This document shows, piece after piece, positions 1 through 64,000 of a DNA stretch of 64,000 nt. The stretch covers positions 53,990-117,989 of the IMG/VR virus record IMGVR_UViG_3300005711_000021. The stretch is one strand, 5' to 3'. Source of the DNA: a virus. Lineage: Duplodnaviria > Caudoviricetes. Every line of letters begins with the position of its first letter. Position 1 is the stretch's first letter. Below the pieces are notes generated by a model. The model saw only the letters and a list, made by a program, of their open reading frames with translations, was not told the DNA's origin and ran no database searches. Both the position numbers and the translations under genes were made by a program.

Positions 1-2
1 CT

Positions 3-2783
3 ACTTATGGAGAACATGAAAAATACTCAGGCTTAGAAGCTTATTATGATACATTTAATACACCTGTTATTTCTATGCATTTATTAGGTAAAACATTTTG
101 GGATGTTATGCATATATGTGCATCTGTTCAACCAGATTATATTACAAGTGTTGTGCCTTTTGGCATGAGAAGTTCTATTTTTTATGGTGCTCCAAGATAC
201 TATTATGCATATGATTATGCAGAAGAGAAATTAGATAATGGTGGAAGAATCATAAAAGAAAAACGTAAGCCATTCCAACAATATCATTTATATAGTTCAT
301 TTACAGATATTATCCATAATAACATAAGAGCTTCTGCAAAAGAGATTAAAACAAATGCTGTAGGACTTTATCAAGAATCTCATCTGTTTGGAGATAAAGT
401 AAAACAGGTAGGTCCACTCTTTGTAGATTTTGATATTTATCCAGAATACCAAAAGTCAATGACTGTAGATACACAGTTATGGGCAAAAGGTATGCCAGTT
501 CTAGGTAATATGTTTGGATTTACGGCTGATTTATCAAAAGATGTTTCTAATAAAGGATTTAATAAAATTCCTGGTGCAAAAGAAATTGCATGGCGTATGA
601 CAGCTTCAGCTTTAAAAAATTCTGTTAAAGATATGTATACTGGAGAGCTTACTGTCATAGGAGATCCAACAGTTAAACCATATGATAGAATGGTTATATC
701 TGATGCTTATGAAAGAATAGATGGTCAATGTGAAGTAGAAGCAGTTGTTCATACATTAAATACTACAACAGGATTTACAACAAGTATTTATGCCGATTGT
801 ATTTCTATTGTAGATGATCAATACGAACAATATGCTAATATCTTCCTTAATAAAGTAATGGGTTATGCTTCAGCTTCATTAGCAGCAAACTGTATTGGTT
901 TTGTATTTAATAAACATGGTAGACCTATCGTTACTTCTCTTATTAAGATGACAACTAATGGAGTTGGAAAAGGTATTAACATTGCAAAGAATATAGAATC
1001 ATTTTTAGGAAAAGATGATTTAGCAATTGTTAATAAGATTATTTCAGCTAATGATAAATTATTATCTTTTACAGGTCATTCTGTAGAATCAACTTTTTTA
1101 TCTGTATTCAAAAATAGTTTAAAAAAGACAACATCTAAGTTAACAGCTTACTCTGGTTTAAATGTTGTTAGTGTTATTCAAGCAGATGATTATTTAAAGA
1201 ACCTAGCTGCTACATTAAATGAAATAGAAGATGGAACGATAAAGAAACAAATTACTAAAATAATAGCAAGTGAAAAAGACGATTTAGCAATTGCTAAACA
1301 AGCTCTTAGTGAATATAATGAACTAGCAAAACTAAAGAAATCTAGTATATCTCATTTATTAAAAGCAGATGATGATTTAATAAGTGCAATTACAAAACTA
1401 GCAAGTCATAGTCAATTAGATGATGCATCTAAAGTTGTGTTTAATCAGATAAGGTCTAATCCAGATTTCTTATCAGATACTAAAAACATTAATAGCTTTA
1501 GAAAAGCATTAGTAGCTAGTGAGAAATTAGGAGATGATGCTTTAGACGTAGCAAAAGCTCTTAAAAAGATTATGAATAACTCCGATGATATTGCAAAAGC
1601 CGCTTTAAGTATGTCAGATGATGTTCTAAAAAAAGGTGGATTAAAAACTTTATTTACATCAGGTTCTGAAACTTTACTTGGTGGAATTGCAGCAACTGGT
1701 ATTTGGCCCGCATTAATTCTAATGGTATTAGAAATGGCAATAACAGCTTTAATCGGAGGTTATGCAACAGAATTTGTTTATCGTTATTTACAAAATCTAG
1801 AGGTTCTAAAAATTTATCCACTTAAGAGAAAAGGTCGAGTAATGGTAGCTGGTATTGATGGACATAAAGGAGTAGTTGTAGGATCACCTACAGAAAATCA
1901 ACAAGGTGAATGGACTCAATTTGTTTCTTCATTATTTGATGGAGACAAAGGAGGGTTCGTTAAATCATGTATTAATTTCTTTATTGATGATGTTAATATT
2001 AATACGGCTGCAAAACGATTAAGAACAGATAATTATTTACCTGAGAAACAAGGTAATGTTAATAGTGACATCACTCTTGAATCTGTAAAACAAGCCATTG
2101 CTAAAGATATAAATTCAATCTACTCTAACAATGGTAAGTATAGTGCTAGAGAAGTTATGAAACTTGATAGAATTATGAACTTAAAAGATGAAAATGAATT
2201 AAAGAAACATTTAATTGATCCTAACTTTAAATCTGGAACGATGCCAAGTAAAAATGTAATATCACTAAGAACGAATCCAATTCAAGAGGATGAAGAAATC
2301 AAGCCATATTTAGAATCTAACTTTGCAAGTATTTTTACGGCTTCTCAATCAGGTTCTATAGAACCACTAAGTATTAACTTTAATGGGAAAGATGTAGATA
2401 TGCAATGTTATACTGATTCTGGTGCATGGATTATTCCATGTTTAAGATATGATGCAATGCTATTATTAAAAGATTGCTTACGTATTTTATTTGAAGATAG
2501 TAATGTTGCAAATTATAACAACGAAGAAAAGATTACACCTCATGTCTTTATAACTTCTGCAACGATTATCGGAGGAAAGGCAAGTTGGGAGAATACAGGT
2601 TATGCATTTAGACTTCAACTAGATGGTTCAAAATATACTAAAGAAGATGCTTATAATTTTACATTAAGAATGAAGGAGTATCATGCTTCTATTGATGTTA
2701 CTAATTATATGGAATGTTATATTATTCAAAAGAAGAAAACAGAAATATTATTTATTGTTAAACCTGTTGAAACTTATGAATAA
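3..2783 (+). CDS. Baseplate hub / central tail protein (5'-truncated by window)
   Basis: Frame is open upstream of ATG 75 to the window edge. YTGELTVIGDPTVKPYDRMV...EVEAVVHTL...GFTTSI resembles gp27/VgrG-type hub C-terminal motifs; lies upstream of spike, gp25 and J genes. Confidence 0.55.
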   Translation, partial: TYGEHEKYSGLEAYYDTFNTPVISMHLLGKTFWDVMHICASVQPDYITSVVPFGMRSSIFYGAPRYYYAYDYAEEKLDNGGRIIKEKRKPFQQYHLYSSFTDIIHNNIRASAKEIKTNAVGLYQESHLFGDKVKQVGPLFVDFDIYPEYQKSMTVDTQLWAKGMPVLGNMFGFTADLSKDVSNKGFNKIPGAKEIAWRMTASALKNSVKDMYTGELTVIGDPTVKPYDRMVISDAYERIDGQCEVEAVVHTLNTTTGFTTSIYADCISIVDDQYEQYANIFLNKVMGYASASLAANCIGFVFNKHGRPIVTSLIKMTTNGVGKGINIAKNIESFLGKDDLAIVNKIISANDKLLSFTGHSVESTFLSVFKNSLKKTTSKLTAYSGLNVVSVIQADDYLKNLAATLNEIEDGTIKKQITKIIASEKDDLAIAKQALSEYNELAKLKKSSISHLLKADDDLISAITKLASHSQLDDASKVVFNQIRSNPDFLSDTKNINSFRKALVASEKLGDDALDVAKALKKIMNNSDDIAKAALSMSDDVLKKGGLKTLFTSGSETLLGGIAATGIWPALILMVLEMAITALIGGYATEFVYRYLQNLEVLKIYPLKRKGRVMVAGIDGHKGVVVGSPTENQQGEWTQFVSSLFDGDKGGFVKSCINFFIDDVNINTAAKRLRTDNYLPEKQGNVNSDITLESVKQAIAKDINSIYSNNGKYSAREVMKLDRIMNLKDENELKKHLIDPNFKSGTMPSKNVISLRTNPIQEDEEIKPYLESNFASIFTASQSGSIEPLSINFNGKDVDMQCYTDSGAWIIPCLRYDAMLLLKDCLRILFEDSNVANYNNEEKITPHVFITSATIIGGKASWENTGYAFRLQLDGSKYTKEDAYNFTLRMKEYHASIDVTNYMECYIIQKKKTEILFIVKPVETYE

Positions 2784-2798
2784 AAAGGAGAGATATAT

Positions 2799-3167
2799 AT
2801 GAGTGAAATAAAAAAAAGAATACAAGAGATTAATAATCCTGCGGTGCATAACCGCAGGAGTTTTACTACAGTAGGAAAGGTTACAAAAATAAACGAAAAA
2901 ACAAATACTTGTTCTATTCAATATATCAATAATGAAGGATATTATAGTAATAAAGACAATGTACATATACAAATATTAATGCCAGGTTTTATAGGATGGT
3001 TTCCAAAAGTAGATGATTTTGTTTGTATCAATATTATAGAAAGAAACATTGTTGTAACTGGTCCAGCAGATAATACTTATTCAATGAAGACACGTTCTAA
3101 AATCCAAACAAAAAAAGAAATTCTATCGAATGACTTTGGAAGTACTTTAGCTGGCAATATTTTTTAA
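2799..3167 (+). CDS. Putative baseplate spike-associated OB-fold protein
   Basis: VGKVTKINEKTNTCSIQY...GWFPKVDDFVCI resembles the gp5/gpV N-terminal OB-fold; synteny; AGGAG RBS. Confidence 0.5.
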   Translation: MSEIKKRIQEINNPAVHNRRSFTTVGKVTKINEKTNTCSIQYINNEGYYSNKDNVHIQILMPGFIGWFPKVDDFVCINIIERNIVVTGPADNTYSMKTRSKIQTKKEILSNDFGSTLAGNIF

Positions 3168-3181
3168 AGGGGGAGTATAGT

Positions 3182-4414
3182 ATGGAACAAAATGAAGTTT
3201 ATTTAAAAGTGAAAGATGAAAATGACCCATCCACAGCCATTGCTCGTTTTAAAGATAAAAGTTTAAATCCAGATCGAACATCTGATAGAGGTATCGTTAA
3301 CGAAGAAAATGCATCTTCACTTATAATAAAAGAAAATGGGAATATTATTATTAGTAGCGATGAAACATCTAATATAAAAATCAATCAAGAAAAAATCATT
3401 GAAACAACAAATGAATCTGTAACGATTTCTAATAGAAGATTTTTAAATACAGATGAAGTTATTATTAATAATCAAAAAATGAATCCTCAGTTACTTGAAC
3501 TATCAGATACAAAAGTATTATTTGATAATCCAAATGACTCTATTGGAAACTTAATGATGGATGGAACAGTTCTTGTGAAAACATGGGAACCTTATTTAAA
3601 AAAATATGTTTTAATTAGACGTAAAATCAGAACACCATTATTCTCACATAAACTTAATAAACCAGAAGCACCAGAGTTTATGGATACAATAACAGACTAT
3701 GTAACTGATTTAACAGCTAATACTGCAATGCTTATTAGAGATGAAAAGATTAAAAAAGAAAAAATCACAGCACAAGAAGAAGCTGCACAAGGTGGTTCTA
3801 TTTATGACCAAGGTGATTACAATAATTATCTTACTGAATTTGTTCAATCCTCTAATAGTATTACAAATCAAGGAGGTATAGAAACTGTTTATAACAGTAA
3901 TGGTTATACAACTACAAATGATATTATTTCAACTAGTTCTGGGTCTACTCCTTTATTGTGGCCAGTACCAGAATATAACGGAGCTTATTCTTCTGACTAT
4001 GGTTCAAGATGGGGTAAACATCATGAAGGTGTAGATATTCCTCCTAATCCATCTCTTCATAAGAAAACAAAGATTGCTGCTGCTGAAGCAGGTACGGTTA
4101 TTGCTGCTCGTTCAGCTCCAGAGTATCCTTTATATGGTTCACCACCTTTTACTGGTTATGGTCAAGTTATAGAAATTGATCATGGTAATGGATTAAAAAC
4201 ACTTTATGCTCATTTAGATAAAGTGCTAGTAAAAGAAGGACAAACTGTTGCTAGAGGACAACATATAGGATACATGGGTTGTACAGGAAGTGTTGTTTCA
4301 AGCACAGGAGATGGTACTCATTTACACTTTACAGTATGGGGAACTTGGAATAGAAAAACAGTAGACCGTTATACAGGATTCGATCCAAAACAATTTATTA
4401 AACCTCAAAATTAG
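3182..4414 (+). CDS. Baseplate/spike protein with C-terminal M23 peptidase (virion peptidoglycan hydrolase)
   Basis: M23 motifs HEGVDI, GYGQVIEIDH, TLYAHL, VKEGQTVARGQHIG, HLHF. Confidence 0.85.
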   Translation: MEQNEVYLKVKDENDPSTAIARFKDKSLNPDRTSDRGIVNEENASSLIIKENGNIIISSDETSNIKINQEKIIETTNESVTISNRRFLNTDEVIINNQKMNPQLLELSDTKVLFDNPNDSIGNLMMDGTVLVKTWEPYLKKYVLIRRKIRTPLFSHKLNKPEAPEFMDTITDYVTDLTANTAMLIRDEKIKKEKITAQEEAAQGGSIYDQGDYNNYLTEFVQSSNSITNQGGIETVYNSNGYTTTNDIISTSSGSTPLLWPVPEYNGAYSSDYGSRWGKHHEGVDIPPNPSLHKKTKIAAAEAGTVIAARSAPEYPLYGSPPFTGYGQVIEIDHGNGLKTLYAHLDKVLVKEGQTVARGQHIGYMGCTGSVVSSTGDGTHLHFTVWGTWNRKTVDRYTGFDPKQFIKPQN

Positions 4415-4430
4415 TAAAGGGTGATTTATT

Positions 4431-4949
4431 ATGACAGATTTAATGTTAACTAAATCTGGGGACTTGATGTTTGTATCTGAAGTGCGTAAGCAGAATGTTG
4501 TAAAAATAGCATTCTGCATTTCAGATGGAAACGCTTGTAAGCTAGATTTTATTATAGAAGATTGTTTACCTTTAGAATTGTCTCCTTCTCAAATTAAATT
4601 AAATTTTGATATTGATGATAAGAAAAAAACTTATACTTCTAAGGTTATCACAAAAAAAGAATTCTCTAAACAAGCTTGTTTAATAAGATTAAAAACTCAA
4701 TTAGGAGAATTAAAATATCATACAACAATAGGTTCAAGAATAGAAGAAGTAAAACATAAGTTTTTATTTAATGAAGCAGTTATTGCTAAAACAGCTACTT
4801 TAGCAAAAGAAGCTATTAAAGATATATATCCTAATGCAAAAGTAACTGCAGAACCATTTGCTAAACACTATAGCAATGGCTATAAGCAAATTATGTTGAT
4901 AAAAGTTTATGATGAAGATATTATTATATTAGAATATGAATTGGGGTGA
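4431..4949 (+). CDS. gp25/gpW-like baseplate wedge protein
   Basis: DLMLTKSGDL and IRLKTQLGELKYHTTIGS motifs; directly upstream of baseplate J. Confidence 0.6.
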   Translation: MTDLMLTKSGDLMFVSEVRKQNVVKIAFCISDGNACKLDFIIEDCLPLELSPSQIKLNFDIDDKKKTYTSKVITKKEFSKQACLIRLKTQLGELKYHTTIGSRIEEVKHKFLFNEAVIAKTATLAKEAIKDIYPNAKVTAEPFAKHYSNGYKQIMLIKVYDEDIIILEYELG

Positions 4950-4957
4950 TATTAAAC

Positions 4958-5761
4958 ATGAAAACATTTTCGGAAATTTACAAAGACCTAAGACAACGTT
5001 TTAAAAAACGTTCAAATATTGATGTTACGGATGGGACGGTTATTGATTCTTATTTATTAGCTTCTGCAGAATCATTAGCAGCAGCACATGAAGAAATTGA
5101 AAACAGTAAGAATCCTCATATCTATACTAATCTAACTGGGACCAATATAGATAAAATGGCTCTTCTTATTAACTGTCCTAGATATGCAAATGAAACAGAT
5201 GAATCTTATCTTTATCGTTGTATGAAATGGACATTAATTAATGAGAGTTCAAATGTAACAGCTATAGAAACTGCATTATCTAATTTAAAAGAAAGTTCTA
5301 ATGCTTCTTATGTACCTTATACAGAAGGTACAGGAACAGCAACTGTTTTTATTATTCCAAATGATTACTCATCAGAGGAACAAAAAGAAAGAGCCGTTTT
5401 AGAAGTAAAAAATAGATTATATAAAGTAGTTTCTCCAGATTCTTATATTAACTATAAAATCTGTAAAGCTCTACCAATTGAAATATATGTTCATGTGTCT
5501 TTTAGTAATGGCGTAGATACAAAATCTATTAAAAATAATTTACAAATAACAATTAAAGACTACATAAATAAAATAGCTATAGGTGATACATTATCTTACG
5601 GTGCAATTAATAAAATCGGCACACAAGTTAAGGGTATTGAATTCTTTAATACAACACATATCTTAATAGATGGAGAATTACTTAGAGAACTAAATGCTGT
5701 TCAAACAATAGAAACAAAGTTCTTATTCTATAATATTAATTGGACAATGGTGGTGGAATAA
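4958..5761 (+). CDS. Baseplate J-like protein
   Basis: KTFSEIY, LTGTNID, NETDESYLYR, GTGTATVFIIP, DYINKIAIGD motifs; start moved to ATG 4958 behind GGGGTGA. Confidence 0.75.
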   Translation: MKTFSEIYKDLRQRFKKRSNIDVTDGTVIDSYLLASAESLAAAHEEIENSKNPHIYTNLTGTNIDKMALLINCPRYANETDESYLYRCMKWTLINESSNVTAIETALSNLKESSNASYVPYTEGTGTATVFIIPNDYSSEEQKERAVLEVKNRLYKVVSPDSYINYKICKALPIEIYVHVSFSNGVDTKSIKNNLQITIKDYINKIAIGDTLSYGAINKIGTQVKGIEFFNTTHILIDGELLRELNAVQTIETKFLFYNINWTMVVE

Positions 5762-8700
5762 TGTTAAATACAGAAAGTTTATTTAATAAAATGTTAGAGC
5801 ATTTCCCAAAGTGGATGGATATTCGTAAAAGAGCAACGAAATCTATAGGGGGCCAATTACTTGAGTCAGTAGCGGAAGAAACCGCTACTCTCAAGGAAGC
5901 TCTAGAAGAATTCAAAAAAGATTTCTTTATAGAAAGCTACTTCGGGAAAGAAAATGAAATTGTAGACTTCGTTTATAAAATACAAGTAGGAGACATTGAT
6001 ATTAGTGTCTTAAAAATAATTTCTCATAATCTTACTTACACTAATGACCTCAATGTTTTTTATAAACAAACGGGGGTTTTTTATTATGAGAATAGTTATT
6101 TATTCTTTAGAATAGACGATATTGGAGAAGATAAAATAGAATATACTTTAAACGATTATTATTTTGTAGAAACACCTGAAAAGATGCATGTATGGAATAT
6201 CTTTGATGAGTTTGCAACATTTGTTGGTATTGAAAGACATGAAGGTGAAACAAATAAAAAATTAGAGAATCGTATTCTTAATGTATTCAAAAATAAAATG
6301 AATAATACAAAAGATGGTCTTAAACATGCCATCCTTACTGAGATTATGGAATTAGATCCAACATTAACAATGGATGAAATTACTATAGAAGGTGTTACAC
6401 CAGAAAATTTACGAAAAAAATACGATGAGTTTTCTACTGTTTTAGATAAGCTTTCTAGTATTAATAAGGATTCCTATAAATATAAAAAATGGGACGTAGA
6501 TCCATGGTTCTATAGTATTCGCTCTATTGATTATATTCCTCATGCATGGGATGTTGCTCTTGAAGTATTTAAAGACGGTATTGGAAAAACAGATGATTTA
6601 AAAATATTATTAAGTACAACAGAAGATACAACAGATGCTTCTATTGTATTATACAAAAAGAGTACTAAAGATATTGATAACTATTTGAAAAAGAATAATG
6701 TTAATACAAATATTGAATTAAGTCTTACTCAATTTAATGAAGAATTAAATCCTATTTTATCTCGTTATAAAATTACAGCAAGTAAGGCTGTTGATATTAC
6801 TAATAAAGATATTAGTTTTCAATACTCAGATGTAGCACATAAACAAGGTGAATATGAAGTATCTAATCTTGTAGCAAAAGATGATGATGGTAACTACATT
6901 ATGAGTGATGTTCAAGTTAATGATTATACCATTCTTCCAGCAAATAAAAAGTTTAAATTAAGATTTAAGCCATTAGAATCATTTAAAAAGTTAGCTATTA
7001 AACAATGTGACTTTGTTAATGATGATAAAGTATCTAAGTCTTTATTAAAAGCTAATGATTCGTTTGATTTTTTGAATAACCAATTGACCTATAAATACTG
7101 TAAATCTTATGCTAGTACAATTAATGATTTCTTAGAAGTAACAAATTTAACAGATACAGTAAGAGGATTAACTGTACAAACATCTGAAAAAGAAGCTTCT
7201 GCAATATTAAATATTGATGATATGGCAATGGAACATATTTATTTTTCATATGGATGTGATATGGCTGCTATTAATAATAACAATATCGTTTCAGAAAACT
7301 TTGATATTGTAGATAATAAGTATGTTAGTTATAGTGCTCCAGGCGAAACTAAGTTTAAATTAGATATAGAAGCAAACTCTATTAAATTTACAACGATAGG
7401 TCATTGCCAAATTACTATTTATAAAGATGGTTCTGTATTATCAGGTCCATATACTGTAACAGATACACAAACATTTGCCTCTGATATGTCTAAAACAAGA
7501 TCTCGTTATGTAGTAGAGATTTTATCATTAAACAGTTTAGAGAAAATAACAGTCAAAGATTTAATGTATACAAGCTTTGATATTATAGAAACATTAAAAT
7601 ATGGTCAGTTTGCAGAAGACTCTTTAGGTATCGTTCTTCCTAATGTTTCTAAGAATGAACTTTCTATTAAGATTCAATCTTATTTTCAAAATGCACCTTA
7701 TATATCTAGTATTTATATAGGAGCACCTTATGATTTAAATACAGTTTATGAAACAGAAGTGTTTAGTACTGGAAAAGATTCTCATATGTATATTTCAAAA
7801 GAGAATATGCAGGCAGATTTAATTCTGGTTGATGAACATGATACAGAAAATCTTGATAGTAGTTATACTGTATTAAACTATAGACCTTATTTAGAATTTA
7901 AAGGAACAAGTAATTCGGCTTATATTCAACTTAATCTTAAAAGCTTTATTAAAATAAATAAAATAACAACAGATATTGGTGTTGTAAAAACAAACTTTAA
8001 AAATGGAGAATATGTTTACCTGATAGAACTAAAAAGCAATAATATAATCTCAAAAGTATTTGTTGATGGTGTTGTTGCTAGTAATATCAAAACAAAAAGA
8101 TTAATTGATTTATTTAATATTAGACCATCTAATAATGATAAATTATATGTAACAAATATTTTTGACGGCTTCATTTCAGAGAAAAACAAATTCCAATCAA
8201 AGCATAAACTATCAGATATTGAAGAAATTAAAAACGCTTTTAAATATGGTATGTTTAACTTTGTTAATGTGTCTAATGATTTCAATCAAGCCTACATAAG
8301 AGACTTAGATAATAACTCAGTTATTGTTTCTACAACAGGATACAATGGTTCTATCAAAGATGCATGTTTAAAATTAAAAGATAAACAAACTTATGTTGCT
8401 TATAATGAACATAAAATGATTCAACAAAAGAAAACAATGATTCAAATTGAAGATACTTTTAGTCCATTCATTCCTTCTGATGCTCTATACTATTATGAAT
8501 TAACTAGTATGTCTTCTAATGTAAGTATTCAGTTTCATGATTTTAATGAAGTTCATTATGAAATAATTTATACAGGACTTAATTGGACAATAGGTAAAAA
8601 GTATATTGCTTTAGAAGCTCACTTTGACATAACAGATCCTAAAAACTTTTTAGCAGATGTTATTACTGTTAATAAGCAATATAAACTTCAAAAAACAATT

Positions 8701-10872
8701 AGTATTAATTATATGACAGAATTAGATAATGAAACGATTATTAATTTATGTAAATATATGATCAGTACACCTAAAGGTATTACATTAAATTATAAAAAGA
8801 TAGATCCTATTACCACACCAATAGAATCCGCCCCTGAATATTACGGATTAGAATCTATGTTTAAACAACAAGATGGTTTTAATAAATTAAGCTATTGCAA
8901 TATAGATAAGATAATAGAGTTTTATGCAGGAACACCTGAAAAGAGTGATTACTTTACTATTACAAGTGATATGTACACGCTATTAAAAGATGAAGGTATT
9001 ATTGTTTGGAATGATACAGCTCCAGCATTATTAGATTATAGTATTTTATATATACAATATACAATTAAGATTCCAGCAACATTTACTGTAGATGATGATT
9101 TATTATATGAAAAAACAAATCATACTATTGAAGGTTATTCTTTCATTAAACGTATTGATGATATAGCAAACATTAAAAACAATACATTTATTGATTTATC
9201 TAAAGAAACTTCATTCTTAACCGCAGACAAAGTAATTGTACATTGTACAAATCCTAGTTTCGATGCATATCTTGAAACAGGTGGTATTAGATTTAAAAGG
9301 ACCATTGAAGATAATGCTTTATATGCAAGGTCAGGTTATTATTATGTAGATGGCTTAGAATATTATATGTTTGCAGAAGAAACTTCTGAGAGAACTAATA
9401 AAGTAATTAATATAGAATATGGAAACACAACAAAAGATAATGAAGGTATTCATTTACAAAAATCATCTCATAACTATATTAATAACTCATTACTTACTAC
9501 TGAAGGCATGGGTAATATATATTCTAAAAACTTCACAAAAGATAGTAATGTGTTTGGTGCTAGTTCACTTAATGCTTTAACAGCATGTAACAGTTTTAAT
9601 CATTGGAAGAACGTAGGTTCTACATTATCATTAGTAGACGCTCATAATGGTGTAGGTATTTCATTAACACCTTTTATTACAGATGGTTATGCTTATGTTG
9701 ATATAACAAATAGTTTATATGAGAAAACATTAATTTCACTTTATCATACAGGTAGTGGAAAGGTTCTTATTGGAAAAGAAAAGAAACAAGGAGATTTAAA
9801 ATATCCTAATTCAGATAGCATTGAAATCATTACAGAAATTAAACCAACTATGTCTAATAATAATATTTTATCTCATGTATTTGAACCTGATTTAAACTTT
9901 AGTTATTATTTGGTTATAAAAGGTTCAATTGTTATAGATGATATTATTATTTGTCATGCTGATGTCACTAGTAACTGGGATTATCATAAGAAAAATATTT
10001 CTACTTTAGGTCTTACAATTAAAGAACAAATATTAGAAGAATATGTTAATCGCTTATTTTTTTATAATACAAGTGGCTATAAAAATTTAGGTGCAGAAAT
10101 AGATAAAAATAATACAATCATAAATAGTTCACTTGTTAACTGGGGACTTACAAAAATAAAAGAATACAATGTTTATGATGATTGGAATTATTGTGAGCTT
10201 AATTATGTAGATATAGAAAATAACATGTTAATATCTAAAGGTTTAGAAGGATATGTTATGACTGAACCTATTTTTGCAGGTGATTTAAATATGATTAAAT
10301 CATTAATTATAAAAATAAATGATGTGGAATTTAATCAGACTTCTGGTTTTACAGTTTATGTTTATTCATCAAATGAACATTCAGGTGTATATGAATTAAA
10401 ATCTTCTTTTAAAAATAATATAGGTGTAATAAAAGAAAAAGAAGTTAAACAGCTTGGAAAATATATTAAGATTAAAATTCAAATGCCACAATACAAAATT
10501 ATAAACACACTTTCATTGTTTGCAGAATATAAGGAATCAGAAACATCTGCTCCAATAGAAAGAGTTAATACAAATGGTCAATTAATCTCAGAGATTTATG
10601 ATGGACAATATCAAGCAAAATATAAATTAACTGATATTAACATAGAAAAGATAAGTAATATAGATGATGTACAAATACAAATAAGAGCATCTAAAGTAAA
10701 TAAAGATGAATCTATATGGACAGAATGGAAGATGATTAAATTAAGTCCTGAACTAAAAGTACTTAACTCTATTGTCTTTGATGATTATAGATTCTTCCAA
10801 TTAAAGATTTCATTAAAAAGACAAGATACTTATATAAAAATTAATTACTTAGACTTAAAGGTGGTGAGATAA
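5761..10872 (+). CDS. Large baseplate wedge / structural protein (~1700 aa)
   Basis: FPKWM and HVWNIFDEFATFVGIERHEGETN..LENRIL motif typical of large myophage baseplate proteins; C-terminal QIRAS..WTEW..YRFFQLKI domain. Confidence 0.6.
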   Translation: MLNTESLFNKMLEHFPKWMDIRKRATKSIGGQLLESVAEETATLKEALEEFKKDFFIESYFGKENEIVDFVYKIQVGDIDISVLKIISHNLTYTNDLNVFYKQTGVFYYENSYLFFRIDDIGEDKIEYTLNDYYFVETPEKMHVWNIFDEFATFVGIERHEGETNKKLENRILNVFKNKMNNTKDGLKHAILTEIMELDPTLTMDEITIEGVTPENLRKKYDEFSTVLDKLSSINKDSYKYKKWDVDPWFYSIRSIDYIPHAWDVALEVFKDGIGKTDDLKILLSTTEDTTDASIVLYKKSTKDIDNYLKKNNVNTNIELSLTQFNEELNPILSRYKITASKAVDITNKDISFQYSDVAHKQGEYEVSNLVAKDDDGNYIMSDVQVNDYTILPANKKFKLRFKPLESFKKLAIKQCDFVNDDKVSKSLLKANDSFDFLNNQLTYKYCKSYASTINDFLEVTNLTDTVRGLTVQTSEKEASAILNIDDMAMEHIYFSYGCDMAAINNNNIVSENFDIVDNKYVSYSAPGETKFKLDIEANSIKFTTIGHCQITIYKDGSVLSGPYTVTDTQTFASDMSKTRSRYVVEILSLNSLEKITVKDLMYTSFDIIETLKYGQFAEDSLGIVLPNVSKNELSIKIQSYFQNAPYISSIYIGAPYDLNTVYETEVFSTGKDSHMYISKENMQADLILVDEHDTENLDSSYTVLNYRPYLEFKGTSNSAYIQLNLKSFIKINKITTDIGVVKTNFKNGEYVYLIELKSNNIISKVFVDGVVASNIKTKRLIDLFNIRPSNNDKLYVTNIFDGFISEKNKFQSKHKLSDIEEIKNAFKYGMFNFVNVSNDFNQAYIRDLDNNSVIVSTTGYNGSIKDACLKLKDKQTYVAYNEHKMIQQKKTMIQIEDTFSPFIPSDALYYYELTSMSSNVSIQFHDFNEVHYEIIYTGLNWTIGKKYIALEAHFDITDPKNFLADVITVNKQYKLQKTISINYMTELDNETIINLCKYMISTPKGITLNYKKIDPITTPIESAPEYYGLESMFKQQDGFNKLSYCNIDKIIEFYAGTPEKSDYFTITSDMYTLLKDEGIIVWNDTAPALLDYSILYIQYTIKIPATFTVDDDLLYEKTNHTIEGYSFIKRIDDIANIKNNTFIDLSKETSFLTADKVIVHCTNPSFDAYLETGGIRFKRTIEDNALYARSGYYYVDGLEYYMFAEETSERTNKVINIEYGNTTKDNEGIHLQKSSHNYINNSLLTTEGMGNIYSKNFTKDSNVFGASSLNALTACNSFNHWKNVGSTLSLVDAHNGVGISLTPFITDGYAYVDITNSLYEKTLISLYHTGSGKVLIGKEKKQGDLKYPNSDSIEIITEIKPTMSNNNILSHVFEPDLNFSYYLVIKGSIVIDDIIICHADVTSNWDYHKKNISTLGLTIKEQILEEYVNRLFFYNTSGYKNLGAEIDKNNTIINSSLVNWGLTKIKEYNVYDDWNYCELNYVDIENNMLISKGLEGYVMTEPIFAGDLNMIKSLIIKINDVEFNQTSGFTVYVYSSNEHSGVYELKSSFKNNIGVIKEKEVKQLGKYIKIKIQMPQYKIINTLSLFAEYKESETSAPIERVNTNGQLISEIYDGQYQAKYKLTDINIEKISNIDDVQIQIRASKVNKDESIWTEWKMIKLSPELKVLNSIVFDDYRFFQLKISLKRQDTYIKINYLDLKVVR

Positions 10873-10876
10873 TTTT

Positions 10877-12760
10877 ATGTTCCAAAATAATGCACGTATA
10901 GAAAATTTAACAGGCATAAGATTCTATGAACAAGACGTTTTATATGATGACCATACATATAGTGGAGATATAGAAATTATTATAAAAGCAGATTATGTTT
11001 CACCAGGTTTTGGCATAGCCCTCTTAAATAATGAGGGCTTGTCTTTACAAGAACAAAAAGAAATGATTTTATTTAGAACAGGTTTTAGAGAATCATCTGT
11101 TATTTATAAATATGGTTATTCACAAAAAAATATTAAACGTTATACTTCAATATTTAAGCCTCCACATAATAATATTTATTTTACTTTTTCAAAACAAGGA
11201 AGAAATATAAAACTATATTGTTCAAAACTAGATATACCTTTAATAGAATATACGCTACCAAATAATAACTGGGATAAATATAGTTTAGGTATTTATTCTA
11301 ATGCAGGTAATGTTATTAAAAGCATTAATATTGCATCATCAGTTCCTAAGAACTGGATTGTGAATATGTATAATACAGACGGTGGTTATGTTAAGTTTGT
11401 TAAATCAGGTTTTGAATTTATCTCTTGTAAAAACAATGCAGAGATTGAGCAGAATAATACATTATTAAAAAAAGGAACTTATTTCTTAAAATATGATGTT
11501 GATACAACTAAGCATAATGATATAAAAGCTTATGTTTTTAAATCTGGTGACGAACGAATAGATAATGAAAGTAAGAACTTATTAATAGACAATACTTACT
11601 TTGTTCTAGAAGAGGATACACGAATCAATATAAAATTTACAGGTAAAAATGGAGCTATTAAAAACATTAACTTATGTGAAAACTTATACGATCAGTATGT
11701 ACCAACTAAGGATGATAATTCTAAGATAAAAGGAAGCTATATAAAAATTGATTTAAACGAAGTTGAATATGTAACATGGACAGGTGCTATTTTTAATCTT
11801 CCTGATCAATCTATCATTGCAGATGAATCTGAAATACCTTATGTTATTAATAATAGCTATGAAAAATTAAATGTAGATAACCTTAGAATAGAATTAAAAA
11901 AGATGTATATCTATACTTATTATACAGATGAAATGAAGTTAATTATTGAAGACCGTACTAATCCAAATAACGTTATTTTTCATAACTTTAATATAGGAAC
12001 AACTTCTTTAACAATATTTAATAATATGGATGCTTTAATCATTGATTTAAAAATAAAGAAGGCACAAGAAGATAATCTTATTGATTTCATAACAGATAGT
12101 TTAACTAAGAACTATGTACAAAGAGATATCGCTAGTCCTATTGTTGTAGTAGATAAAGAAAATATTCCATTAGATCTTTCAAGTTCTTATCGTTTTATTT
12201 ATGTTCCATTAAGTGAAGAAGATACTGCTTCTACTTATAAGAAATATATCTTTACGAATATAGAAAGAGAGATTTTTGAAGTAGATGATTATATACAATT
12301 AAGTAAACTACCTTCAAGAGAAAAAAGTAAAATAAAAGTTTATGGTATCTATAAAAATGCAAAAATCAATAAAGATAATTTTTATGCAAACTCTAGAGAA
12401 GGTATCGATGATTTAACTTTATATACAAATAACTATACTATTTTAGATAAAACAAAAATTAGTTACATAAACGAAAATACTGGTGAAATATATTTAACTG
12501 AGATTGATGATTTTGAATCTATAATTGTAGATTACGAAAAGAGAGAGAGCTACTGTATTAATTATTTCCCAGAGGTCTCTATGTATGAAGTATCAATTGC
12601 AAACGAAGGGCAAGAATCAACTATCATGTATGATGAACCTATTTTAAAGAATGGTATTTTAGAATCAGAACTTTATAGACCTTTAAAAGCTAACAGTACA
12701 ACTTATTTAAAACCAGTAAATAAACAATATATTGTATTAAGAAAGGAATGGAATGATTAA
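10877..12760 (+). CDS. Virion structural protein (beta-rich)
   Basis: Long ORF with RBS in the baseplate operon; no specific family recognised. Confidence 0.45.
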   Translation: MFQNNARIENLTGIRFYEQDVLYDDHTYSGDIEIIIKADYVSPGFGIALLNNEGLSLQEQKEMILFRTGFRESSVIYKYGYSQKNIKRYTSIFKPPHNNIYFTFSKQGRNIKLYCSKLDIPLIEYTLPNNNWDKYSLGIYSNAGNVIKSINIASSVPKNWIVNMYNTDGGYVKFVKSGFEFISCKNNAEIEQNNTLLKKGTYFLKYDVDTTKHNDIKAYVFKSGDERIDNESKNLLIDNTYFVLEEDTRINIKFTGKNGAIKNINLCENLYDQYVPTKDDNSKIKGSYIKIDLNEVEYVTWTGAIFNLPDQSIIADESEIPYVINNSYEKLNVDNLRIELKKMYIYTYYTDEMKLIIEDRTNPNNVIFHNFNIGTTSLTIFNNMDALIIDLKIKKAQEDNLIDFITDSLTKNYVQRDIASPIVVVDKENIPLDLSSSYRFIYVPLSEEDTASTYKKYIFTNIEREIFEVDDYIQLSKLPSREKSKIKVYGIYKNAKINKDNFYANSREGIDDLTLYTNNYTILDKTKISYINENTGEIYLTEIDDFESIIVDYEKRESYCINYFPEVSMYEVSIANEGQESTIMYDEPILKNGILESELYRPLKANSTTYLKPVNKQYIVLRKEWND

Positions 12761-14640
12761 TGAAAATATATCCTTCAAAACATAGCATTGTACAAACTTC
12801 TGATGTTGATTTAACAAAAGACATTCCTTTGGCTTATATTGATACTGAAGCAAAAGAATATAATTGTATTGTCCGATCCAAATTAGATTATGATGAAATC
12901 AAGCCTATTCTTCCATATCAAACATTTAATAGCTATGATGTTTCTCTTTTTAAGCCAAAGAAAAAAGGTGTAATTGATTCTAGTAGTGATTTCGTAAAAA
13001 TTGATCATGCTGACATTGTGCAAAGAGTAGGAGATGTATATCAATACATCCCTATTAGCACAACAACTTTTGTTCCTCAGGAGTTTGATTATTCAGTTGT
13101 TATAAAAAAGAATATCACTTATAAAACACAAGAAAACTATAATTTTAAAGTAGGTTGTTTAGATGATACAACGAAAAAAGCAGATCAACTGCTATCTAAA
13201 AAGCTATTAAAAGTCTTTGGTGATGCTCCTGCAAGAGGTATTTGTCCTATTAATACTTGGGTTAATAATAAAGATATTTCTGCTAATAGCTTAACTAATT
13301 CTAAGATGGATGAAATTGATTTTGTTTTTATTCAATCTAAAGATGGTTTTACAAATAAAACATATGATTATAGTACTTATGGTATTGTTGATAAACCTAT
13401 AAAGTTTGAAAAAGACTTTTTATCTAATCATACAAATGTATGGGTGTGTGTAGATAACTTCCCTATTACATTAGAAAACAAAGAAGCTGTACTTAAAGAT
13501 TCTAAATTATATTCTAATGTAGCTATTAATAATAGTACTTTCTTAAATACAAATGCTAGTAATACTACTTTTACTATTGAAACAGAAGATAAGGAAACTG
13601 TAAAAGTACATTATTTATTTAGCGGAGCTTATAGTGCTGCAATTGTAAAAGAATATGTAAATAAAGGATTTGTTATTTATACATCTAAAACATTTTTTGA
13701 TCAAATCGAAACAAATGCAAAAGTACTTTATGAAATCATGATGTATGTTTATAGCAATACTTATTTAGAATCTGAAACAGTTACTCAATGGATTACAGAT
13801 ACACCCCCTGATTATATAATTATTAATAACAAATTAAATACAATAGAAAAATTCATTAGTAGTAAACAAATTCATAGATTCTTTGATTTATCACAAAATG
13901 AAGTAATGTTTTCTAAGATTAATATCTCTGCAAAAAATGTAATCATGAGAGGAATAGTAAATGATTATATTACATTTGAAAAGCTTTATACTGGAGCAGA
14001 ACATGCTAAATATGCAGATCCTCCAAAACCATCAAGTAATATGATATCTGTTTATACGCCTCAAAGACAAATTATGTACTTCGATGAATTTGTTTATTCT
14101 ATTCAAGATAACATAGAAGATTGTATTAGCTGGACCAGAGAAGAAGACATGATTGTATTTAAGATTCGTTCTTTTAAACATACATATGGTAATGTTCATA
14201 TTTCATCTGAAGCTATTAACGATATAAAAATACCTTTAGTAACAACAATAGATTATCAACAAGTGCCAGTAGAAAATATAAATTTCTATATCTATAGCAG
14301 AGATAATATTTTAAACTATTGTGAAGTAACTAAGTATGAAGATACAATGGGAACAATCCTAGCACAAGTTAATATTATAAGAACTGATGGAGATATTAGT
14401 GTTTATGATATGAGAAGACGTGGTGGTGGTTTACCAGAGAATATGAAAGATAATCAAGAACTATTAGATATAGGATATATTAAAGGATTAGCTTATAGGA
14501 AATCAGGTGCTGTTGTCGTTACATTACCTAAACGTTTAGAAGAACATAAAGAACTAATTGAAAATGTTATAAGAAAACATATGGTAGCTGAAAAATTCCC
14601 TGTAATATTATTTGAGGATAATGTTTTAAATAAAGAATAA
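12760..14640 (+). CDS. Baseplate-associated structural protein
   Basis: Overlaps upstream stop (TAATG); C-terminal YDMRRRGGGLPE..LDIG...GAVVVTLP motif seen in large-phage baseplate proteins. Confidence 0.5.
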   Translation: MKIYPSKHSIVQTSDVDLTKDIPLAYIDTEAKEYNCIVRSKLDYDEIKPILPYQTFNSYDVSLFKPKKKGVIDSSSDFVKIDHADIVQRVGDVYQYIPISTTTFVPQEFDYSVVIKKNITYKTQENYNFKVGCLDDTTKKADQLLSKKLLKVFGDAPARGICPINTWVNNKDISANSLTNSKMDEIDFVFIQSKDGFTNKTYDYSTYGIVDKPIKFEKDFLSNHTNVWVCVDNFPITLENKEAVLKDSKLYSNVAINNSTFLNTNASNTTFTIETEDKETVKVHYLFSGAYSAAIVKEYVNKGFVIYTSKTFFDQIETNAKVLYEIMMYVYSNTYLESETVTQWITDTPPDYIIINNKLNTIEKFISSKQIHRFFDLSQNEVMFSKINISAKNVIMRGIVNDYITFEKLYTGAEHAKYADPPKPSSNMISVYTPQRQIMYFDEFVYSIQDNIEDCISWTREEDMIVFKIRSFKHTYGNVHISSEAINDIKIPLVTTIDYQQVPVENINFYIYSRDNILNYCEVTKYEDTMGTILAQVNIIRTDGDISVYDMRRRGGGLPENMKDNQELLDIGYIKGLAYRKSGAVVVTLPKRLEEHKELIENVIRKHMVAEKFPVILFEDNVLNKE

Positions 14641-14700
14641 TTTAGATATAAAAGCTATTAATAGCTTATCTAATATAAAAAGGTTAAAGGAGTGACATAA

Positions 14701-16767
14701 ATGGCTAAGAAATTAGAACAAATTGATTTTTCTGGTGGGATACGTGCAGAAAAAATTCAACATAACTTTGATGCATTAGAGGATCAGTTAGCAAGAGAAC
14801 GTCTTGCTATCGCTGGTCACGGTGTTTCTACAGGTCTTGATTTTACAGTCGATAAATTCAATGTAGAAATTAATGAAGGAAGCTTAATTGGTCATAACGG
14901 TAAAGAAGTTTTCTTAGATGCTAAAACAATAGAAATTGAATTACCTAGATTAAAACAAATAAAAGATGAAACTTATTTAGTTCAAAATGGCGGACAAATT
15001 ATTTTACCTAACATACCATACTGCTTACATAGAGAATCAGCAGTTAATATTAATTCATTACAAAATGGTATCACTATTCTTAACTATAATAATTCTGGAG
15101 AGAAAATTAAAATAAGAAATATTGTAGATAATGTTATTACTATTGATAACTCTTATAGTGGTACATTAGTAAAAATATCTTATAGTTATACTTATAAAAG
15201 ATATGATACGATTTATATTAATTTAGAAGGAGAAATTAAATTACTCGAAGGAACAACTTCTTCTGCTCCATCTATTATTATTCCAGAAGATAGTATGTAT
15301 GTTTTAGGATATGTAGAGATTGACCCTTATTCTATAGTTGGTACAAATAAAGTAGCTACACTTAAAATCAAAAAAGATATGAGAAGCTTACGTAATATCT
15401 TTACAGATTCAAATAATAGATTATTTATTTGTGGTGTGCCTTTTGATAATTTACAAATCATTCATATGGAACAACCAGAAAGACCATTCATTAATCAACT
15501 TTGGTATGATTCAGTAGCTAATAAATTAAAAGTATGGGTTGAATTAGATGGTATTGAACAATGGGTAAACGTAAACGATGATTCAACAATCCCTGTTGAA
15601 GAAGTTAAGATGTGGGAGCCAGATGAAAATCCATCCGATAGAAGATATTTTATTTTTAAATCTGATGAAATACAATATCACTTTGTGCCAAATCGTAATT
15701 GCTTAGATATAAGAATTGACCAAGGTATTCTACATAGAGATCAATTTGATGAAGTAACATTAAGAGAAGCGAAAACAAATAAAACATTAAGAGATTATTT
15801 AATAGCTAATCATGGTTATACAGAAGAATTTATTCAAAGTATCGATGAAAAATATGAAAATATCGGCATTGGATTTGTACTTGGTAGTCCTCTTGATAGA
15901 AAATGTTATGTAGAAGCAATAATTCATCATAGAGTACATGAAAATCCTTTAAGTAAAAGATTTCAAAGAACAGCAACTTTTGTTGCTACTAACTACTATA
16001 GAATTAGTAATTCTGAAAAATTATTTACTCTTGATGAATATTATAGATTCGGAGAACATCAATTAGAATTATTTTTAGATGGGAAACGATTAGAATGTGG
16101 AATAGATTTTATAGAAGGTAATGAAGCAGAATATGTTTATGATAAAGATCATGTCTTAATTTATCCTAAAAAAGGAAAAGCTATTAATACATTTTTAATT
16201 AAAAGAGATTTACCTTCAAATGCTATTCTTTCATATAAGATTACAACAAGTATTTATTCTTATGATCATGTAGAACAAGTAGTAGGTAATTTAGGTGATA
16301 GAATTAATGTTGCTGAAATAACAGCAAACAATGCAAAAACTGAAGTAGAAGCTATTAAATCAAATGTTAATACTCAGCTTCATGAAATTAAATCAGATGT
16401 TAAAGCTTTAAAAGAAAGTGATAAAGAACATTCTAACTTTCTTAAAGTAACAGATAAAATTGGTTCTAATAATTTATCACAAGATATTATTAATAAATTA
16501 CATAAAGGCTTTATTAATAAAACATTTACTAAAACAGCATCTCAAGTAGTTTTATTAGATGGCATTGCCCCAGAAGATTTAATCATTGCATTTGATATGT
16601 CTAAATCAACTGGTAATAATATTCTTAAAAGAATTGAAAATGATGAGCCTCAAGGAGATGGAGATTATTATATTGAACGTTCAGCAGGACAAGTAAAAAT
16701 GATGTTTAAATCTGCATCAACTGTAACTAATGGTTCATCTATCTATATTACTGGAATAAAATTCTAA
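14701..16767 (+). CDS. Tail/baseplate fibre-attachment protein
   Basis: RYDTIY..GEIKLLEG..S.P and QLWYDS fibre motifs; contains the LELFLDGKRL repeat domain and a coiled coil. Confidence 0.5.
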   Translation: MAKKLEQIDFSGGIRAEKIQHNFDALEDQLARERLAIAGHGVSTGLDFTVDKFNVEINEGSLIGHNGKEVFLDAKTIEIELPRLKQIKDETYLVQNGGQIILPNIPYCLHRESAVNINSLQNGITILNYNNSGEKIKIRNIVDNVITIDNSYSGTLVKISYSYTYKRYDTIYINLEGEIKLLEGTTSSAPSIIIPEDSMYVLGYVEIDPYSIVGTNKVATLKIKKDMRSLRNIFTDSNNRLFICGVPFDNLQIIHMEQPERPFINQLWYDSVANKLKVWVELDGIEQWVNVNDDSTIPVEEVKMWEPDENPSDRRYFIFKSDEIQYHFVPNRNCLDIRIDQGILHRDQFDEVTLREAKTNKTLRDYLIANHGYTEEFIQSIDEKYENIGIGFVLGSPLDRKCYVEAIIHHRVHENPLSKRFQRTATFVATNYYRISNSEKLFTLDEYYRFGEHQLELFLDGKRLECGIDFIEGNEAEYVYDKDHVLIYPKKGKAINTFLIKRDLPSNAILSYKITTSIYSYDHVEQVVGNLGDRINVAEITANNAKTEVEAIKSNVNTQLHEIKSDVKALKESDKEHSNFLKVTDKIGSNNLSQDIINKLHKGFINKTFTKTASQVVLLDGIAPEDLIIAFDMSKSTGNNILKRIENDEPQGDGDYYIERSAGQVKMMFKSASTVTNGSSIYITGIKF

Positions 16768-16787
16768 AATAGAAAGGATGAATTATT

Positions 16788-17228
16788 TTGAAAGAACCTC
16801 AAATTTCTTGGTATATAACAGAAAATGAATCTGTCAATTTAATTGATGGAGAACATTATGCTGGGGCTTATCGTCCCAGCAATATAGAAGCAACTTTTGA
16901 AATGCAAGTATGGAATAATAAATGGGGTACAGAAGATATTTCAGATGTTGAAAATCCTGTACTTGTTTTAATGTTTGATACACTTGAAGATTGTACGCTT
17001 TTACAATTTTGTAAGGTAAGAATTGATAACAGTCCATTTAAAGAATTAGAAATATTAGATAATAAAGGCATTCTACCATTAAATAGACCATTGTCTGGAA
17101 AAGCTAATAAAGGAACATCTAGTGACTCAAATAACTATTCTAAAATTACAATAAAATTTGGACCAATATATTATGGTATGAAAAATGGATTAAAAAGTTT
17201 ATTAGTAGACTTACAATTTAATAAGTAA
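16788..17228 (+). CDS. Hypothetical structural protein
   Basis: 146-aa ORF, TTG start with AAAGGA RBS, within the tail operon. Confidence 0.5.
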   Translation: MKEPQISWYITENESVNLIDGEHYAGAYRPSNIEATFEMQVWNNKWGTEDISDVENPVLVLMFDTLEDCTLLQFCKVRIDNSPFKELEILDNKGILPLNRPLSGKANKGTSSDSNNYSKITIKFGPIYYGMKNGLKSLLVDLQFNK

Positions 17229-17241
17229 AGGAGTGAAATAA

Positions 17242-19848
17242 ATGTATCAATTAGACGAGAAATTAATGGCTGATAATAGGGCAATTATTTCTATTGCTCC
17301 TGATAAAGATCATATTGAACCCAACCTAAAACCAGGTATGCAAGTTTTTGAAACAGAAGAAAGAGATACTTATGTTGTAGCAAGTGAAAGAAAGTATCAT
17401 CGTTTAATTCAAGAAGATGCTTTTACAAATAAAGTTCATCATGACTTAACTTTTGCAGGAAATATTACTGTAGAAAAAGACCTTATTGTAAAAGGTAATT
17501 TAACAAATCTTGAAACAGAAGATTTAATGGTAAAAGATAATATCATAGAATTAAATAAAGATGAAATTGGTAATGGTATTACAAAAGGTGCTGCAGGTAT
17601 CGAAATTAATCGTGGAAAAAAAGAACGTGCACGAATGCTTTTTACAGAAACAACAGATAGATTATCTACAACTGGTTTCACATTTAATCTTAATAATAAA
17701 AGTTTATTTTATATCTATCAAGATGGAAATATTAAAACTGATGGTGATTTAAAAGTAAATAATGCTACTATATCAACTGATACATCTATAGGTAGAAACT
17801 TAACTGTAAATGGACAATCTTCATTAAGAGGAACATTAGGCGTTGCACAAGCTACTACACTTAATAGCACACTTAATGTAAAAGGAACTTCTCTTTTAGA
17901 AGGAGCAACTTCTATAAGATCTACGTTAAATGTATTAGGTGCAACAACATTACAAAATATATTAACTGTACAAGAAACAGCTACTTTTAATAAAACATTA
18001 CATACTGTTGGCGATGTTACTTTTGATTCAAATATGCTATTAAAAGGTAATGCACAAATAAATGGTACTTTAGATGTAGGTAAAACAACTAATTTAAAAT
18101 CAAATTTAAATGTTACAGGGGCAACTGTACTTAATAGCATATTAACAGTTAAAAACAATACTTCATTAGAAATGAATTTAAATGTTAAAGGGAGTACAAC
18201 AATAAGTGGTACAGCTTCTGTTACTGGTAATTTAAGTACAACAACTATTACTAATACAAATAGTATTAGAACAAAAACTTTATCAACAGTTGAATCTGCA
18301 TCTATAGGTACAACATTATCTGTAGCTGGAGCAACGACTTTAAACGGAGCGGCTAATTTAAAAAATACTTTGACTGTAGATGGAGCTACTAATTTAAAAA
18401 GCACTTTAACTGTAACTGGCAATAGTACATTAAATAATTTAATCGTAAATGATTCAGCATCAATTGCTAAAAATCTTACGGTTAGAGGGGCAACTCTTTT
18501 AGAGAATACTTTAACCGTTAATAATAAATCTACTTTTAATGATAACGTTCAAATAAAAAAAGATTTATCAGTTGATCAAACATTGACTGTAGTAGGAAAT
18601 AGTAACTTCTCTAATGCTACAGCATCAGGTAATCTTACTGTAAGAGGAATAACAACACTTAATAAACTAAGTGTATCAGGAAATGCTAACTTTACAGGTC
18701 CTACAGATATTGTTAATTTAACAGCTGAAACAATAACAATGCGTTCTACAAGAAATGCTATTAAATGGTTAAACAATACTGAAACCTATATGTTATATGG
18801 AGCATCAACAAATGAAACTGGAAAAGGTTATACATTATATGATGCATCTAAAAATGATTACAATATTGTTTTAAAAGCTGAACAAGTAGCTGGCAAAGAA
18901 AAAGGATTTGTTTTTGTAAGTGGCACAACACCTATTTTCCATATTAACCAGATAGGTGTAAGAAGTACTAATAATATCTATGTTAAAAGAAATTCTACAT
19001 GGAGTCAGCTTTTAGCAAATAGTGATTCTCATAAAGCAAATCATAAAATAGGTGGTCATGACTTTTTATCTCCATCTGATATTGGAGCAGTAAAGAATAC
19101 AAGAAACACACCTGAACTTTTAACAGATGTAGAAAGTTCAAAACCTGTTGCAGGTATTAATGGTAGATTATTCTTCGCAAAAGATACAAAACGAATTTGG
19201 CAAGACTTAGGTAATGCATGGCAAATTATTGGTGGAGAACAAACAGTAAAATGGGCATCTATTATAGATAAACCATCTAACTTTACACCTACAGTTGCTT
19301 CTAAAACTGTGTTAGGTGGTGTTAAAATTGGTAAAAATATTTTAGTAGACCAAGATGGAACTATTCATGTACCAAAACAAACAATTGAGTATACTGTACA
19401 TGTAGAGGAAATTGTAGCAACTGAAAACCAAAGAACTTTTACATTAAGCAAACCATTCATGAAAGGTCAAAACCATGTTACACCACATATATACGGCAGA
19501 AGAATTCCACCTAGTGCTTATACGGAAACATCTAATAAAACAATTGTATTCAAGCAAGGCATACCAGCTGGCTCTGCGGTTGAGTTTTATGTATTAATAG
19601 TTCCTAATGATAATATTGCAAGTTTTGTAATTAAAGTTGAGGAATTTTATGTGGCATCTGGACAAACTGACTTTGTATTATCTCAAGGCAGATACTTAGT
19701 AGGATCTAATAAGTTAAAAGTATATTTAAATGGTGCTCTTATGCCAAGATCTGCATTTACTGAAGTTGACCAATCCTTAATTAAATTAAAACAAAGTCCT
19801 GGAGCAGGAAACCATATTATGATTGAATATACATGTATAGTATCTTAG
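17242..19848 (+). CDS. Long tail fibre with ~12-aa beta-solenoid repeats
   Basis: VKDNIIELNK..AGIEINRG motif, many TLxVxGxTxL repeats, ASKTVLGGVKIG, two C-terminal repeat domains. Confidence 0.7.
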   Translation: MYQLDEKLMADNRAIISIAPDKDHIEPNLKPGMQVFETEERDTYVVASERKYHRLIQEDAFTNKVHHDLTFAGNITVEKDLIVKGNLTNLETEDLMVKDNIIELNKDEIGNGITKGAAGIEINRGKKERARMLFTETTDRLSTTGFTFNLNNKSLFYIYQDGNIKTDGDLKVNNATISTDTSIGRNLTVNGQSSLRGTLGVAQATTLNSTLNVKGTSLLEGATSIRSTLNVLGATTLQNILTVQETATFNKTLHTVGDVTFDSNMLLKGNAQINGTLDVGKTTNLKSNLNVTGATVLNSILTVKNNTSLEMNLNVKGSTTISGTASVTGNLSTTTITNTNSIRTKTLSTVESASIGTTLSVAGATTLNGAANLKNTLTVDGATNLKSTLTVTGNSTLNNLIVNDSASIAKNLTVRGATLLENTLTVNNKSTFNDNVQIKKDLSVDQTLTVVGNSNFSNATASGNLTVRGITTLNKLSVSGNANFTGPTDIVNLTAETITMRSTRNAIKWLNNTETYMLYGASTNETGKGYTLYDASKNDYNIVLKAEQVAGKEKGFVFVSGTTPIFHINQIGVRSTNNIYVKRNSTWSQLLANSDSHKANHKIGGHDFLSPSDIGAVKNTRNTPELLTDVESSKPVAGINGRLFFAKDTKRIWQDLGNAWQIIGGEQTVKWASIIDKPSNFTPTVASKTVLGGVKIGKNILVDQDGTIHVPKQTIEYTVHVEEIVATENQRTFTLSKPFMKGQNHVTPHIYGRRIPPSAYTETSNKTIVFKQGIPAGSAVEFYVLIVPNDNIASFVIKVEEFYVASGQTDFVLSQGRYLVGSNKLKVYLNGALMPRSAFTEVDQSLIKLKQSPGAGNHIMIEYTCIVS
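17730..18730 (+). repeat. Coding repeat region (TLxVxGxTxL, ~36-nt period)
   Basis: Degenerate periodic repeats visible in the translation; boundaries approximate. Confidence 0.7.
19345..19597 (+). repeat. 253-bp domain duplication, copy 1 (copy 2 at 20371-20623)
   Basis: VDQxGxIH...VEFYVL encoded colinearly without indels in two adjacent genes. Confidence 0.9.
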
Positions 19849-19849
19849 T

Positions 19850-19879
19850 AAAAAGAACGCCCATAAAGCGTTCTTTTTT
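19850..19879 (+). terminator. Rho-independent terminator
   Basis: AAGAACGC-ccataaa-GCGTTCTT followed by T-tract. Confidence 0.8.
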
Positions 19880-19947
19880 ATGTAATACATCTTGTGTAGA
19901 GGTAATATGGGAATAGAAAGACTTAATAAAAAAATGAGGTGATAAAT

Positions 19948-22900
19948 GTGGCTAGAACATTTGTTGGACGTTCTTCCGAAGAATTATATAATAGCGAACT
20001 CTATAAACTGTTCGAAGTAATGCAGCACATTATTGATGAACCAGATGACCCAAATTTAGGCCCTTTAACAAGTCGTAATGGTTCTTTATGGCTAGATCGA
20101 TCAGTTGGTGGAGATTTAAAATTTAAAGCAGATGGAACATGGAAAACTGTTTTTAATGATAAATTTAGAATGATTTGTGAAATACTTAGTCCAGAAGAAC
20201 CTTCTGTCCCTGTATCAGGACAGCTTTGGTTAAATGATGGTATCTTAATGTATTTTTCTGGTGCTGAATGGTTGCCAGTAAAATCTGTTAATGTCGCAAC
20301 AGAATTTAACTTATCTGCATTTGAACAGTTCTTAATCATTTCTCCAATTAAAGCTGCAGGTAAATTAGTTGTAGACCAAAATGGAGCTATTCATACACCA
20401 AAACAAATAGTTGAACATACTGTACATGTAGAAGAAATTATAGCAACTGAAAATCAAAGAACTTTCACGTTAAGCAAACCATTTGTAAAAGGTCAAAATC
20501 ATGTTACACCATATATATATGGTAGAAAAATTCCACCTTCTGCTTATACAGAACTATCTAATAAAACAATTGTATTTGAAAAAGGTATACCAGCTGGTTC
20601 TGTAGTTGAATTTTATGTATTAAATGTGAGTTCAATTCAAAACCCTTATAAAGAAGAAGTTTTTAAAGTAACTGATCCAGTTATAACATATACATTACAA
20701 AGTGGTAAATACTATCTTAATACAAACTCAATTAGTGTTTATGTAGATGGTAGAAAGCTTCCTCGTTCATTCTATAAAGAAGTAGATGAATCAAATGTGA
20801 AGATTATAAAAACAGATGACTTAGAAACATCTTCTGCAAAAAAACATACAGTTACAATAGAATATGTTAACAAAGAAGCATATGATAAGCAAGAGACTTC
20901 TGATGCTAATGGCCTTGTACCTTCAGAAACAAATACTCAATTCTTACTTCCAAGTGTAGAATTAGATAGATTCTTTATAAATGGTATGCATACACATGAT
21001 TATACTGAAGTAAGTGATGTGGCAATTGAATATCCTACTGCTGGACTTCAAGGTAAGTTTGCTTCTGCTATTCATGTTAATCCTAAGAAATTAACAAACA
21101 TAAAAAAACGTTTATTTAAAATCAATCCTAGTAATCCTATTATTCCAGTAACAGAAACTAATACAGAGTTTTATGGTATTGAAGGCGGAATAGGAAAACT
21201 CTTATTAAAAGCTAAAGATTGTGCAGAATATACTTCTGTTCCTATAGGTATAAGATTATCAGAAGAAGCTATTAAAAAATATGATTTTATTGAAACAATT
21301 ACTTACGAATTTAAAAACGTAAAAGGTACTGGTACGATGGTAAAAGGTAAAGTGCATTTATCAGAAACAACAAGTATTTATGTTGGCGATATTTCTGATG
21401 AATTATGTGTCTTTACTCAAGGACTTTATTTAGATGATCATAAAGATAATTATGTTTACGAAGATGGATTCATTAAATTAAAAATGGATAGTAAAATGGA
21501 TGTTGGTGTAATCGCATTTCCAAAAAAAGAAATCGGGACCATTACTTCTTTAAATGATAAAAAAGAAGGTATCATTCATATTAATAAAACATATAAGCGT
21601 TCATTAGTATTTGTATATGGTGAAAACTTAGATTGGTCTGTAGCAGATTATACATTTGATAAAACTAATAAAAATATTATCTATGTTAAAGATGCGAAAG
21701 TTGGTATGAAATTTGCAGTTGTAGAAACACATGCAGATGACCCAAATGAAGAAATGTATGTTTCATCAGGTATTATTAAAAAAGATCCTGATACTCAAGA
21801 TACATATATTAATATTCCACCTGGTTCAATTTCAGAACAAGATAATGTTATTCTATTTGTTAACGGTCTTTTAATCATGAAAAAAGACGTTATGGTAGAT
21901 ACAGCTAATAATCGTATTGAAGTGGCTGGTGGCTTAGAAGAAGGTCTTAGCTACATGCTATTAAAAGATTCATCTGGACGATTTGTTTTCTCAGACTATG
22001 TAAGCTTTAATACGATTCCATTAAATCATTTTTCAGATGCAACTTTAGTTTATATTGGAAACCAATTAGCAACAGATGGAAGAGCTGTTTATACTTCTAG
22101 ACTTCCTGAGAGAGGTTATGAAGGAGAAATAAAACAACTACTTACAAATGATTCTTCAGATTGGTATTATTATGACAGCATAAATGGTTGGATAATGATT
22201 ACTGAAGAATCGGAAATTGACTTATTAAATGCAACTGCATCAAGTTATATATCTGATGAGTATTCGATTAATATTTTACAAAACTTTGGTAAAAAAGAAT
22301 GTGTTTATTATTCATATCAATATGCTAATTCAGTTGAACAACCTTTACGAAGAGGTGTAATAAAATCATTAGAAACAAAGGACGAATATCGTACAGCATT
22401 TAATCATGTATTCCCTGCTAATAGAAATGCTTTATCTGTTTGGCAAAATGGATTAAGACAATATCCAGACACAACAGGTGATCCAGAAAACTTCAATGGT
22501 GTATTTGAAGTAGGTAATTCATCATTTAAAATGCCTAATCCAATTGACGGTATTATATTCTATGTTGTTGAAAAACCAGAAGGTAATGAAGCTAAATCTT
22601 GTGAAAGACAAGTCTTAACTTATAAAGATGTTATTGAAGGAACAACTAATATCTTTAAAACAGATATTTCTTTATATCCTGGAAATGTTAGAGTCTTTGT
22701 ATCAGGACTTAGACAACCAGAATCAGCTTTTAAAATCATAGATAATTATCGCATTATGATAAAAGATGAAATACTTGCTTATCCTAGTAACTTCCCTAAA
22801 GAAACAATTAAATTAGATGATGGTAGTTTAATTGAAATAGAACATAAATATCCAGATTCTATTCTTATAGAAGTAAGACAAGATTATGGATTAAAAGAAG

Positions 22901-23250
22901 TAACTTTACCTATTCGTTATGCTGGCCAAAATGAATGGTCTGTTGCAGCAAAAGATAGTGATGATATTACAAAAGGTGGAGATGGTTTACCTGAGTCTAT
23001 AATAGATTCTAAAGATCTTATTATGATTTATATAAATGGTTTAGCTTATGGTAAAGATTATAAGATAGATAAAGATCAACAAAAAATCATATTAACAAAT
23101 GAAACAATTACTTCTACTTTTGGGGTAGATCCTTTAGAAGAATTCTTTAGATCAAATCCAGATGAGTATGAAGCATGGCGTATTCAAAATGGTGGAAAAG
23201 AATACGTAGCAAAAGAAATAAAAGACACCATAACTTTTGAATGGAGGTAA
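19948..23250 (+). CDS. Large tail/baseplate structural protein with multiple repeat domains
   Basis: GSLWLD and GQLWL motifs plus many VFVxGLRQ/VYVDGRKL-type domains; GTG start behind GAGGTGA. Confidence 0.55.
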   Translation: MARTFVGRSSEELYNSELYKLFEVMQHIIDEPDDPNLGPLTSRNGSLWLDRSVGGDLKFKADGTWKTVFNDKFRMICEILSPEEPSVPVSGQLWLNDGILMYFSGAEWLPVKSVNVATEFNLSAFEQFLIISPIKAAGKLVVDQNGAIHTPKQIVEHTVHVEEIIATENQRTFTLSKPFVKGQNHVTPYIYGRKIPPSAYTELSNKTIVFEKGIPAGSVVEFYVLNVSSIQNPYKEEVFKVTDPVITYTLQSGKYYLNTNSISVYVDGRKLPRSFYKEVDESNVKIIKTDDLETSSAKKHTVTIEYVNKEAYDKQETSDANGLVPSETNTQFLLPSVELDRFFINGMHTHDYTEVSDVAIEYPTAGLQGKFASAIHVNPKKLTNIKKRLFKINPSNPIIPVTETNTEFYGIEGGIGKLLLKAKDCAEYTSVPIGIRLSEEAIKKYDFIETITYEFKNVKGTGTMVKGKVHLSETTSIYVGDISDELCVFTQGLYLDDHKDNYVYEDGFIKLKMDSKMDVGVIAFPKKEIGTITSLNDKKEGIIHINKTYKRSLVFVYGENLDWSVADYTFDKTNKNIIYVKDAKVGMKFAVVETHADDPNEEMYVSSGIIKKDPDTQDTYINIPPGSISEQDNVILFVNGLLIMKKDVMVDTANNRIEVAGGLEEGLSYMLLKDSSGRFVFSDYVSFNTIPLNHFSDATLVYIGNQLATDGRAVYTSRLPERGYEGEIKQLLTNDSSDWYYYDSINGWIMITEESEIDLLNATASSYISDEYSINILQNFGKKECVYYSYQYANSVEQPLRRGVIKSLETKDEYRTAFNHVFPANRNALSVWQNGLRQYPDTTGDPENFNGVFEVGNSSFKMPNPIDGIIFYVVEKPEGNEAKSCERQVLTYKDVIEGTTNIFKTDISLYPGNVRVFVSGLRQPESAFKIIDNYRIMIKDEILAYPSNFPKETIKLDDGSLIEIEHKYPDSILIEVRQDYGLKEVTLPIRYAGQNEWSVAAKDSDDITKGGDGLPESIIDSKDLIMIYINGLAYGKDYKIDKDQQKIILTNETITSTFGVDPLEEFFRSNPDEYEAWRIQNGGKEYVAKEIKDTITFEWR
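20371..20623 (+). repeat. 253-bp domain duplication, copy 2
   Basis: Matches 19345-19597. Confidence 0.9.
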
Positions 23251-23257
23251 ATTAATA

Positions 23258-25297
23258 ATGAGTAAACAATTTTCAAATTTCCCATCAACAAAAATGCTTC
23301 CTATGGAAGATATTGCTAATGAATTAAGAATCATTCATAAATTTGCATCAGCTGAACAGAAGGCAATCGATACAGAATCTGTAGCAGGTGTTCCTTCATC
23401 TAATATCGCAATCATTGCAACAGATGAATATGGTAGTCCATTACAATATCGTAATGATAAAGAAGTTTATATCGATGAAAGAGAAACTGTAAAGAATGCA
23501 TTATATCTTGATGGTAAAAAAGCAAATGAATATTTAACAAAAACAGAAGGTGCGGCTATTCAAAACTTTGGTGCGAACGTAGCCAAAACTTATGCAGATG
23601 AATTTGCAGCACTTCGTGATGAACTTTATCAATTAAGAGGAGAACTTACTAGAAATGGCTTTGTAAATGAATATGGTTTATATTCAGGATTCCAAGACTT
23701 CTTTAGAACAAGTAATAAAAAATACTTACATAATAGATATTCTAAAAATGGAGAAGTAATAGAAACAATCGAGCTTTGTGGTTTATCTCCTAACTTTGTT
23801 AATAGCACAAATGTAAATAAAATAATTCCATCTCAAATTGGTGTTATTAAAAAAGGTGACTGGTTCATGATTAGTAAAACAGATACAGATGAACATTATC
23901 TTGTAAAAGCAACTAATGTAGAACTTCTTTCTACTGAAGAAGAAGTTACATTTGAAAGTTCAATTTCTGTTGAAGGCATTCCTAGTATAGATAACCCTAC
24001 AGCTGTTGTTATCACAAAAGTTCATGGAGATTATTATAACGGAACATTTTCATTCTCAAAAGTTGAAGATTATACTTTAACTAATAAAGAACGTTATACA
24101 ATGCTTAATGATGATAGTGACACTAAGATGGAAAAAATATTAGATAACCATACAGGATACGCTACTCAATTTAGAGTGCCTAAATTAAATACTGGTGCTT
24201 TAAAAAACTTTACAGTAATGTCACGTATTACAGGTTCTCCAGGAGCACTTACTTGTTACATTATTGATAAAGATAAGGCAAATAATATTTTAAATCTTAG
24301 TTTAGAAGAAGTAGGTGAGGATAAAGGATTAGTTGCAAAATCTAAACCTATATCTTGCTTACAATCTTCTACTGTTAATATCACAGAGATTGAATTTGAT
24401 TTTAGAGATCCTATCACAGATAAATATCCTATCTTAGCTGGTGGTAAAGATTATAGATTTGTTATCGTAGCAGAAAAAGCATCAGGAACTGACTTTTGGG
24501 AACTACAATTTTCTAAGAATGCTTCTAATGAATTAAATCCTGATGTACAAACTAATAACATAACATATACTTATTTACAAGGTTCAGGATTCACTCAAAA
24601 AGATGAAATAGGAGATTTAATCTTTATTCTTGCTACTATTGTTGTTAAAGAGAATTCTGAAACACCAAGAACAAACGGTATCTATACAAGTAAGAAAATT
24701 TCTGTGCCAAATAATAGTTCATTAGCAAGAGCTAGATTAACTATGAGAATTAATAGAGAAGGTCTTTTCACAGCTGATACAAAAGGTATTGTAAATGATG
24801 GTGGTGTAATAAAAGTAAAAACAACTGGTATAAATCCAGACAATCTAGGTATTAAAGCTAATGACACTATTGTAATCGGTAATCAAATTAGACAATCAAT
24901 GATTGATGTTAATGGAAAAATTATTGGTATAGATAAAGCATTATTAGTTGAAGAAGGTGCCCCTGTATATAAAGTTGGATACAAAGCTTATTTAAGAGCT
25001 ATTAAAAATGAATGGGTAACTGGTTCTAGTCCAAGATACGAAATTAAAAGTGATATTTGTCTCCCTATGGAATTAAAAGCAGTTATGTTAGATGACCAAA
25101 AACTTAGCGAAAATCATTCAGACAGATTAATATTTGAATGTGAATTTAGAGATGAACATCAATTACCAATCGATGCGAATGAATTCCAATTACAAATTGT
25201 ATGGCAATCACATTTATCTCAAAGTGAAATTATAGCAAATGATGCATATACAGGTCGTATCTATGACTTAACATTATCATTTGATAGAACACTTTAA
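23258..25297 (+). CDS. Virion structural protein
   Basis: NALYLDGKKANEY fibre-type motif; GGAGG RBS before ATG 23258. Confidence 0.5.
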   Translation: MSKQFSNFPSTKMLPMEDIANELRIIHKFASAEQKAIDTESVAGVPSSNIAIIATDEYGSPLQYRNDKEVYIDERETVKNALYLDGKKANEYLTKTEGAAIQNFGANVAKTYADEFAALRDELYQLRGELTRNGFVNEYGLYSGFQDFFRTSNKKYLHNRYSKNGEVIETIELCGLSPNFVNSTNVNKIIPSQIGVIKKGDWFMISKTDTDEHYLVKATNVELLSTEEEVTFESSISVEGIPSIDNPTAVVITKVHGDYYNGTFSFSKVEDYTLTNKERYTMLNDDSDTKMEKILDNHTGYATQFRVPKLNTGALKNFTVMSRITGSPGALTCYIIDKDKANNILNLSLEEVGEDKGLVAKSKPISCLQSSTVNITEIEFDFRDPITDKYPILAGGKDYRFVIVAEKASGTDFWELQFSKNASNELNPDVQTNNITYTYLQGSGFTQKDEIGDLIFILATIVVKENSETPRTNGIYTSKKISVPNNSSLARARLTMRINREGLFTADTKGIVNDGGVIKVKTTGINPDNLGIKANDTIVIGNQIRQSMIDVNGKIIGIDKALLVEEGAPVYKVGYKAYLRAIKNEWVTGSSPRYEIKSDICLPMELKAVMLDDQKLSENHSDRLIFECEFRDEHQLPIDANEFQLQIVWQSHLSQSEIIANDAYTGRIYDLTLSFDRTL

Positions 25298-25380
25298 TAT
25301 AAGTAACGGGCACACACTACATGGAGCACAATGCTTAAGCTAGAATGGAATTATGGATAGTCACTGTGCCCTTATTTATA
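25298..25380. other. Long intergenic stem-loop with branched interior (putative structured RNA or terminator)
   Basis: TATAAGTAA-c-GGGCACA (25298-25314) pairs with TGTGCCC-TTATTTATA (25365-25380); inner AGCA-caa-TGCT. Confidence 0.5.
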
Positions 25381-25403
25381 TTATTTTTTATGGAGGTGTA
25401 ACA

Positions 25404-26777
25404 ATGGCAGAAGGTATTCGTAAGATAAACGAATTCGTCATGGGAGCAGGTAGAACCATTATTATTACGGATGAAAAAAATAATTATTCAAGTTTTTCTC
25501 CAGGAACACTTTTTATCAACTCTAACGGTGACGTAAAAGTAAAAAAGAATAACCAACCTGATTGGGCTAATCTAACGCCAGCAAATTTATTTACAAATAA
25601 ATCTATTTCGTATAATTTTATAGCTGATAAAACACTTACAAATCAACAAATCGCTAACAATACAATTATCAATGATAATATTAAGGATTCAGAAATTAAT
25701 ACGAACAAAATTGCTAATAGTGCAATCACTTCAGCAAAACTAGCAACTAATAGTGTTATTAATGATAAGATTCTAGATAATACTATTGCAAATAGTAAGT
25801 TAGCAAATAAAACGATTCAAGGGAATAAGATTGCTAATTTAACTATTTCAACAGATCATTTAGCGAATGGATGTGTTACTTCAGATAAACTTGCAACGAA
25901 TGCTGTTAAAGCAAATATTATTGAAGATAGAAGTATTACTGGTATTAAAATTGCATTAGGAAATATTAATGATGAACATTTTGCAGATAAAGCTGTTCAT
26001 ACAGCTAAAATTGCTGATGGTGCAGTCACAAATATAAAAATAGAATATGGTGCCATTACAGAAGAAAAACTTGCACGGAATTCTGTAACTAAAGATAAAA
26101 TAGCATTTGGTGCTGTTTCAGGTGATAAACTTGGATGGCAATCTGTATCAACTGATAAGATTGCAAACAATGCAGTATCTACTGATAAAATAGTTAATGG
26201 TGCAATTACAGGTGATAAACTAGGGGATTATCAAATTAGTACTGCTAAACTTCACCCTTCTTTAACTCAAGCTATTAATTCATCAATCAAATTAGATTCA
26301 ACAGGTACAGCAACTGTTTTTGGTACTTTAAAAGTAACTAATAATATAAATTGTGATGGTGTTATTACTGCACATAAAGTTTATAATGCAGTATGGAATG
26401 ATTTAGCTGAAGGTTATATTCCAGGTGAAACATTAGAACCAGGTACTATTGTAGAAATAAGAGAAGATGGAAAAGTATATAAGGCTTCTGCTTTATCTAA
26501 ATCTATAGTAGGTGTTATTTCTAATGAATATGCAGCATGTTATGGTGCAACTCAAGAAGAAATTAAATCTGGTGAAAAAGTAGCAGTAGGTTTAATTGGG
26601 AAAGTTCATGTTTATGTAAATGGACCTATTTCTGTTGGTGATCGTATTGTTGCAAATGAAAATGGTATTGGTATTGCAAGTACATGTAATGCTTCAAGTG
26701 GCATAGTTGGAAAAGCAATAGAGACATCTAAAAAATCAGGAATACATAAAGTATTATGTTTAATATATCCTAATTAA
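25404..26777 (+). CDS. Tail fibre with 10-aa AVTxDKIA repeats and C-terminal intramolecular-chaperone-like domain
   Basis: About 20 repeats of (N/G)(A/S)(V/I)T.DK(I/L)A; C-terminal NDLAE...VGVIS...VAVGLIGKV.V...GD...IVGKAIE. Confidence 0.7.
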   Translation: MAEGIRKINEFVMGAGRTIIITDEKNNYSSFSPGTLFINSNGDVKVKKNNQPDWANLTPANLFTNKSISYNFIADKTLTNQQIANNTIINDNIKDSEINTNKIANSAITSAKLATNSVINDKILDNTIANSKLANKTIQGNKIANLTISTDHLANGCVTSDKLATNAVKANIIEDRSITGIKIALGNINDEHFADKAVHTAKIADGAVTNIKIEYGAITEEKLARNSVTKDKIAFGAVSGDKLGWQSVSTDKIANNAVSTDKIVNGAITGDKLGDYQISTAKLHPSLTQAINSSIKLDSTGTATVFGTLKVTNNINCDGVITAHKVYNAVWNDLAEGYIPGETLEPGTIVEIREDGKVYKASALSKSIVGVISNEYAACYGATQEEIKSGEKVAVGLIGKVHVYVNGPISVGDRIVANENGIGIASTCNASSGIVGKAIETSKKSGIHKVLCLIYPN

Positions 26778-26779
26778 TT

Positions 26780-26806
26780 AAAAGCAGATAATATCTGCTT
26801 TTTTTT
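26780..26806 (+). terminator. Rho-independent terminator
   Basis: AAAGCAGAT/ATCTGCTTT hairpin followed by T-tract. Confidence 0.8.
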
Positions 26807-26858
26807 GTGGTATTATAAAAGAAGAGGTGATTAAATAGTTAAAGAAAGGTGATGGAAA

Positions 26859-28130
26859 ATGATAGATACATCTAAATACATAGAAGATGCTATAAGTTTT
26901 TTAAATAATCAAGACGTAGAAGATCTTAATTATCAATTTATGTATCAAACAAATTATTTTAATAGCGAAGACTATAATTATACTTTATACAATATCGAAA
27001 CAAACTTAAACACATTATATGAAAAAACAAGAGTACTTCAAGATGTTATAAAATATACAAGAGAATATATTAAACAAAATATATATGAAATATCTGATGA
27101 GTGCCGTTCAATTCTAGAAGCTATTGAAGATAATGTAGATTCATTAAAACAAAATAACTATATTAATATTAATGTTCCTTTCTTAGAAAGCACAGGATCT
27201 TATATGGACCGTGATAATAAAAAGTTACCTAAGAACGCTATCTATGATGGAACAATTACTTTATCTGGTACAGAAAAAGAAAAGCTTAAAATTAAAGCTG
27301 TTAATCAAAAAAATAACTTTAAACCTTATAAAGAAAACTTAGCTAACTTAATTCAAGAAAAAGAATATCGTTCTTTCTATATGTTAGATGCTCCAATAAC
27401 TAATGGATTAAAAGAACAAATTACAGTTGAATTTGAAACTGAAAACATTATTAATCAATTGAATATTGTAACATCTAATTGTAAAATAAGTAATATGAAA
27501 TATATAGATAATACTGGAACAATAGATTATATTGATGAACATTTAAATATTGTTCAAGTCCCTAGAAAAACAAAATCAGTTGAATTTATGACAACAACAG
27601 ATTCTTATAAGAAGATTGTTTATTTTGTGGACCAAGCAAGATTAAAAGCTAACTTTTGGGATTCTATTATGGAACATGAATATGCTAAAACAACAACAGG
27701 TGCTGGTACACTTACACAAGGTCAAATTGATGAGATGGCTGGATTAACAGCTTTTAAAAAAGAATACGAAGCGTATGTAAAATCTGTTGAGGAATGGATA
27801 AAAAAGAGACAAGCTGTAGTAGATGAAAATATTGCAAATGGTTATACTGATTCTGTTCCAAAGATTGATTTTATTGTTGCACCAAGTTCTATTACTGGAG
27901 AAAGTAATACATTAAATGTTAATACTGATAAAACAACGGAAGTGCCAAAATCACAAGTTGTTGTTAATGCACCTATTACGGCCCCTAATGTTTATCCAGA
28001 TATAGAAAATTATAGAACACAATCTTATTCAAATTATGAAAAATTGGTAAGTAAGACAGGCAACAGAGTTGATTATTTTACAACATTATCTGACCCTAAA
28101 ACATATTCTTCTTCTTACCAATATAAATAA
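26859..28130 (+). CDS. Structural protein, paralogous family member (N-terminal half)
   Basis: N-terminal FNSEDYN...NLNTLYEK helical motif shared with 29435, 31078 and 32557. Confidence 0.5.
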   Translation: MIDTSKYIEDAISFLNNQDVEDLNYQFMYQTNYFNSEDYNYTLYNIETNLNTLYEKTRVLQDVIKYTREYIKQNIYEISDECRSILEAIEDNVDSLKQNNYININVPFLESTGSYMDRDNKKLPKNAIYDGTITLSGTEKEKLKIKAVNQKNNFKPYKENLANLIQEKEYRSFYMLDAPITNGLKEQITVEFETENIINQLNIVTSNCKISNMKYIDNTGTIDYIDEHLNIVQVPRKTKSVEFMTTTDSYKKIVYFVDQARLKANFWDSIMEHEYAKTTTGAGTLTQGQIDEMAGLTAFKKEYEAYVKSVEEWIKKRQAVVDENIANGYTDSVPKIDFIVAPSSITGESNTLNVNTDKTTEVPKSQVVVNAPITAPNVYPDIENYRTQSYSNYEKLVSKTGNRVDYFTTLSDPKTYSSSYQYK

Positions 28131-28145
28131 AGGAGGGTATAAATA

Positions 28146-29453
28146 ATGGCTAAAAAAGCTACTGGTGGTAGTGGAAAAGATTACACAGTAAGTTCAAATG
28201 GTACAATTACAGTTAGTAGGCCAAATGGTACAACAAGTACTGTAAAACCAAGTGATAAAAATTATAGTTCTACATTGAATGCAATGCATGCGGATACAGG
28301 GACTGGAAAATACTCAGGAAGTTCTAGTTCTTCATCTAGTTCTAATAAAGGAAGTTCTAGTTCTTCATCTAGTTCTAGCTCCAACAAAGGCTCTTCTAGT
28401 TCTAGCTCTAGTTCTGGTAAGGGACCTAGTAGTTCAAGTTCGTCAAGCTCATCTAGTTCATCTTCATCGAGCTCAGGTAAAGGTTCTCCTTCTTCTACGG
28501 CTAAACCTGAATATTGGAAACCAGCTCAAAATGAAAATCCAAAAGTACATACTGCAATTATTAAAGATGATAAAGGAAATGTTATTGCAACGCATGAAAC
28601 ATATATTAAAGATGGGGCCATGTATGATAAAACAACTGGTAAAATATTAAGTAGTAATCATGGTGTTCAAGGTACATATGGAGATCCAAAAGAATATACT
28701 AAATACTATGATCCTGTTACAGGTGTAGGAACATGGATTAAAAACCCAGTTATAGAATCAAAACCAAATGTAAGTTATAGTGGTGGGGGCGGTGGAGGTC
28801 ATTATAGACCATCGTCAAGTTATAGTCCGCCACCTCCACCTCCTAGACCTTCTTTTATTAGTTTTAATGAACCTGTTCCTTCTTTTAATAGCGATTTAAA
28901 AAAGGTGACTAAGGTTACTTACTTTAGTGGAATAGATACATTAGAAGCAAAAAAGGTTGAAACAAATCAAGAAGTATGTTTTATTTCTAAAACAATTACA
29001 GTAGGTAAGTTAAAAGAAAATGAATACATAGAGTTCTATGCAAAATATTATGCAGATGATAATGCTTCTATTGAGTTTTATATTATTGATGGAGAAAGAG
29101 AAGTAGCTATTTTACCAGTTAATGATTCAACAATAAGAAATGAAAAAATATTTTTCGAGATGGATACTAGATTTCCAATTGATGAATCTAAACCTATTTT
29201 AGTTAAACAAGGTATAAAGGCAACTAATCTTTCTTTTAAAGAAGCAAGTCAAAAAGCAACAGATTATAAAATGGAAAATGTTTATAACATTAGTTATACA
29301 CCCAAAACAAGTCATAAATATACTCCATTGAATGAGACAATTAAAATAAAAGCTATTATTAGAGCATATACACTTACTAAGTATTCACCATATATTAAGA
29401 CAATGAAAATAAGAAAATATGGAGGAACCGCTTTATGGACTCAAGATTTATAG
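28146..29453 (+). CDS. Structural protein with Ser/Gly/Pro-rich disordered N-terminus
   Basis: Poly-Ser, GGGGGG and PPPPPP tracts, then a YFSGIDTL...FISKTI beta domain. Confidence 0.55.
   Translation: MAKKATGGSGKDYTVSSNGTITVSRPNGTTSTVKPSDKNYSSTLNAMHADTGTGKYSGSSSSSSSSNKGSSSSSSSSSSNKGSSSSSSSSGKGPSSSSSSSSSSSSSSSSGKGSPSSTAKPEYWKPAQNENPKVHTAIIKDDKGNVIATHETYIKDGAMYDKTTGKILSSNHGVQGTYGDPKEYTKYYDPVTGVGTWIKNPVIESKPNVSYSGGGGGGHYRPSSSYSPPPPPPRPSFISFNEPVPSFNSDLKKVTKVTYFSGIDTLEAKKVETNQEVCFISKTITVGKLKENEYIEFYAKYYADDNASIEFYIIDGEREVAILPVNDSTIRNEKIFFEMDTRFPIDESKPILVKQGIKATNLSFKEASQKATDYKMENVYNISYTPKTSHKYTPLNETIKIKAIIRAYTLTKYSPYIKTMKIRKYGGTALWTQDL
28318..28495 (+). repeat. Low-complexity Ser-coding repeats (SSSSSSSNKG-type)
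   Basis: GGAAGTTCTAGTTCTTCATCTAGTTCTA repeated at a 33-nt period, followed by degenerate copies. Confidence 0.85.
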
Positions 29454-30583
29454 ATCAATCTAAACAAGATTATAGTAAAATGCTTCTTGCAAATGGTAGC
29501 TTAGAACGTTCCAAAGAAATAGCTGAATTAAATTCTTACGAGCCTATTTTTAAATTTAGACCAGCTCATGATCAAGCAGAACCTTCTGCAAAAGATTTAA
29601 ATGAAATGATTAATGAATCTTATGTAGATATTAATGCATTAATTGTTGGTTTTAGAGAGGCGGGAAAAGATTTTCATAACCTCATGTTAGCAACAGATGC
29701 TAAATTAAAAAAGATTAAACAACAGCTATTAATAGAAAAAGAAAAACTAGATGATCTTAATATACTATGTAATCAATATACTGATTTTAATTCAGTAATT
29801 AATTTAGATGATACTAAGTTATTTGGAAGCTACAGTTATGATAATGGCATCATTTCTGCTAAAGTACAGTCTCAAGAAGCAATTCCTTATACAATTGCTG
29901 GAATAGATGGAAATGGATACGAAGGAAATGATTATGTATATAAGTCTGATGCATTCTTAAAAAAATCAATTGATACAAGTAATCGTAACTATATCAATGA
30001 TAATAATGATTTAACAGTCTATGAATATTCTAGAATTACAGCAAGTAACTCAGAAAAAGATGTTTTTCAATATGTAAACTTTGATAGTATTGAAGCAAAA
30101 GTTACTATTTCAATGACAAGTATCAATGAGTTCAATAAAATCATTATTAATGTTTCATCTAAAGATACTTTCTTAACAGCAGTATTAACAAGTACAGATG
30201 GCATTAGTTATAAAAATGTATTATCAAAACCAATTGAAGTAAATAATGATACTTTAAAATATGATAATGTTAATTATATTGCATCTAGTGGAATGTTATG
30301 TTTTCCTTCTACTAAATATTTAAAACTTGTATTTGAATCTAATGGTGTAACAGATGATGTATTAGCATTTGAAAAGGTCACTGTTATAGATACAGTAAAA
30401 ACTGAGAAAAAAGAAATTGCACCATTCTCTACAAAAACAAATACAATTACATCATATGGAATATCTGATATTAATAGCAGTAAAATTAAAAACACTAAAA
30501 CATATATTCCTTCTAATGAACGATATATATATGATAGAACTAGACAGAAATTAATGTTGCATGTAATGCAATTAGAGGAGTGA
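29435..30583 (+). CDS. Structural protein, paralogous family member (N-terminal half)
   Basis: SAKDLNEMINESYVDINAL helical motif plus GNGYEGN beta domain. Confidence 0.5.
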   Translation: MDSRFIDQSKQDYSKMLLANGSLERSKEIAELNSYEPIFKFRPAHDQAEPSAKDLNEMINESYVDINALIVGFREAGKDFHNLMLATDAKLKKIKQQLLIEKEKLDDLNILCNQYTDFNSVINLDDTKLFGSYSYDNGIISAKVQSQEAIPYTIAGIDGNGYEGNDYVYKSDAFLKKSIDTSNRNYINDNNDLTVYEYSRITASNSEKDVFQYVNFDSIEAKVTISMTSINEFNKIIINVSSKDTFLTAVLTSTDGISYKNVLSKPIEVNNDTLKYDNVNYIASSGMLCFPSTKYLKLVFESNGVTDDVLAFEKVTVIDTVKTEKKEIAPFSTKTNTITSYGISDINSSKIKNTKTYIPSNERYIYDRTRQKLMLHVMQLEE

Positions 30584-30590
30584 TTTATAG

Positions 30591-31085
30591 ATGTCAAAAA
30601 CAAATGTTAATATTGATTTTAAAGAAGAAAATATTAAAGATATAGAAGGATTACAAACAAAAAAAGAAATTGTAAAACTTAATACTGCTAAAAGACATGC
30701 TATTAAAATTAATGATATACAACTTGAAAAGAATATTTATAATGCTGAAAGTATTATTAAAACAAATAACTTAATTTCTAATCCAGCAAGAAGTATTGCT
30801 ATATTCTGCAATGAATATGTTCCTGAACACTTTTCAGCAGGGAAATGGATAAGATATTATTTAACTGTTAATGGGCAAGATTTTGAAGTTGTGCCGATTA
30901 ATTCTAATAATAATGGTGTAAAAATTATTAAAACAAGTGACCTTGATTTAAGTTCTGATTATGTTCAATACATTAATCAAAAAATCAAAACAGCTTATTT
31001 AACTATTAGAATTTCTACACCAAATAAATATGAAACACCTTTTATTTCAAATCTTAAAATATTAGTAGGTGATAAAAATGTATAG
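30591..31085 (+). CDS. Structural protein (C-terminal-type beta domain)
   Basis: KRHAIKINDI...IAIFCNEYVP...YYLTVNG...VVPIN...TPFISNLKI. Confidence 0.5.
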   Translation: MSKTNVNIDFKEENIKDIEGLQTKKEIVKLNTAKRHAIKINDIQLEKNIYNAESIIKTNNLISNPARSIAIFCNEYVPEHFSAGKWIRYYLTVNGQDFEVVPINSNNNGVKIIKTSDLDLSSDYVQYINQKIKTAYLTIRISTPNKYETPFISNLKILVGDKNV

Positions 31086-32292
31086 AGATATGGCTATTAA
31101 AATGAAATACCATAAAGAAAAGATTATACAAAGTTTTATTGATTTAGGCGTCTTTCCTACGGATGAGCGTATTCAAGATTTATTAGATAGTATTGATTTA
31201 TCTACTGCTTATCTTAATGTAGAAGAAGCTGTTCCTGGGAAAGACTTTGATACTGAAACTTATAATGCAATGTTCTTATCTATTTATAAAGATTTAGAAT
31301 TACTTTATAACCTTCTATTTGAACTAGCTGTTAAAGAATACACTCTACTTACTTCTTTTGTTGATACACATTTAGATAATCTAGAAACTACAATGAATTT
31401 CTATAAAGAAAAAGCAGAACAAGAAACAAATACAACTTCTTTAGGAAATACGATATTATTTAAGAACCATAGCTTTAATACAAAAGTGCAAAATAATATT
31501 ACTCATATAGATTTAGGTACTGTATCTGTTCATAACAATTCACGTATTGCAAGTATTTTTAATGCTAATGATATAGAAGGCGACAAAGTTATTTTTAGTT
31601 ATACAAAGAAGAATGAAACATTAAGAGCTACACCTTACAACTATAATTACGCAACAATAGTTATACCTGGTGAAACAAATAAAAAAGAATATGCTTTTAA
31701 TCTAAATAAAGATCAAATCATAGATGGCATGATTAAAATGGATATTAATAAAACACCTTCTAAGGATAATGTTTATACTATTCTTGGTGCAAAGGATAAA
31801 GTGCTTGTAAAACAATTTGGAGAAGTTACAAAGTATAACATTAAAAATAGACCAACTAAATTTGATATGTTAAGTTTCTCTGAAAAAAGCTATATTGACT
31901 TTTATACAATAGGAACAACTTCTATTACATTTAGATTTAATAAGAAGCCAGTTAGCACAAACTTTTCATTAGATAACTATATTGTAAGTAACTTAAATTA
32001 TGTTCATCATTTCTTTATAGAGTGTGATGCAGGATTTAGTTTTGATTTTGATATAGATGGCGGTCAAATATTTGCATTAAAAGAAACGGGGCTTATTATA
32101 GATAATGAATTATATTTTCCAAAGAATATAGAAGCTAGAGAATTTAAAATTATAGAATATGAACTTGGAAATAAAGAAACTTATAATGTAACTGTAGATA
32201 TTATAAATGATGATGGAGATCAAGTTGATATTAAAAGCATTATGATTAAAGAATTATTAACAATGGAGGATAGTAATAATGATAGTTTATAA
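31078..32292 (+). CDS. Structural protein, paralogous family member
   Basis: FDTETYNAMFLSIYKDLELLY motif. Confidence 0.5.
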   Translation: MYRDMAIKMKYHKEKIIQSFIDLGVFPTDERIQDLLDSIDLSTAYLNVEEAVPGKDFDTETYNAMFLSIYKDLELLYNLLFELAVKEYTLLTSFVDTHLDNLETTMNFYKEKAEQETNTTSLGNTILFKNHSFNTKVQNNITHIDLGTVSVHNNSRIASIFNANDIEGDKVIFSYTKKNETLRATPYNYNYATIVIPGETNKKEYAFNLNKDQIIDGMIKMDINKTPSKDNVYTILGAKDKVLVKQFGEVTKYNIKNRPTKFDMLSFSEKSYIDFYTIGTTSITFRFNKKPVSTNFSLDNYIVSNLNYVHHFFIECDAGFSFDFDIDGGQIFALKETGLIIDNELYFPKNIEAREFKIIEYELGNKETYNVTVDIINDDGDQVDIKSIMIKELLTMEDSNNDSL

Positions 32293-32551
32293 TATGCGTT
32301 ATCGTGGTCCTTTAGAATATGATAAATTTGTTTTAAATACATTTCAATTTCATAATGAAGTAAATGGTGTTCTTATTAAAGAATTTGAGAACTCAAATAA
32401 TAATAAATCCTTTAAAGCAATACAAAGAGATTTAAAAGATTTAACAGCTAATTATGTTGGCAGGGAATTAGATATAGACACAGAGACTTCAGAAAAGATA
32501 GGATACTCAAAAGACTTGTATTTATTTTTAACAGAATATAGGGAGGTTTAA
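32279..32551 (+). CDS. Small structural protein
   Basis: YNMRYRGPLEYDKF N-terminus; GGAGG RBS. Confidence 0.5.
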   Translation: MIVYNMRYRGPLEYDKFVLNTFQFHNEVNGVLIKEFENSNNNKSFKAIQRDLKDLTANYVGRELDIDTETSEKIGYSKDLYLFLTEYREV

Positions 32552-32556
32552 TTAAT

Positions 32557-33642
32557 ATGATACCAAAAATTAGTTCCGAAGAATTAAATAATATTTTAAT
32601 TGATGCAAAAGGTAAATTAGATACATTAGATAAAAAGTTTGAAATAGCAAAAAATGATATGGAAGATAAATTAAAAATCATTAATTATGAATCAGAATAT
32701 GTTCAATCAACCTTATCAAAAATTAAGTCAGGTAACTTTCAAAAGATAGATGGTATGGTTGGTTTTGCTTATTTAAACAAAAGCACTACTGGTAAATACG
32801 ATAGATATGGTAGCACTGTTCATGCCGAACTTATTAAATCTCCTATTAATGTATTTAACCTAGAGGTATCAGCTTTTAATGAGGTTTATTTCAGAGAGGA
32901 TGTTAGTGTTTCTGTTAACGGCATGAAAGATGATAAGTACTTATCTTTATTAAAGCATGATGTAATTCAAAAACCTATTTTCTTTAATACATATAAAGAT
33001 AACTTAGTAACAATCAAAATAGAATTAACAGATTTAGCAACAATACTTGGACCAAGTAAATTTAATGTAATAGAAATCGATCCATTCTTACATGGTTCTT
33101 TTGATATTGAAGAAACACGTATTTATGAATTTACAGAAGAAGGAACAGTTAATACAAATGCAGCACCTCTTACACTTCCTAAAATGCCTAATGTAGGAAT
33201 GGAAAGAATTGTTCTTCCTGAGAAAATTAACTTCTATAAAATTGAAATGGATATTAGAGTAAAATATGAAACTTATAGAAATACATCTATTGTTTATCCT
33301 TTTGGAATCAAACATATCTATTTCTACAATATGGATTTTAAAACAGATTCTTATTTAATAGCAGAAATAACATCCAATAAAAATATCTCTTACATAAAAA
33401 ATGATATTATCATAAAAACACCTTTTGGAGAACAAGCTGCTAAGATTACAACATCTGGCATTCAACTTTACTTAGACCGTGATGGAGAATCTTATGAATT
33501 ATATTCTCCTATAGAGCCTTCTTCCCCTGATGATATTAAAGAAATTGCAAGAAACGTTAAAAAGATTTATGCTCGTATACCAATTAGTCCTAAGGATAAT
33601 TTAATTGGAATAGCTTTTAATATAGTTAATCGCTCAATCTAA
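32557..33642 (+). CDS. Structural protein, paralogous family member (unsplit)
   Basis: ISSEELN...; FNVIEIDPF; YPFGIKHIYFY. Confidence 0.5.
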   Translation: MIPKISSEELNNILIDAKGKLDTLDKKFEIAKNDMEDKLKIINYESEYVQSTLSKIKSGNFQKIDGMVGFAYLNKSTTGKYDRYGSTVHAELIKSPINVFNLEVSAFNEVYFREDVSVSVNGMKDDKYLSLLKHDVIQKPIFFNTYKDNLVTIKIELTDLATILGPSKFNVIEIDPFLHGSFDIEETRIYEFTEEGTVNTNAAPLTLPKMPNVGMERIVLPEKINFYKIEMDIRVKYETYRNTSIVYPFGIKHIYFYNMDFKTDSYLIAEITSNKNISYIKNDIIIKTPFGEQAAKITTSGIQLYLDRDGESYELYSPIEPSSPDDIKEIARNVKKIYARIPISPKDNLIGIAFNIVNRSI

Positions 33643-33665
33643 TTTACTATTTTGTCTAATGTGTG

Positions 33666-33694
33666 TTGACAAAAAACTTCATACGCTGTAAGAT
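33666..33694 (+). promoter_or_regulatory. Sigma70/SigA-type promoter of the replication module
   Basis: TTGACA (33666-33671), 17-bp spacer, TAAGAT (33689-33694). Confidence 0.75.
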
Positions 33695-33708
33695 ATAAAC
33701 ATAAATAC

Positions 33709-33723
33709 ACGTACGATACGTAC
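33709..33723 (+). promoter_or_regulatory. Putative operator ACGTAC-N3-ACGTAC
   Basis: Same motif and spacing as 40566-40580; both lie just downstream of a -10 box. Confidence 0.65.
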
Positions 33724-33745
33724 AAAGAAAAGGAATGATCTAAAA

Positions 33746-34378
33746 ATGGATTATACAGAAATGTATTATGAATTAAATCATGGTATTTATCCTTTTGAAA
33801 CTGAAGAGGCAAAAAATAAAACGCAAAAAGTAATTGATTATCTTATAGATGCAAAGATATCTGAAAAAGATATATTCAGAATAATAGAAGAAGCTCCTAA
33901 AGCTGATTATCTAAAACATGAAGATTTACCAGAATGGCTTTGGGAAAATTCATTACTTAATAAAAACACTTTCTACTATCATAATGTTTTACAAATACGT
34001 TCTAAATCACCAAAAATGAATATGGAATCATTAGAAGTAGAGAGTGTTCCATTTTATCTAGAAATGCAAATTAAGTTTACTACACATGATTTGCTTCTAT
34101 ATTTTTATAAAAAAGCTAATACAGAATATAGCTTTATAGATGAAAAGAAAGATATAGGAGCAATAGCTCATCTTCTTAATCAATATTCAAAGATTGGATT
34201 TATAGATAGCGTTGATTTTATGTTAGCTTTAATCGATTATGCAACAACAGCAGAAGACTGCTCAACAAGCACAATCTTTCAATTAGACTCCAAATATCGT
34301 TCGGAAGTATTTGAGCTATTAAAGAAAAGAACAGCTGAAGCAAATGCTAATCACATTAACAAAGTTGTATATAGATAG
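33746..34378 (+). CDS. Hypothetical protein, first gene of the replication module
   Basis: 210-aa ORF with AAGGA RBS. Confidence 0.6.
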   Translation: MDYTEMYYELNHGIYPFETEEAKNKTQKVIDYLIDAKISEKDIFRIIEEAPKADYLKHEDLPEWLWENSLLNKNTFYYHNVLQIRSKSPKMNMESLEVESVPFYLEMQIKFTTHDLLLYFYKKANTEYSFIDEKKDIGAIAHLLNQYSKIGFIDSVDFMLALIDYATTAEDCSTSTIFQLDSKYRSEVFELLKKRTAEANANHINKVVYR

Positions 34379-34395
34379 TTTTGGAGGGGACATAT

Positions 34396-35424
34396 GTGAA
34401 CACATGGTACAGAGAAGCGGGGGGTATGTATGTAAAAGGTAAAACCAAAGCCTTTACTAGAAACATCTTTATTGAGCCATTTGATTATACAGATATAAGA
34501 AGAAAGTTTAATAATAAAGATGTTTATGTTACACCTTATATATATAATAAAAGACCACAACAAGAAAGCTTATTATATGGAAGCTTTTATATAGATTTAG
34601 ATTTAAAAGTATCTAAGCTAGAAGATTATGAAAAAGTAAAACTAGATACCTTAATGGTTTTATCAATCTTTACAACTGACTTCAAAATACCATTAAAAGA
34701 CATAGAGATTTACTTTAGTGGTAATAAAGGATTTCATATTGTTATTCATCCTATTACTTTAGGTATTGTTCCTAAAAAAGATTTAAATCATGATTTTAAG
34801 CTATTAGCTAAACGTATTAAATCTTTTACTCTTAATAAGACAATTGATACAGTTGTTTATGATAATGTAAGACTAATGAGAGTTAATAATACTATTAATA
34901 GCAAATCAGGACTGTATAAAGTTAGAGTAACAAGAAAGATGATAGAAACGTTTACTTATGCTCAAATGAAATTATATGCTTCTAAGCCTAGATTTGATAT
35001 AAAACGCACAAATGTTAAATGTAATACTGAAGCCCATAAGAAATATAAAGAATATATAGATGAACAAATACAAGAAGATAAACAAGTATTAGAAAGACCT
35101 AAGAAGAAATTAAAAAAGATGGATGAACTTCTTCCATGTCTAGCTTATATGTTAGAGAATCCACCCGAAAAAGGATGCAGAAATAATACAACTGTTATTC
35201 TAGCTTCTGCTTTATTTCAATGTGGTGGAACAATTAATGAAGTAACTGATCTATTATTAGACTGGAATAATAATAATCCAAATAAAATATCTCAACATGA
35301 AATTAGAAATACCGTACATAGTGCGTATAGACAATTTAAAAATGATAGAGGATATGGATGTAAATCTGTTAAACAACTAGGTCAATGTTTAGGACCATTG
35401 TGCAAATTATATAAAGGGGCGTGA
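34396..35424 (+). CDS. AEP-superfamily primase/primase-polymerase with PriCT-like C-terminal domain
   Basis: YIDLD, IYFSGNKGFHI, VYDNVRLMR, RNNTTVILAS..EIRNTVHSA; start codon uncertain (34381, 34396 or 34426). Confidence 0.8.
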   Translation: MNTWYREAGGMYVKGKTKAFTRNIFIEPFDYTDIRRKFNNKDVYVTPYIYNKRPQQESLLYGSFYIDLDLKVSKLEDYEKVKLDTLMVLSIFTTDFKIPLKDIEIYFSGNKGFHIVIHPITLGIVPKKDLNHDFKLLAKRIKSFTLNKTIDTVVYDNVRLMRVNNTINSKSGLYKVRVTRKMIETFTYAQMKLYASKPRFDIKRTNVKCNTEAHKKYKEYIDEQIQEDKQVLERPKKKLKKMDELLPCLAYMLENPPEKGCRNNTTVILASALFQCGGTINEVTDLLLDWNNNNPNKISQHEIRNTVHSAYRQFKNDRGYGCKSVKQLGQCLGPLCKLYKGA

Positions 35425-35429
35425 GATAG

Positions 35430-36515
35430 ATGTCATTAACTGAAATTCTAGAGAAAGCAAAGAAGGATAATAATTATCTTAATAAAGAGCTATTAAAAAT
35501 CAATAAAGAGAATGTTATTATTAAAGATTTTATGGAATCTACATTAGAAGATTTAAAAGCCTTTGAAGAAAATTCTTGGAGTAAAGGTGATGGTTATGCT
35601 TTTAGTAAGTTCCCTTTAATGACTCAACATCTTGAAGGACTTGATGAAGGATTATATCTTGTTGCAGGAGAATCTAATACAGGTAAATCTGCATTGATGA
35701 TGAATATGGTTTATGACTTATGTACGAACCCAAATAATAAATTATTTGGAATTTACTATTCACTAGATGATACTAAGTATGATATAATACCTCGTATAGT
35801 AGCAATGGATCAATCTATTCCTATTGGTGTTGTATCTAAACCACAACGCTATCAAAACTTAATTGATAATGCAGAAGAGAATAGTTCTACTTATATTAAA
35901 TACTTAGAGAAACGTAATGTAGGACTTGAAAAACTAAAAGACCAAAAGAATTGTTTTAAGATAGAAGATGGCTCTAGAATTAAATCAGCTGAAGATATGT
36001 TTCAACATATGAAGCAACTTCAACTATATGTAAAAGCTATTAATCCTGAAATGAATATTGTAGTAGCAATAGATGCTGTTGATGATATTCGTTTTGCTAC
36101 AAAACATTTTGGTTCTACTACTGATAGACATGCAGAAATTGCTCGAACGATAAAAGAGTGGAGTACTGAATTACATATTCCTATTTTCGGGTCAAGACAT
36201 CTTAGTAAGTTAAGACAAAATAGAAGACCTACTTTAGATGATTTAAAAGATAGTAATGAATATGTTTATGAAGCATCAGTTGTTTGGTTAGTACATAATG
36301 ATGTATCTAAAAATAAACAAGCTGCTCAAATTTACTATCAACCTGAAAATGGCACAGAGAAATTACCAGTCTTAGAAATTGACTGGGCAAAGAATAAGAA
36401 ATCTTCTTTTAAAGGAAGAACATATACATATTTTATTCCTAACTTTTCAAAAGCAACGGAATGTAAAGAAAATGAATCTAAAAGATACGATAGTATCGTA
36501 TACTCAAGTTTATAA
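35430..36515 (+). CDS. DnaB-like replicative helicase
   Basis: Walker A AGESNTGKS, VVAID, RPTLDDLKDS, AKNK. Confidence 0.8.
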   Translation: MSLTEILEKAKKDNNYLNKELLKINKENVIIKDFMESTLEDLKAFEENSWSKGDGYAFSKFPLMTQHLEGLDEGLYLVAGESNTGKSALMMNMVYDLCTNPNNKLFGIYYSLDDTKYDIIPRIVAMDQSIPIGVVSKPQRYQNLIDNAEENSSTYIKYLEKRNVGLEKLKDQKNCFKIEDGSRIKSAEDMFQHMKQLQLYVKAINPEMNIVVAIDAVDDIRFATKHFGSTTDRHAEIARTIKEWSTELHIPIFGSRHLSKLRQNRRPTLDDLKDSNEYVYEASVVWLVHNDVSKNKQAAQIYYQPENGTEKLPVLEIDWAKNKKSSFKGRTYTYFIPNFSKATECKENESKRYDSIVYSSL

Positions 36516-36532
36516 AGGAGGGTTATATAAAA

Positions 36533-36772
36533 ATGGCGATGTTAACTAAAAGTTTTGATACCATTCAATTAGGTAACAGAAGTGATGTATGCTTATTATG
36601 TGCTAAAAAAACTGGTAAGCGTTTTGCAGAAGCAAAGAATGATTTAAGAGGACAACTCTTAGGTAAAAAAGTACTTAGAGCTACTAATGATATTTGTTAC
36701 TGTATCGATTGTCTTAAAGAAATTGTTACAGAAGCAGAATCTACTTCTACTAATGACGGAGTAAATATCTAA
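36533..36772 (+). CDS. Small Zn-finger protein
   Basis: CLLC...CYCIDC; AGGAGG RBS. Confidence 0.6.
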   Translation: MAMLTKSFDTIQLGNRSDVCLLCAKKTGKRFAEAKNDLRGQLLGKKVLRATNDICYCIDCLKEIVTEAESTSTNDGVNI

Positions 36773-36832
36773 TGCTAATTGAATATGCTATTAATAGCTT
36801 ATCATTAGACTTAAATCAATATAAGAACATAG

Positions 36833-37057
36833 GTGATGCTAATGAGAGATAAGACAAAGAATGATCCATTAGGAGCACAAATTAATTGTCATAACTTTGA
36901 TCAATGTCCATTCTGTTATGGATGTAGAAACTATAATACAAGAGATACAGAATGTGAAGAATGCTTAAAAAATAAAAAGGTAAATCTATGTAAAGTAGAA
37001 TTACATAAACCAGAACTTATCAGTAAAATGATTACTAGAACACGTATTGAACTTTAG
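36833..37057 (+). CDS. Small Cys-rich protein
   Basis: C...CPFCYGC...CEEC...C. Confidence 0.6.
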   Translation: MMLMRDKTKNDPLGAQINCHNFDQCPFCYGCRNYNTRDTECEECLKNKKVNLCKVELHKPELISKMITRTRIEL

Positions 37058-37070
37058 GGAGGATATTAAA

Positions 37071-37496
37071 ATGGAATATATTAAGAATGAAGGATTATTA
37101 AAATTTGTAGAAGAGCTTACAGCTAAATATGGTTCACCTGAAAAATTAGAAGTTGCAAATAAAGTAGCTTTTAACTTAGAAAAAATCTTAACACGTAAAA
37201 AGCTTTTAGTTGCTGGTGTACAACAAATGTTTATTGAAGTTCTTTTTGCAGCTGCTGCTGTACACAACTTATTTTATACAGAAGATGATTTAACATCTCT
37301 TTTTAAACTTAGACAAGTTGTTTATTCAAGTGATATGGAATATGATCCAGAACTTATTGAAGCTGTTCTACAAACAGTAGAAGCACAATTAGGAGAAGAT
37401 TCTCCAGTTCCAATGTGTAAGCCAAGTGTTAATTCACCAACAGAAACATTTGCCCTTGCTTTATGGATTGCTAAAAACTATAATCCTCTTGCTTAA
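37071..37496 (+). CDS. Hypothetical protein
   Basis: GGAGG RBS before ATG 37071. Confidence 0.6.
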   Translation: MEYIKNEGLLKFVEELTAKYGSPEKLEVANKVAFNLEKILTRKKLLVAGVQQMFIEVLFAAAAVHNLFYTEDDLTSLFKLRQVVYSSDMEYDPELIEAVLQTVEAQLGEDSPVPMCKPSVNSPTETFALALWIAKNYNPLA

Positions 37497-37531
37497 TGCA
37501 AGGGGTTTTATTTTAGGAGGAGATTAACAGT

Positions 37532-37723
37532 ATGAATCTAGTAATTAAACTAACTGAGAAAAAAAGAAAAAACAAAAGTGCAATGCTTATTCTAATCAAG
37601 AATAATAACGATAGTTTTACAAGACGTATTTATACAGAAGATGATTATCTTTTATATAAGATGATGTATGGAGAAGATAATATTGAATTAATAGCTACAG
37701 GAGGGACCAACATATGCAATTGA
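37532..37723 (+). CDS. Small protein with MNLV N-terminus
   Basis: AGGAGG RBS; preceded by a hairpin at about 37482-37508. Confidence 0.6.
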   Translation: MNLVIKLTEKKRKNKSAMLILIKNNNDSFTRRIYTEDDYLLYKMMYGEDNIELIATGGTNICN

Positions 37724-38418
37724 CAGAACAACAATTATTTGAGTATATTCATTGTCCTGCTAAATACCATATTAAACATGTTATGAAAATTAATATTGCA
37801 GAACCTATCTCTATGCAAAAGCTATTAAATACAGTATCACGATATTTTTACTTAAACTTACTTAATGGAAGAGTTCCTACATTCAATGACCTTAGAAAAA
37901 AATGGGACAGTATCTGTGAAACCTATTCAGACTATATGGATAATAAAAAGGTATTAGCAGGATGGGGACAAATTATTAAGTTTGCTCAATGGGCAGAACG
38001 AGATAAAATTATAGTAGGTGATGTTGAAGCTAAATATATGTTTATGGTAGATAATGTTCAATTTACTGGTAATATAGAAACTATATTAATAAAACCTAAT
38101 AAAGATATAGAATTGCTTACTACTAGTTTTTCAGAAAAGAATCTAGATCGTACTGAAATAGATATGAAATTAAAACATACTATGGACTTTGTTGGTTTTA
38201 AAGGATTATATGGTGTAGTACCTACAGGGATAAAAATTCATTCTGTAAAACATGACCAAGATCTATTTACAAATCGAACAGAACCAGATATTATTAGACT
38301 TAGGGATACAATTAAGAATGTATCAAAAAGTATAGAACAAAGAATATTTTACCCAAGGGAAAGTTCATTCTGTAGTTCATGTACTGCAAGACAGTATTGT
38401 AAATACTGGCATCAATAA
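37714..38418 (+). CDS. PD-(D/E)XK / Cas4-AddB-like protein with Fe-S cysteines, catalytic motif degenerate
   Basis: N-terminal YIHCPAKY and C-terminal FYPR...CSSCTARQYC; GNIETI/IELLTTS in place of GxID/IIDYK. Confidence 0.65.
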   Translation: MQLTEQQLFEYIHCPAKYHIKHVMKINIAEPISMQKLLNTVSRYFYLNLLNGRVPTFNDLRKKWDSICETYSDYMDNKKVLAGWGQIIKFAQWAERDKIIVGDVEAKYMFMVDNVQFTGNIETILIKPNKDIELLTTSFSEKNLDRTEIDMKLKHTMDFVGFKGLYGVVPTGIKIHSVKHDQDLFTNRTEPDIIRLRDTIKNVSKSIEQRIFYPRESSFCSSCTARQYCKYWHQ

Positions 38419-38436
38419 TAAAGGAGGTAATTACTA

Positions 38437-38559
38437 ATGGCTATTGAAATTAAAGAATATGTTGGACATGAGCCAAAACATGTTAAAGAAACAAAAACAA
38501 CTACTAAAGAGCCTGTTAAAAAAGGTAATGTAACTAAAAAAGATACAAAGAAAAAGTAG
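38437..38559 (+). CDS. 40-aa Lys/Thr-rich basic peptide (not in ORF track)
   Basis: AAGGAGGT RBS; MAIEIKEYVGHEPKHVKETKTTTKEPVKKGNVTKKDTKKK*; fills the gap between flanking genes. Confidence 0.7.
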   Translation: MAIEIKEYVGHEPKHVKETKTTTKEPVKKGNVTKKDTKKK

Positions 38560-38568
38560 GGGAGAAAT

Positions 38569-39078
38569 ATGGCTAGCAAACTAATAACAAAAAAGACAAC
38601 ACGTACAAAAACAAAAAAAGAGACAACGACAACAAAAAAGACTGGTCGCATCAAAGCAGTTAAAAAAACTGTAGATGACATCACTTTTGATTCAACAATG
38701 GAAGCTAATTATTACGAATATTTAAAAGCAGAAAAAGCCGCAGGCAGAGTCTTATATTTTGAACTGCAACCTGAATATCAATTACTTGATAGCTATGTAA
38801 AATATGGTAGAAAAATTAGAGGGATCAAATATATCGCAGACTTCCTAGTTGTGTATGCAGATGAAACAGAAATTGTTATTGATGTTAAAGGTCGTGAAAC
38901 AGATGACTTTAAACTCAAACGAAAAATGTTTGATGCTAAATATCCAGACTTAACTTTGAAGCTAATTACATATAATAAAACTACCGAAACATGGGTTGAT
39001 TATGATGAGCTCAAAAAAACAAGAGCAAAAATCAAACGTGAAAAGAATAAGGCAGCCAAGGCTAAACTAGAAAGTTAA
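38569..39078 (+). CDS. DUF1064 family putative endonuclease
   Basis: FDSTMEANYY, LQPEYQL, YIADF, DVKGRETDDFKLKRKMF. Confidence 0.85.
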   Translation: MASKLITKKTTRTKTKKETTTTKKTGRIKAVKKTVDDITFDSTMEANYYEYLKAEKAAGRVLYFELQPEYQLLDSYVKYGRKIRGIKYIADFLVVYADETEIVIDVKGRETDDFKLKRKMFDAKYPDLTLKLITYNKTTETWVDYDELKKTRAKIKREKNKAAKAKLES

Positions 39079-39099
39079 AAGACCAAGGGGGCCTATGTA

Positions 39100-39987
39100 T
39101 TGAATAGCGACAATCATGATTTTATACAAACTCAAAGAGAAAAAGAATGGGGAGAAGTAGAAGATTTAGTTATGCTTTATCAAAAACAATTTGAAAAAGA
39201 TGCAGACTATAAAACAATCGCTGCTGCAAAAGATGCAGCTGAAGAGCTATTAAAACGTTTCTCTCCATTATTTAAGAAATACTTGGTATTGCTACAAACA
39301 GGACAAATTGACTACAATGACATTGAAACTAAATTATTTGTTTCTTCTTTTATAGAAGATGTTCGTTTACAAAAAGCTCTTAAACGTACAAAGCAAAAAT
39401 ATGAATTTAAATCAGATATTTCTAAACGCTTTAAGTTTGTTATAGAAACTTATGGTGCCGCTTCTGAAGATGAAATCCTAATGGATCTCAAAATGATTTT
39501 CCTAGTTATTGCTAAACGTTATAAACAAATGGGTAGAACATTTTGCGGTTATCTCTATAATGCCTATCGTCATGAAGTATCAAGACATATAAAAAAATAC
39601 ATAAAGAATCCTATTAACATTCCTTATAAAATATTAGAATTTGAAGAATGTGTTAATGGAGATATAGATAAATCTATAGAAATAAGTTATGAAGATAAAT
39701 ATTATGAAAATAGTACAGGTATTCCTGATTTAAATTGGATGTTAGGAAAAGATTGTTCTGAACTATTTGAAGAACTTAATCCTATAGATAGAAAAATACT
39801 TATTAAATATTATTTAGAAGAATGGAACGACAGACAAATATCTGAAGCGTTCGGTATACATATAAATACAGTTAATCAAAAAAGAAGATTAGCAATACAA
39901 AAAATCGCAAAGAAATTAAGTATACAGAATAAAGACATAAAACGTAATAGACGTAGCGGTAAAAAAGCTATTTTACCAATTGTTTAG
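39100..39987 (+). CDS. Phage-encoded sigma70-family factor
   Basis: ELLKRFSPL (region 2-like), FCGYL, and C-terminal L..IDRKIL..YY.EEWNDRQISEAFGIHINTVNQKRRLA (region 4 HTH). Confidence 0.7.
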   Translation: MNSDNHDFIQTQREKEWGEVEDLVMLYQKQFEKDADYKTIAAAKDAAEELLKRFSPLFKKYLVLLQTGQIDYNDIETKLFVSSFIEDVRLQKALKRTKQKYEFKSDISKRFKFVIETYGAASEDEILMDLKMIFLVIAKRYKQMGRTFCGYLYNAYRHEVSRHIKKYIKNPINIPYKILEFEECVNGDIDKSIEISYEDKYYENSTGIPDLNWMLGKDCSELFEELNPIDRKILIKYYLEEWNDRQISEAFGIHINTVNQKRRLAIQKIAKKLSIQNKDIKRNRRSGKKAILPIV

Positions 39988-40001
39988 AAAGGGATGATAC
40001 T

Positions 40002-40499
40002 TTGTACTTTAAATATCTCAAATACGTTATTATACATAAATATTATGTTATGATAGAATGTTTTAAATTAGGTGTTCCTATAAGAGGAATATTACATGAT
40101 TGGCACAAACTGTTACCTTCTGAATTTATTCCTTATGCTAGATACTTTTACGGAAGTTGGTATGAATGGAATAAGTTATCTGGTGAAATTAAAAATCATA
40201 TCTCAACAAAAGATACTCAAGAATATGTTAATCAACAATTTGATATTGCTTGGTTAAAACATCAACATAGAGGAAAACATCATTGGCAGTATTGGGTATT
40301 AAAAGAAGATAGTGGTAAATTAATAGCTTTACCAATGCCTGAGAAATATCGTAAAGAAATGTTAGCAGATTGGATTGGTGCAGGAAAAGCTATTAATGGT
40401 AAAAATGATGTAAAAGAATGGTACTACAATAATAGACAAAATATGATATTACATCCTTATACAAAGTTTTGGATTGAAAAAGAATTAAAGTCTCTCTGA
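40002..40499 (+). CDS. DUF5662 family (HD-like) protein
   Basis: HKYYV, GILHDWHK, AWLKHQHRGKHHWQYW, EMLADWIGAG. Confidence 0.75.
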   Translation: MYFKYLKYVIIHKYYVMIECFKLGVPIRGILHDWHKLLPSEFIPYARYFYGSWYEWNKLSGEIKNHISTKDTQEYVNQQFDIAWLKHQHRGKHHWQYWVLKEDSGKLIALPMPEKYRKEMLADWIGAGKAINGKNDVKEWYYNNRQNMILHPYTKFWIEKELKSL

Positions 40500-40518
40500 T
40501 AAAGAGAGATTTTTTTTT
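40488..40518 (+). terminator. Rho-independent terminator
   Basis: TCTCTCT-gataa-AGAGAGA followed by a long T-tract. Confidence 0.75.
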
Positions 40519-40534
40519 ATTACTTTTTTTTCTA

Positions 40535-40563
40535 TTGCTTTTTATTTTATTAAGATGTATACT
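40535..40563 (+). promoter_or_regulatory. Sigma70/SigA-type promoter of RHH-recJ-dnaE
   Basis: TTGCTT, 17-bp spacer, TATACT. Confidence 0.65.
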
Positions 40564-40565
40564 AT

Positions 40566-40580
40566 ACGTACAACACGTAC
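40566..40580 (+). promoter_or_regulatory. Putative operator ACGTAC-N3-ACGTAC
   Basis: Second copy; lies between the -10 box and the RBS of the RHH gene. Confidence 0.65.
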
Positions 40581-40599
40581 GAAGGAGGCATTTAAAAAA

Positions 40600-40791
40600 A
40601 TGACTTATCCTATGGATTCAAATAAAAATACAAAAGTAAAATTCACAACTAACTTAACGGTAGATTGTTTAAAAAGTATTGATGAATTAAGTCATATTAT
40701 AAAAGTAAAAAATAGAAATGAAGTTATAGAATTCTTAGTTAAAAAGGAGATGTCAAAATATGAAGTGGATAAAAAAAGAGATTCCAACTGA
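40600..40791 (+). CDS. Ribbon-helix-helix (CopG/Arc-like) DNA-binding protein
   Basis: KVKFTTNL strand, VDCLKSIDELS helix, NRNEVIEFLV helix; AAGGAGG RBS. Confidence 0.65.
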   Translation: MTYPMDSNKNTKVKFTTNLTVDCLKSIDELSHIIKVKNRNEVIEFLVKKEMSKYEVDKKRDSN

Positions 40792-42469
40792 AATCATTAA
40801 ACAGATTTCAGCTAAATATGAAATTAATGAAACACTTGCACAAGTACTTTTAAATAGAGGTCTTGATGAAGAAAAGATTAATATGGTAATCAATAACATA
40901 CATGAAGCAATGATTGATCCAACTTTACTTACTAATGCTTCTTTAGCTTCTGAAAGAATTTATACTTATTTAAATGACCCAAAAGCTTATATTATCGTCA
41001 GAGCAGATTATGACGTAGATGGTCTTACATCTGGTTACATATTAGGTCAGACGTTAAGAGATTTAGGTAAGTGTAAAGTAGATGTATCTTATCCTGAACG
41101 TTCTGATGGGTATGGTCTTAGAAAAGAATTTTGTGAAGCAGTTATTGATTATAAACTTAAAAGCGGTATTGAAAGAGTACTTCTTATTACAGTAGATAAT
41201 GGTATTACAGCAGTAGATGAAGTAGAACTTCTTCAAAGTGCTGATATAGAAGTTATTATTACTGACCACCATTTACCTAAAGAAATTCTTCCTAATTGTA
41301 TTATCGTTGATCCTCATGCAGATGAAGAAGATATATTTAATCATTTAGCTGGATGTGGTGTTGCTTTTAAAGTATCACAACTTATTGCAAGATTATTTGA
41401 TAACGAAAGCTATATGAATAATTTATTAGCACCACTTGCTATTGGGACGATTGCAGATATGATGCCTATGTCATTAGAAAACATTGCTTTTTGTATCTAT
41501 GGATTAGCACAAATTAATAGCGAAGATTGTCCAATTGGTCTTAAAGCTCTTAAAGAATATCTTGGGAAAGAATCATTAAGTTTCTCAGATATTGGATGGG
41601 AAGTGGCTCCTAGATTAAATGCTTGTGGACGCATGGGTGATGTACAATTAGCATCTAGATTATTCTTTACGAATGATATGGACTATGACACTATTATGGA
41701 TGATATAGTTGTTGAAATAGATAGAATGAATAATGACCGTAAAGAACTTACTGAAGAAAAAACAAAAGAAGCTTTTAATCAAATATCAGAAGAAGATCAT
41801 ATTCAATTAGCTATTCTTAATGATTGTAAAGAAGGTATTGCAGGTGTTGTTGCTAATAAGATTATTGCAGAATATCAAAGACCTATTGTTGTTCTTGTTA
41901 AGAGTGAAAACTGCTATGTAGGTTCTGCTAGAAGTACATCAGCATGTAGTATTCAAGATATCTTAAAACAAGAATTTGAAAAAGGTAATGTTATGGCTTA
42001 TGGTGGTCATGAAGGAGCTGCAGGTCTTACTATTAATAGTGAGAACTTAAATAAATTTAGAGAAAGTATTGCTAAGTATAAATTTGATTTTATTGATCCT
42101 ATTGAACCTAGTACAGAACAAGAATTACTTATTGATGGTACACTTGAAATTAAAGACTTAGATATGGATTTATTAGAAATTCTTAATTCTATTCCATATG
42201 ATAAGAATTCTTTTGCTCCACCAGTATTTGAATTTATTGTAGAAGTAGATAAGAAAAATACAATACCAACTAAAAAAGATAACAATAACTTATGGTTAGC
42301 TATTAAAGATAAAACTGGATATAAAAAGATTTGGGCAAAAGGTCTTACTGCTAAATATGTTAGCTTAAAAAACCAAAACAAAGTAAGAATTGCTGCGGCA
42401 CTTAAAACTGACTTTATGAATAGCAATAAAACAGTTACAATGGAAATCTTAGACATTAAAGAATATTAG
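40760..42469 (+). CDS. recJ: Single-stranded DNA exonuclease RecJ (DHH family)
   Basis: DYDVDG, ITVDNG, TDHH, GTIAD, PRLNACGR, GSARS, GGHEGAAG. Confidence 0.92.
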   Translation: MKWIKKEIPTEIIKQISAKYEINETLAQVLLNRGLDEEKINMVINNIHEAMIDPTLLTNASLASERIYTYLNDPKAYIIVRADYDVDGLTSGYILGQTLRDLGKCKVDVSYPERSDGYGLRKEFCEAVIDYKLKSGIERVLLITVDNGITAVDEVELLQSADIEVIITDHHLPKEILPNCIIVDPHADEEDIFNHLAGCGVAFKVSQLIARLFDNESYMNNLLAPLAIGTIADMMPMSLENIAFCIYGLAQINSEDCPIGLKALKEYLGKESLSFSDIGWEVAPRLNACGRMGDVQLASRLFFTNDMDYDTIMDDIVVEIDRMNNDRKELTEEKTKEAFNQISEEDHIQLAILNDCKEGIAGVVANKIIAEYQRPIVVLVKSENCYVGSARSTSACSIQDILKQEFEKGNVMAYGGHEGAAGLTINSENLNKFRESIAKYKFDFIDPIEPSTEQELLIDGTLEIKDLDMDLLEILNSIPYDKNSFAPPVFEFIVEVDKKNTIPTKKDNNNLWLAIKDKTGYKKIWAKGLTAKYVSLKNQNKVRIAAALKTDFMNSNKTVTMEILDIKEY

Positions 42470-42487
42470 GGGAGAAAAACTCCCCTA
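42467..42487 (+). other. Hairpin overlapping the recJ stop codon
   Basis: TAGGGGAG-aaaaa-CTCCCCTA; no clear T-tract. Confidence 0.6.
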
Positions 42488-42508
42488 TATAAAGGGGTGT
42501 AATAACAC

Positions 42509-42871
42509 ATGAACTTAGTAAATAAACTAACTATGGATTATGAAAAATGCGTCGATATTATTAATCCATTCTTTTTTAACATTAAAACTGAAGAACCTAA
42601 AATACCTGTAAATATATCTACTGGAATAATAGCACCTAGTTATATAAAAGGTAATAGAAGTTGTATAGTAGAACTTTCTGCTAATCCTGATAATATAAAA
42701 TCAAATATGACAGATATAAAAAATAAAAAAGAACTAATGATTTTTAATAGGGGCCAATTGTTTATGTTACAAGATATTAATAGCATTGATTGGATACTAA
42801 GTAATATGACAGGATGTATCGAATTTAAAATAGAATGTAGGAACTTTATCATAGGAGGCAACAATGAGTAA
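42509..42871 (+). CDS. Small protein with MNLV N-terminus
   Basis: 120-aa ORF, AAGGGG RBS, between recJ and dnaE. Confidence 0.6.
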   Translation: MNLVNKLTMDYEKCVDIINPFFFNIKTEEPKIPVNISTGIIAPSYIKGNRSCIVELSANPDNIKSNMTDIKNKKELMIFNRGQLFMLQDINSIDWILSNMTGCIEFKIECRNFIIGGNNE

Positions 42872-44243
42872 AAACTTTAATCATATTCATGTACACACAA
42901 GATATAGCTTTTTAGATGGTATGGCATCAGCATCTGAACTTGCTAAGTTAGCTAAAGAATTAAATATGAAAGCATTAGCTATTACAGATCATAATCACTT
43001 AGGTGGTGTTTATGAATTTCAAGAAGCTTGTAAAGTTGAAGGTATTAAACCATTACTCGGTTGTGAAATGTATTATACAGAAGATACAACTATATTATCT
43101 TTACCAGCTGATGAAAGAACAGAGTTAGCTATTAATAAAGCTAAAGATGCTGGTGTAGATATACCTGATAAAATCGGTGGTAAGAAAATTACTAAGAAAC
43201 AAATTAATGAATTAATAGCTGATTATACTTATGACACAAAACAATACCATATCTTATTTATTGCACAAAATCAAACAGGGTGGAAAAACCTTGTTCAACT
43301 TCAATCAGAAGCAGCTGCTAAATGTACTTATAATGGTCGTTATCTTTGTGACTTAGAAATGATTAAAAAGCATAGTGAAGGACTTATTATGACAACAGCA
43401 TGTGTTGGTAGTAAAATTGCTCATCTTATTAATCATGATAAAGAAGCCGAAGCAGAGTCTTTAATGCTTAAGTTTAAAGATATCTTTGAAGATAGATTGT
43501 TCTTAGAGATTCAACCATTAGATATTCCTGAACAACGAAGAGTTAATGCAACTTATATGACATGGAGTAAGAAATACAATATTAAATTAATAGCTACTAA
43601 TGACGTACATTATGGTAGAAAAGAAGATCATGATGATCACGATACATTACTTTGTATTGGAACAGGTAGCTATAAAACAGAAGAAGAACGTATTCATTAT
43701 ACAAATGATTTTTGGCTTAAATCTTATGATGAAATGATAGATGGTTTTAATTCACAATGTATTTCTTATCATGGAACATTTAATGAAGCTTATTTAAACT
43801 ATTGTAAAATAGCATTAGAAAATACACTTCTACTTGCTGATATGGTTGATGAGGATATTAAATTAGGTTCTGATGTAGATTTGTTCCCTCAATTAGATAT
43901 TCCAAATAATATGTCTCCTGAAACTTATTTAACAATGCTTTGTTATAAAAACTTATATAAATATAAAAATAAACGTAGTAGTATTACACTTAGAAAGTAT
44001 GAAGCAAGATTAGATGAAGAATTACATATTATTAATAGCAAAGGATTTGCACCATATATTTTAACTGTATTTGAATATGTAAACTGGTGTGATCAACAGA
44101 AAATTCCTGTAGGACCAGGAAGAGGTTCAGCGGCAGGTTCACTTATTCTTTTCTTGTTAGGGATTACAAAAGTAATCGACCCAATTGAATATGATTTATT
44201 GTTCTTTAGATTCTTAACAATGGATAGAACTGCTCCACCAGAT
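42864..44243 (+). CDS. dnaE: DNA polymerase III alpha subunit, exon 1 (PHP domain and palm start)
   Basis: HIHVHTRYSFLDG, AITDH, ATNDVHY, GPGRGSAAGS, LLFFRFL..R..PPD. Confidence 0.93.
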
Positions 44244-44630
44244 TGTACTCAAGTTGCATAATTAGTTACAATCATGTTTTTAACAAAAAATTATGCGAGT
44301 TGTACACAGTTGAGCCTAATGGGAACATTGGGTGTTAAGAGCCTTGAAATGCTGGGAAGCCCTAAAGTCTTATATGCTACAGCACAAGAATGAAACATAT
44401 CTAAATGCGAATGCGGCGAAAGCAGAAAAAAATATAAGAATGTTATATGAGGAAACTCTAAGTAATAAACAACAATGGGTAATCAGCAGGGAAGCTTCGA
44501 ATAGAAGAACCCTCAACGACCAGTCCAAAGGGACGTAGCGAAAGCGAAGTGGGGCAACCTCTCAGATAATGCTGGTGGTGAAGATATGGTCTATTCCGTA
44601 AAAAATATCTCGAAAGAGACGGTGTTAAAG
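44244..44630 (+). ncRNA. Group I self-splicing intron (IA-like, no homing endonuclease), 387 nt
   Basis: Follows U44243 and ends in G44630. P (AAATGCTGGGAA, 44347), Q (AATCAGCAGG, 44481), R (CTCAACGACCA), S (AAGATATGGTC, 44581). P7 GACCA/TGGTC, P7.1 GTCC/GGAC, P2 and P9 with GNRA loops. Excision restores PPD-IDLDF. Confidence 0.92.
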
Positions 44631-46652
44631 ATTGATTTGGATTTCAGTTACTTTGGTCGTGATAGATTAATAGAACATCTTGAACATAAATATGGTACAG
44701 ATAAAGTATGTCATATTGGTACATATACAACAATGGGAGTTAAATCTGGTCTTAAAGATGTAGGACGAGTTCTACAAATAGATTTTGGTATCATGAATAG
44801 TATTACAAAAGAAATTGATATCATTACAGATGATGCTCCAGGAATTAAGTTTAAACATTTAGATGCATTAGCTGAATCTGATTTAGAAAAAGATAAAGCT
44901 AAGTATAAACAGTTTAAAGAATTAGAAGATAGATATCCTGAGTTATTTAGATTAGCAAGACGTTTTGAAGGTACACCAAGAAATATGGGTGTTCATGCAT
45001 CAGGTATTTTAATTACACCAATGCCAGTTGCTGATTTATTCCCAACTCGTGTTGATCCAAAAACAGGAGTTACTGTGGCACTTTATACTGGTCCTCAATT
45101 AGAATCTTTATCTGCTATTAAAGTAGACATATTAGGGCTCAAGACATTAGATGTTCTTGATATGACAGCTAAATCTATTGACCCTAACTCTAACTTAGAA
45201 GATTACTATGATATTGTTAAAACAGATGATAAAAAAATGTTTAATCTTATAAAATCAAAAGCAACAGATGGTTTATTCCAAATTGAATCTCCTTTATTTA
45301 AAGGATTATGCGATAGTATTCAACCAGATAATATTGATGATATTATTGCAATTACATCTATCGGTCGTCCTGGTCCATTATCTGCGGGAATGGATAAAAT
45401 GTATGCTGATAGAAAACATGGTCGTGAACAAGCAGTTGAACCATTACCTAATACATGGGATTTAGTAAGTAATACATATGGAACAATTATTTATCAAGAA
45501 GCAATCATGTTAATAGCTCAAAGAGTAGCTGGCTTTAATGGAAACCAAGCAGATAGTTATTTACGCAAAGGCTTTGCGAAAAAGAAGAAAGTTTTAATGG
45601 ATATGTGTAAACAATGGTTTATCTATGGTAAGAAAAATATAGAAGCACCTATTGGTACAGATGAAAATAATCTAGACCAACCTATGTATGATCCAATAGG
45701 AAAACATGGTACAGAAATCTTAGGCGGTATTGCTAATGGATATGAAGAACAACAACTTAAAGATTTTTGGAGTAATATTGAAGGATTTGCTGATTACTTA
45801 TTTAATAAATCTCATGCAGCATGTTATTCTTATATAACTGTTCTTACAGCATATTTTAAAACATATTATCCTGCTAAATTTATGGCGGCACTTCTTACTA
45901 TGCAAGATAATGCAGATAAGATTGATCAATATGTAAAAATTACTAGACAAATGGGTATTCCAGTAACAGCACCAGACATTAATATATCTCAAAAAGGTTT
46001 TGTTGAAAACGATGGTAAAATCCTTTATGGATTAGGCTCTATTAAAGGTGTTGGAGAAAATTCAATTGCTGAACTTATTGCTAATAGACCATATACTTCT
46101 ATTGAAGATGCTCTTTCTAAAGTAGATAAAAAACATCTAAATAAACGTGTAGGTGTTGCCTTAATTAAAGCTGGTGCTTTTGAAGCTATTAATAAAAATA
46201 GATATACTTTACTTCAAGAGTTTTATACTCTTAGAAAAGATAAAGATGAATATGAATCTGCTGAATTATATAATAGAGAAGTATGTATGGAAATGGAACA
46301 AGAAGTATTAGGAACAACTATTACATATGTTCCATTCTGGGATAATGTTGTAACAGGTCAAACTGTTGAATTAGAATTTGAACTTAAAAAGGTTCAAGAG
46401 AAAGCAGATAAAAAAGGAAACCTTATGGCATTTGTAGATGGTACTTGTGATGGTTCTCCTATAAGAGCAGTTGTTTTCTCTAAAACTTATGTTAAAAATA
46501 TTGCTTACTTTGATATGAACTTTAATACAAAGATTATATTAAAAGGTAAAAAAGATGAAAAAGGTGCTTTAATTGTTTCTTCTGCAAAAGAATATAAAGA
46601 GACTTTTAATGAAGAAGATATGTTTACAAGAGATTTAGAGGGCGTTATTTAA
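44631..46652 (+). CDS. dnaE: DNA polymerase III alpha subunit, exon 2
   Basis: IDLDF, GVHASG, KVDILGL, GLFQIES, RPGP, IIYQE, FNKSHAACY, PDIN, GLGSIKGVG, C-terminal OB fold. Confidence 0.93.
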   Translation: MDLDFSYFGRDRLIEHLEHKYGTDKVCHIGTYTTMGVKSGLKDVGRVLQIDFGIMNSITKEIDIITDDAPGIKFKHLDALAESDLEKDKAKYKQFKELEDRYPELFRLARRFEGTPRNMGVHASGILITPMPVADLFPTRVDPKTGVTVALYTGPQLESLSAIKVDILGLKTLDVLDMTAKSIDPNSNLEDYYDIVKTDDKKMFNLIKSKATDGLFQIESPLFKGLCDSIQPDNIDDIIAITSIGRPGPLSAGMDKMYADRKHGREQAVEPLPNTWDLVSNTYGTIIYQEAIMLIAQRVAGFNGNQADSYLRKGFAKKKKVLMDMCKQWFIYGKKNIEAPIGTDENNLDQPMYDPIGKHGTEILGGIANGYEEQQLKDFWSNIEGFADYLFNKSHAACYSYITVLTAYFKTYYPAKFMAALLTMQDNADKIDQYVKITRQMGIPVTAPDINISQKGFVENDGKILYGLGSIKGVGENSIAELIANRPYTSIEDALSKVDKKHLNKRVGVALIKAGAFEAINKNRYTLLQEFYTLRKDKDEYESAELYNREVCMEMEQEVLGTTITYVPFWDNVVTGQTVELEFELKKVQEKADKKGNLMAFVDGTCDGSPIRAVVFSKTYVKNIAYFDMNFNTKIILKGKKDEKGALIVSSAKEYKETFNEEDMFTRDLEGVI

Positions 46653-46677
46653 CGCTCTCTTTAAAAGGAGGATTATA

Positions 46678-46929
46678 ATGAACTTAATAGATAATCTAAT
46701 ACAACCTGAGAAACAAATAAATACAACGCCACATCTTTCTGCGGGCGATCATATAATAGATTGGAGTATGGCTATTAATCCTGGAAATATAATTACAGAT
46801 ACTAATAGATACGGAACATTAACAGCTAATGCTACATCAAGCATTTCAAGAAATGAACTTTCAGATGAAACAATAAATAGAATAGCAGAAAGAGTTTATG
46901 AATTAATTAGACAAAGGGGATTGGAATAA
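46678..46929 (+). CDS. Small protein with MNLI N-terminus
   Basis: AAGGAGG RBS; preceded by a hairpin at about 46637-46661. Confidence 0.6.
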   Translation: MNLIDNLIQPEKQINTTPHLSAGDHIIDWSMAINPGNIITDTNRYGTLTANATSSISRNELSDETINRIAERVYELIRQRGLE

Positions 46930-47123
46930 TGAATTTAGTAGATAAATATTGTAATACGATACATCAAAAGCTATTAAAATATGAACTTATATCTAAAAAA
47001 TATTCAAAGTTAAAACTTGTTGATTTCACATTAGAACATAATAATACATATAATCAGTTTTCATGGACCGTAAATGGATATGTAAATACAAGTGATATTA
47101 GTAGTAGAACAATAACATATTAA
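46929..47123 (+). CDS. Small protein with MNLV N-terminus
   Basis: Coupled to the upstream stop (TAATG). Confidence 0.55.
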   Translation: MNLVDKYCNTIHQKLLKYELISKKYSKLKLVDFTLEHNNTYNQFSWTVNGYVNTSDISSRTITY

Positions 47124-47152
47124 AAGCTCCTTACAAAAAAGGAGCTTTATTT
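47122..47152. terminator. Bidirectional terminator between convergent blocks
   Basis: AAAGCTCCTT-acaaaa-AAGGAGCTTT with A/T tracts on both sides. Confidence 0.75.
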
Positions 47153-47188
47153 ATTATACTATATTAATATTTATATTATTAGGTCTTT

Positions 47189-49201
47189 CTATAATTGACC
47201 TTCATGTGTATCTAACTGTAATTGTAATTTAACAAGTAAACTGTTTAGGTTATCGAATTTACTTGTTAATTCTCCTATTTTATCTACTGGAACAGTAATT
47301 TCTACTGATGAAGGTTTAACTGCATCTCCAAAGGTAAATTTATTTGTAGCTTGGGTTAGAATTGGTGGCATTAGTTCTTTTGGAATATTAGTAACGATTG
47401 GCGTTTCAAGTTGAAAACGTATTGTGACATTATTGGTTGTCACCCACGACTTGAATCCATTTACATCTAAATCGTTTATGTCTGACCCAGTGAAGTTTAT
47501 TTGACTGGATGAATTATGTGCAGAAACACCATCAGAACCAGTTTTATATAAATCAGCATATGAAAGAGATTTTTTTACATTGCACATTACAGAAGCATTG
47601 TTAAGAGATTTTGCTACGTTTACGGTCGAAAGAGCAAATCTACACGAGTTAGATGAGCTAATTTGAAATTTAACAATGTTCAAAGCAATAGTTTCAGTAG
47701 GTGACATGCTTTTTGTATTCTGTGTCCAAACCCCACTACCATCTTCCTTAATCTCTAGTGTGTCATATACTCCGCCAATTCCGCCTAGTTCAATAACTTT
47801 CCCTTGTGCCTTATCTTCCTCTGTAGCATAAAATGAATATTTTAAGCCATTATTTGAGATGATTGCTTTAGTTGAGTTTAGTCCTTGTGGTATAAATTTG
47901 TCATATTTAGTTGTATTTGTATGGTCGCCTTCTATAATCCAATACCTATATACCAATTTTTCCCTATTAATGTTATGCACATAGTTTATATGTAATGGGG
48001 TATTGTCTACAATTGTTTTTGCTTGTTTAAATATCCCTATATCTCCAACTTTAGGCTTGATTGAAAAATATTGATAACCTCCAGCTCCACAATCAACCGT
48101 TATGTTATTTTCTATAATTTCCATGAATAATGTGTATGTCTTACCAATTATAAGGTTTGCACAAGATGCTGAAAATTTTCCATATGCTCCTGTTTGATTA
48201 ATTTTATAATCATTATCTATTGCTATGTTTGTATCAATTTTGCCTTTCGCATAATCAAATATCTCATTTTTAACCGTCTGCCCCTCAATCTTAGCACCTA
48301 ACACCCTTTGTTTCTCTATTCCATTTTCTACAAGAATATCTTCACCTTTGCTTGTAAACTCTTTACCGAGTTTACTTAATAATGCTGTATATCTTTCCTC
48401 TTCTGTATGCCCAGTGCGAGTTGTAATGTGGTCTGTATTAGAAGAAATAACGTAATCGTTTATCTTATTAATAGCTGGTGTATTATTAAGTACTGATAAG
48501 TTATGTTGGAATTCTTGATAAGATAATTCTCTATTATATATTTGCAAATCTTTTAATGTAGCATCTGCTCCTACGCTACCATCCCAAAACCCTAATGCCC
48601 ATAAATTAGCTATTGAAGGTTCTTTATCTGTGTAATTGATATAGCATTCTTGTTTTCCATTTAAAAAAGCATAAACATGATTTCCTAAAAGTCTAATTAT
48701 TATATTGTAATCAGTGCCAATTTGTATTTTTGTAGTACCTGTTGAAGATGAAGTTCTTCTTTGTAAATGCAATTGCCCTGTACTTGTAATACCAATTCTA
48801 AACTCCCCATTACTTTCTGATAGAAGCCATTTCGATGTAGATGGACTATTAAGTCTAACATTAAAAACTATCTCGTATTGCTGCGAAGGTTTATTGATTG
48901 CGAGTTTTGTTGAAGTTGTATATGCATACCTATCTGCATATACCAATCCCTCTTGTATAACTTTATTCTCAATGAAATTAACATTAACTGATTGACCATC
49001 TACAGTTACTTTATTATCAATACCGTCTAATTTAATCTTGTCTTTAAAACTCATAAAACCATCTTGTGAAGTAGTTGCATTAGAATGTTTATGATTATGT
49101 GAGGCAAAATCAGTTGAGTTTAAATTATTTAGTTTTTCAGCATTCTCTACTTCTAATGATGCCCATGTATTATTTAGCCAATACAATGCTTTTGGTTTCA
49201 T
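47189..49201 (-). CDS. Tail fibre / receptor-binding protein A (LamG-like domain plus one EGQTVKN module)
   Basis: ATTSQDGFMS..DKIKLDGI fibre motif; LQIYNRELS LamG-like motif; EGQTVKN...FQLETP module; ends LQLQLDTHEGQL. Confidence 0.75.
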   Translation of the reverse strand: MKPKALYWLNNTWASLEVENAEKLNNLNSTDFASHNHKHSNATTSQDGFMSFKDKIKLDGIDNKVTVDGQSVNVNFIENKVIQEGLVYADRYAYTTSTKLAINKPSQQYEIVFNVRLNSPSTSKWLLSESNGEFRIGITSTGQLHLQRRTSSSTGTTKIQIGTDYNIIIRLLGNHVYAFLNGKQECYINYTDKEPSIANLWALGFWDGSVGADATLKDLQIYNRELSYQEFQHNLSVLNNTPAINKINDYVISSNTDHITTRTGHTEEERYTALLSKLGKEFTSKGEDILVENGIEKQRVLGAKIEGQTVKNEIFDYAKGKIDTNIAIDNDYKINQTGAYGKFSASCANLIIGKTYTLFMEIIENNITVDCGAGGYQYFSIKPKVGDIGIFKQAKTIVDNTPLHINYVHNINREKLVYRYWIIEGDHTNTTKYDKFIPQGLNSTKAIISNNGLKYSFYATEEDKAQGKVIELGGIGGVYDTLEIKEDGSGVWTQNTKSMSPTETIALNIVKFQISSSNSCRFALSTVNVAKSLNNASVMCNVKKSLSYADLYKTGSDGVSAHNSSSQINFTGSDINDLDVNGFKSWVTTNNVTIRFQLETPIVTNIPKELMPPILTQATNKFTFGDAVKPSSVEITVPVDKIGELTSKFDNLNSLLVKLQLQLDTHEGQL
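48258..48310 (-). repeat. 53-bp perfect inverted repeat, left arm
   Basis: Exact reverse complement of 61419-61471. Confidence 0.95.
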
Positions 49202-49230
49202 AAAAAATACCTCCTATATTAATATATTTT

Positions 49231-49259
49231 AAAAAGATAGGCTATTAAAAGCCTATCTT
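49231..49259 (-). terminator. Rho-independent terminator (minus strand)
   Basis: AAGATAGGCT/AGCCTATCTT hairpin followed by T-tract on the minus strand. Confidence 0.65.
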
Positions 49260-49314
49260 AATTTCAGGATAAAATCTCTCCTTGTAGGATAAGATTCTAC
49301 TTATGCTATTACAT

Positions 49315-50172
49315 CTATATCCTTGATTTTACATAGTCAAGATATTTTTCTGGGCATTCTTCTAATGTTTTTCTTTTTGTTATTATCCATCTTACCCACA
49401 TATCAGCCATACAATTAGATGATTTATCTTTAGTAGAAATAACATTAAGAAGGTCAATTTCTTGTGCATTTAATTTATTATCTATTTCAAATAATGCATC
49501 TGCAATAAGTTCAATATCTGTTAAAGTATTTTCTTTTTCCTTTTTTAATTGTTCTGTGTTATCAATTGAAATATAAATATCAGATTCAAATGATTTTAAT
49601 TCGTTATCAACATAAGCTTTTAAAACAATATTACAATACTCTGTTTCCTTTGGAGTAAGTCTAGGTAGAGCTAATTTATCATAGTTACAAAAGACTTTAT
49701 TATCTTTAAGATATAAAGGATCATTTAATATATATTCTTCTATATTAAGCTTAAGTTGAATTCCTGTTTCAAGATCTATATATAGTTCTGGAGAAATACC
49801 TTCTTCGTTTGCTATATGATTATTAACCAATCTATGTGAATAATTTAAAGTAATATCTTTTTTAACTGGCTCAGAAAAAGTAACTTTTGATTCTTTTATA
49901 ACTTCATTTATAAATAAGTTATCTTCGCCATATAAAAATATTTTAATATCATTTCTATAAGTTAATGCTTTAGATGAAACATTATCTATATCATTCATCA
50001 CGGCCGATTTATAAAGTTCTTTATTTAAATTGTCTTCTGTGATAGGTAGAACAAATTGAATAAGAACATATAGAGATTTATTATTAATAGCTATATGATA
50101 TAACTTAGTATTTTCTGTAACGTTTTTTAATTCATTTGTTAAACATTCTTTTAAATAAAAACTTTGTTTCAT
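49315..50172 (-). CDS. Tail-fibre-associated protein with C-terminal CD1375-like chaperone motif
   Basis: MADMWVRWIITKRKTLEECPEKYLDYVK; start moved to ATG 50172 behind AAGGAGG. Confidence 0.55.
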   Translation of the reverse strand: MKQSFYLKECLTNELKNVTENTKLYHIAINNKSLYVLIQFVLPITEDNLNKELYKSAVMNDIDNVSSKALTYRNDIKIFLYGEDNLFINEVIKESKVTFSEPVKKDITLNYSHRLVNNHIANEEGISPELYIDLETGIQLKLNIEEYILNDPLYLKDNKVFCNYDKLALPRLTPKETEYCNIVLKAYVDNELKSFESDIYISIDNTEQLKKEKENTLTDIELIADALFEIDNKLNAQEIDLLNVISTKDKSSNCMADMWVRWIITKRKTLEECPEKYLDYVKSRI

Positions 50173-50188
50173 TATAAAAATACCCTCC

Positions 50189-51226
50189 TTATGGATAAAC
50201 AACTGTTTCGTTTACCCATACTTTATTCATTATTAAATAAGTATCTTCTCTAGGAATAAAAAAATCATCATCAAGGACCATCCATAAATATACATTTGTG
50301 AAATCAGAAGTGCAATCATACTGATAAGAATTATAATTATTTAATCCTGGCGTCCCAGTACTACCATAGATACCTGTTGCAATTCCCAATGATGGAAATG
50401 TGCTACTTGTTGATAAGCAAACTCTTCCAGTTTGTCCATATTTATCTGTAGAAAAACTTCCTCCATTGGGCAAAGTAGCATGTAATATATTTACTCTTAT
50501 GCTGTCACCTGCTTTTAAAGAAAAAGGATGTGTACTTCTGATAGCACATTTACCATAACCATTATAACCAGAAGCAATTTGACAGTAATCAGGACCAACA
50601 TAATTATGACCATATGTTGAGTTGTGTTGAATACTTGTCATAGCAATTTTAAAATTGACTGGTCCTCCATATTGAACAATATTAACCCATGAGTTATTTA
50701 TATTTGCATAAGTTGTTGATCCTACCCATGTGCCATTAATGTTTACATATTTACTTTTTGGAATTATCCATGCATCATTTACTTTAATGTGTTCTTTTCT
50801 TGTTTTCATTGGAAGTGAAACTTTAGTAATCCATCCTATATCTTCATTTCTATTTACAGAACCATCTTTTGCATAATAAAAATGTAAATAATATGTACCT
50901 GGAACTGTTATTTTATAAAAATATGTTAATTCAGATCTCTCTCCACTTATATTAGCCATATTCCCTTCGTTTCTTCCTGGCGGAGTGCTACTAGTAGAAA
51001 CATGCAAAGACATAAAATCGCAGCCGCCTTCTGAAGATACACCAATTGTAGCACTAACTGAACCGACTTCGGCTTCAAATTTTATATATCCACTTGTTTG
51101 TTGATTATGTGAAATTGGATTGCTTATTAATCTATTACTTACAAAAGTAAAGCCTCCTTGATTAAACACAATATCACTATGATATCCAGATGGAGGAGAT
51201 GTTAAATTTAATGTATAATTTGCCAT
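50189..51226 (-). CDS. Putative receptor-binding adhesin
   Basis: VSSEGGCD...ISGE...YAKDGS beta-sandwich, KVNDAW/NINGTW repeats, C-terminal beta domain. Confidence 0.55.
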   Translation of the reverse strand: MANYTLNLTSPPSGYHSDIVFNQGGFTFVSNRLISNPISHNQQTSGYIKFEAEVGSVSATIGVSSEGGCDFMSLHVSTSSTPPGRNEGNMANISGERSELTYFYKITVPGTYYLHFYYAKDGSVNRNEDIGWITKVSLPMKTRKEHIKVNDAWIIPKSKYVNINGTWVGSTTYANINNSWVNIVQYGGPVNFKIAMTSIQHNSTYGHNYVGPDYCQIASGYNGYGKCAIRSTHPFSLKAGDSIRVNILHATLPNGGSFSTDKYGQTGRVCLSTSSTFPSLGIATGIYGSTGTPGLNNYNSYQYDCTSDFTNVYLWMVLDDDFFIPREDTYLIMNKVWVNETVVYP

Positions 51227-51236
51227 ATGTCCCTCC

Positions 51237-52562
51237 TTAATATTTTATCCATATATCGTTATTTGCACCACCACTAGGACTAGCTGTAGAGATAGTAGTT
51301 CTTTTTACGTTACCATTAGAATTCCCAATTGTTAATGCATGACCAGATGATAAATTACCTGTAGAGTTTGAAATTACAAGTGGTCTTAATCCATTCCATA
51401 TACCAAATGGATCACCTGGGTTTGAAAACATAAAGTATGTATTACTACTATCATTTCTAATAAAGAAACTTTGATTGCCTTGAATCATTCTGAGGCCATT
51501 TGGATGATGTGTTATTAATTCTCCAGATGCTCTAAAATTACCGTCTGTTACTAAGTTACCATTTCCTTCAGAATATATTTTTTGCCCACGATCACCACTA
51601 TATGGTGCAAAATAAATTCCAGTATGTCCATTTGCTCCTTTTATACCTAAACAACCTGCAACGTTACAGTCACCCATATAAACATCATCACCAATAAAAT
51701 TCCATGTATTATTAGCAAGGTTTAAAGGACCAGTCATCAACCCCCCAGTTGCAGGCAATGCTCCAATCTCAGATGGAGTTGGCTTACTTCCAGTGCTATA
51801 TATTCTTCTCCATCCAGGTGAATATCCAGAGCCATTATTAACATATATAAATTCAGCATTAGTTGTGCCATGTGCAGTTGTAGTAGGCGTATGAATTCTA
51901 ATAGTGTAATTATTTTCATTACCTATAACTTCAACAGTGCATCCAGCAAGATGTATATTTCCACATCCCGTATCAGTAATATATCTATTATTAGCATAGG
52001 ACCAAGAACCTCTACATACCCAATATGGTTGTGAAAAAGCACCAAAACTTCTAAGTAAACTTATGAAATCTGAAGTTTTCATATCAGTTTCAGCATTTCC
52101 AAAGTTTACCCATGCTGAAAATGCTCTACCTGTACCTAGCTCAGCATGATTCCATGAAACATCAGCTGAACCATCAAATAATTTACCTGTAGCCCCAATT
52201 TTTATTGTTCTAGGTGTTTGTAATTTAGTAGCAGTTGTAGCATCTCCACCATTATCAATTGCTTTCCAATTCCCATAAGTATTATCTATTTTAGCTCTTT
52301 TAAAAATCTTACCACTTCTAATATCTGTTAATATCTGTGTTTGCCAACGTGTATTGGTAACTCCACTTGAAATAACTTGTAAAACAAAATCATTATCTCC
52401 ATTAGTATAACCATCAGGATATCCACTTGTACTATTGAAGAAATGATAATTTCCAAATCCTAAATCTTGATTTAAAGTTTGATTACGTGGCATTTCAATA
52501 AGTTTGTCTAATTTATTATTTTTTAAGTTCGTGATATCTTCAAGTACTATCGGTTGTGACAT
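51237..52562 (-). CDS. Tail fibre segment (N-tag family)
   Basis: ATTATKLQTPRTI..FDGSAD, PYWVCRGSWSYANN..TDTGCGNI, KPTPSEIGAL, FFIRND..WNGLRP, PSGGANNDIWIKY. Confidence 0.8.
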   Translation of the reverse strand: MSQPIVLEDITNLKNNKLDKLIEMPRNQTLNQDLGFGNYHFFNSTSGYPDGYTNGDNDFVLQVISSGVTNTRWQTQILTDIRSGKIFKRAKIDNTYGNWKAIDNGGDATTATKLQTPRTIKIGATGKLFDGSADVSWNHAELGTGRAFSAWVNFGNAETDMKTSDFISLLRSFGAFSQPYWVCRGSWSYANNRYITDTGCGNIHLAGCTVEVIGNENNYTIRIHTPTTTAHGTTNAEFIYVNNGSGYSPGWRRIYSTGSKPTPSEIGALPATGGLMTGPLNLANNTWNFIGDDVYMGDCNVAGCLGIKGANGHTGIYFAPYSGDRGQKIYSEGNGNLVTDGNFRASGELITHHPNGLRMIQGNQSFFIRNDSSNTYFMFSNPGDPFGIWNGLRPLVISNSTGNLSSGHALTIGNSNGNVKRTTISTASPSGGANNDIWIKY

Positions 52563-52592
52563 ATTATCGCGTCCTTTCTAATAATTAATAGT

Positions 52593-52697
52593 TTTATCTA
52601 GTTGTTATAAATTCTTTTAATAACTCTATAACCTTTTTTTGGATTTAATAACTATTCCATTTTTACCAACTACACCACATTCTTTACGCTTAGAAAA
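52593..52697 (-). pseudogene. Decayed remnant of the 3' end of the 54201-56210 fibre gene
   Basis: Aligns to 54201-54390 with deletions; the adjacent intergenic/RBS/start region is also duplicated. Confidence 0.8.
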
Positions 52698-52706
52698 TGG
52701 AATACC

Positions 52707-52994
52707 TTAAACATTAAGATTAAGGTATTCCATGATTAAATTAAGTTTGTCATTAATAGCTGTTAATAATTCCATATTTAATGAGTTATCTTTAGCAGTT
52801 ATTGCTTCAGTCACTTTTATTTCTTTAACCTCAATTGGTTCACTAAACTCTCTTGTTTCGGGATTGAATTTTAAATAGGATTGCGATTCTGCGAATTCAT
52901 CTTGTGATACTTCAACATATGATTCGTTTATAAGTTCACCAATCGCATGTTCTACGATATTAAAATTTTCGTCTAATAGTAAAAAATAGTTCAT
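52707..52994 (-). CDS. Tail fibre assembly chaperone-like protein
   Basis: Small acidic protein (LLDEN.NI...KFNPETREF plus coiled coil) directly downstream of a fibre gene. Confidence 0.55.
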   Translation of the reverse strand: MNYFLLLDENFNIVEHAIGELINESYVEVSQDEFAESQSYLKFNPETREFSEPIEVKEIKVTEAITAKDNSLNMELLTAINDKLNLIMEYLNLNV

Positions 52995-53011
52995 TTACAC
53001 GCACCCCCTTT

Positions 53012-54169
53012 TTATTTGTTCACATACGCTATCGGTATAATAGAACTTCCACTATGATCGTGGTTCGTAATACTAACCGTATTATCGAACGGTATCATAA
53101 TTTCGTGTTTGTACGACTGGTAACCTGACTCATCTGTAGACATAATATTTGCAAAGTCGGTAACCATTTTTCTCGAAACGATTGTCCTACCATCGACCAC
53201 AATGGTAATAGGGTCACGAGCGTACCAGAATGATACTCGTAATAACCCTCCTTTTGAGTTCGAGTAAGTAAACGTTTTGTTATTAGATAGAGTCTGTTCA
53301 CCAAGAACTACTACTGTTTTTCCCACATAATCACCTCCACACATTCGCTTAATTTGTTCTAAAGTATAGCCCCCTAATTTATTAGCATTTCCTACGGTTA
53401 TACCAGATGTATGTTTTACATAACAATTCTCATCATCTCCACCATTAAACGCATAAAAATATGGTGTGTCGTTTGAATATATTGGACGGTCATTGCGTGG
53501 ATGAAAATGCACTCCGTCTACCGAATGAGCATTATTTGCAAAATCTACTTTTGTAGTGTGTCCTTCAACATAAAGTTTAAACATACCATCTGAATCCCTA
53601 TTATGTTGGCACATTAGTGGGAAACCTGTCCCATGTGAATTACCATTACTAGCGAATGTTCCTAGTTGATATCCATGTAGTCCGTCTACCGTATCAGCAT
53701 TACCACCATCATGTGTTTTAGTCCACTGTGACCACGTTCCAGCATTAAAATTTCTCTCATATTTTATATGGGGACTATAATTCCAAGAATTATAAATTTG
53801 ATTAATCCTGTCACCATTCCCATATATAAGAACAGTTCCCCAACCATCACCTATAGGAACATTTGTCGTAGAAGAAGAACACATCCAACTTCCACCCTTT
53901 TTCCAATTGTTTAAATCATTACCGAAAAGATCATTTCCATAATGATTTATTTTCATAGTGGTTGTATTTAAATCATTTAGCATTATACCCACATCTGTAT
54001 CTTCATTGTTAACTTTAACATATAGGTTATTATTTACTCCCACTTTTTCAAAATGAGTAGTTCCAGTAACTTTTCCACCACTTAAAGGTAAATAATCATG
54101 AGTATGAGTTTTATTAGCCTTATTCTTTTGTAAATCTTTTAAATCAGTTAATACTTTCGGCTGTGCCAT
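53012..54169 (-). CDS. Tail fibre segment (N-tag family)
   Basis: HTHDYLPLSGG, knob-like WSQW domain, NADTVDGLH repeats; C-terminal domain shared with 56378-57145. Confidence 0.8.
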   Translation of the reverse strand: MAQPKVLTDLKDLQKNKANKTHTHDYLPLSGGKVTGTTHFEKVGVNNNLYVKVNNEDTDVGIMLNDLNTTTMKINHYGNDLFGNDLNNWKKGGSWMCSSSTTNVPIGDGWGTVLIYGNGDRINQIYNSWNYSPHIKYERNFNAGTWSQWTKTHDGGNADTVDGLHGYQLGTFASNGNSHGTGFPLMCQHNRDSDGMFKLYVEGHTTKVDFANNAHSVDGVHFHPRNDRPIYSNDTPYFYAFNGGDDENCYVKHTSGITVGNANKLGGYTLEQIKRMCGGDYVGKTVVVLGEQTLSNNKTFTYSNSKGGLLRVSFWYARDPITIVVDGRTIVSRKMVTDFANIMSTDESGYQSYKHEIMIPFDNTVSITNHDHSGSSIIPIAYVNK

Positions 54170-54200
54170 ATTATCATGTCCTTTCTAGTAATTAATAGTT

Positions 54201-56210
54201 TTATCTAAAAACAACTTGAATAATGTTGTCAGAGATTCTTTTAATAACTCTATAACCCTTTTTGGATTTAATAGCTATTCCATTTTTACCAACTGAACAA
54301 TATCCATTAATTTCACAAGTGCCGTCATCTCTTACTTTGATTTGACCAAGCATACCAACTACGCCCCATTCTTTACGTTCAGAACGTGGAAGATATTCCA
54401 TATTTGGATCATAGTCAGGATTTAACTTGATATGTTTTTCAGTTACAGTTTTAGTCTTTGTTTCTATTTCACCAGTTTCTTCATTTAAAACTAATTCTTC
54501 TTTTTCTACTTCGACATCTTCATATTGTAGTCTATCGAATTCGTCTCTTATGTACATATCATTCCATGAATCTTCACAAGCATTACCAATAATAGATTGA
54601 TTTCCAGAAATAATACCTACAATGTAATCATCATCTGGATTAGCTATTCTAATCTTATCTCCATCTAATGTAACAAATAAACCTATTCTATCTTCATTAT
54701 CAGGATTTCCATCTTTCCATTCAAAGTATTCAGCATAGTCAGCACCTGTAGAGTTAAAAGCAGATAAACCATAAGATTTACCATCAAATGTTACTCTAAA
54801 AGCATTAGAACGAGATGAATCATTTGAACCATTTCCTATAACAAAAGCGTTGTTTGTTGCAGAAAATGCAGTTACGTTACCTTCACTCTTTTTGTTATAT
54901 GTTCCAAGAACATGCAGCATGCTGGTTTCGGCAATCGTGTGATGTCCTTCAGCATGAGAGTAGCTTCCAGCTGCTTTAGTATACCATCCTTCTGAATGAG
55001 AACCATTACCAGAAGCAGTAGTATGATACCCTTCTGCATGAGCATGAATAGCAATTGCTCTACTAGCATATCCTTCAGCATGCGAAGACATTTGAGTAGC
55101 ATAAGTGTCATTGCCTTCGGCGTGTGAATAAGGACCAGAAGCATAAGTATCATATCCCTCAGCATGTGAAAAATCACCTTTTGCTTGACATGAATATCCT
55201 TCTGTATGTGAACAATCGCCCTCAGCTTTTGTTTTATACCCTTCAGCATGAGAATAGTCACCAGTTGCAATATTTTCATATCCTTCAGCGTGTGAATTTT
55301 CTCCAATTGCATGTACACTATATCCTTCTGCATGAGAAAACATACCAGACGCGACATTAGCACAGCCTTCTGCATGAGAACACATACCAGATGCGATATT
55401 AGCACCTCCTTCTGCATGAGAATAATCACCTTTCGCTGCATTCATGGCTCCCTCTGCATGAGAAGCATCTCCAAAAGCGGCGGTATTATGTCCTTCGCAA
55501 TGACTTGCTAGACCCCAAGATATACTAACTTTTCTATCTTCATCAAGTTCTTTCCAGTAGTCGTAAGCTCTATCAGCGTCATCGCCAGATAAAGCGGCAT
55601 TATTCATATCTGCTAAATTAGAAGAAATCCCCTCAGCATGAGAAGATTCACCAGATGCTGTTGTTTTTTCACCCTCTGTATGAGATTTTTCTCCAAGAGC
55701 AACAGTATCATATCCTTCGGCATGTGAAGATTCACCTTTTGCTCTGCTATTAAAACCTTCAGCATGTGAGTATTTACCATCAGCTTTACTGCCAAATCCT
55801 TCAGCGTGTGAAGCTATTCCACTAGCAACAGCATTTTGTCCTTCTACATGAGAAGTTTCTCCAAGAGCTTTATTATTGCCTCCTTCAGCATGTGACTTTG
55901 CACCAGAAGCAACATTGGTTCCATAATCATTAAAAACTTCACCTAACGTTGAATTAGGATATATTTTTCCAACTAATCCAGTAATCATTGAAGCAGGATG
56001 TGTATTAGGATGTGTATAAACAGTATCTGTAAATTTAGCATTTGCAGGCACATTACTTAAAACTGTTTTACCATTAACTGTGTTAGCATTTCCGCCGTTA
56101 GCAGGAAGAGAAGATGGTCTTCCAGTAAGATTATTCCAAGTATGATCTGCAACATTTAACTTATTCTTTTGTAAATCTTTTAAGTCAGTTAATAGTTTTG
56201 GTTGTATCAT
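54201..56210 (-). CDS. Adhesin-like fibre with SHAEG repeats and C-terminal Peptidase_G2-like autocleaving chaperone
   Basis: About 20 14-aa A.G..SHAEG repeats (YadA-head-like); GADYAEYFEW.DGNP..EDR.G...PRSERKEW.VVGMLG..RDDGTC. Confidence 0.85.
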   Translation of the reverse strand: MIQPKLLTDLKDLQKNKLNVADHTWNNLTGRPSSLPANGGNANTVNGKTVLSNVPANAKFTDTVYTHPNTHPASMITGLVGKIYPNSTLGEVFNDYGTNVASGAKSHAEGGNNKALGETSHVEGQNAVASGIASHAEGFGSKADGKYSHAEGFNSRAKGESSHAEGYDTVALGEKSHTEGEKTTASGESSHAEGISSNLADMNNAALSGDDADRAYDYWKELDEDRKVSISWGLASHCEGHNTAAFGDASHAEGAMNAAKGDYSHAEGGANIASGMCSHAEGCANVASGMFSHAEGYSVHAIGENSHAEGYENIATGDYSHAEGYKTKAEGDCSHTEGYSCQAKGDFSHAEGYDTYASGPYSHAEGNDTYATQMSSHAEGYASRAIAIHAHAEGYHTTASGNGSHSEGWYTKAAGSYSHAEGHHTIAETSMLHVLGTYNKKSEGNVTAFSATNNAFVIGNGSNDSSRSNAFRVTFDGKSYGLSAFNSTGADYAEYFEWKDGNPDNEDRIGLFVTLDGDKIRIANPDDDYIVGIISGNQSIIGNACEDSWNDMYIRDEFDRLQYEDVEVEKEELVLNEETGEIETKTKTVTEKHIKLNPDYDPNMEYLPRSERKEWGVVGMLGQIKVRDDGTCEINGYCSVGKNGIAIKSKKGYRVIKRISDNIIQVVFR
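54940..55900 (-). repeat. SHAEG coding repeats (42-nt period)
   Basis: Recurrent CCTTCxGCATGxGA on the + strand; boundaries approximate. Confidence 0.85.
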
Positions 56211-56377
56211 GTACATATCTCCTTTTAAAGTCAAAATTATGTCAAATTAAATAATTATGTTTGTATAGCTGTTAATGTTTTTAATAGCTATAAGTAACTT
56301 TGGCCGTAATATGAGGCATCTAATGTATTTTATATTTATTATTTTTTTATCTATATATGTAAAATTGTTTAAGTATA

Positions 56378-57145
56378 TTATTTATTAACATATGCTGTTA
56401 TAGCAGCATCTGTATTAGATGCTTGGATAAACACACTAGAACTAAATGGAATAATCATTTCATAGATTTGATTTGTTCTATCTTGAAGATGTGCACATTG
56501 TCCTACACGTATCTTAGCCATTTTTGAAACACCATCAATAGTTATTCTTTCTATCATAGAATTTCCACCAGCTAAAAGAGTTAGTTTTAACAATCCACCT
56601 TTTGGATTAGAATAACTCCATCCATTTGCACTACTAAATGAAACATCTCTAAAAAAGACAATATCTTTTCCTTCAAAATCTCCTTTTGGACTATTTGCTA
56701 TTTTACTTTCTAAATCTGCAGTTTTATTTTGTAAACCTGATAAACTATTTTCTAGGCCAGTCGTTTTACTTTTTAAACTTGATAAGTTATTCTCTAGTCC
56801 TGTTGTCTTACTTTGTAGACCTGATAAATTGTTTTCTAAACTTGATGTTTTACTTTGTAACCCAGATAGATTATTTTCTAAACTTGATGTTTTATTTTGT
56901 AATCCTGTTAAGTTGTTTTGTAAACCAGATATTTGTGAAATATCATGTGTTGCAGGATGAACATACACAGTATCTGTGAATTTAGCATTAGCAGGTACAT
57001 TACTTAAAACTTGTTTATTATTAGTAGTATCAGAATTACCTCCATTTGCAGGAAGTGCAGCAGGTTTTCCTGCTAAATTAGCCCATGTATTTTCGGTCTT
57101 GTCTAGCTTATTTCTCATATCTGAAATTATTCTTGGTTCTGGCAT
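56378..57145 (-). CDS. Short coiled-coil tail fibre (N-tag family)
   Basis: LPANGGN..VPANAKFTDTVY.HP.TH, LENNLSGLQSKT repeats, KGGLL...IPF..AYVNK head. Confidence 0.75.
   Translation of the reverse strand: MPEPRIISDMRNKLDKTENTWANLAGKPAALPANGGNSDTTNNKQVLSNVPANAKFTDTVYVHPATHDISQISGLQNNLTGLQNKTSSLENNLSGLQSKTSSLENNLSGLQSKTTGLENNLSSLKSKTTGLENSLSGLQNKTADLESKIANSPKGDFEGKDIVFFRDVSFSSANGWSYSNPKGGLLKLTLLAGGNSMIERITIDGVSKMAKIRVGQCAHLQDRTNQIYEMIIPFSSSVFIQASNTDAAITAYVNK
56708..56917 (-). repeat. About five 42-bp tandem repeats encoding a coiled coil
   Basis: LENNLSGLQSKT(S/T)(S/G) units. Confidence 0.85.
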
Positions 57146-57170
57146 AATACCATCCCTCTCTTATTTATAT

Positions 57171-58172
57171 CTATAACTTATCTTCATAAGCATCTAGTCG
57201 TAACCGTAAATCATTTAGCTTAGTTTCTAAATCACTTATAGCTTGTGTATCTTCCTTTAAATATGTATAGTCGATAAATTCTCCACTTTCTAATGGTTTA
57301 TTTAGTGTTATTTTATTTCCTTCTACTTTATAGTCTAAGTCTTTAAATAATCTTGCTCCTAACATATATACTTTTAGTTCTTTATCAACTGCATCTTCAA
57401 CTATGTTAAAACTATCTACATTTGAAGTAGCATTATATCTAACATGTACTTCTTCAACAGGCATATCCATATTTAACTTGATGACAACATAATCTATATG
57501 TTCACCTGCTTCTAATGGAAGTGCTAGACGAATATCGCCACCTACTATTTCATACTCTTTATCTTCAAATAAACGAATTCCTAGTTGATAAACAACTACT
57601 TTCTTTTCATAAATGTCTTCTTTGATTTCAATCTCTGAAGTTGGTTTTGTAGCAACAAAACGATAGCGAGTACCTGTATAAGGTGCAAAACCTACATCGA
57701 AAGATCCTCCATTACCACCGCCAGCTTTTGCTAAATCATATACTTCATTAATAGCTTCAACCAAAGTTGTTTTATTTGATGTTTGAAGATCTGCTAAACT
57801 TCCTATGCGTGGTTTATTAGATAATTCTTCATAGTTATAACTAGAATGTGTAATTTTAACAAAGATTGATTCTCCTTTTTTTAAAGTAAAAGTAAGAGAA
57901 ACTGTGTTTTTAGACAATGTAAAGTTTTCTACTTCATTAAGTCGTAATCCTTCAAAGTAAAACTGTGCTGTATCTGTTGTTGGATTATATATATCAGTAG
58001 GTATTACAAAACTAGTTACATCATTTTCTGCAGTAAATTGAAAACCACCATGACCAGTCATAAAGACATTCTTATAAAGATTACCAAACGCGTCGGCGTG
58101 AAAACCATCTACGGTATCTGCGTCAACTGTGTCAAATGTTGAACCTGTCCATATTAAATCTCTTATTGACAT
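57171..58172 (-). CDS. Proximal fibre/adaptor protein with three repeat domains
   Basis: DADTVDGFHA, IGSLADLQTSNKTTLVEAINEV, three VY.LG.RL..D.Y domains; ends LRLRLDAYEDKL. Confidence 0.7.
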   Translation of the reverse strand: MSIRDLIWTGSTFDTVDADTVDGFHADAFGNLYKNVFMTGHGGFQFTAENDVTSFVIPTDIYNPTTDTAQFYFEGLRLNEVENFTLSKNTVSLTFTLKKGESIFVKITHSSYNYEELSNKPRIGSLADLQTSNKTTLVEAINEVYDLAKAGGGNGGSFDVGFAPYTGTRYRFVATKPTSEIEIKEDIYEKKVVVYQLGIRLFEDKEYEIVGGDIRLALPLEAGEHIDYVVIKLNMDMPVEEVHVRYNATSNVDSFNIVEDAVDKELKVYMLGARLFKDLDYKVEGNKITLNKPLESGEFIDYTYLKEDTQAISDLETKLNDLRLRLDAYEDKL

Positions 58173-58376
58173 TTTAACTTGCCACCTTTCTATTATTTAT
58201 TTTATACATAACTATATTACTAAATAATAATCTTTAATTAACAATCGCTCTTGCACTGAGTGGTTTAAAAAAATAAAGAAGATAGTAATAAAAAAATAAA
58301 AACCATGGTAATAAAAAAATATAGCTAAATTTTTCTCTTTATGGAGAAAAAAAATAATAAAGAAAGGAAATATAAA
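58173..58376. promoter_or_regulatory. Divergent promoter region of the fibre locus
   Basis: Intergenic gap between divergent operons; GTAATAAAAAAATA twice on + (58285, 58308) and GTAATA on - (58215-58220). Confidence 0.5.
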
Positions 58377-60560
58377 ATGTTTATTGACAAAAAAAGAGAA
58401 GATTTTATCTATAAGGACTTGATGACTTCCATCCAAGAAGAGTTTGATCATTTAAATGATAAAATTAATAATATCGAAGGAAGTGAATGTGAAGACATTA
58501 AAGAACAAGTAAACACTAATGCAGAAGAGATTACTACATTAAAAGATAGCATGACCACATTAGAAAACAAAGTAGATGTTGATAGTGTATCAAAAGCTAT
58601 CTCAGATGCAATAAGTGGTGCAGATGGAAAAATAGGTTTGCCAATAACCACAAATGATGTGGTTAATAGCTTTAATAAAACTCAAGATGAAATTAATAAA
58701 TCATTTTATAAAGGTTTTAGTGCAGAATTTGTAAGTAATGGCGAAGACATTGTTATAAATGATGTAATTGGTGACGAAGTGTTCGGTGCTAGATTAGAGG
58801 GGCAAACTGTAAAGAATTATGCCACAGTTCATATCGATGGAAAAAACCCATCGAAATATACACCTTTATCATTTGATATAGAATTAAATAAAACATACAC
58901 CATTGTATTTGAACAACTAAGTGGAGCATCTGATTATGGTTTTATTTGTTTAACAAAAGGATTCACGCGATTAACTACACCTTACAATGCCAAAATTCAA
59001 ATATCTAATAAACAGCCAAACGGTGTTAGGTTTGGTGTTGTGCAAACAAATTATGCATCAGAAATTCCTACAAATGGTGAATTTGGAATAGAAATAAGTG
59101 GGATACCAGCTTTAGGTACAATATCAGATAAAATTATAATACTCGAAGGTGACTGTACAAATAAAATTGATTACTACACATTTGATTCTGTTGGCTTATC
59201 TTCAACTAAAGCAACTATAACAAACAACGGAGAAAAATATTCTTTCTACAATCCTATCATAGAGGGGAAAACAGTTGTTATGAGAACACCTAAAGGTACT
59301 AATAATTGGGTAGAGATTAGTGAGTTTGAAGAAAGAGATGTTGAACTCTATGATTATAAACTAAGCAGTCCTATTAATGGCTTAAACGGTACTTCTAGAT
59401 TATGTGATTATATAGATAGATCTAGAAAGATAAAAGTTATTAATACGAAAGAAATTGTATTAGATGGTAGTCAGCCTATAAGTAATGCTGGTGTTATGTC
59501 AAATGTTTCTATTTTTAAAGTAACCGTTCCAGATATGCTAAACGAAAGAGGGGTTGGTATAATTGCGGCTACGATTAAATCAAGAGAAATACATAATAAT
59601 CTAGAGGGTATTTATACTCAGTCAGGTTATATATATATTGGATTAAAACAAGATAAAGTAAAACCTAATATCAATTCATATTTACAAACCAATCCAATTA
59701 CAGTACGTTATCAACTAGCAACACCAATCGAAGTACCACTCACAGATGAAGAATTTGAAGAGTATGAAAATCACAAAAAGGTAATTGAACTTGATGGAAT
59801 AAAACAAACAGATTCAATATCTAAATCAAACAGCCTTAGCATTTTAGAAGATGGTAGTTGTGCTTATACGGAAAATATAATCACACTAAACGCTGAAAAA
59901 TTAAAAGCTTATTTAGGAAGATATTATTTCAATAAGTTCATTAATGAAGATAAAATACAGTATAGATGTTTTATTGACGACTATCCTAGAGCCGTAAAAG
60001 AAACTGTATTTCAAGGTATTAGTACAAAAACTAATTTAGGGTTTGTAGACACAATCCAAGATAAGATGCACGGGTATGACTCCATTGGTAATAGATGTTC
60101 TGTAGTAAGAACCGCACCATCTATTATAATCATATTAACAGAGGAAAGTCTTCAACCAAAAGATAGATTAAATCCAACAAGAGAAGATTTTATAAATTAT
60201 TTCAATAGAAATAGTGATTTAGAAATAAAAGTTATTGTTGAGCCAAAAACTACGATTATAGACAAATCTATTACGCCACCAGTTATACCAACTCAACAAA
60301 ACAATGTTTTCTCATTCGGTGAAGAAGTTAAATCATCAAAAGCTATGGTAAAGGTTGCTACTGCAAAAACAAGTGATTTAAGTAAATTCAATGAGATCGA
60401 GTTACAAGTAAAAACAAATACTGCATCTATAAATTCACTTAGATCAACTGTTACAAATTATGGCACAAGACTTACAGCCTTAGAAACTAAACTAAATAAC
60501 CTAAATAACTTAGTTGTTAGTTTGCAATTACAATTAGATGCCCATGAAGGTCAATTATAG
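58377..60560 (+). CDS. Tail fibre / receptor-binding protein B (EGQTVKN module with nested insert)
   Basis: Coiled coil, LEGQTVKN...GLSSTKATITNNG...VRYQLATP; ends LQLQLDAHEGQL; start moved to ATG 58377 behind AAAGGA. Confidence 0.75.
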   Translation: MFIDKKREDFIYKDLMTSIQEEFDHLNDKINNIEGSECEDIKEQVNTNAEEITTLKDSMTTLENKVDVDSVSKAISDAISGADGKIGLPITTNDVVNSFNKTQDEINKSFYKGFSAEFVSNGEDIVINDVIGDEVFGARLEGQTVKNYATVHIDGKNPSKYTPLSFDIELNKTYTIVFEQLSGASDYGFICLTKGFTRLTTPYNAKIQISNKQPNGVRFGVVQTNYASEIPTNGEFGIEISGIPALGTISDKIIILEGDCTNKIDYYTFDSVGLSSTKATITNNGEKYSFYNPIIEGKTVVMRTPKGTNNWVEISEFEERDVELYDYKLSSPINGLNGTSRLCDYIDRSRKIKVINTKEIVLDGSQPISNAGVMSNVSIFKVTVPDMLNERGVGIIAATIKSREIHNNLEGIYTQSGYIYIGLKQDKVKPNINSYLQTNPITVRYQLATPIEVPLTDEEFEEYENHKKVIELDGIKQTDSISKSNSLSILEDGSCAYTENIITLNAEKLKAYLGRYYFNKFINEDKIQYRCFIDDYPRAVKETVFQGISTKTNLGFVDTIQDKMHGYDSIGNRCSVVRTAPSIIIILTEESLQPKDRLNPTREDFINYFNRNSDLEIKVIVEPKTTIIDKSITPPVIPTQQNNVFSFGEEVKSSKAMVKVATAKTSDLSKFNEIELQVKTNTASINSLRSTVTNYGTRLTALETKLNNLNNLVVSLQLQLDAHEGQL

Positions 60561-60576
60561 AAAGGTGAGATTAAAT

Positions 60577-61044
60577 ATGAAAGAATTCTATTTAGCTATT
60601 AAAACAAAAGTTGAAACAGGAAACTATGTTTTAGACGATATGCACGAAGAGCTACAATTAGCTTATGAAAAAGGTAGAATTACTTTGGTTCAATATGAAG
60701 AATTAATAGAATTAGCTAATGATTCAATTAACTATGATTATGTAAAAGATAAATATCCTAGCCGATATGATTTGGACCAAGATAATAATTTAACCGAGCA
60801 TGATGAAAGTATTACTGAATTATTTGAGATGATACTAAAATTTACAGCTAATACAATAGAGATTGAAAATGAAGAAACTAAATTAAATAGTTCTATTGTT
60901 AATAGCTATGCTAGATTAATAATTAAAGGTATAAAAGATTTATCAAGCGTACCAAATGTTATTGTAAAAGAAGTTGCTAATAAACTGATTGAACAAGATA
61001 AAACTGATTTGGTTGAAGAAAAAGACGACGATTTAGAACATTAA
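60577..61044 (+). CDS. XkdX-like / CD1375-like tail fibre chaperone
   Basis: YEKGRITLVQYEELI and SYARLIIKGIKDLSSVP..IVKEV motifs. Confidence 0.65.
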   Translation: MKEFYLAIKTKVETGNYVLDDMHEELQLAYEKGRITLVQYEELIELANDSINYDYVKDKYPSRYDLDQDNNLTEHDESITELFEMILKFTANTIEIENEETKLNSSIVNSYARLIIKGIKDLSSVPNVIVKEVANKLIEQDKTDLVEEKDDDLEH

Positions 61045-61112
61045 TATTATAGTAAAACACATGTACTTAATAATTGAACATATATTTTTAGAAAAAGGAA
61101 GGAGCTAAAAAA

Positions 61113-64000
61113 ATGTCATTAAATAATGTGCATTTAACAAAACAAGAAAAAACAGAGTTACTGAACAAAGTAAAGTTAAATGGTGCAGTAACAAATGTTA
61201 ACTTTATAAGTAAAAACAATGCAGTGAAAACAATAGAAGCTACGGATAATGAAGGGCGTAAAACAAGTTTTTCATTATCTACAGACATGGACACAGACCA
61301 CATTACAACTCGTACTGGTCATACAGAAGAAGAAAGATATACAGCATTATTAAGCCAGTTTGGTAAAAAGTATATAAGTAATGGCAGTGATATTACTGTA
61401 GAAAATGCAATTGAAAATCAAAGGGTGTTAGGTGCTAAGATTGAGGGGCAGACGGTTAAAAATGAGATATTAGGATACGGTAGAACAGACGATTTATATT
61501 GGTCTAATGCCACAGCAGGAAAAATATCATATTCTAACACATATTATTCTCTTGTTAATTCAAAATATCTTGTTTTGCGTGGTGCTAATTCTGGAGTAGT
61601 ATCATCAAGTATTGATTTATCTAAAGATTATACTTTTATATTAGAAATTAAAGAAAATCCTTTAGAGAACTTTATGTTAACCACTCATTCTGGAGAAAAT
61701 GTAATGATTGAAAAAGGGTTTACAGGTGTAAAGAAATTTACTGGAAAAATAAAAAGTGCTTCTCAGACTTTGATGAATGCTAGTAACACAATAACAGCTA
61801 GTGAAAAACCTTTTGTGTTTAGATTTATGCTTATAGAAACAAAAGATGTGGCAAATGTAAATTCATTTTTTACAGATAATATTAAATCAACCCAAGCTAT
61901 CATTACAAACAACGGTGTAAAACATTCAATTTATGCAAATGCTGAAGATAAAGCTAATGGAAAAGTGATTGAATTGAGCGGAATTGGCGATGTTAGAAAC
62001 ACTTTTGAGATTAAAGAAGACGGTAGTGCTGTTTATACTAAAAGACTAGTAGAAAGGGTATTATCGGAAACCGATGTATGGTTGAAAGAAAGAACCGAAA
62101 ATGATGTTTCTATGTGTTTTTGTCACCCAAAATTGGCAGGAGTAAAACCTTCAACAAAGAATATTCTATCCACACATTTTGTAACTAAGGCTGTTTACGG
62201 GCAAGGTGTTTTAACAGAAGGAATTGGTATGAGTGGTGATTATTTTTATGTAAGAATATTTAAAAATAAGTTAAAGACCTTAGATGTAGATAGTTTTAAG
62301 GAGTGGTTATCTTCAAACAAACTATGTATTGTTTATGAATTGGATAAACCAGTAGTAACACATATTCCAAAAGAATTAGTGCCAGCGATTCTAACAAAAA
62401 CTACAAATGAATTTAGCTTTAGTGATGCAGTAAAAGCTACATCAGCAGAAATTACAGTGCCAGTAGATAATAAAGTAAAACTAGATGGTCAAGCAACAAG
62501 TGTTAATTTTATTAGCACAGACGGTGCAATAAAAACTATCGAAACTGTAGATAACGAAGGGCATAAAATAAGTTCTTCATTCGCTACTGATACAAACCAC
62601 ATTACAGACCGAGTAGGAAGAACACAAGATGTTATAAACCATGCGTTCTATAAGCACGCTTGCAAGGAGTTTGCAAGTAGTGGTCAAGATATTGTAATTG
62701 ATGATGGATTAAATGGGTATATGTTAAGTGGTAAGTTAGAGGGGCAGACAGTTAAGAATGTACTACAACCAAGTGATTATAATAATACACATCTATATCC
62801 ACAAGAAAAATTTGCAGATGACTACTATATTGTTGCAAATACAATGTTCCAAAATTTCAAAATACTTGATATAAAATTTGAAATCGGCAAAGAATATACA
62901 CTTTCTATGGAGATAGTAGAAAATACCCTCAAGAAAGACGCATGGGGTGGGCATATGGCAACCCTTTTTAATTTTAATATTAAAGCTGGTCAAGTTGGAG
63001 TATTTCATGTAAAAAAAACAATTAAGACGCTAGATGATATTACAAGGATATTCTACTTTACTATGGCGGAAGGCTATGACAATAAAGTAGAAAAACTAAA
63101 ATACAGATTTTGGGTAACAGAAAACGGTCATTCAGATACATTCTTCACAGGTCTATCTTCAACCCAAGCAGTCATCACAAATAATGGTGAAAAATATTCT
63201 TTCTATGCGAGTGAAGAAGATAAGGCACAAGGGAAAGTTATCGAGTTAAATGGAATAGATGCTAATGGATGGAATGATTCTGCAACACCACATGATAGAT
63301 TAGAGATAAATGAAGATGGTAGTGGTATTTATACGCAAAATATTTTTAGGCTTAATGTTAAAGGTACAGAAACGTATCTAAGTCCTCTCAAAAGCAAGAG
63401 TGGAACTCATGTGATATACAGATTAAATATTACGCATCTTGTTAAGAATGTAAATACAGCTGCCATTGTTGATAAATATCCGTTCAAGCCTTGGATTAAT
63501 GGATATGCAGGAAAGATAGATGAGACTTATGTGGGGTATGCAGATGCTAAAGTAATATGTATTTCACTACCAGTAGAAATTGCACCTACCGTAGATGCTT
63601 TAAAGGCATATCTTCAAGAAACAGGCGGTTTTGAAATGGTAGGTCAATTGAAAGAACCTATTACAACTCATATACCAAAGGAAGTGATGCTACAAATCAT
63701 ACCAACCTATGAAAAAAATACTTTCACATTCGGAGAAGGTGTGAAGCCTAGTAAGGCAACTGTTGCTTTACCTACATCAGACAATGTGAAAAAAGAGTAT
63801 GACGTAACTTTGTTAAATAATTATACTCAAAATTCAATCAGATTTGCTCCTTCTGTAAGTTTAATGAAAGATGACAAAACGGTTAAAATTAGAATGGATT
63901 TGATTGCACCAAACACAGGAGTGAGTATAAACGTGTTTGCACTTCCTACAGAATTAAGACCTAAGACAAATACTAGGATTCCAGTATTTGTGAATCGTGT
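61113..64000 (+). CDS. Tail fibre / receptor-binding protein C with two tandem EGQTVKN modules (3'-truncated, absent from ORF track)
   Basis: AAGGAG RBS; MSLNNVHLTKQEK...IEGQTVKNEI...LEGQTVKNV...NVFALPTELRP; appears open to the window end. Confidence 0.8.
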   Translation, partial: MSLNNVHLTKQEKTELLNKVKLNGAVTNVNFISKNNAVKTIEATDNEGRKTSFSLSTDMDTDHITTRTGHTEEERYTALLSQFGKKYISNGSDITVENAIENQRVLGAKIEGQTVKNEILGYGRTDDLYWSNATAGKISYSNTYYSLVNSKYLVLRGANSGVVSSSIDLSKDYTFILEIKENPLENFMLTTHSGENVMIEKGFTGVKKFTGKIKSASQTLMNASNTITASEKPFVFRFMLIETKDVANVNSFFTDNIKSTQAIITNNGVKHSIYANAEDKANGKVIELSGIGDVRNTFEIKEDGSAVYTKRLVERVLSETDVWLKERTENDVSMCFCHPKLAGVKPSTKNILSTHFVTKAVYGQGVLTEGIGMSGDYFYVRIFKNKLKTLDVDSFKEWLSSNKLCIVYELDKPVVTHIPKELVPAILTKTTNEFSFSDAVKATSAEITVPVDNKVKLDGQATSVNFISTDGAIKTIETVDNEGHKISSSFATDTNHITDRVGRTQDVINHAFYKHACKEFASSGQDIVIDDGLNGYMLSGKLEGQTVKNVLQPSDYNNTHLYPQEKFADDYYIVANTMFQNFKILDIKFEIGKEYTLSMEIVENTLKKDAWGGHMATLFNFNIKAGQVGVFHVKKTIKTLDDITRIFYFTMAEGYDNKVEKLKYRFWVTENGHSDTFFTGLSSTQAVITNNGEKYSFYASEEDKAQGKVIELNGIDANGWNDSATPHDRLEINEDGSGIYTQNIFRLNVKGTETYLSPLKSKSGTHVIYRLNITHLVKNVNTAAIVDKYPFKPWINGYAGKIDETYVGYADAKVICISLPVEIAPTVDALKAYLQETGGFEMVGQLKEPITTHIPKEVMLQIIPTYEKNTFTFGEGVKPSKATVALPTSDNVKKEYDVTLLNNYTQNSIRFAPSVSLMKDDKTVKIRMDLIAPNTGVSINVFALPTELRPKTNTRIPVFVNR
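61419..61471 (+). repeat. 53-bp perfect inverted repeat, right arm
   Basis: CAAAGGGTGTTAGGTGCTAAGATTGAGGGGCAGACGGTTAAAAATGAGATATT. Confidence 0.95.

Follow-up and report, generated by a model that had tools for sequence, protein, structure and literature searches.

The fibre locus analysed here raises the question of whether DNA identity shared in inverted, in-frame orientation by opposing receptor-binding genes marks a recombination switch or follows from the way in which the encoded proteins are built. The 64,000-nucleotide window (the whole stretch of DNA that was analysed) belongs to a 118-kb contig, which comprises about half of the genome of a large, low-GC phage and ends within the last of three fibre genes, here called A, B and C (Table 1). 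The terminal about 250 nt of the contig have no repeat elsewhere in it, and a within-contig repeat was therefore rejected as the cause of the break inside C. According to the ORF map and translations, each of A, B and C has a start of its own, and the three genes lie in two divergent operons, a minus-strand array running from 58172 down to 47189 and a plus-strand operon formed by B, a small ORF and C. The small ORF is possibly a fibre accessory or chaperone gene. No Rfam match was found at the gathering threshold over positions 42000-64000.

Table 1. Features of the fibre locus; positions are counted along the window.
Feature	Position	Strand	Details
Gene A	47189-49201	minus	670 aa; ORF and translation
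Gene B	58341-60560	plus	739 aa; probable start 58377 (second ATG, better RBS than 58341)
Gene C	61113-63998	plus	at least 962 aa; open ORF, contig ends inside
Small ORF 3' of B	60538-61044	plus	probable start 60577, preceded by AAAGGTGAG
Spacer between divergent fibre operons	58173-58340		ORF map; GC-skew sign change
Hairpin terminator	47123-47148		between convergent gene 46678-46929 and A
N-terminal anchor of A	49019-49201	minus	aa 1-61
Linker L1 of A	48248-48445	minus	aa 253-318; holds the 53-bp block and the 59/62 block
Variable domain 1 (VD1) of A	47885-48247	minus	aa 319-439; AF2 model
Linker L2 of A	47717-47884	minus	aa 440-495; holds the 26-bp block
Variable domain 2 (VD2) of A	47411-47716	minus	aa 496-597
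Linker L3 of A	47282-47410	minus	aa 598-640
C-terminal coiled-coil tag of A	47185-47281	minus	ends LQLQLDTHEGQL; includes stop codon
Linker L1 of C module 1	61284-61481	plus	aa 58-123; partner of the A L1 blocks
26-bp block in L2 of C module 2	63216-63241	plus	codons for EDKAQGKV

The three proteins share one architectural unit. Gene A encodes, in order, an N-terminal anchor, a ConA/Laminin_G_3 lectin domain, one L1-VD1-L2-VD2-L3 module and a C-terminal coiled-coil tag, and its product matches phrog_6782 (tail fibre). The Laminin_G_3 match (aa 106-230) scores 23 bits, below the 27.6 cut-off; the lectin domain has a confident AF2 model, for which ConA-like lectin folds are the match. B contains one module with a nested insertion of roughly 170 aa and ends in the same tag as A, which also resembles the C-terminus of the gene at 57171-58172. 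C has two modules in tandem, both complete (aa 55-480 and 485-887), and then a further domain. Residues 250-670 of A, both C modules and residues 100-739 of B align as one module, with 38.6, 33 and 25% identity to A for C module 1, C module 2 and B, respectively. Linkers L1, L2 and L3 are conserved between the paralogues, and the variable domains show 9-32% identity. The original prediction had thus given the gene coordinates correctly, including the B start with the better RBS, and had recognized a single module in which conserved linkers alternate with unrelated variable domains.

VD1 of A, which has at most 25% identity to any homologue, gave its best VIA-align matches to CBM4/16/22 modules at Z 6-6.8, scores typical of common folds, and matched the tripod of Tuc2009 BppA at Z 6.0; there is moderate support for a CBM-like beta-sandwich in this model. 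VD2 of A has at most 29% identity to any homologue, and its AF2 pLDDT is mostly about 65-90 in both models. The two hypervariable, putative beta-sandwich domains bracketed by linkers probably bind glycans, and the low-confidence monomer models suggest that the linkers probably form a shared trimeric scaffold.

The module itself is widely distributed. Searches of the protein collection returned 66 module homologues, the best 63 of them with E-values from 1e-17 down to 1e-91, and A itself on a single contig. Homologues with 30-42% identity occur as one gene, the last of the tail genes ahead of the lysis genes, in siphophage or prophage contigs; in L004, L006, L007 and L022, for instance, the homologue closes the series of large tail genes, and lysis genes follow it in L004 and L006. 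Many homologues carry a BppU_N anchor, although this domain was not found in A, B or C. The single-copy fibre genes of unrelated siphophages conserve the linker peptides to the same degree as A and C do. For L2 of A, external phages are nearest (79% identity), with C at 64% and rank 40, and for L3, external homologues are 81-88% identical, with C at 67% and rank 13. Relatedness is discordant between neighbouring segments, as judged from per-segment ranks and identities and from dS by segment, and conserved motifs flank hypervariable segments. On these sequence comparisons, the linkers are family-wide scaffold elements. A family survey identified five loci in IMG/VR (two only as partial matches at contig ends) and one in JGI metagenomes, each with one match on the tail-gene strand. 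Peptide-pattern searches of IMG/VR for relatives of A and of the polymerase found none, and neither a near-identical DNA search nor a protein search of C matched the phage record collection.

The anchor of A is found in fibres of other large phages. It is 64% identical to the Peptidase_G2 fibre P0064, which another large phage encodes on a 250-kb contig, 55% identical to the first minus-strand fibre of the relative L008 and 49% to L009. An FtbO match covers aa 29-62 of A, and this short anchor motif was the sole result of a PDB sequence search. The replication module of L008 is 77-82% identical to that of the source phage, and L008 retains only the 61-aa anchor of A, on a different 289-aa gene, and has other fibres. 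Comparison of locus order with a related genome, proposed as a check in the original prediction, revealed fibre genes that have been replaced, not inverted, in the closest related phage.

Against this background, we examined the inverted identity between A and the plus-strand genes. The four blocks described previously all lie at their reported positions: 48258-48310 is identical at 53/53 positions to the reverse complement of 61419-61471, 48375-48436 matches 61293-61354 at 59/62, 47793-47818 matches 63216-63241 at 26/26, and 47185-47269 matches 60480-60564, the C-terminus of B, at 69/85. The peptide of the 59/62 block is identical, so its three mismatches are synonymous. A repeat search reported an inverted repeat of 179 nt at 87% identity. 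As had been noted, identity in the 53-bp block ends exactly where the variable domain begins, at the end of ...GQTVKNEI, and a crossover there is geometrically possible: the block falls in the same codon phase in A and C, so the exchange of A and C parts would be in frame. The blocks are four different sequences, no two of which have more than 7 nt in common; there is no common core, and internal dyad symmetry is lacking except for a 12-nt self-complementary match in the C-terminal block.

A codon-level test separated these blocks into two classes. All six module pairs are saturated at synonymous sites, and same-codon counts lie at or below the codon-usage expectation except between A and C module 1, where the excess is confined to L1. 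Within this linker, same-residue codons are identical in 19/23 and 22/25 cases, against 13.2 and 15.0 expected (P 0.007 and 0.0016), or 41/48 against 28 in total, and dS is 0.21 in L1b and 0.51 across the whole of L1. The 53-mer exceeds what identical peptide and codon bias would give, with P about 5e-5 for all 17 codons matching. In contrast, codon identity is at expectation when L1 of A is compared with C module 2, B or external phages, and linkers in unrelated phages show 61-80% nucleotide identity with codon identity likewise at expectation. The 26-bp block in context has 16/25 identical codons against 14.8 expected, which is not significant, and the C-terminal match of A and B (16/20 aa) has 13/16 against 10.1 (P 0.09, not significant). 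Judged by codon counts, the latter two blocks are explained by conserved peptide and codon bias, and the excess synonymous identity in L1 (about 180 nt) points to one comparatively recent tract of homologous exchange or gene conversion, probably a single intragenomic event between A and C module 1.

A short G-rich core recurs at the module junctions. In the contig, GAGGGG(C/A)ARAC occurs only at five module junctions (48286-, 58797+, 59262+, 61443+ and 62739+), as a coding stretch of 9-11 nt that specifies in-frame E-G-Q/K-T, is present in direct as well as inverted orientation, and is inverted in A relative to B and C. All five E-G junctions use the rare codon pair GAG GGG (usage 12.6% for GAG and 4.8% for GGG). 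A GGG-CAR-ACN-GTN core is present in 4/6 single-copy homologues of unrelated siphophages, which have no inverted partner, and this identifies the core as a family-wide codon feature. In IMG/VR, the junction DNA pattern had seven matches, only one of which is a family member. Roles of GAGGGG as an internal Shine-Dalgarno sequence for a downstream start and as part of a -1 slippery heptamer were rejected, since the copies conserve neither the ATG nor the heptamer. As a separate observation, the five GAG GGG junctions represent a nucleotide-level constraint that an explanation by modular paralogues does not itself predict.

Searches for the enzymes of a programmed system were negative. Serine recombinases (Resolvase, PF00239) and tyrosine recombinases (Phage_integrase, PF00589) had no match at E<=1 in the 118-kb contig, that is, in about half of the genome, which includes all DNA left of and inside the fibre locus and stops short of the flank right of C; the original prediction had likewise reported none in the window. 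RVT_1 had no match in the same half, and a diversity-generating retroelement was rejected on this ground and because the locus has no near-identical direct repeat pair with adenine-specific differences. The genes also lack a layout of a constant N-terminus with promoterless cassettes, and because each has its own start, an inversion would merely re-pair domains that are all expressed anyway. The proposed multi-site inversion of the Gin/Cin/Min or shufflon type is thus not supported: the blocks offer no common crossover site, no recombinase was found in 118 kb, and the genes are complete; what stands of the proposed inversion or gene-conversion system is the one probable exchange tract in L1.

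Taken together, these results make it likely that A, B and C are ordinary paralogues encoding receptor-binding (tail-fibre or baseplate) proteins of modular build, that one short tract was exchanged between A and C, and that linker recombination shaped the genes over evolutionary time. Each carries at least one copy of a module widespread in phages of Gram-positive-type hosts, in which L1, L2 and L3 would be kept constant by protein-level selection. Because A is encoded in the opposite direction, the conserved codons of its linkers form in-frame inverted repeats with those of B and C, and most of the inverted identity would be the product of conserved peptide and strong AT codon bias. New domain combinations would arise by homologous recombination at linkers, with partners among the paralogues as well as in other phages or prophages. 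Such recombination, which we infer as the historical mechanism, would move domains over evolutionary time, without a dedicated recombinase flipping DNA each generation. A point against this reading is the perfect 53-bp run, whose length suffices for homologous recombination.

Among the alternatives, an unprogrammed, homology-driven inversion at the 53-bp repeat (less often at runs of 20-26 bp) is unlikely, though less so than the others. Host or phage recombination would occasionally flip about 13 kb and produce minority isomers with chimeric A/C fibres, so that the phage population would be mixed. The repeat is perfect, inverted and in the same codon phase in both genes, the flipped segment would keep both operons and the divergent spacer intact, and the synonymous excess in L1 shows that the two copies interacted. 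The contig encodes RecJ-like and PD-(D/E)XK nucleases, and isomers bounded by inverted repeats are reported to occur without a dedicated recombinase in cyanophages (bioRxiv 10.64898/2026.02.14.705889). However, no RecA, RecT or Sak4-type recombinase was found in the 118-kb contig, and a phage-encoded enzyme of these types was rejected on this basis. A repeat of 53 bp is close to the shortest that supports efficient homologous recombination, which also counts against this route. In public assemblies, a short-protein search for chimeric A/C junction fragments was negative, and an exact 30-mer located no further copy of the block in viral and metagenome contig collections. The expressed domain set would be unchanged by inversion, leaving no evident selective benefit, and L008 shows replacement instead.

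We regard it as quite improbable that the linker repeats with their G-rich core act as joints that re-pair anchors and binding domains between the opposed fibre genes within the population, by means of an invertase encoded in the half of the genome that is missing or by efficient homology-driven inversion at the 53-bp repeat. If so, the locus would represent fibre shuffling of a new layout, in which parts are exchanged between complete genes, not by cassette switching. An account without any recombination is very improbable. It would attribute all blocks, including the 53-mer, to purifying selection on the peptide together with codon-level selection, such as a rare-codon or Shine-Dalgarno-like pause site before the variable domain, and it fits the family-wide conservation of linkers, the GGG codon kept even between unrelated phages and the 26-bp and C-terminal blocks, which it accounts for fully. 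It fails for L1 of A and C module 1, where the codon excess and the 17-codon run would require codon-level selection in this one pair only, since the same linker is at expectation in comparisons with C module 2, B and external phages.

Finally, a site-specific multi-inversion system of the shufflon, Min or Rin type, with a recombinase in the unsequenced half of the genome acting on GAGGGG(C/A)A(R)AC, is extremely doubtful: the core of rare codons does mark exactly five junctions, Rin-type sites can be just 11 bp (PMC6109161), and a recombinase could lie beyond C, where the incomplete genome breaks off, or elsewhere, but the core recurs in the single-copy homologues, its direct copies in B and C would cause deletions, the other three listed blocks are unrelated sequences, and neither the cassette layout nor a recombinase is present in the 118 kb.

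The serine-invertase fibre switches Gin (Mu), Cin (P1) and Min (p15B) and the Rin shufflon of bifidobacterial prophages, which uses a tyrosine invertase (PMC6109161), likewise have in-frame repeats within oppositely oriented receptor-binding genes, inverted relative to each other and followed by unrelated variable sequence. Unlike these systems, the present locus has no invertase gene in the contig, no single repeated crossover site and no constant N-terminal part with promoterless alternative C-termini; it showed no alternative arrangement, and all its variable domains are expressed in either orientation. The Gin/Cin/Min/Pin crossover site is about 26 bp long, has partial dyad symmetry and is inverted at every exchange point, which does not apply to the blocks of A, B and C. 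Repeats of R64/Rin-type shufflons (sfx, 19 bp; rix, 11 bp) are short and asymmetric, lie between all cassettes and are rare elsewhere. The core found here is confined to the five junctions in the contig, but it is coding, both direct and inverted, and conserved in single-copy homologues of other phages.

There is also a likeness to the distal tail-fibre/gp38 adhesin mosaics of T-even phages, in which short conserved motifs surround hypervariable binding segments with segment-wise mosaic relationships; PMC3157838, citing Tetart 1998, documents recombination at such motifs in T4-type phages. There, segments are exchanged when homologous recombination takes place at or close to the conserved motifs, and no dedicated recombinase is involved; we propose the same for A, B and C. 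The T-even adhesins differ in protein family and host type, and no recombinants were seen at the present locus; the motifs of A, B and C are linkers of about 40-65 aa around whole beta-sandwich domains, with several paralogues and tandem modules in one genome. BppU/BppA baseplate and receptor-binding proteins with CBM insertions (TP901-1/Tuc2009; PMC4742702) resemble the present proteins in that the A module has homologues which possess BppU_N and lie distally in the tail module, and in the match of VD1 to a BppA tripod chain as well as to CBM folds. They differ in that A, B and C lack BppU_N, that A has a 60-aa anchor common to fibres of related large phages, and that three paralogues with tandem modules replace one gene. 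The branched TSP1-4 complexes of Ackermannviridae (PMC11414711) also combine many fibre or spike genes in one locus, with conserved N-terminal anchors and exchangeable distal parts, and gain new receptor-binding proteins without disturbing the complex, but their folds are unrelated to those of A, B and C.

These results imply that in-frame inverted identity between fibre paralogues does not on its own constitute evidence for a switch, and that a codon-level test can tell conserved scaffold from true exchange tracts. They describe one module family that occurs as single, nested and tandem copies and is joined to N-terminal anchors of two or more kinds, small siphophages using BppU_N and large phages a 60-aa anchor. 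The linkers are obvious joints for natural or engineered domain swaps, and the locus is, on this reading, a clear but ordinary case of phage receptor-binding proteins assembled from interchangeable parts.

The window forms the final 64 kb of a 117,989-bp viral contig from IMG/VR (completeness ~50% according to CheckV), with a GC content of ~29% and replication genes on the plus strand that encode a primase, a DnaB-like helicase, a sigma factor, RecJ-like and PD-(D/E)XK nucleases and a split DnaE. Further genes of the minus-strand array contain a gp34-type trimerisation domain and a Peptidase_G2 intramolecular-chaperone domain, which makes the locus a large fibre cluster. Three array genes share similar 5' ends and upstream spacers (71-82% nucleotide identity), with N-termini of the form M.QPKVLTDLKDLQKNK..., which look like N-terminal adaptor tags. 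A coiled-coil tag, L.L.LD.(H/Y)E..L-stop, closes three otherwise unlike fibre genes and may act as a trimerisation or docking element. Periodic repeats within the Peptidase_G2 fibre gene and a 255-aa coiled-coil gene indicate putative repetitive shaft segments. Long fibre genes are cut by the contig end both here (gene C) and in an 89-kb relative, L008 (a 1270-aa gene), which suggests that assemblies break within repetitive or heterogeneous fibre modules.

Features of the fibre locus and its surroundings (window coordinates unless stated otherwise)
Feature	Position	Strand	Detail
Split DnaE gene	42864-44261 + 44586-46652	+	insert ~389 nt, 44243-44631
Hairpin terminator	47123-47148
Minus-strand fibre-gene array	58172 down to 47189	-	gene A at its end
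Divergent operon: B, small ORF, C		+	C runs past contig end
Block 1, A/C	48258-48310/61419-61471	-/+	53/53 identical
Block 2, A/C	48375-48436/61293-61354	-/+	59/62 identical
Block 3, A/C	47793-47818/63216-63241	-/+	26/26 identical
Block 4, A/B C-terminus	47185-47269/60480-60564	-/+	69/85 identical
Linker L1			...TDHITTRTGHTEEERY...GAKIEGQTVKNE
Linker L2			...STKAIISNNG.KYSFYA.EEDKAQGKVIEL...EIKEDGSG
Linker L3			...IPKEL...FTFGDAVKPS...VPVD
E-G(Q/K)T junctions	48286; 58797, 59262, 61443, 62739	-; + (last four)
Gene B insertion	59244-59760	+	~170 aa
Fibre genes with similar 5' ends	51237-52562, 53012-54169, 54201-56234	-	similar at 52512-52600, 54119-54207, 56160-56225
Genes or gene ends with coiled-coil tag	57171-58172; 47189-47281; 60480-60560	-; -; +
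42-nt periodic repeat	54942-55896	-	14 copies, Peptidase_G2 fibre gene
21-nt periodic repeats	56703-56928	-	255-aa coiled-coil gene
Fibre region of L008	13936-23411		L008 coordinates

A single module aligns across residues 250-670 of A, 100-739 of B and two stretches of C (C1, 55-480; C2, 485-887). It consists of three conserved linkers with two variable domains between them, the latter 9-32% identical among the paralogues. The inverted identity blocks lie exactly where the original prediction had placed them; the first two together form one inverted repeat of 179 nt (87%) in a repeat search, and all three mismatches in the second are synonymous. Identity in the 53-bp block stops, as described, where variable domain 1 starts. 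Since codon phase in this block is the same in A and C, the proposed in-frame reciprocal swap between them is geometrically possible. At the start of the insertion in gene B, the junction motif recurs in degenerate form (IIEGKTVV); the insertion is a module nested within a module.

For each module pair, the count of identical codons among aligned identical residues was compared with the expectation from the phage's own codon usage. Whole modules were at or below expectation in five of six pairs, A/C1 alone exceeding it (103 vs 92.7 expected), so saturation has been reached at synonymous sites, and the modules are old. The conserved linkers were likewise at or below expectation, with the one exception of A/C1 L1. 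Here, A 253-318 and C 58-123 have identical codons at 19/23 (13.2 expected, P 0.007) and 22/25 positions (15.0 expected, P 0.0016), and, given the same peptide, P is ~5e-5 for all 17 codons matching in the perfect 53-bp run. Nei-Gojobori dS between A and C1 is 0.21 for L1b, 0.51 for all of L1, 0.49 for L3, 1.55 for L2 and >1 for the variable domains. This pattern, together with the restriction of the codon excess to L1, points to one short, comparatively recent exchange tract and not to a set of maintained sites. Codon identity in the remaining blocks is not significantly above expectation: 16 of 25 codons match in the stretch of the 26-bp block (14.8 expected) and 13 of 16 at the A/B C-terminus (10.1 expected, P 0.09), and a conserved peptide suffices to explain both. 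The gene conversion originally inferred is thus supported for the L1 tract only.

Homologues of A (n = 66 in a collection of 5.8 billion proteins) are at most 43% identical to it, and many contain an N-terminal BppU_N domain. On four inspected contigs (L004, L006, L007, L022), one homologous gene lies on the tail-gene strand as the last large tail gene, shortly followed in L004 and L006 by a cell-wall hydrolase gene; three further IMG/VR loci contain one match each, on the oriented strand. In the homologues, the linker peptides hardly differ from those of A, and L1, L2 and L3 all reappear in the consensus of the alignment; linker DNA in three loci tested is 61-80% identical to that of A, with codon identity at expectation. 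When all family members were ordered by identity to A for each segment, C was nearest in L1 (77%), followed by external phages (73-76%), and external phages were nearest in L2 and L3 (79-88%), where C ranked 40 and 13. The variable domains of A are no more than 29% identical to any family member. By this ranking, A and C are not recent duplicates but belong to separate lineages within a mosaic family, in which strong protein-level selection acts on the linkers.

Known switches join one constant N-terminal part to alternative silent cassettes beside an invertase (PMC6109161), whereas A, B and C are complete genes, all of whose domains would still be expressed after an inversion. Compared pairwise, no two of the four blocks have more than 7 nt in common, which leaves no common crossover site, and dyad symmetry within them is limited to 12 self-complementary nt of the C-terminal block. 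The reported lack of a recombinase in the window extends to the whole contig, which has no match to Resolvase, Phage_integrase or reverse transcriptase at E<=1 up to its end inside C, a provisional negative for the genome. Public assemblies yielded, as a weak negative, neither a second block copy nor a chimeric junction fragment, nor any further contig with A. Rare inversions driven by homology at the 53-bp repeat are considered unlikely. GAG GGG, a pair of codons rare here (12.6% and 4.8% of their families), is used at every one of the window's five E-G(Q/K)T junctions, and the extended core GAGGGG(C/A)ARAC occurs within the contig at these junctions only, as a shufflon-like core of a site-specific system might; this reading is highly improbable, as the junction glycine is GGG in 4/6 single-copy homologues from unrelated phages and the core is present in both orientations, direct and inverted. 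It seems to reflect a codon-level constraint shared across the family, perhaps a pause or SD-like element ahead of the variable domain.

The nearest phage identified, L008, shares 77-82% identity across the replication genes. At the position of A, it has a 289-aa gene with only A's first 61 residues in common, followed by different fibres; a Peptidase_G2 fibre of a different large phage begins with this anchor too. Fibres in the lineage are therefore exchanged by replacement while the anchor stays constant, and locus order in L008, the kind of comparison suggested as a check on inversion, shows replacement instead. The insert that splits the gene for DnaE (Pol III alpha) is precisely missing from the intact 1125-1136-aa genes of L008 (1136 aa) and a second relative, L009, which fits a putative intron; an Rfam search covering 42000-64000 gave no match at the gathering threshold.

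Mean pLDDT was 67-68 in the AlphaFold2 models, a moderate quality. Confidence is high for the N-terminal Laminin_G_3 region, which matches ConA-like lectin folds. Variable domain 1 is modelled as a beta-sandwich, matched best by carbohydrate-binding modules (Z 6-6.8), by the BppA tripod chain of Tuc2009 (Z 6.0) and by a baseplate chain of phi812 (Z 5.9); these likenesses are suggestive but in the score range of common folds. Matching predicted viral structures are siphovirus, Herelleviridae and BppU-type tail proteins. The linkers gave poor models as monomers, which would fit intertwined trimeric segments.

With no common site, a recombinase-free contig, complete genes and fibre replacement in the closest relative, the programmed, shufflon-like multi-site inversion of the original prediction is not supported. 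The locus is best read as a set of receptor-binding paralogues of a known kind, modular and mosaic, whose evolution probably proceeds through recombination at the conserved linkers (compare PMC3157838).
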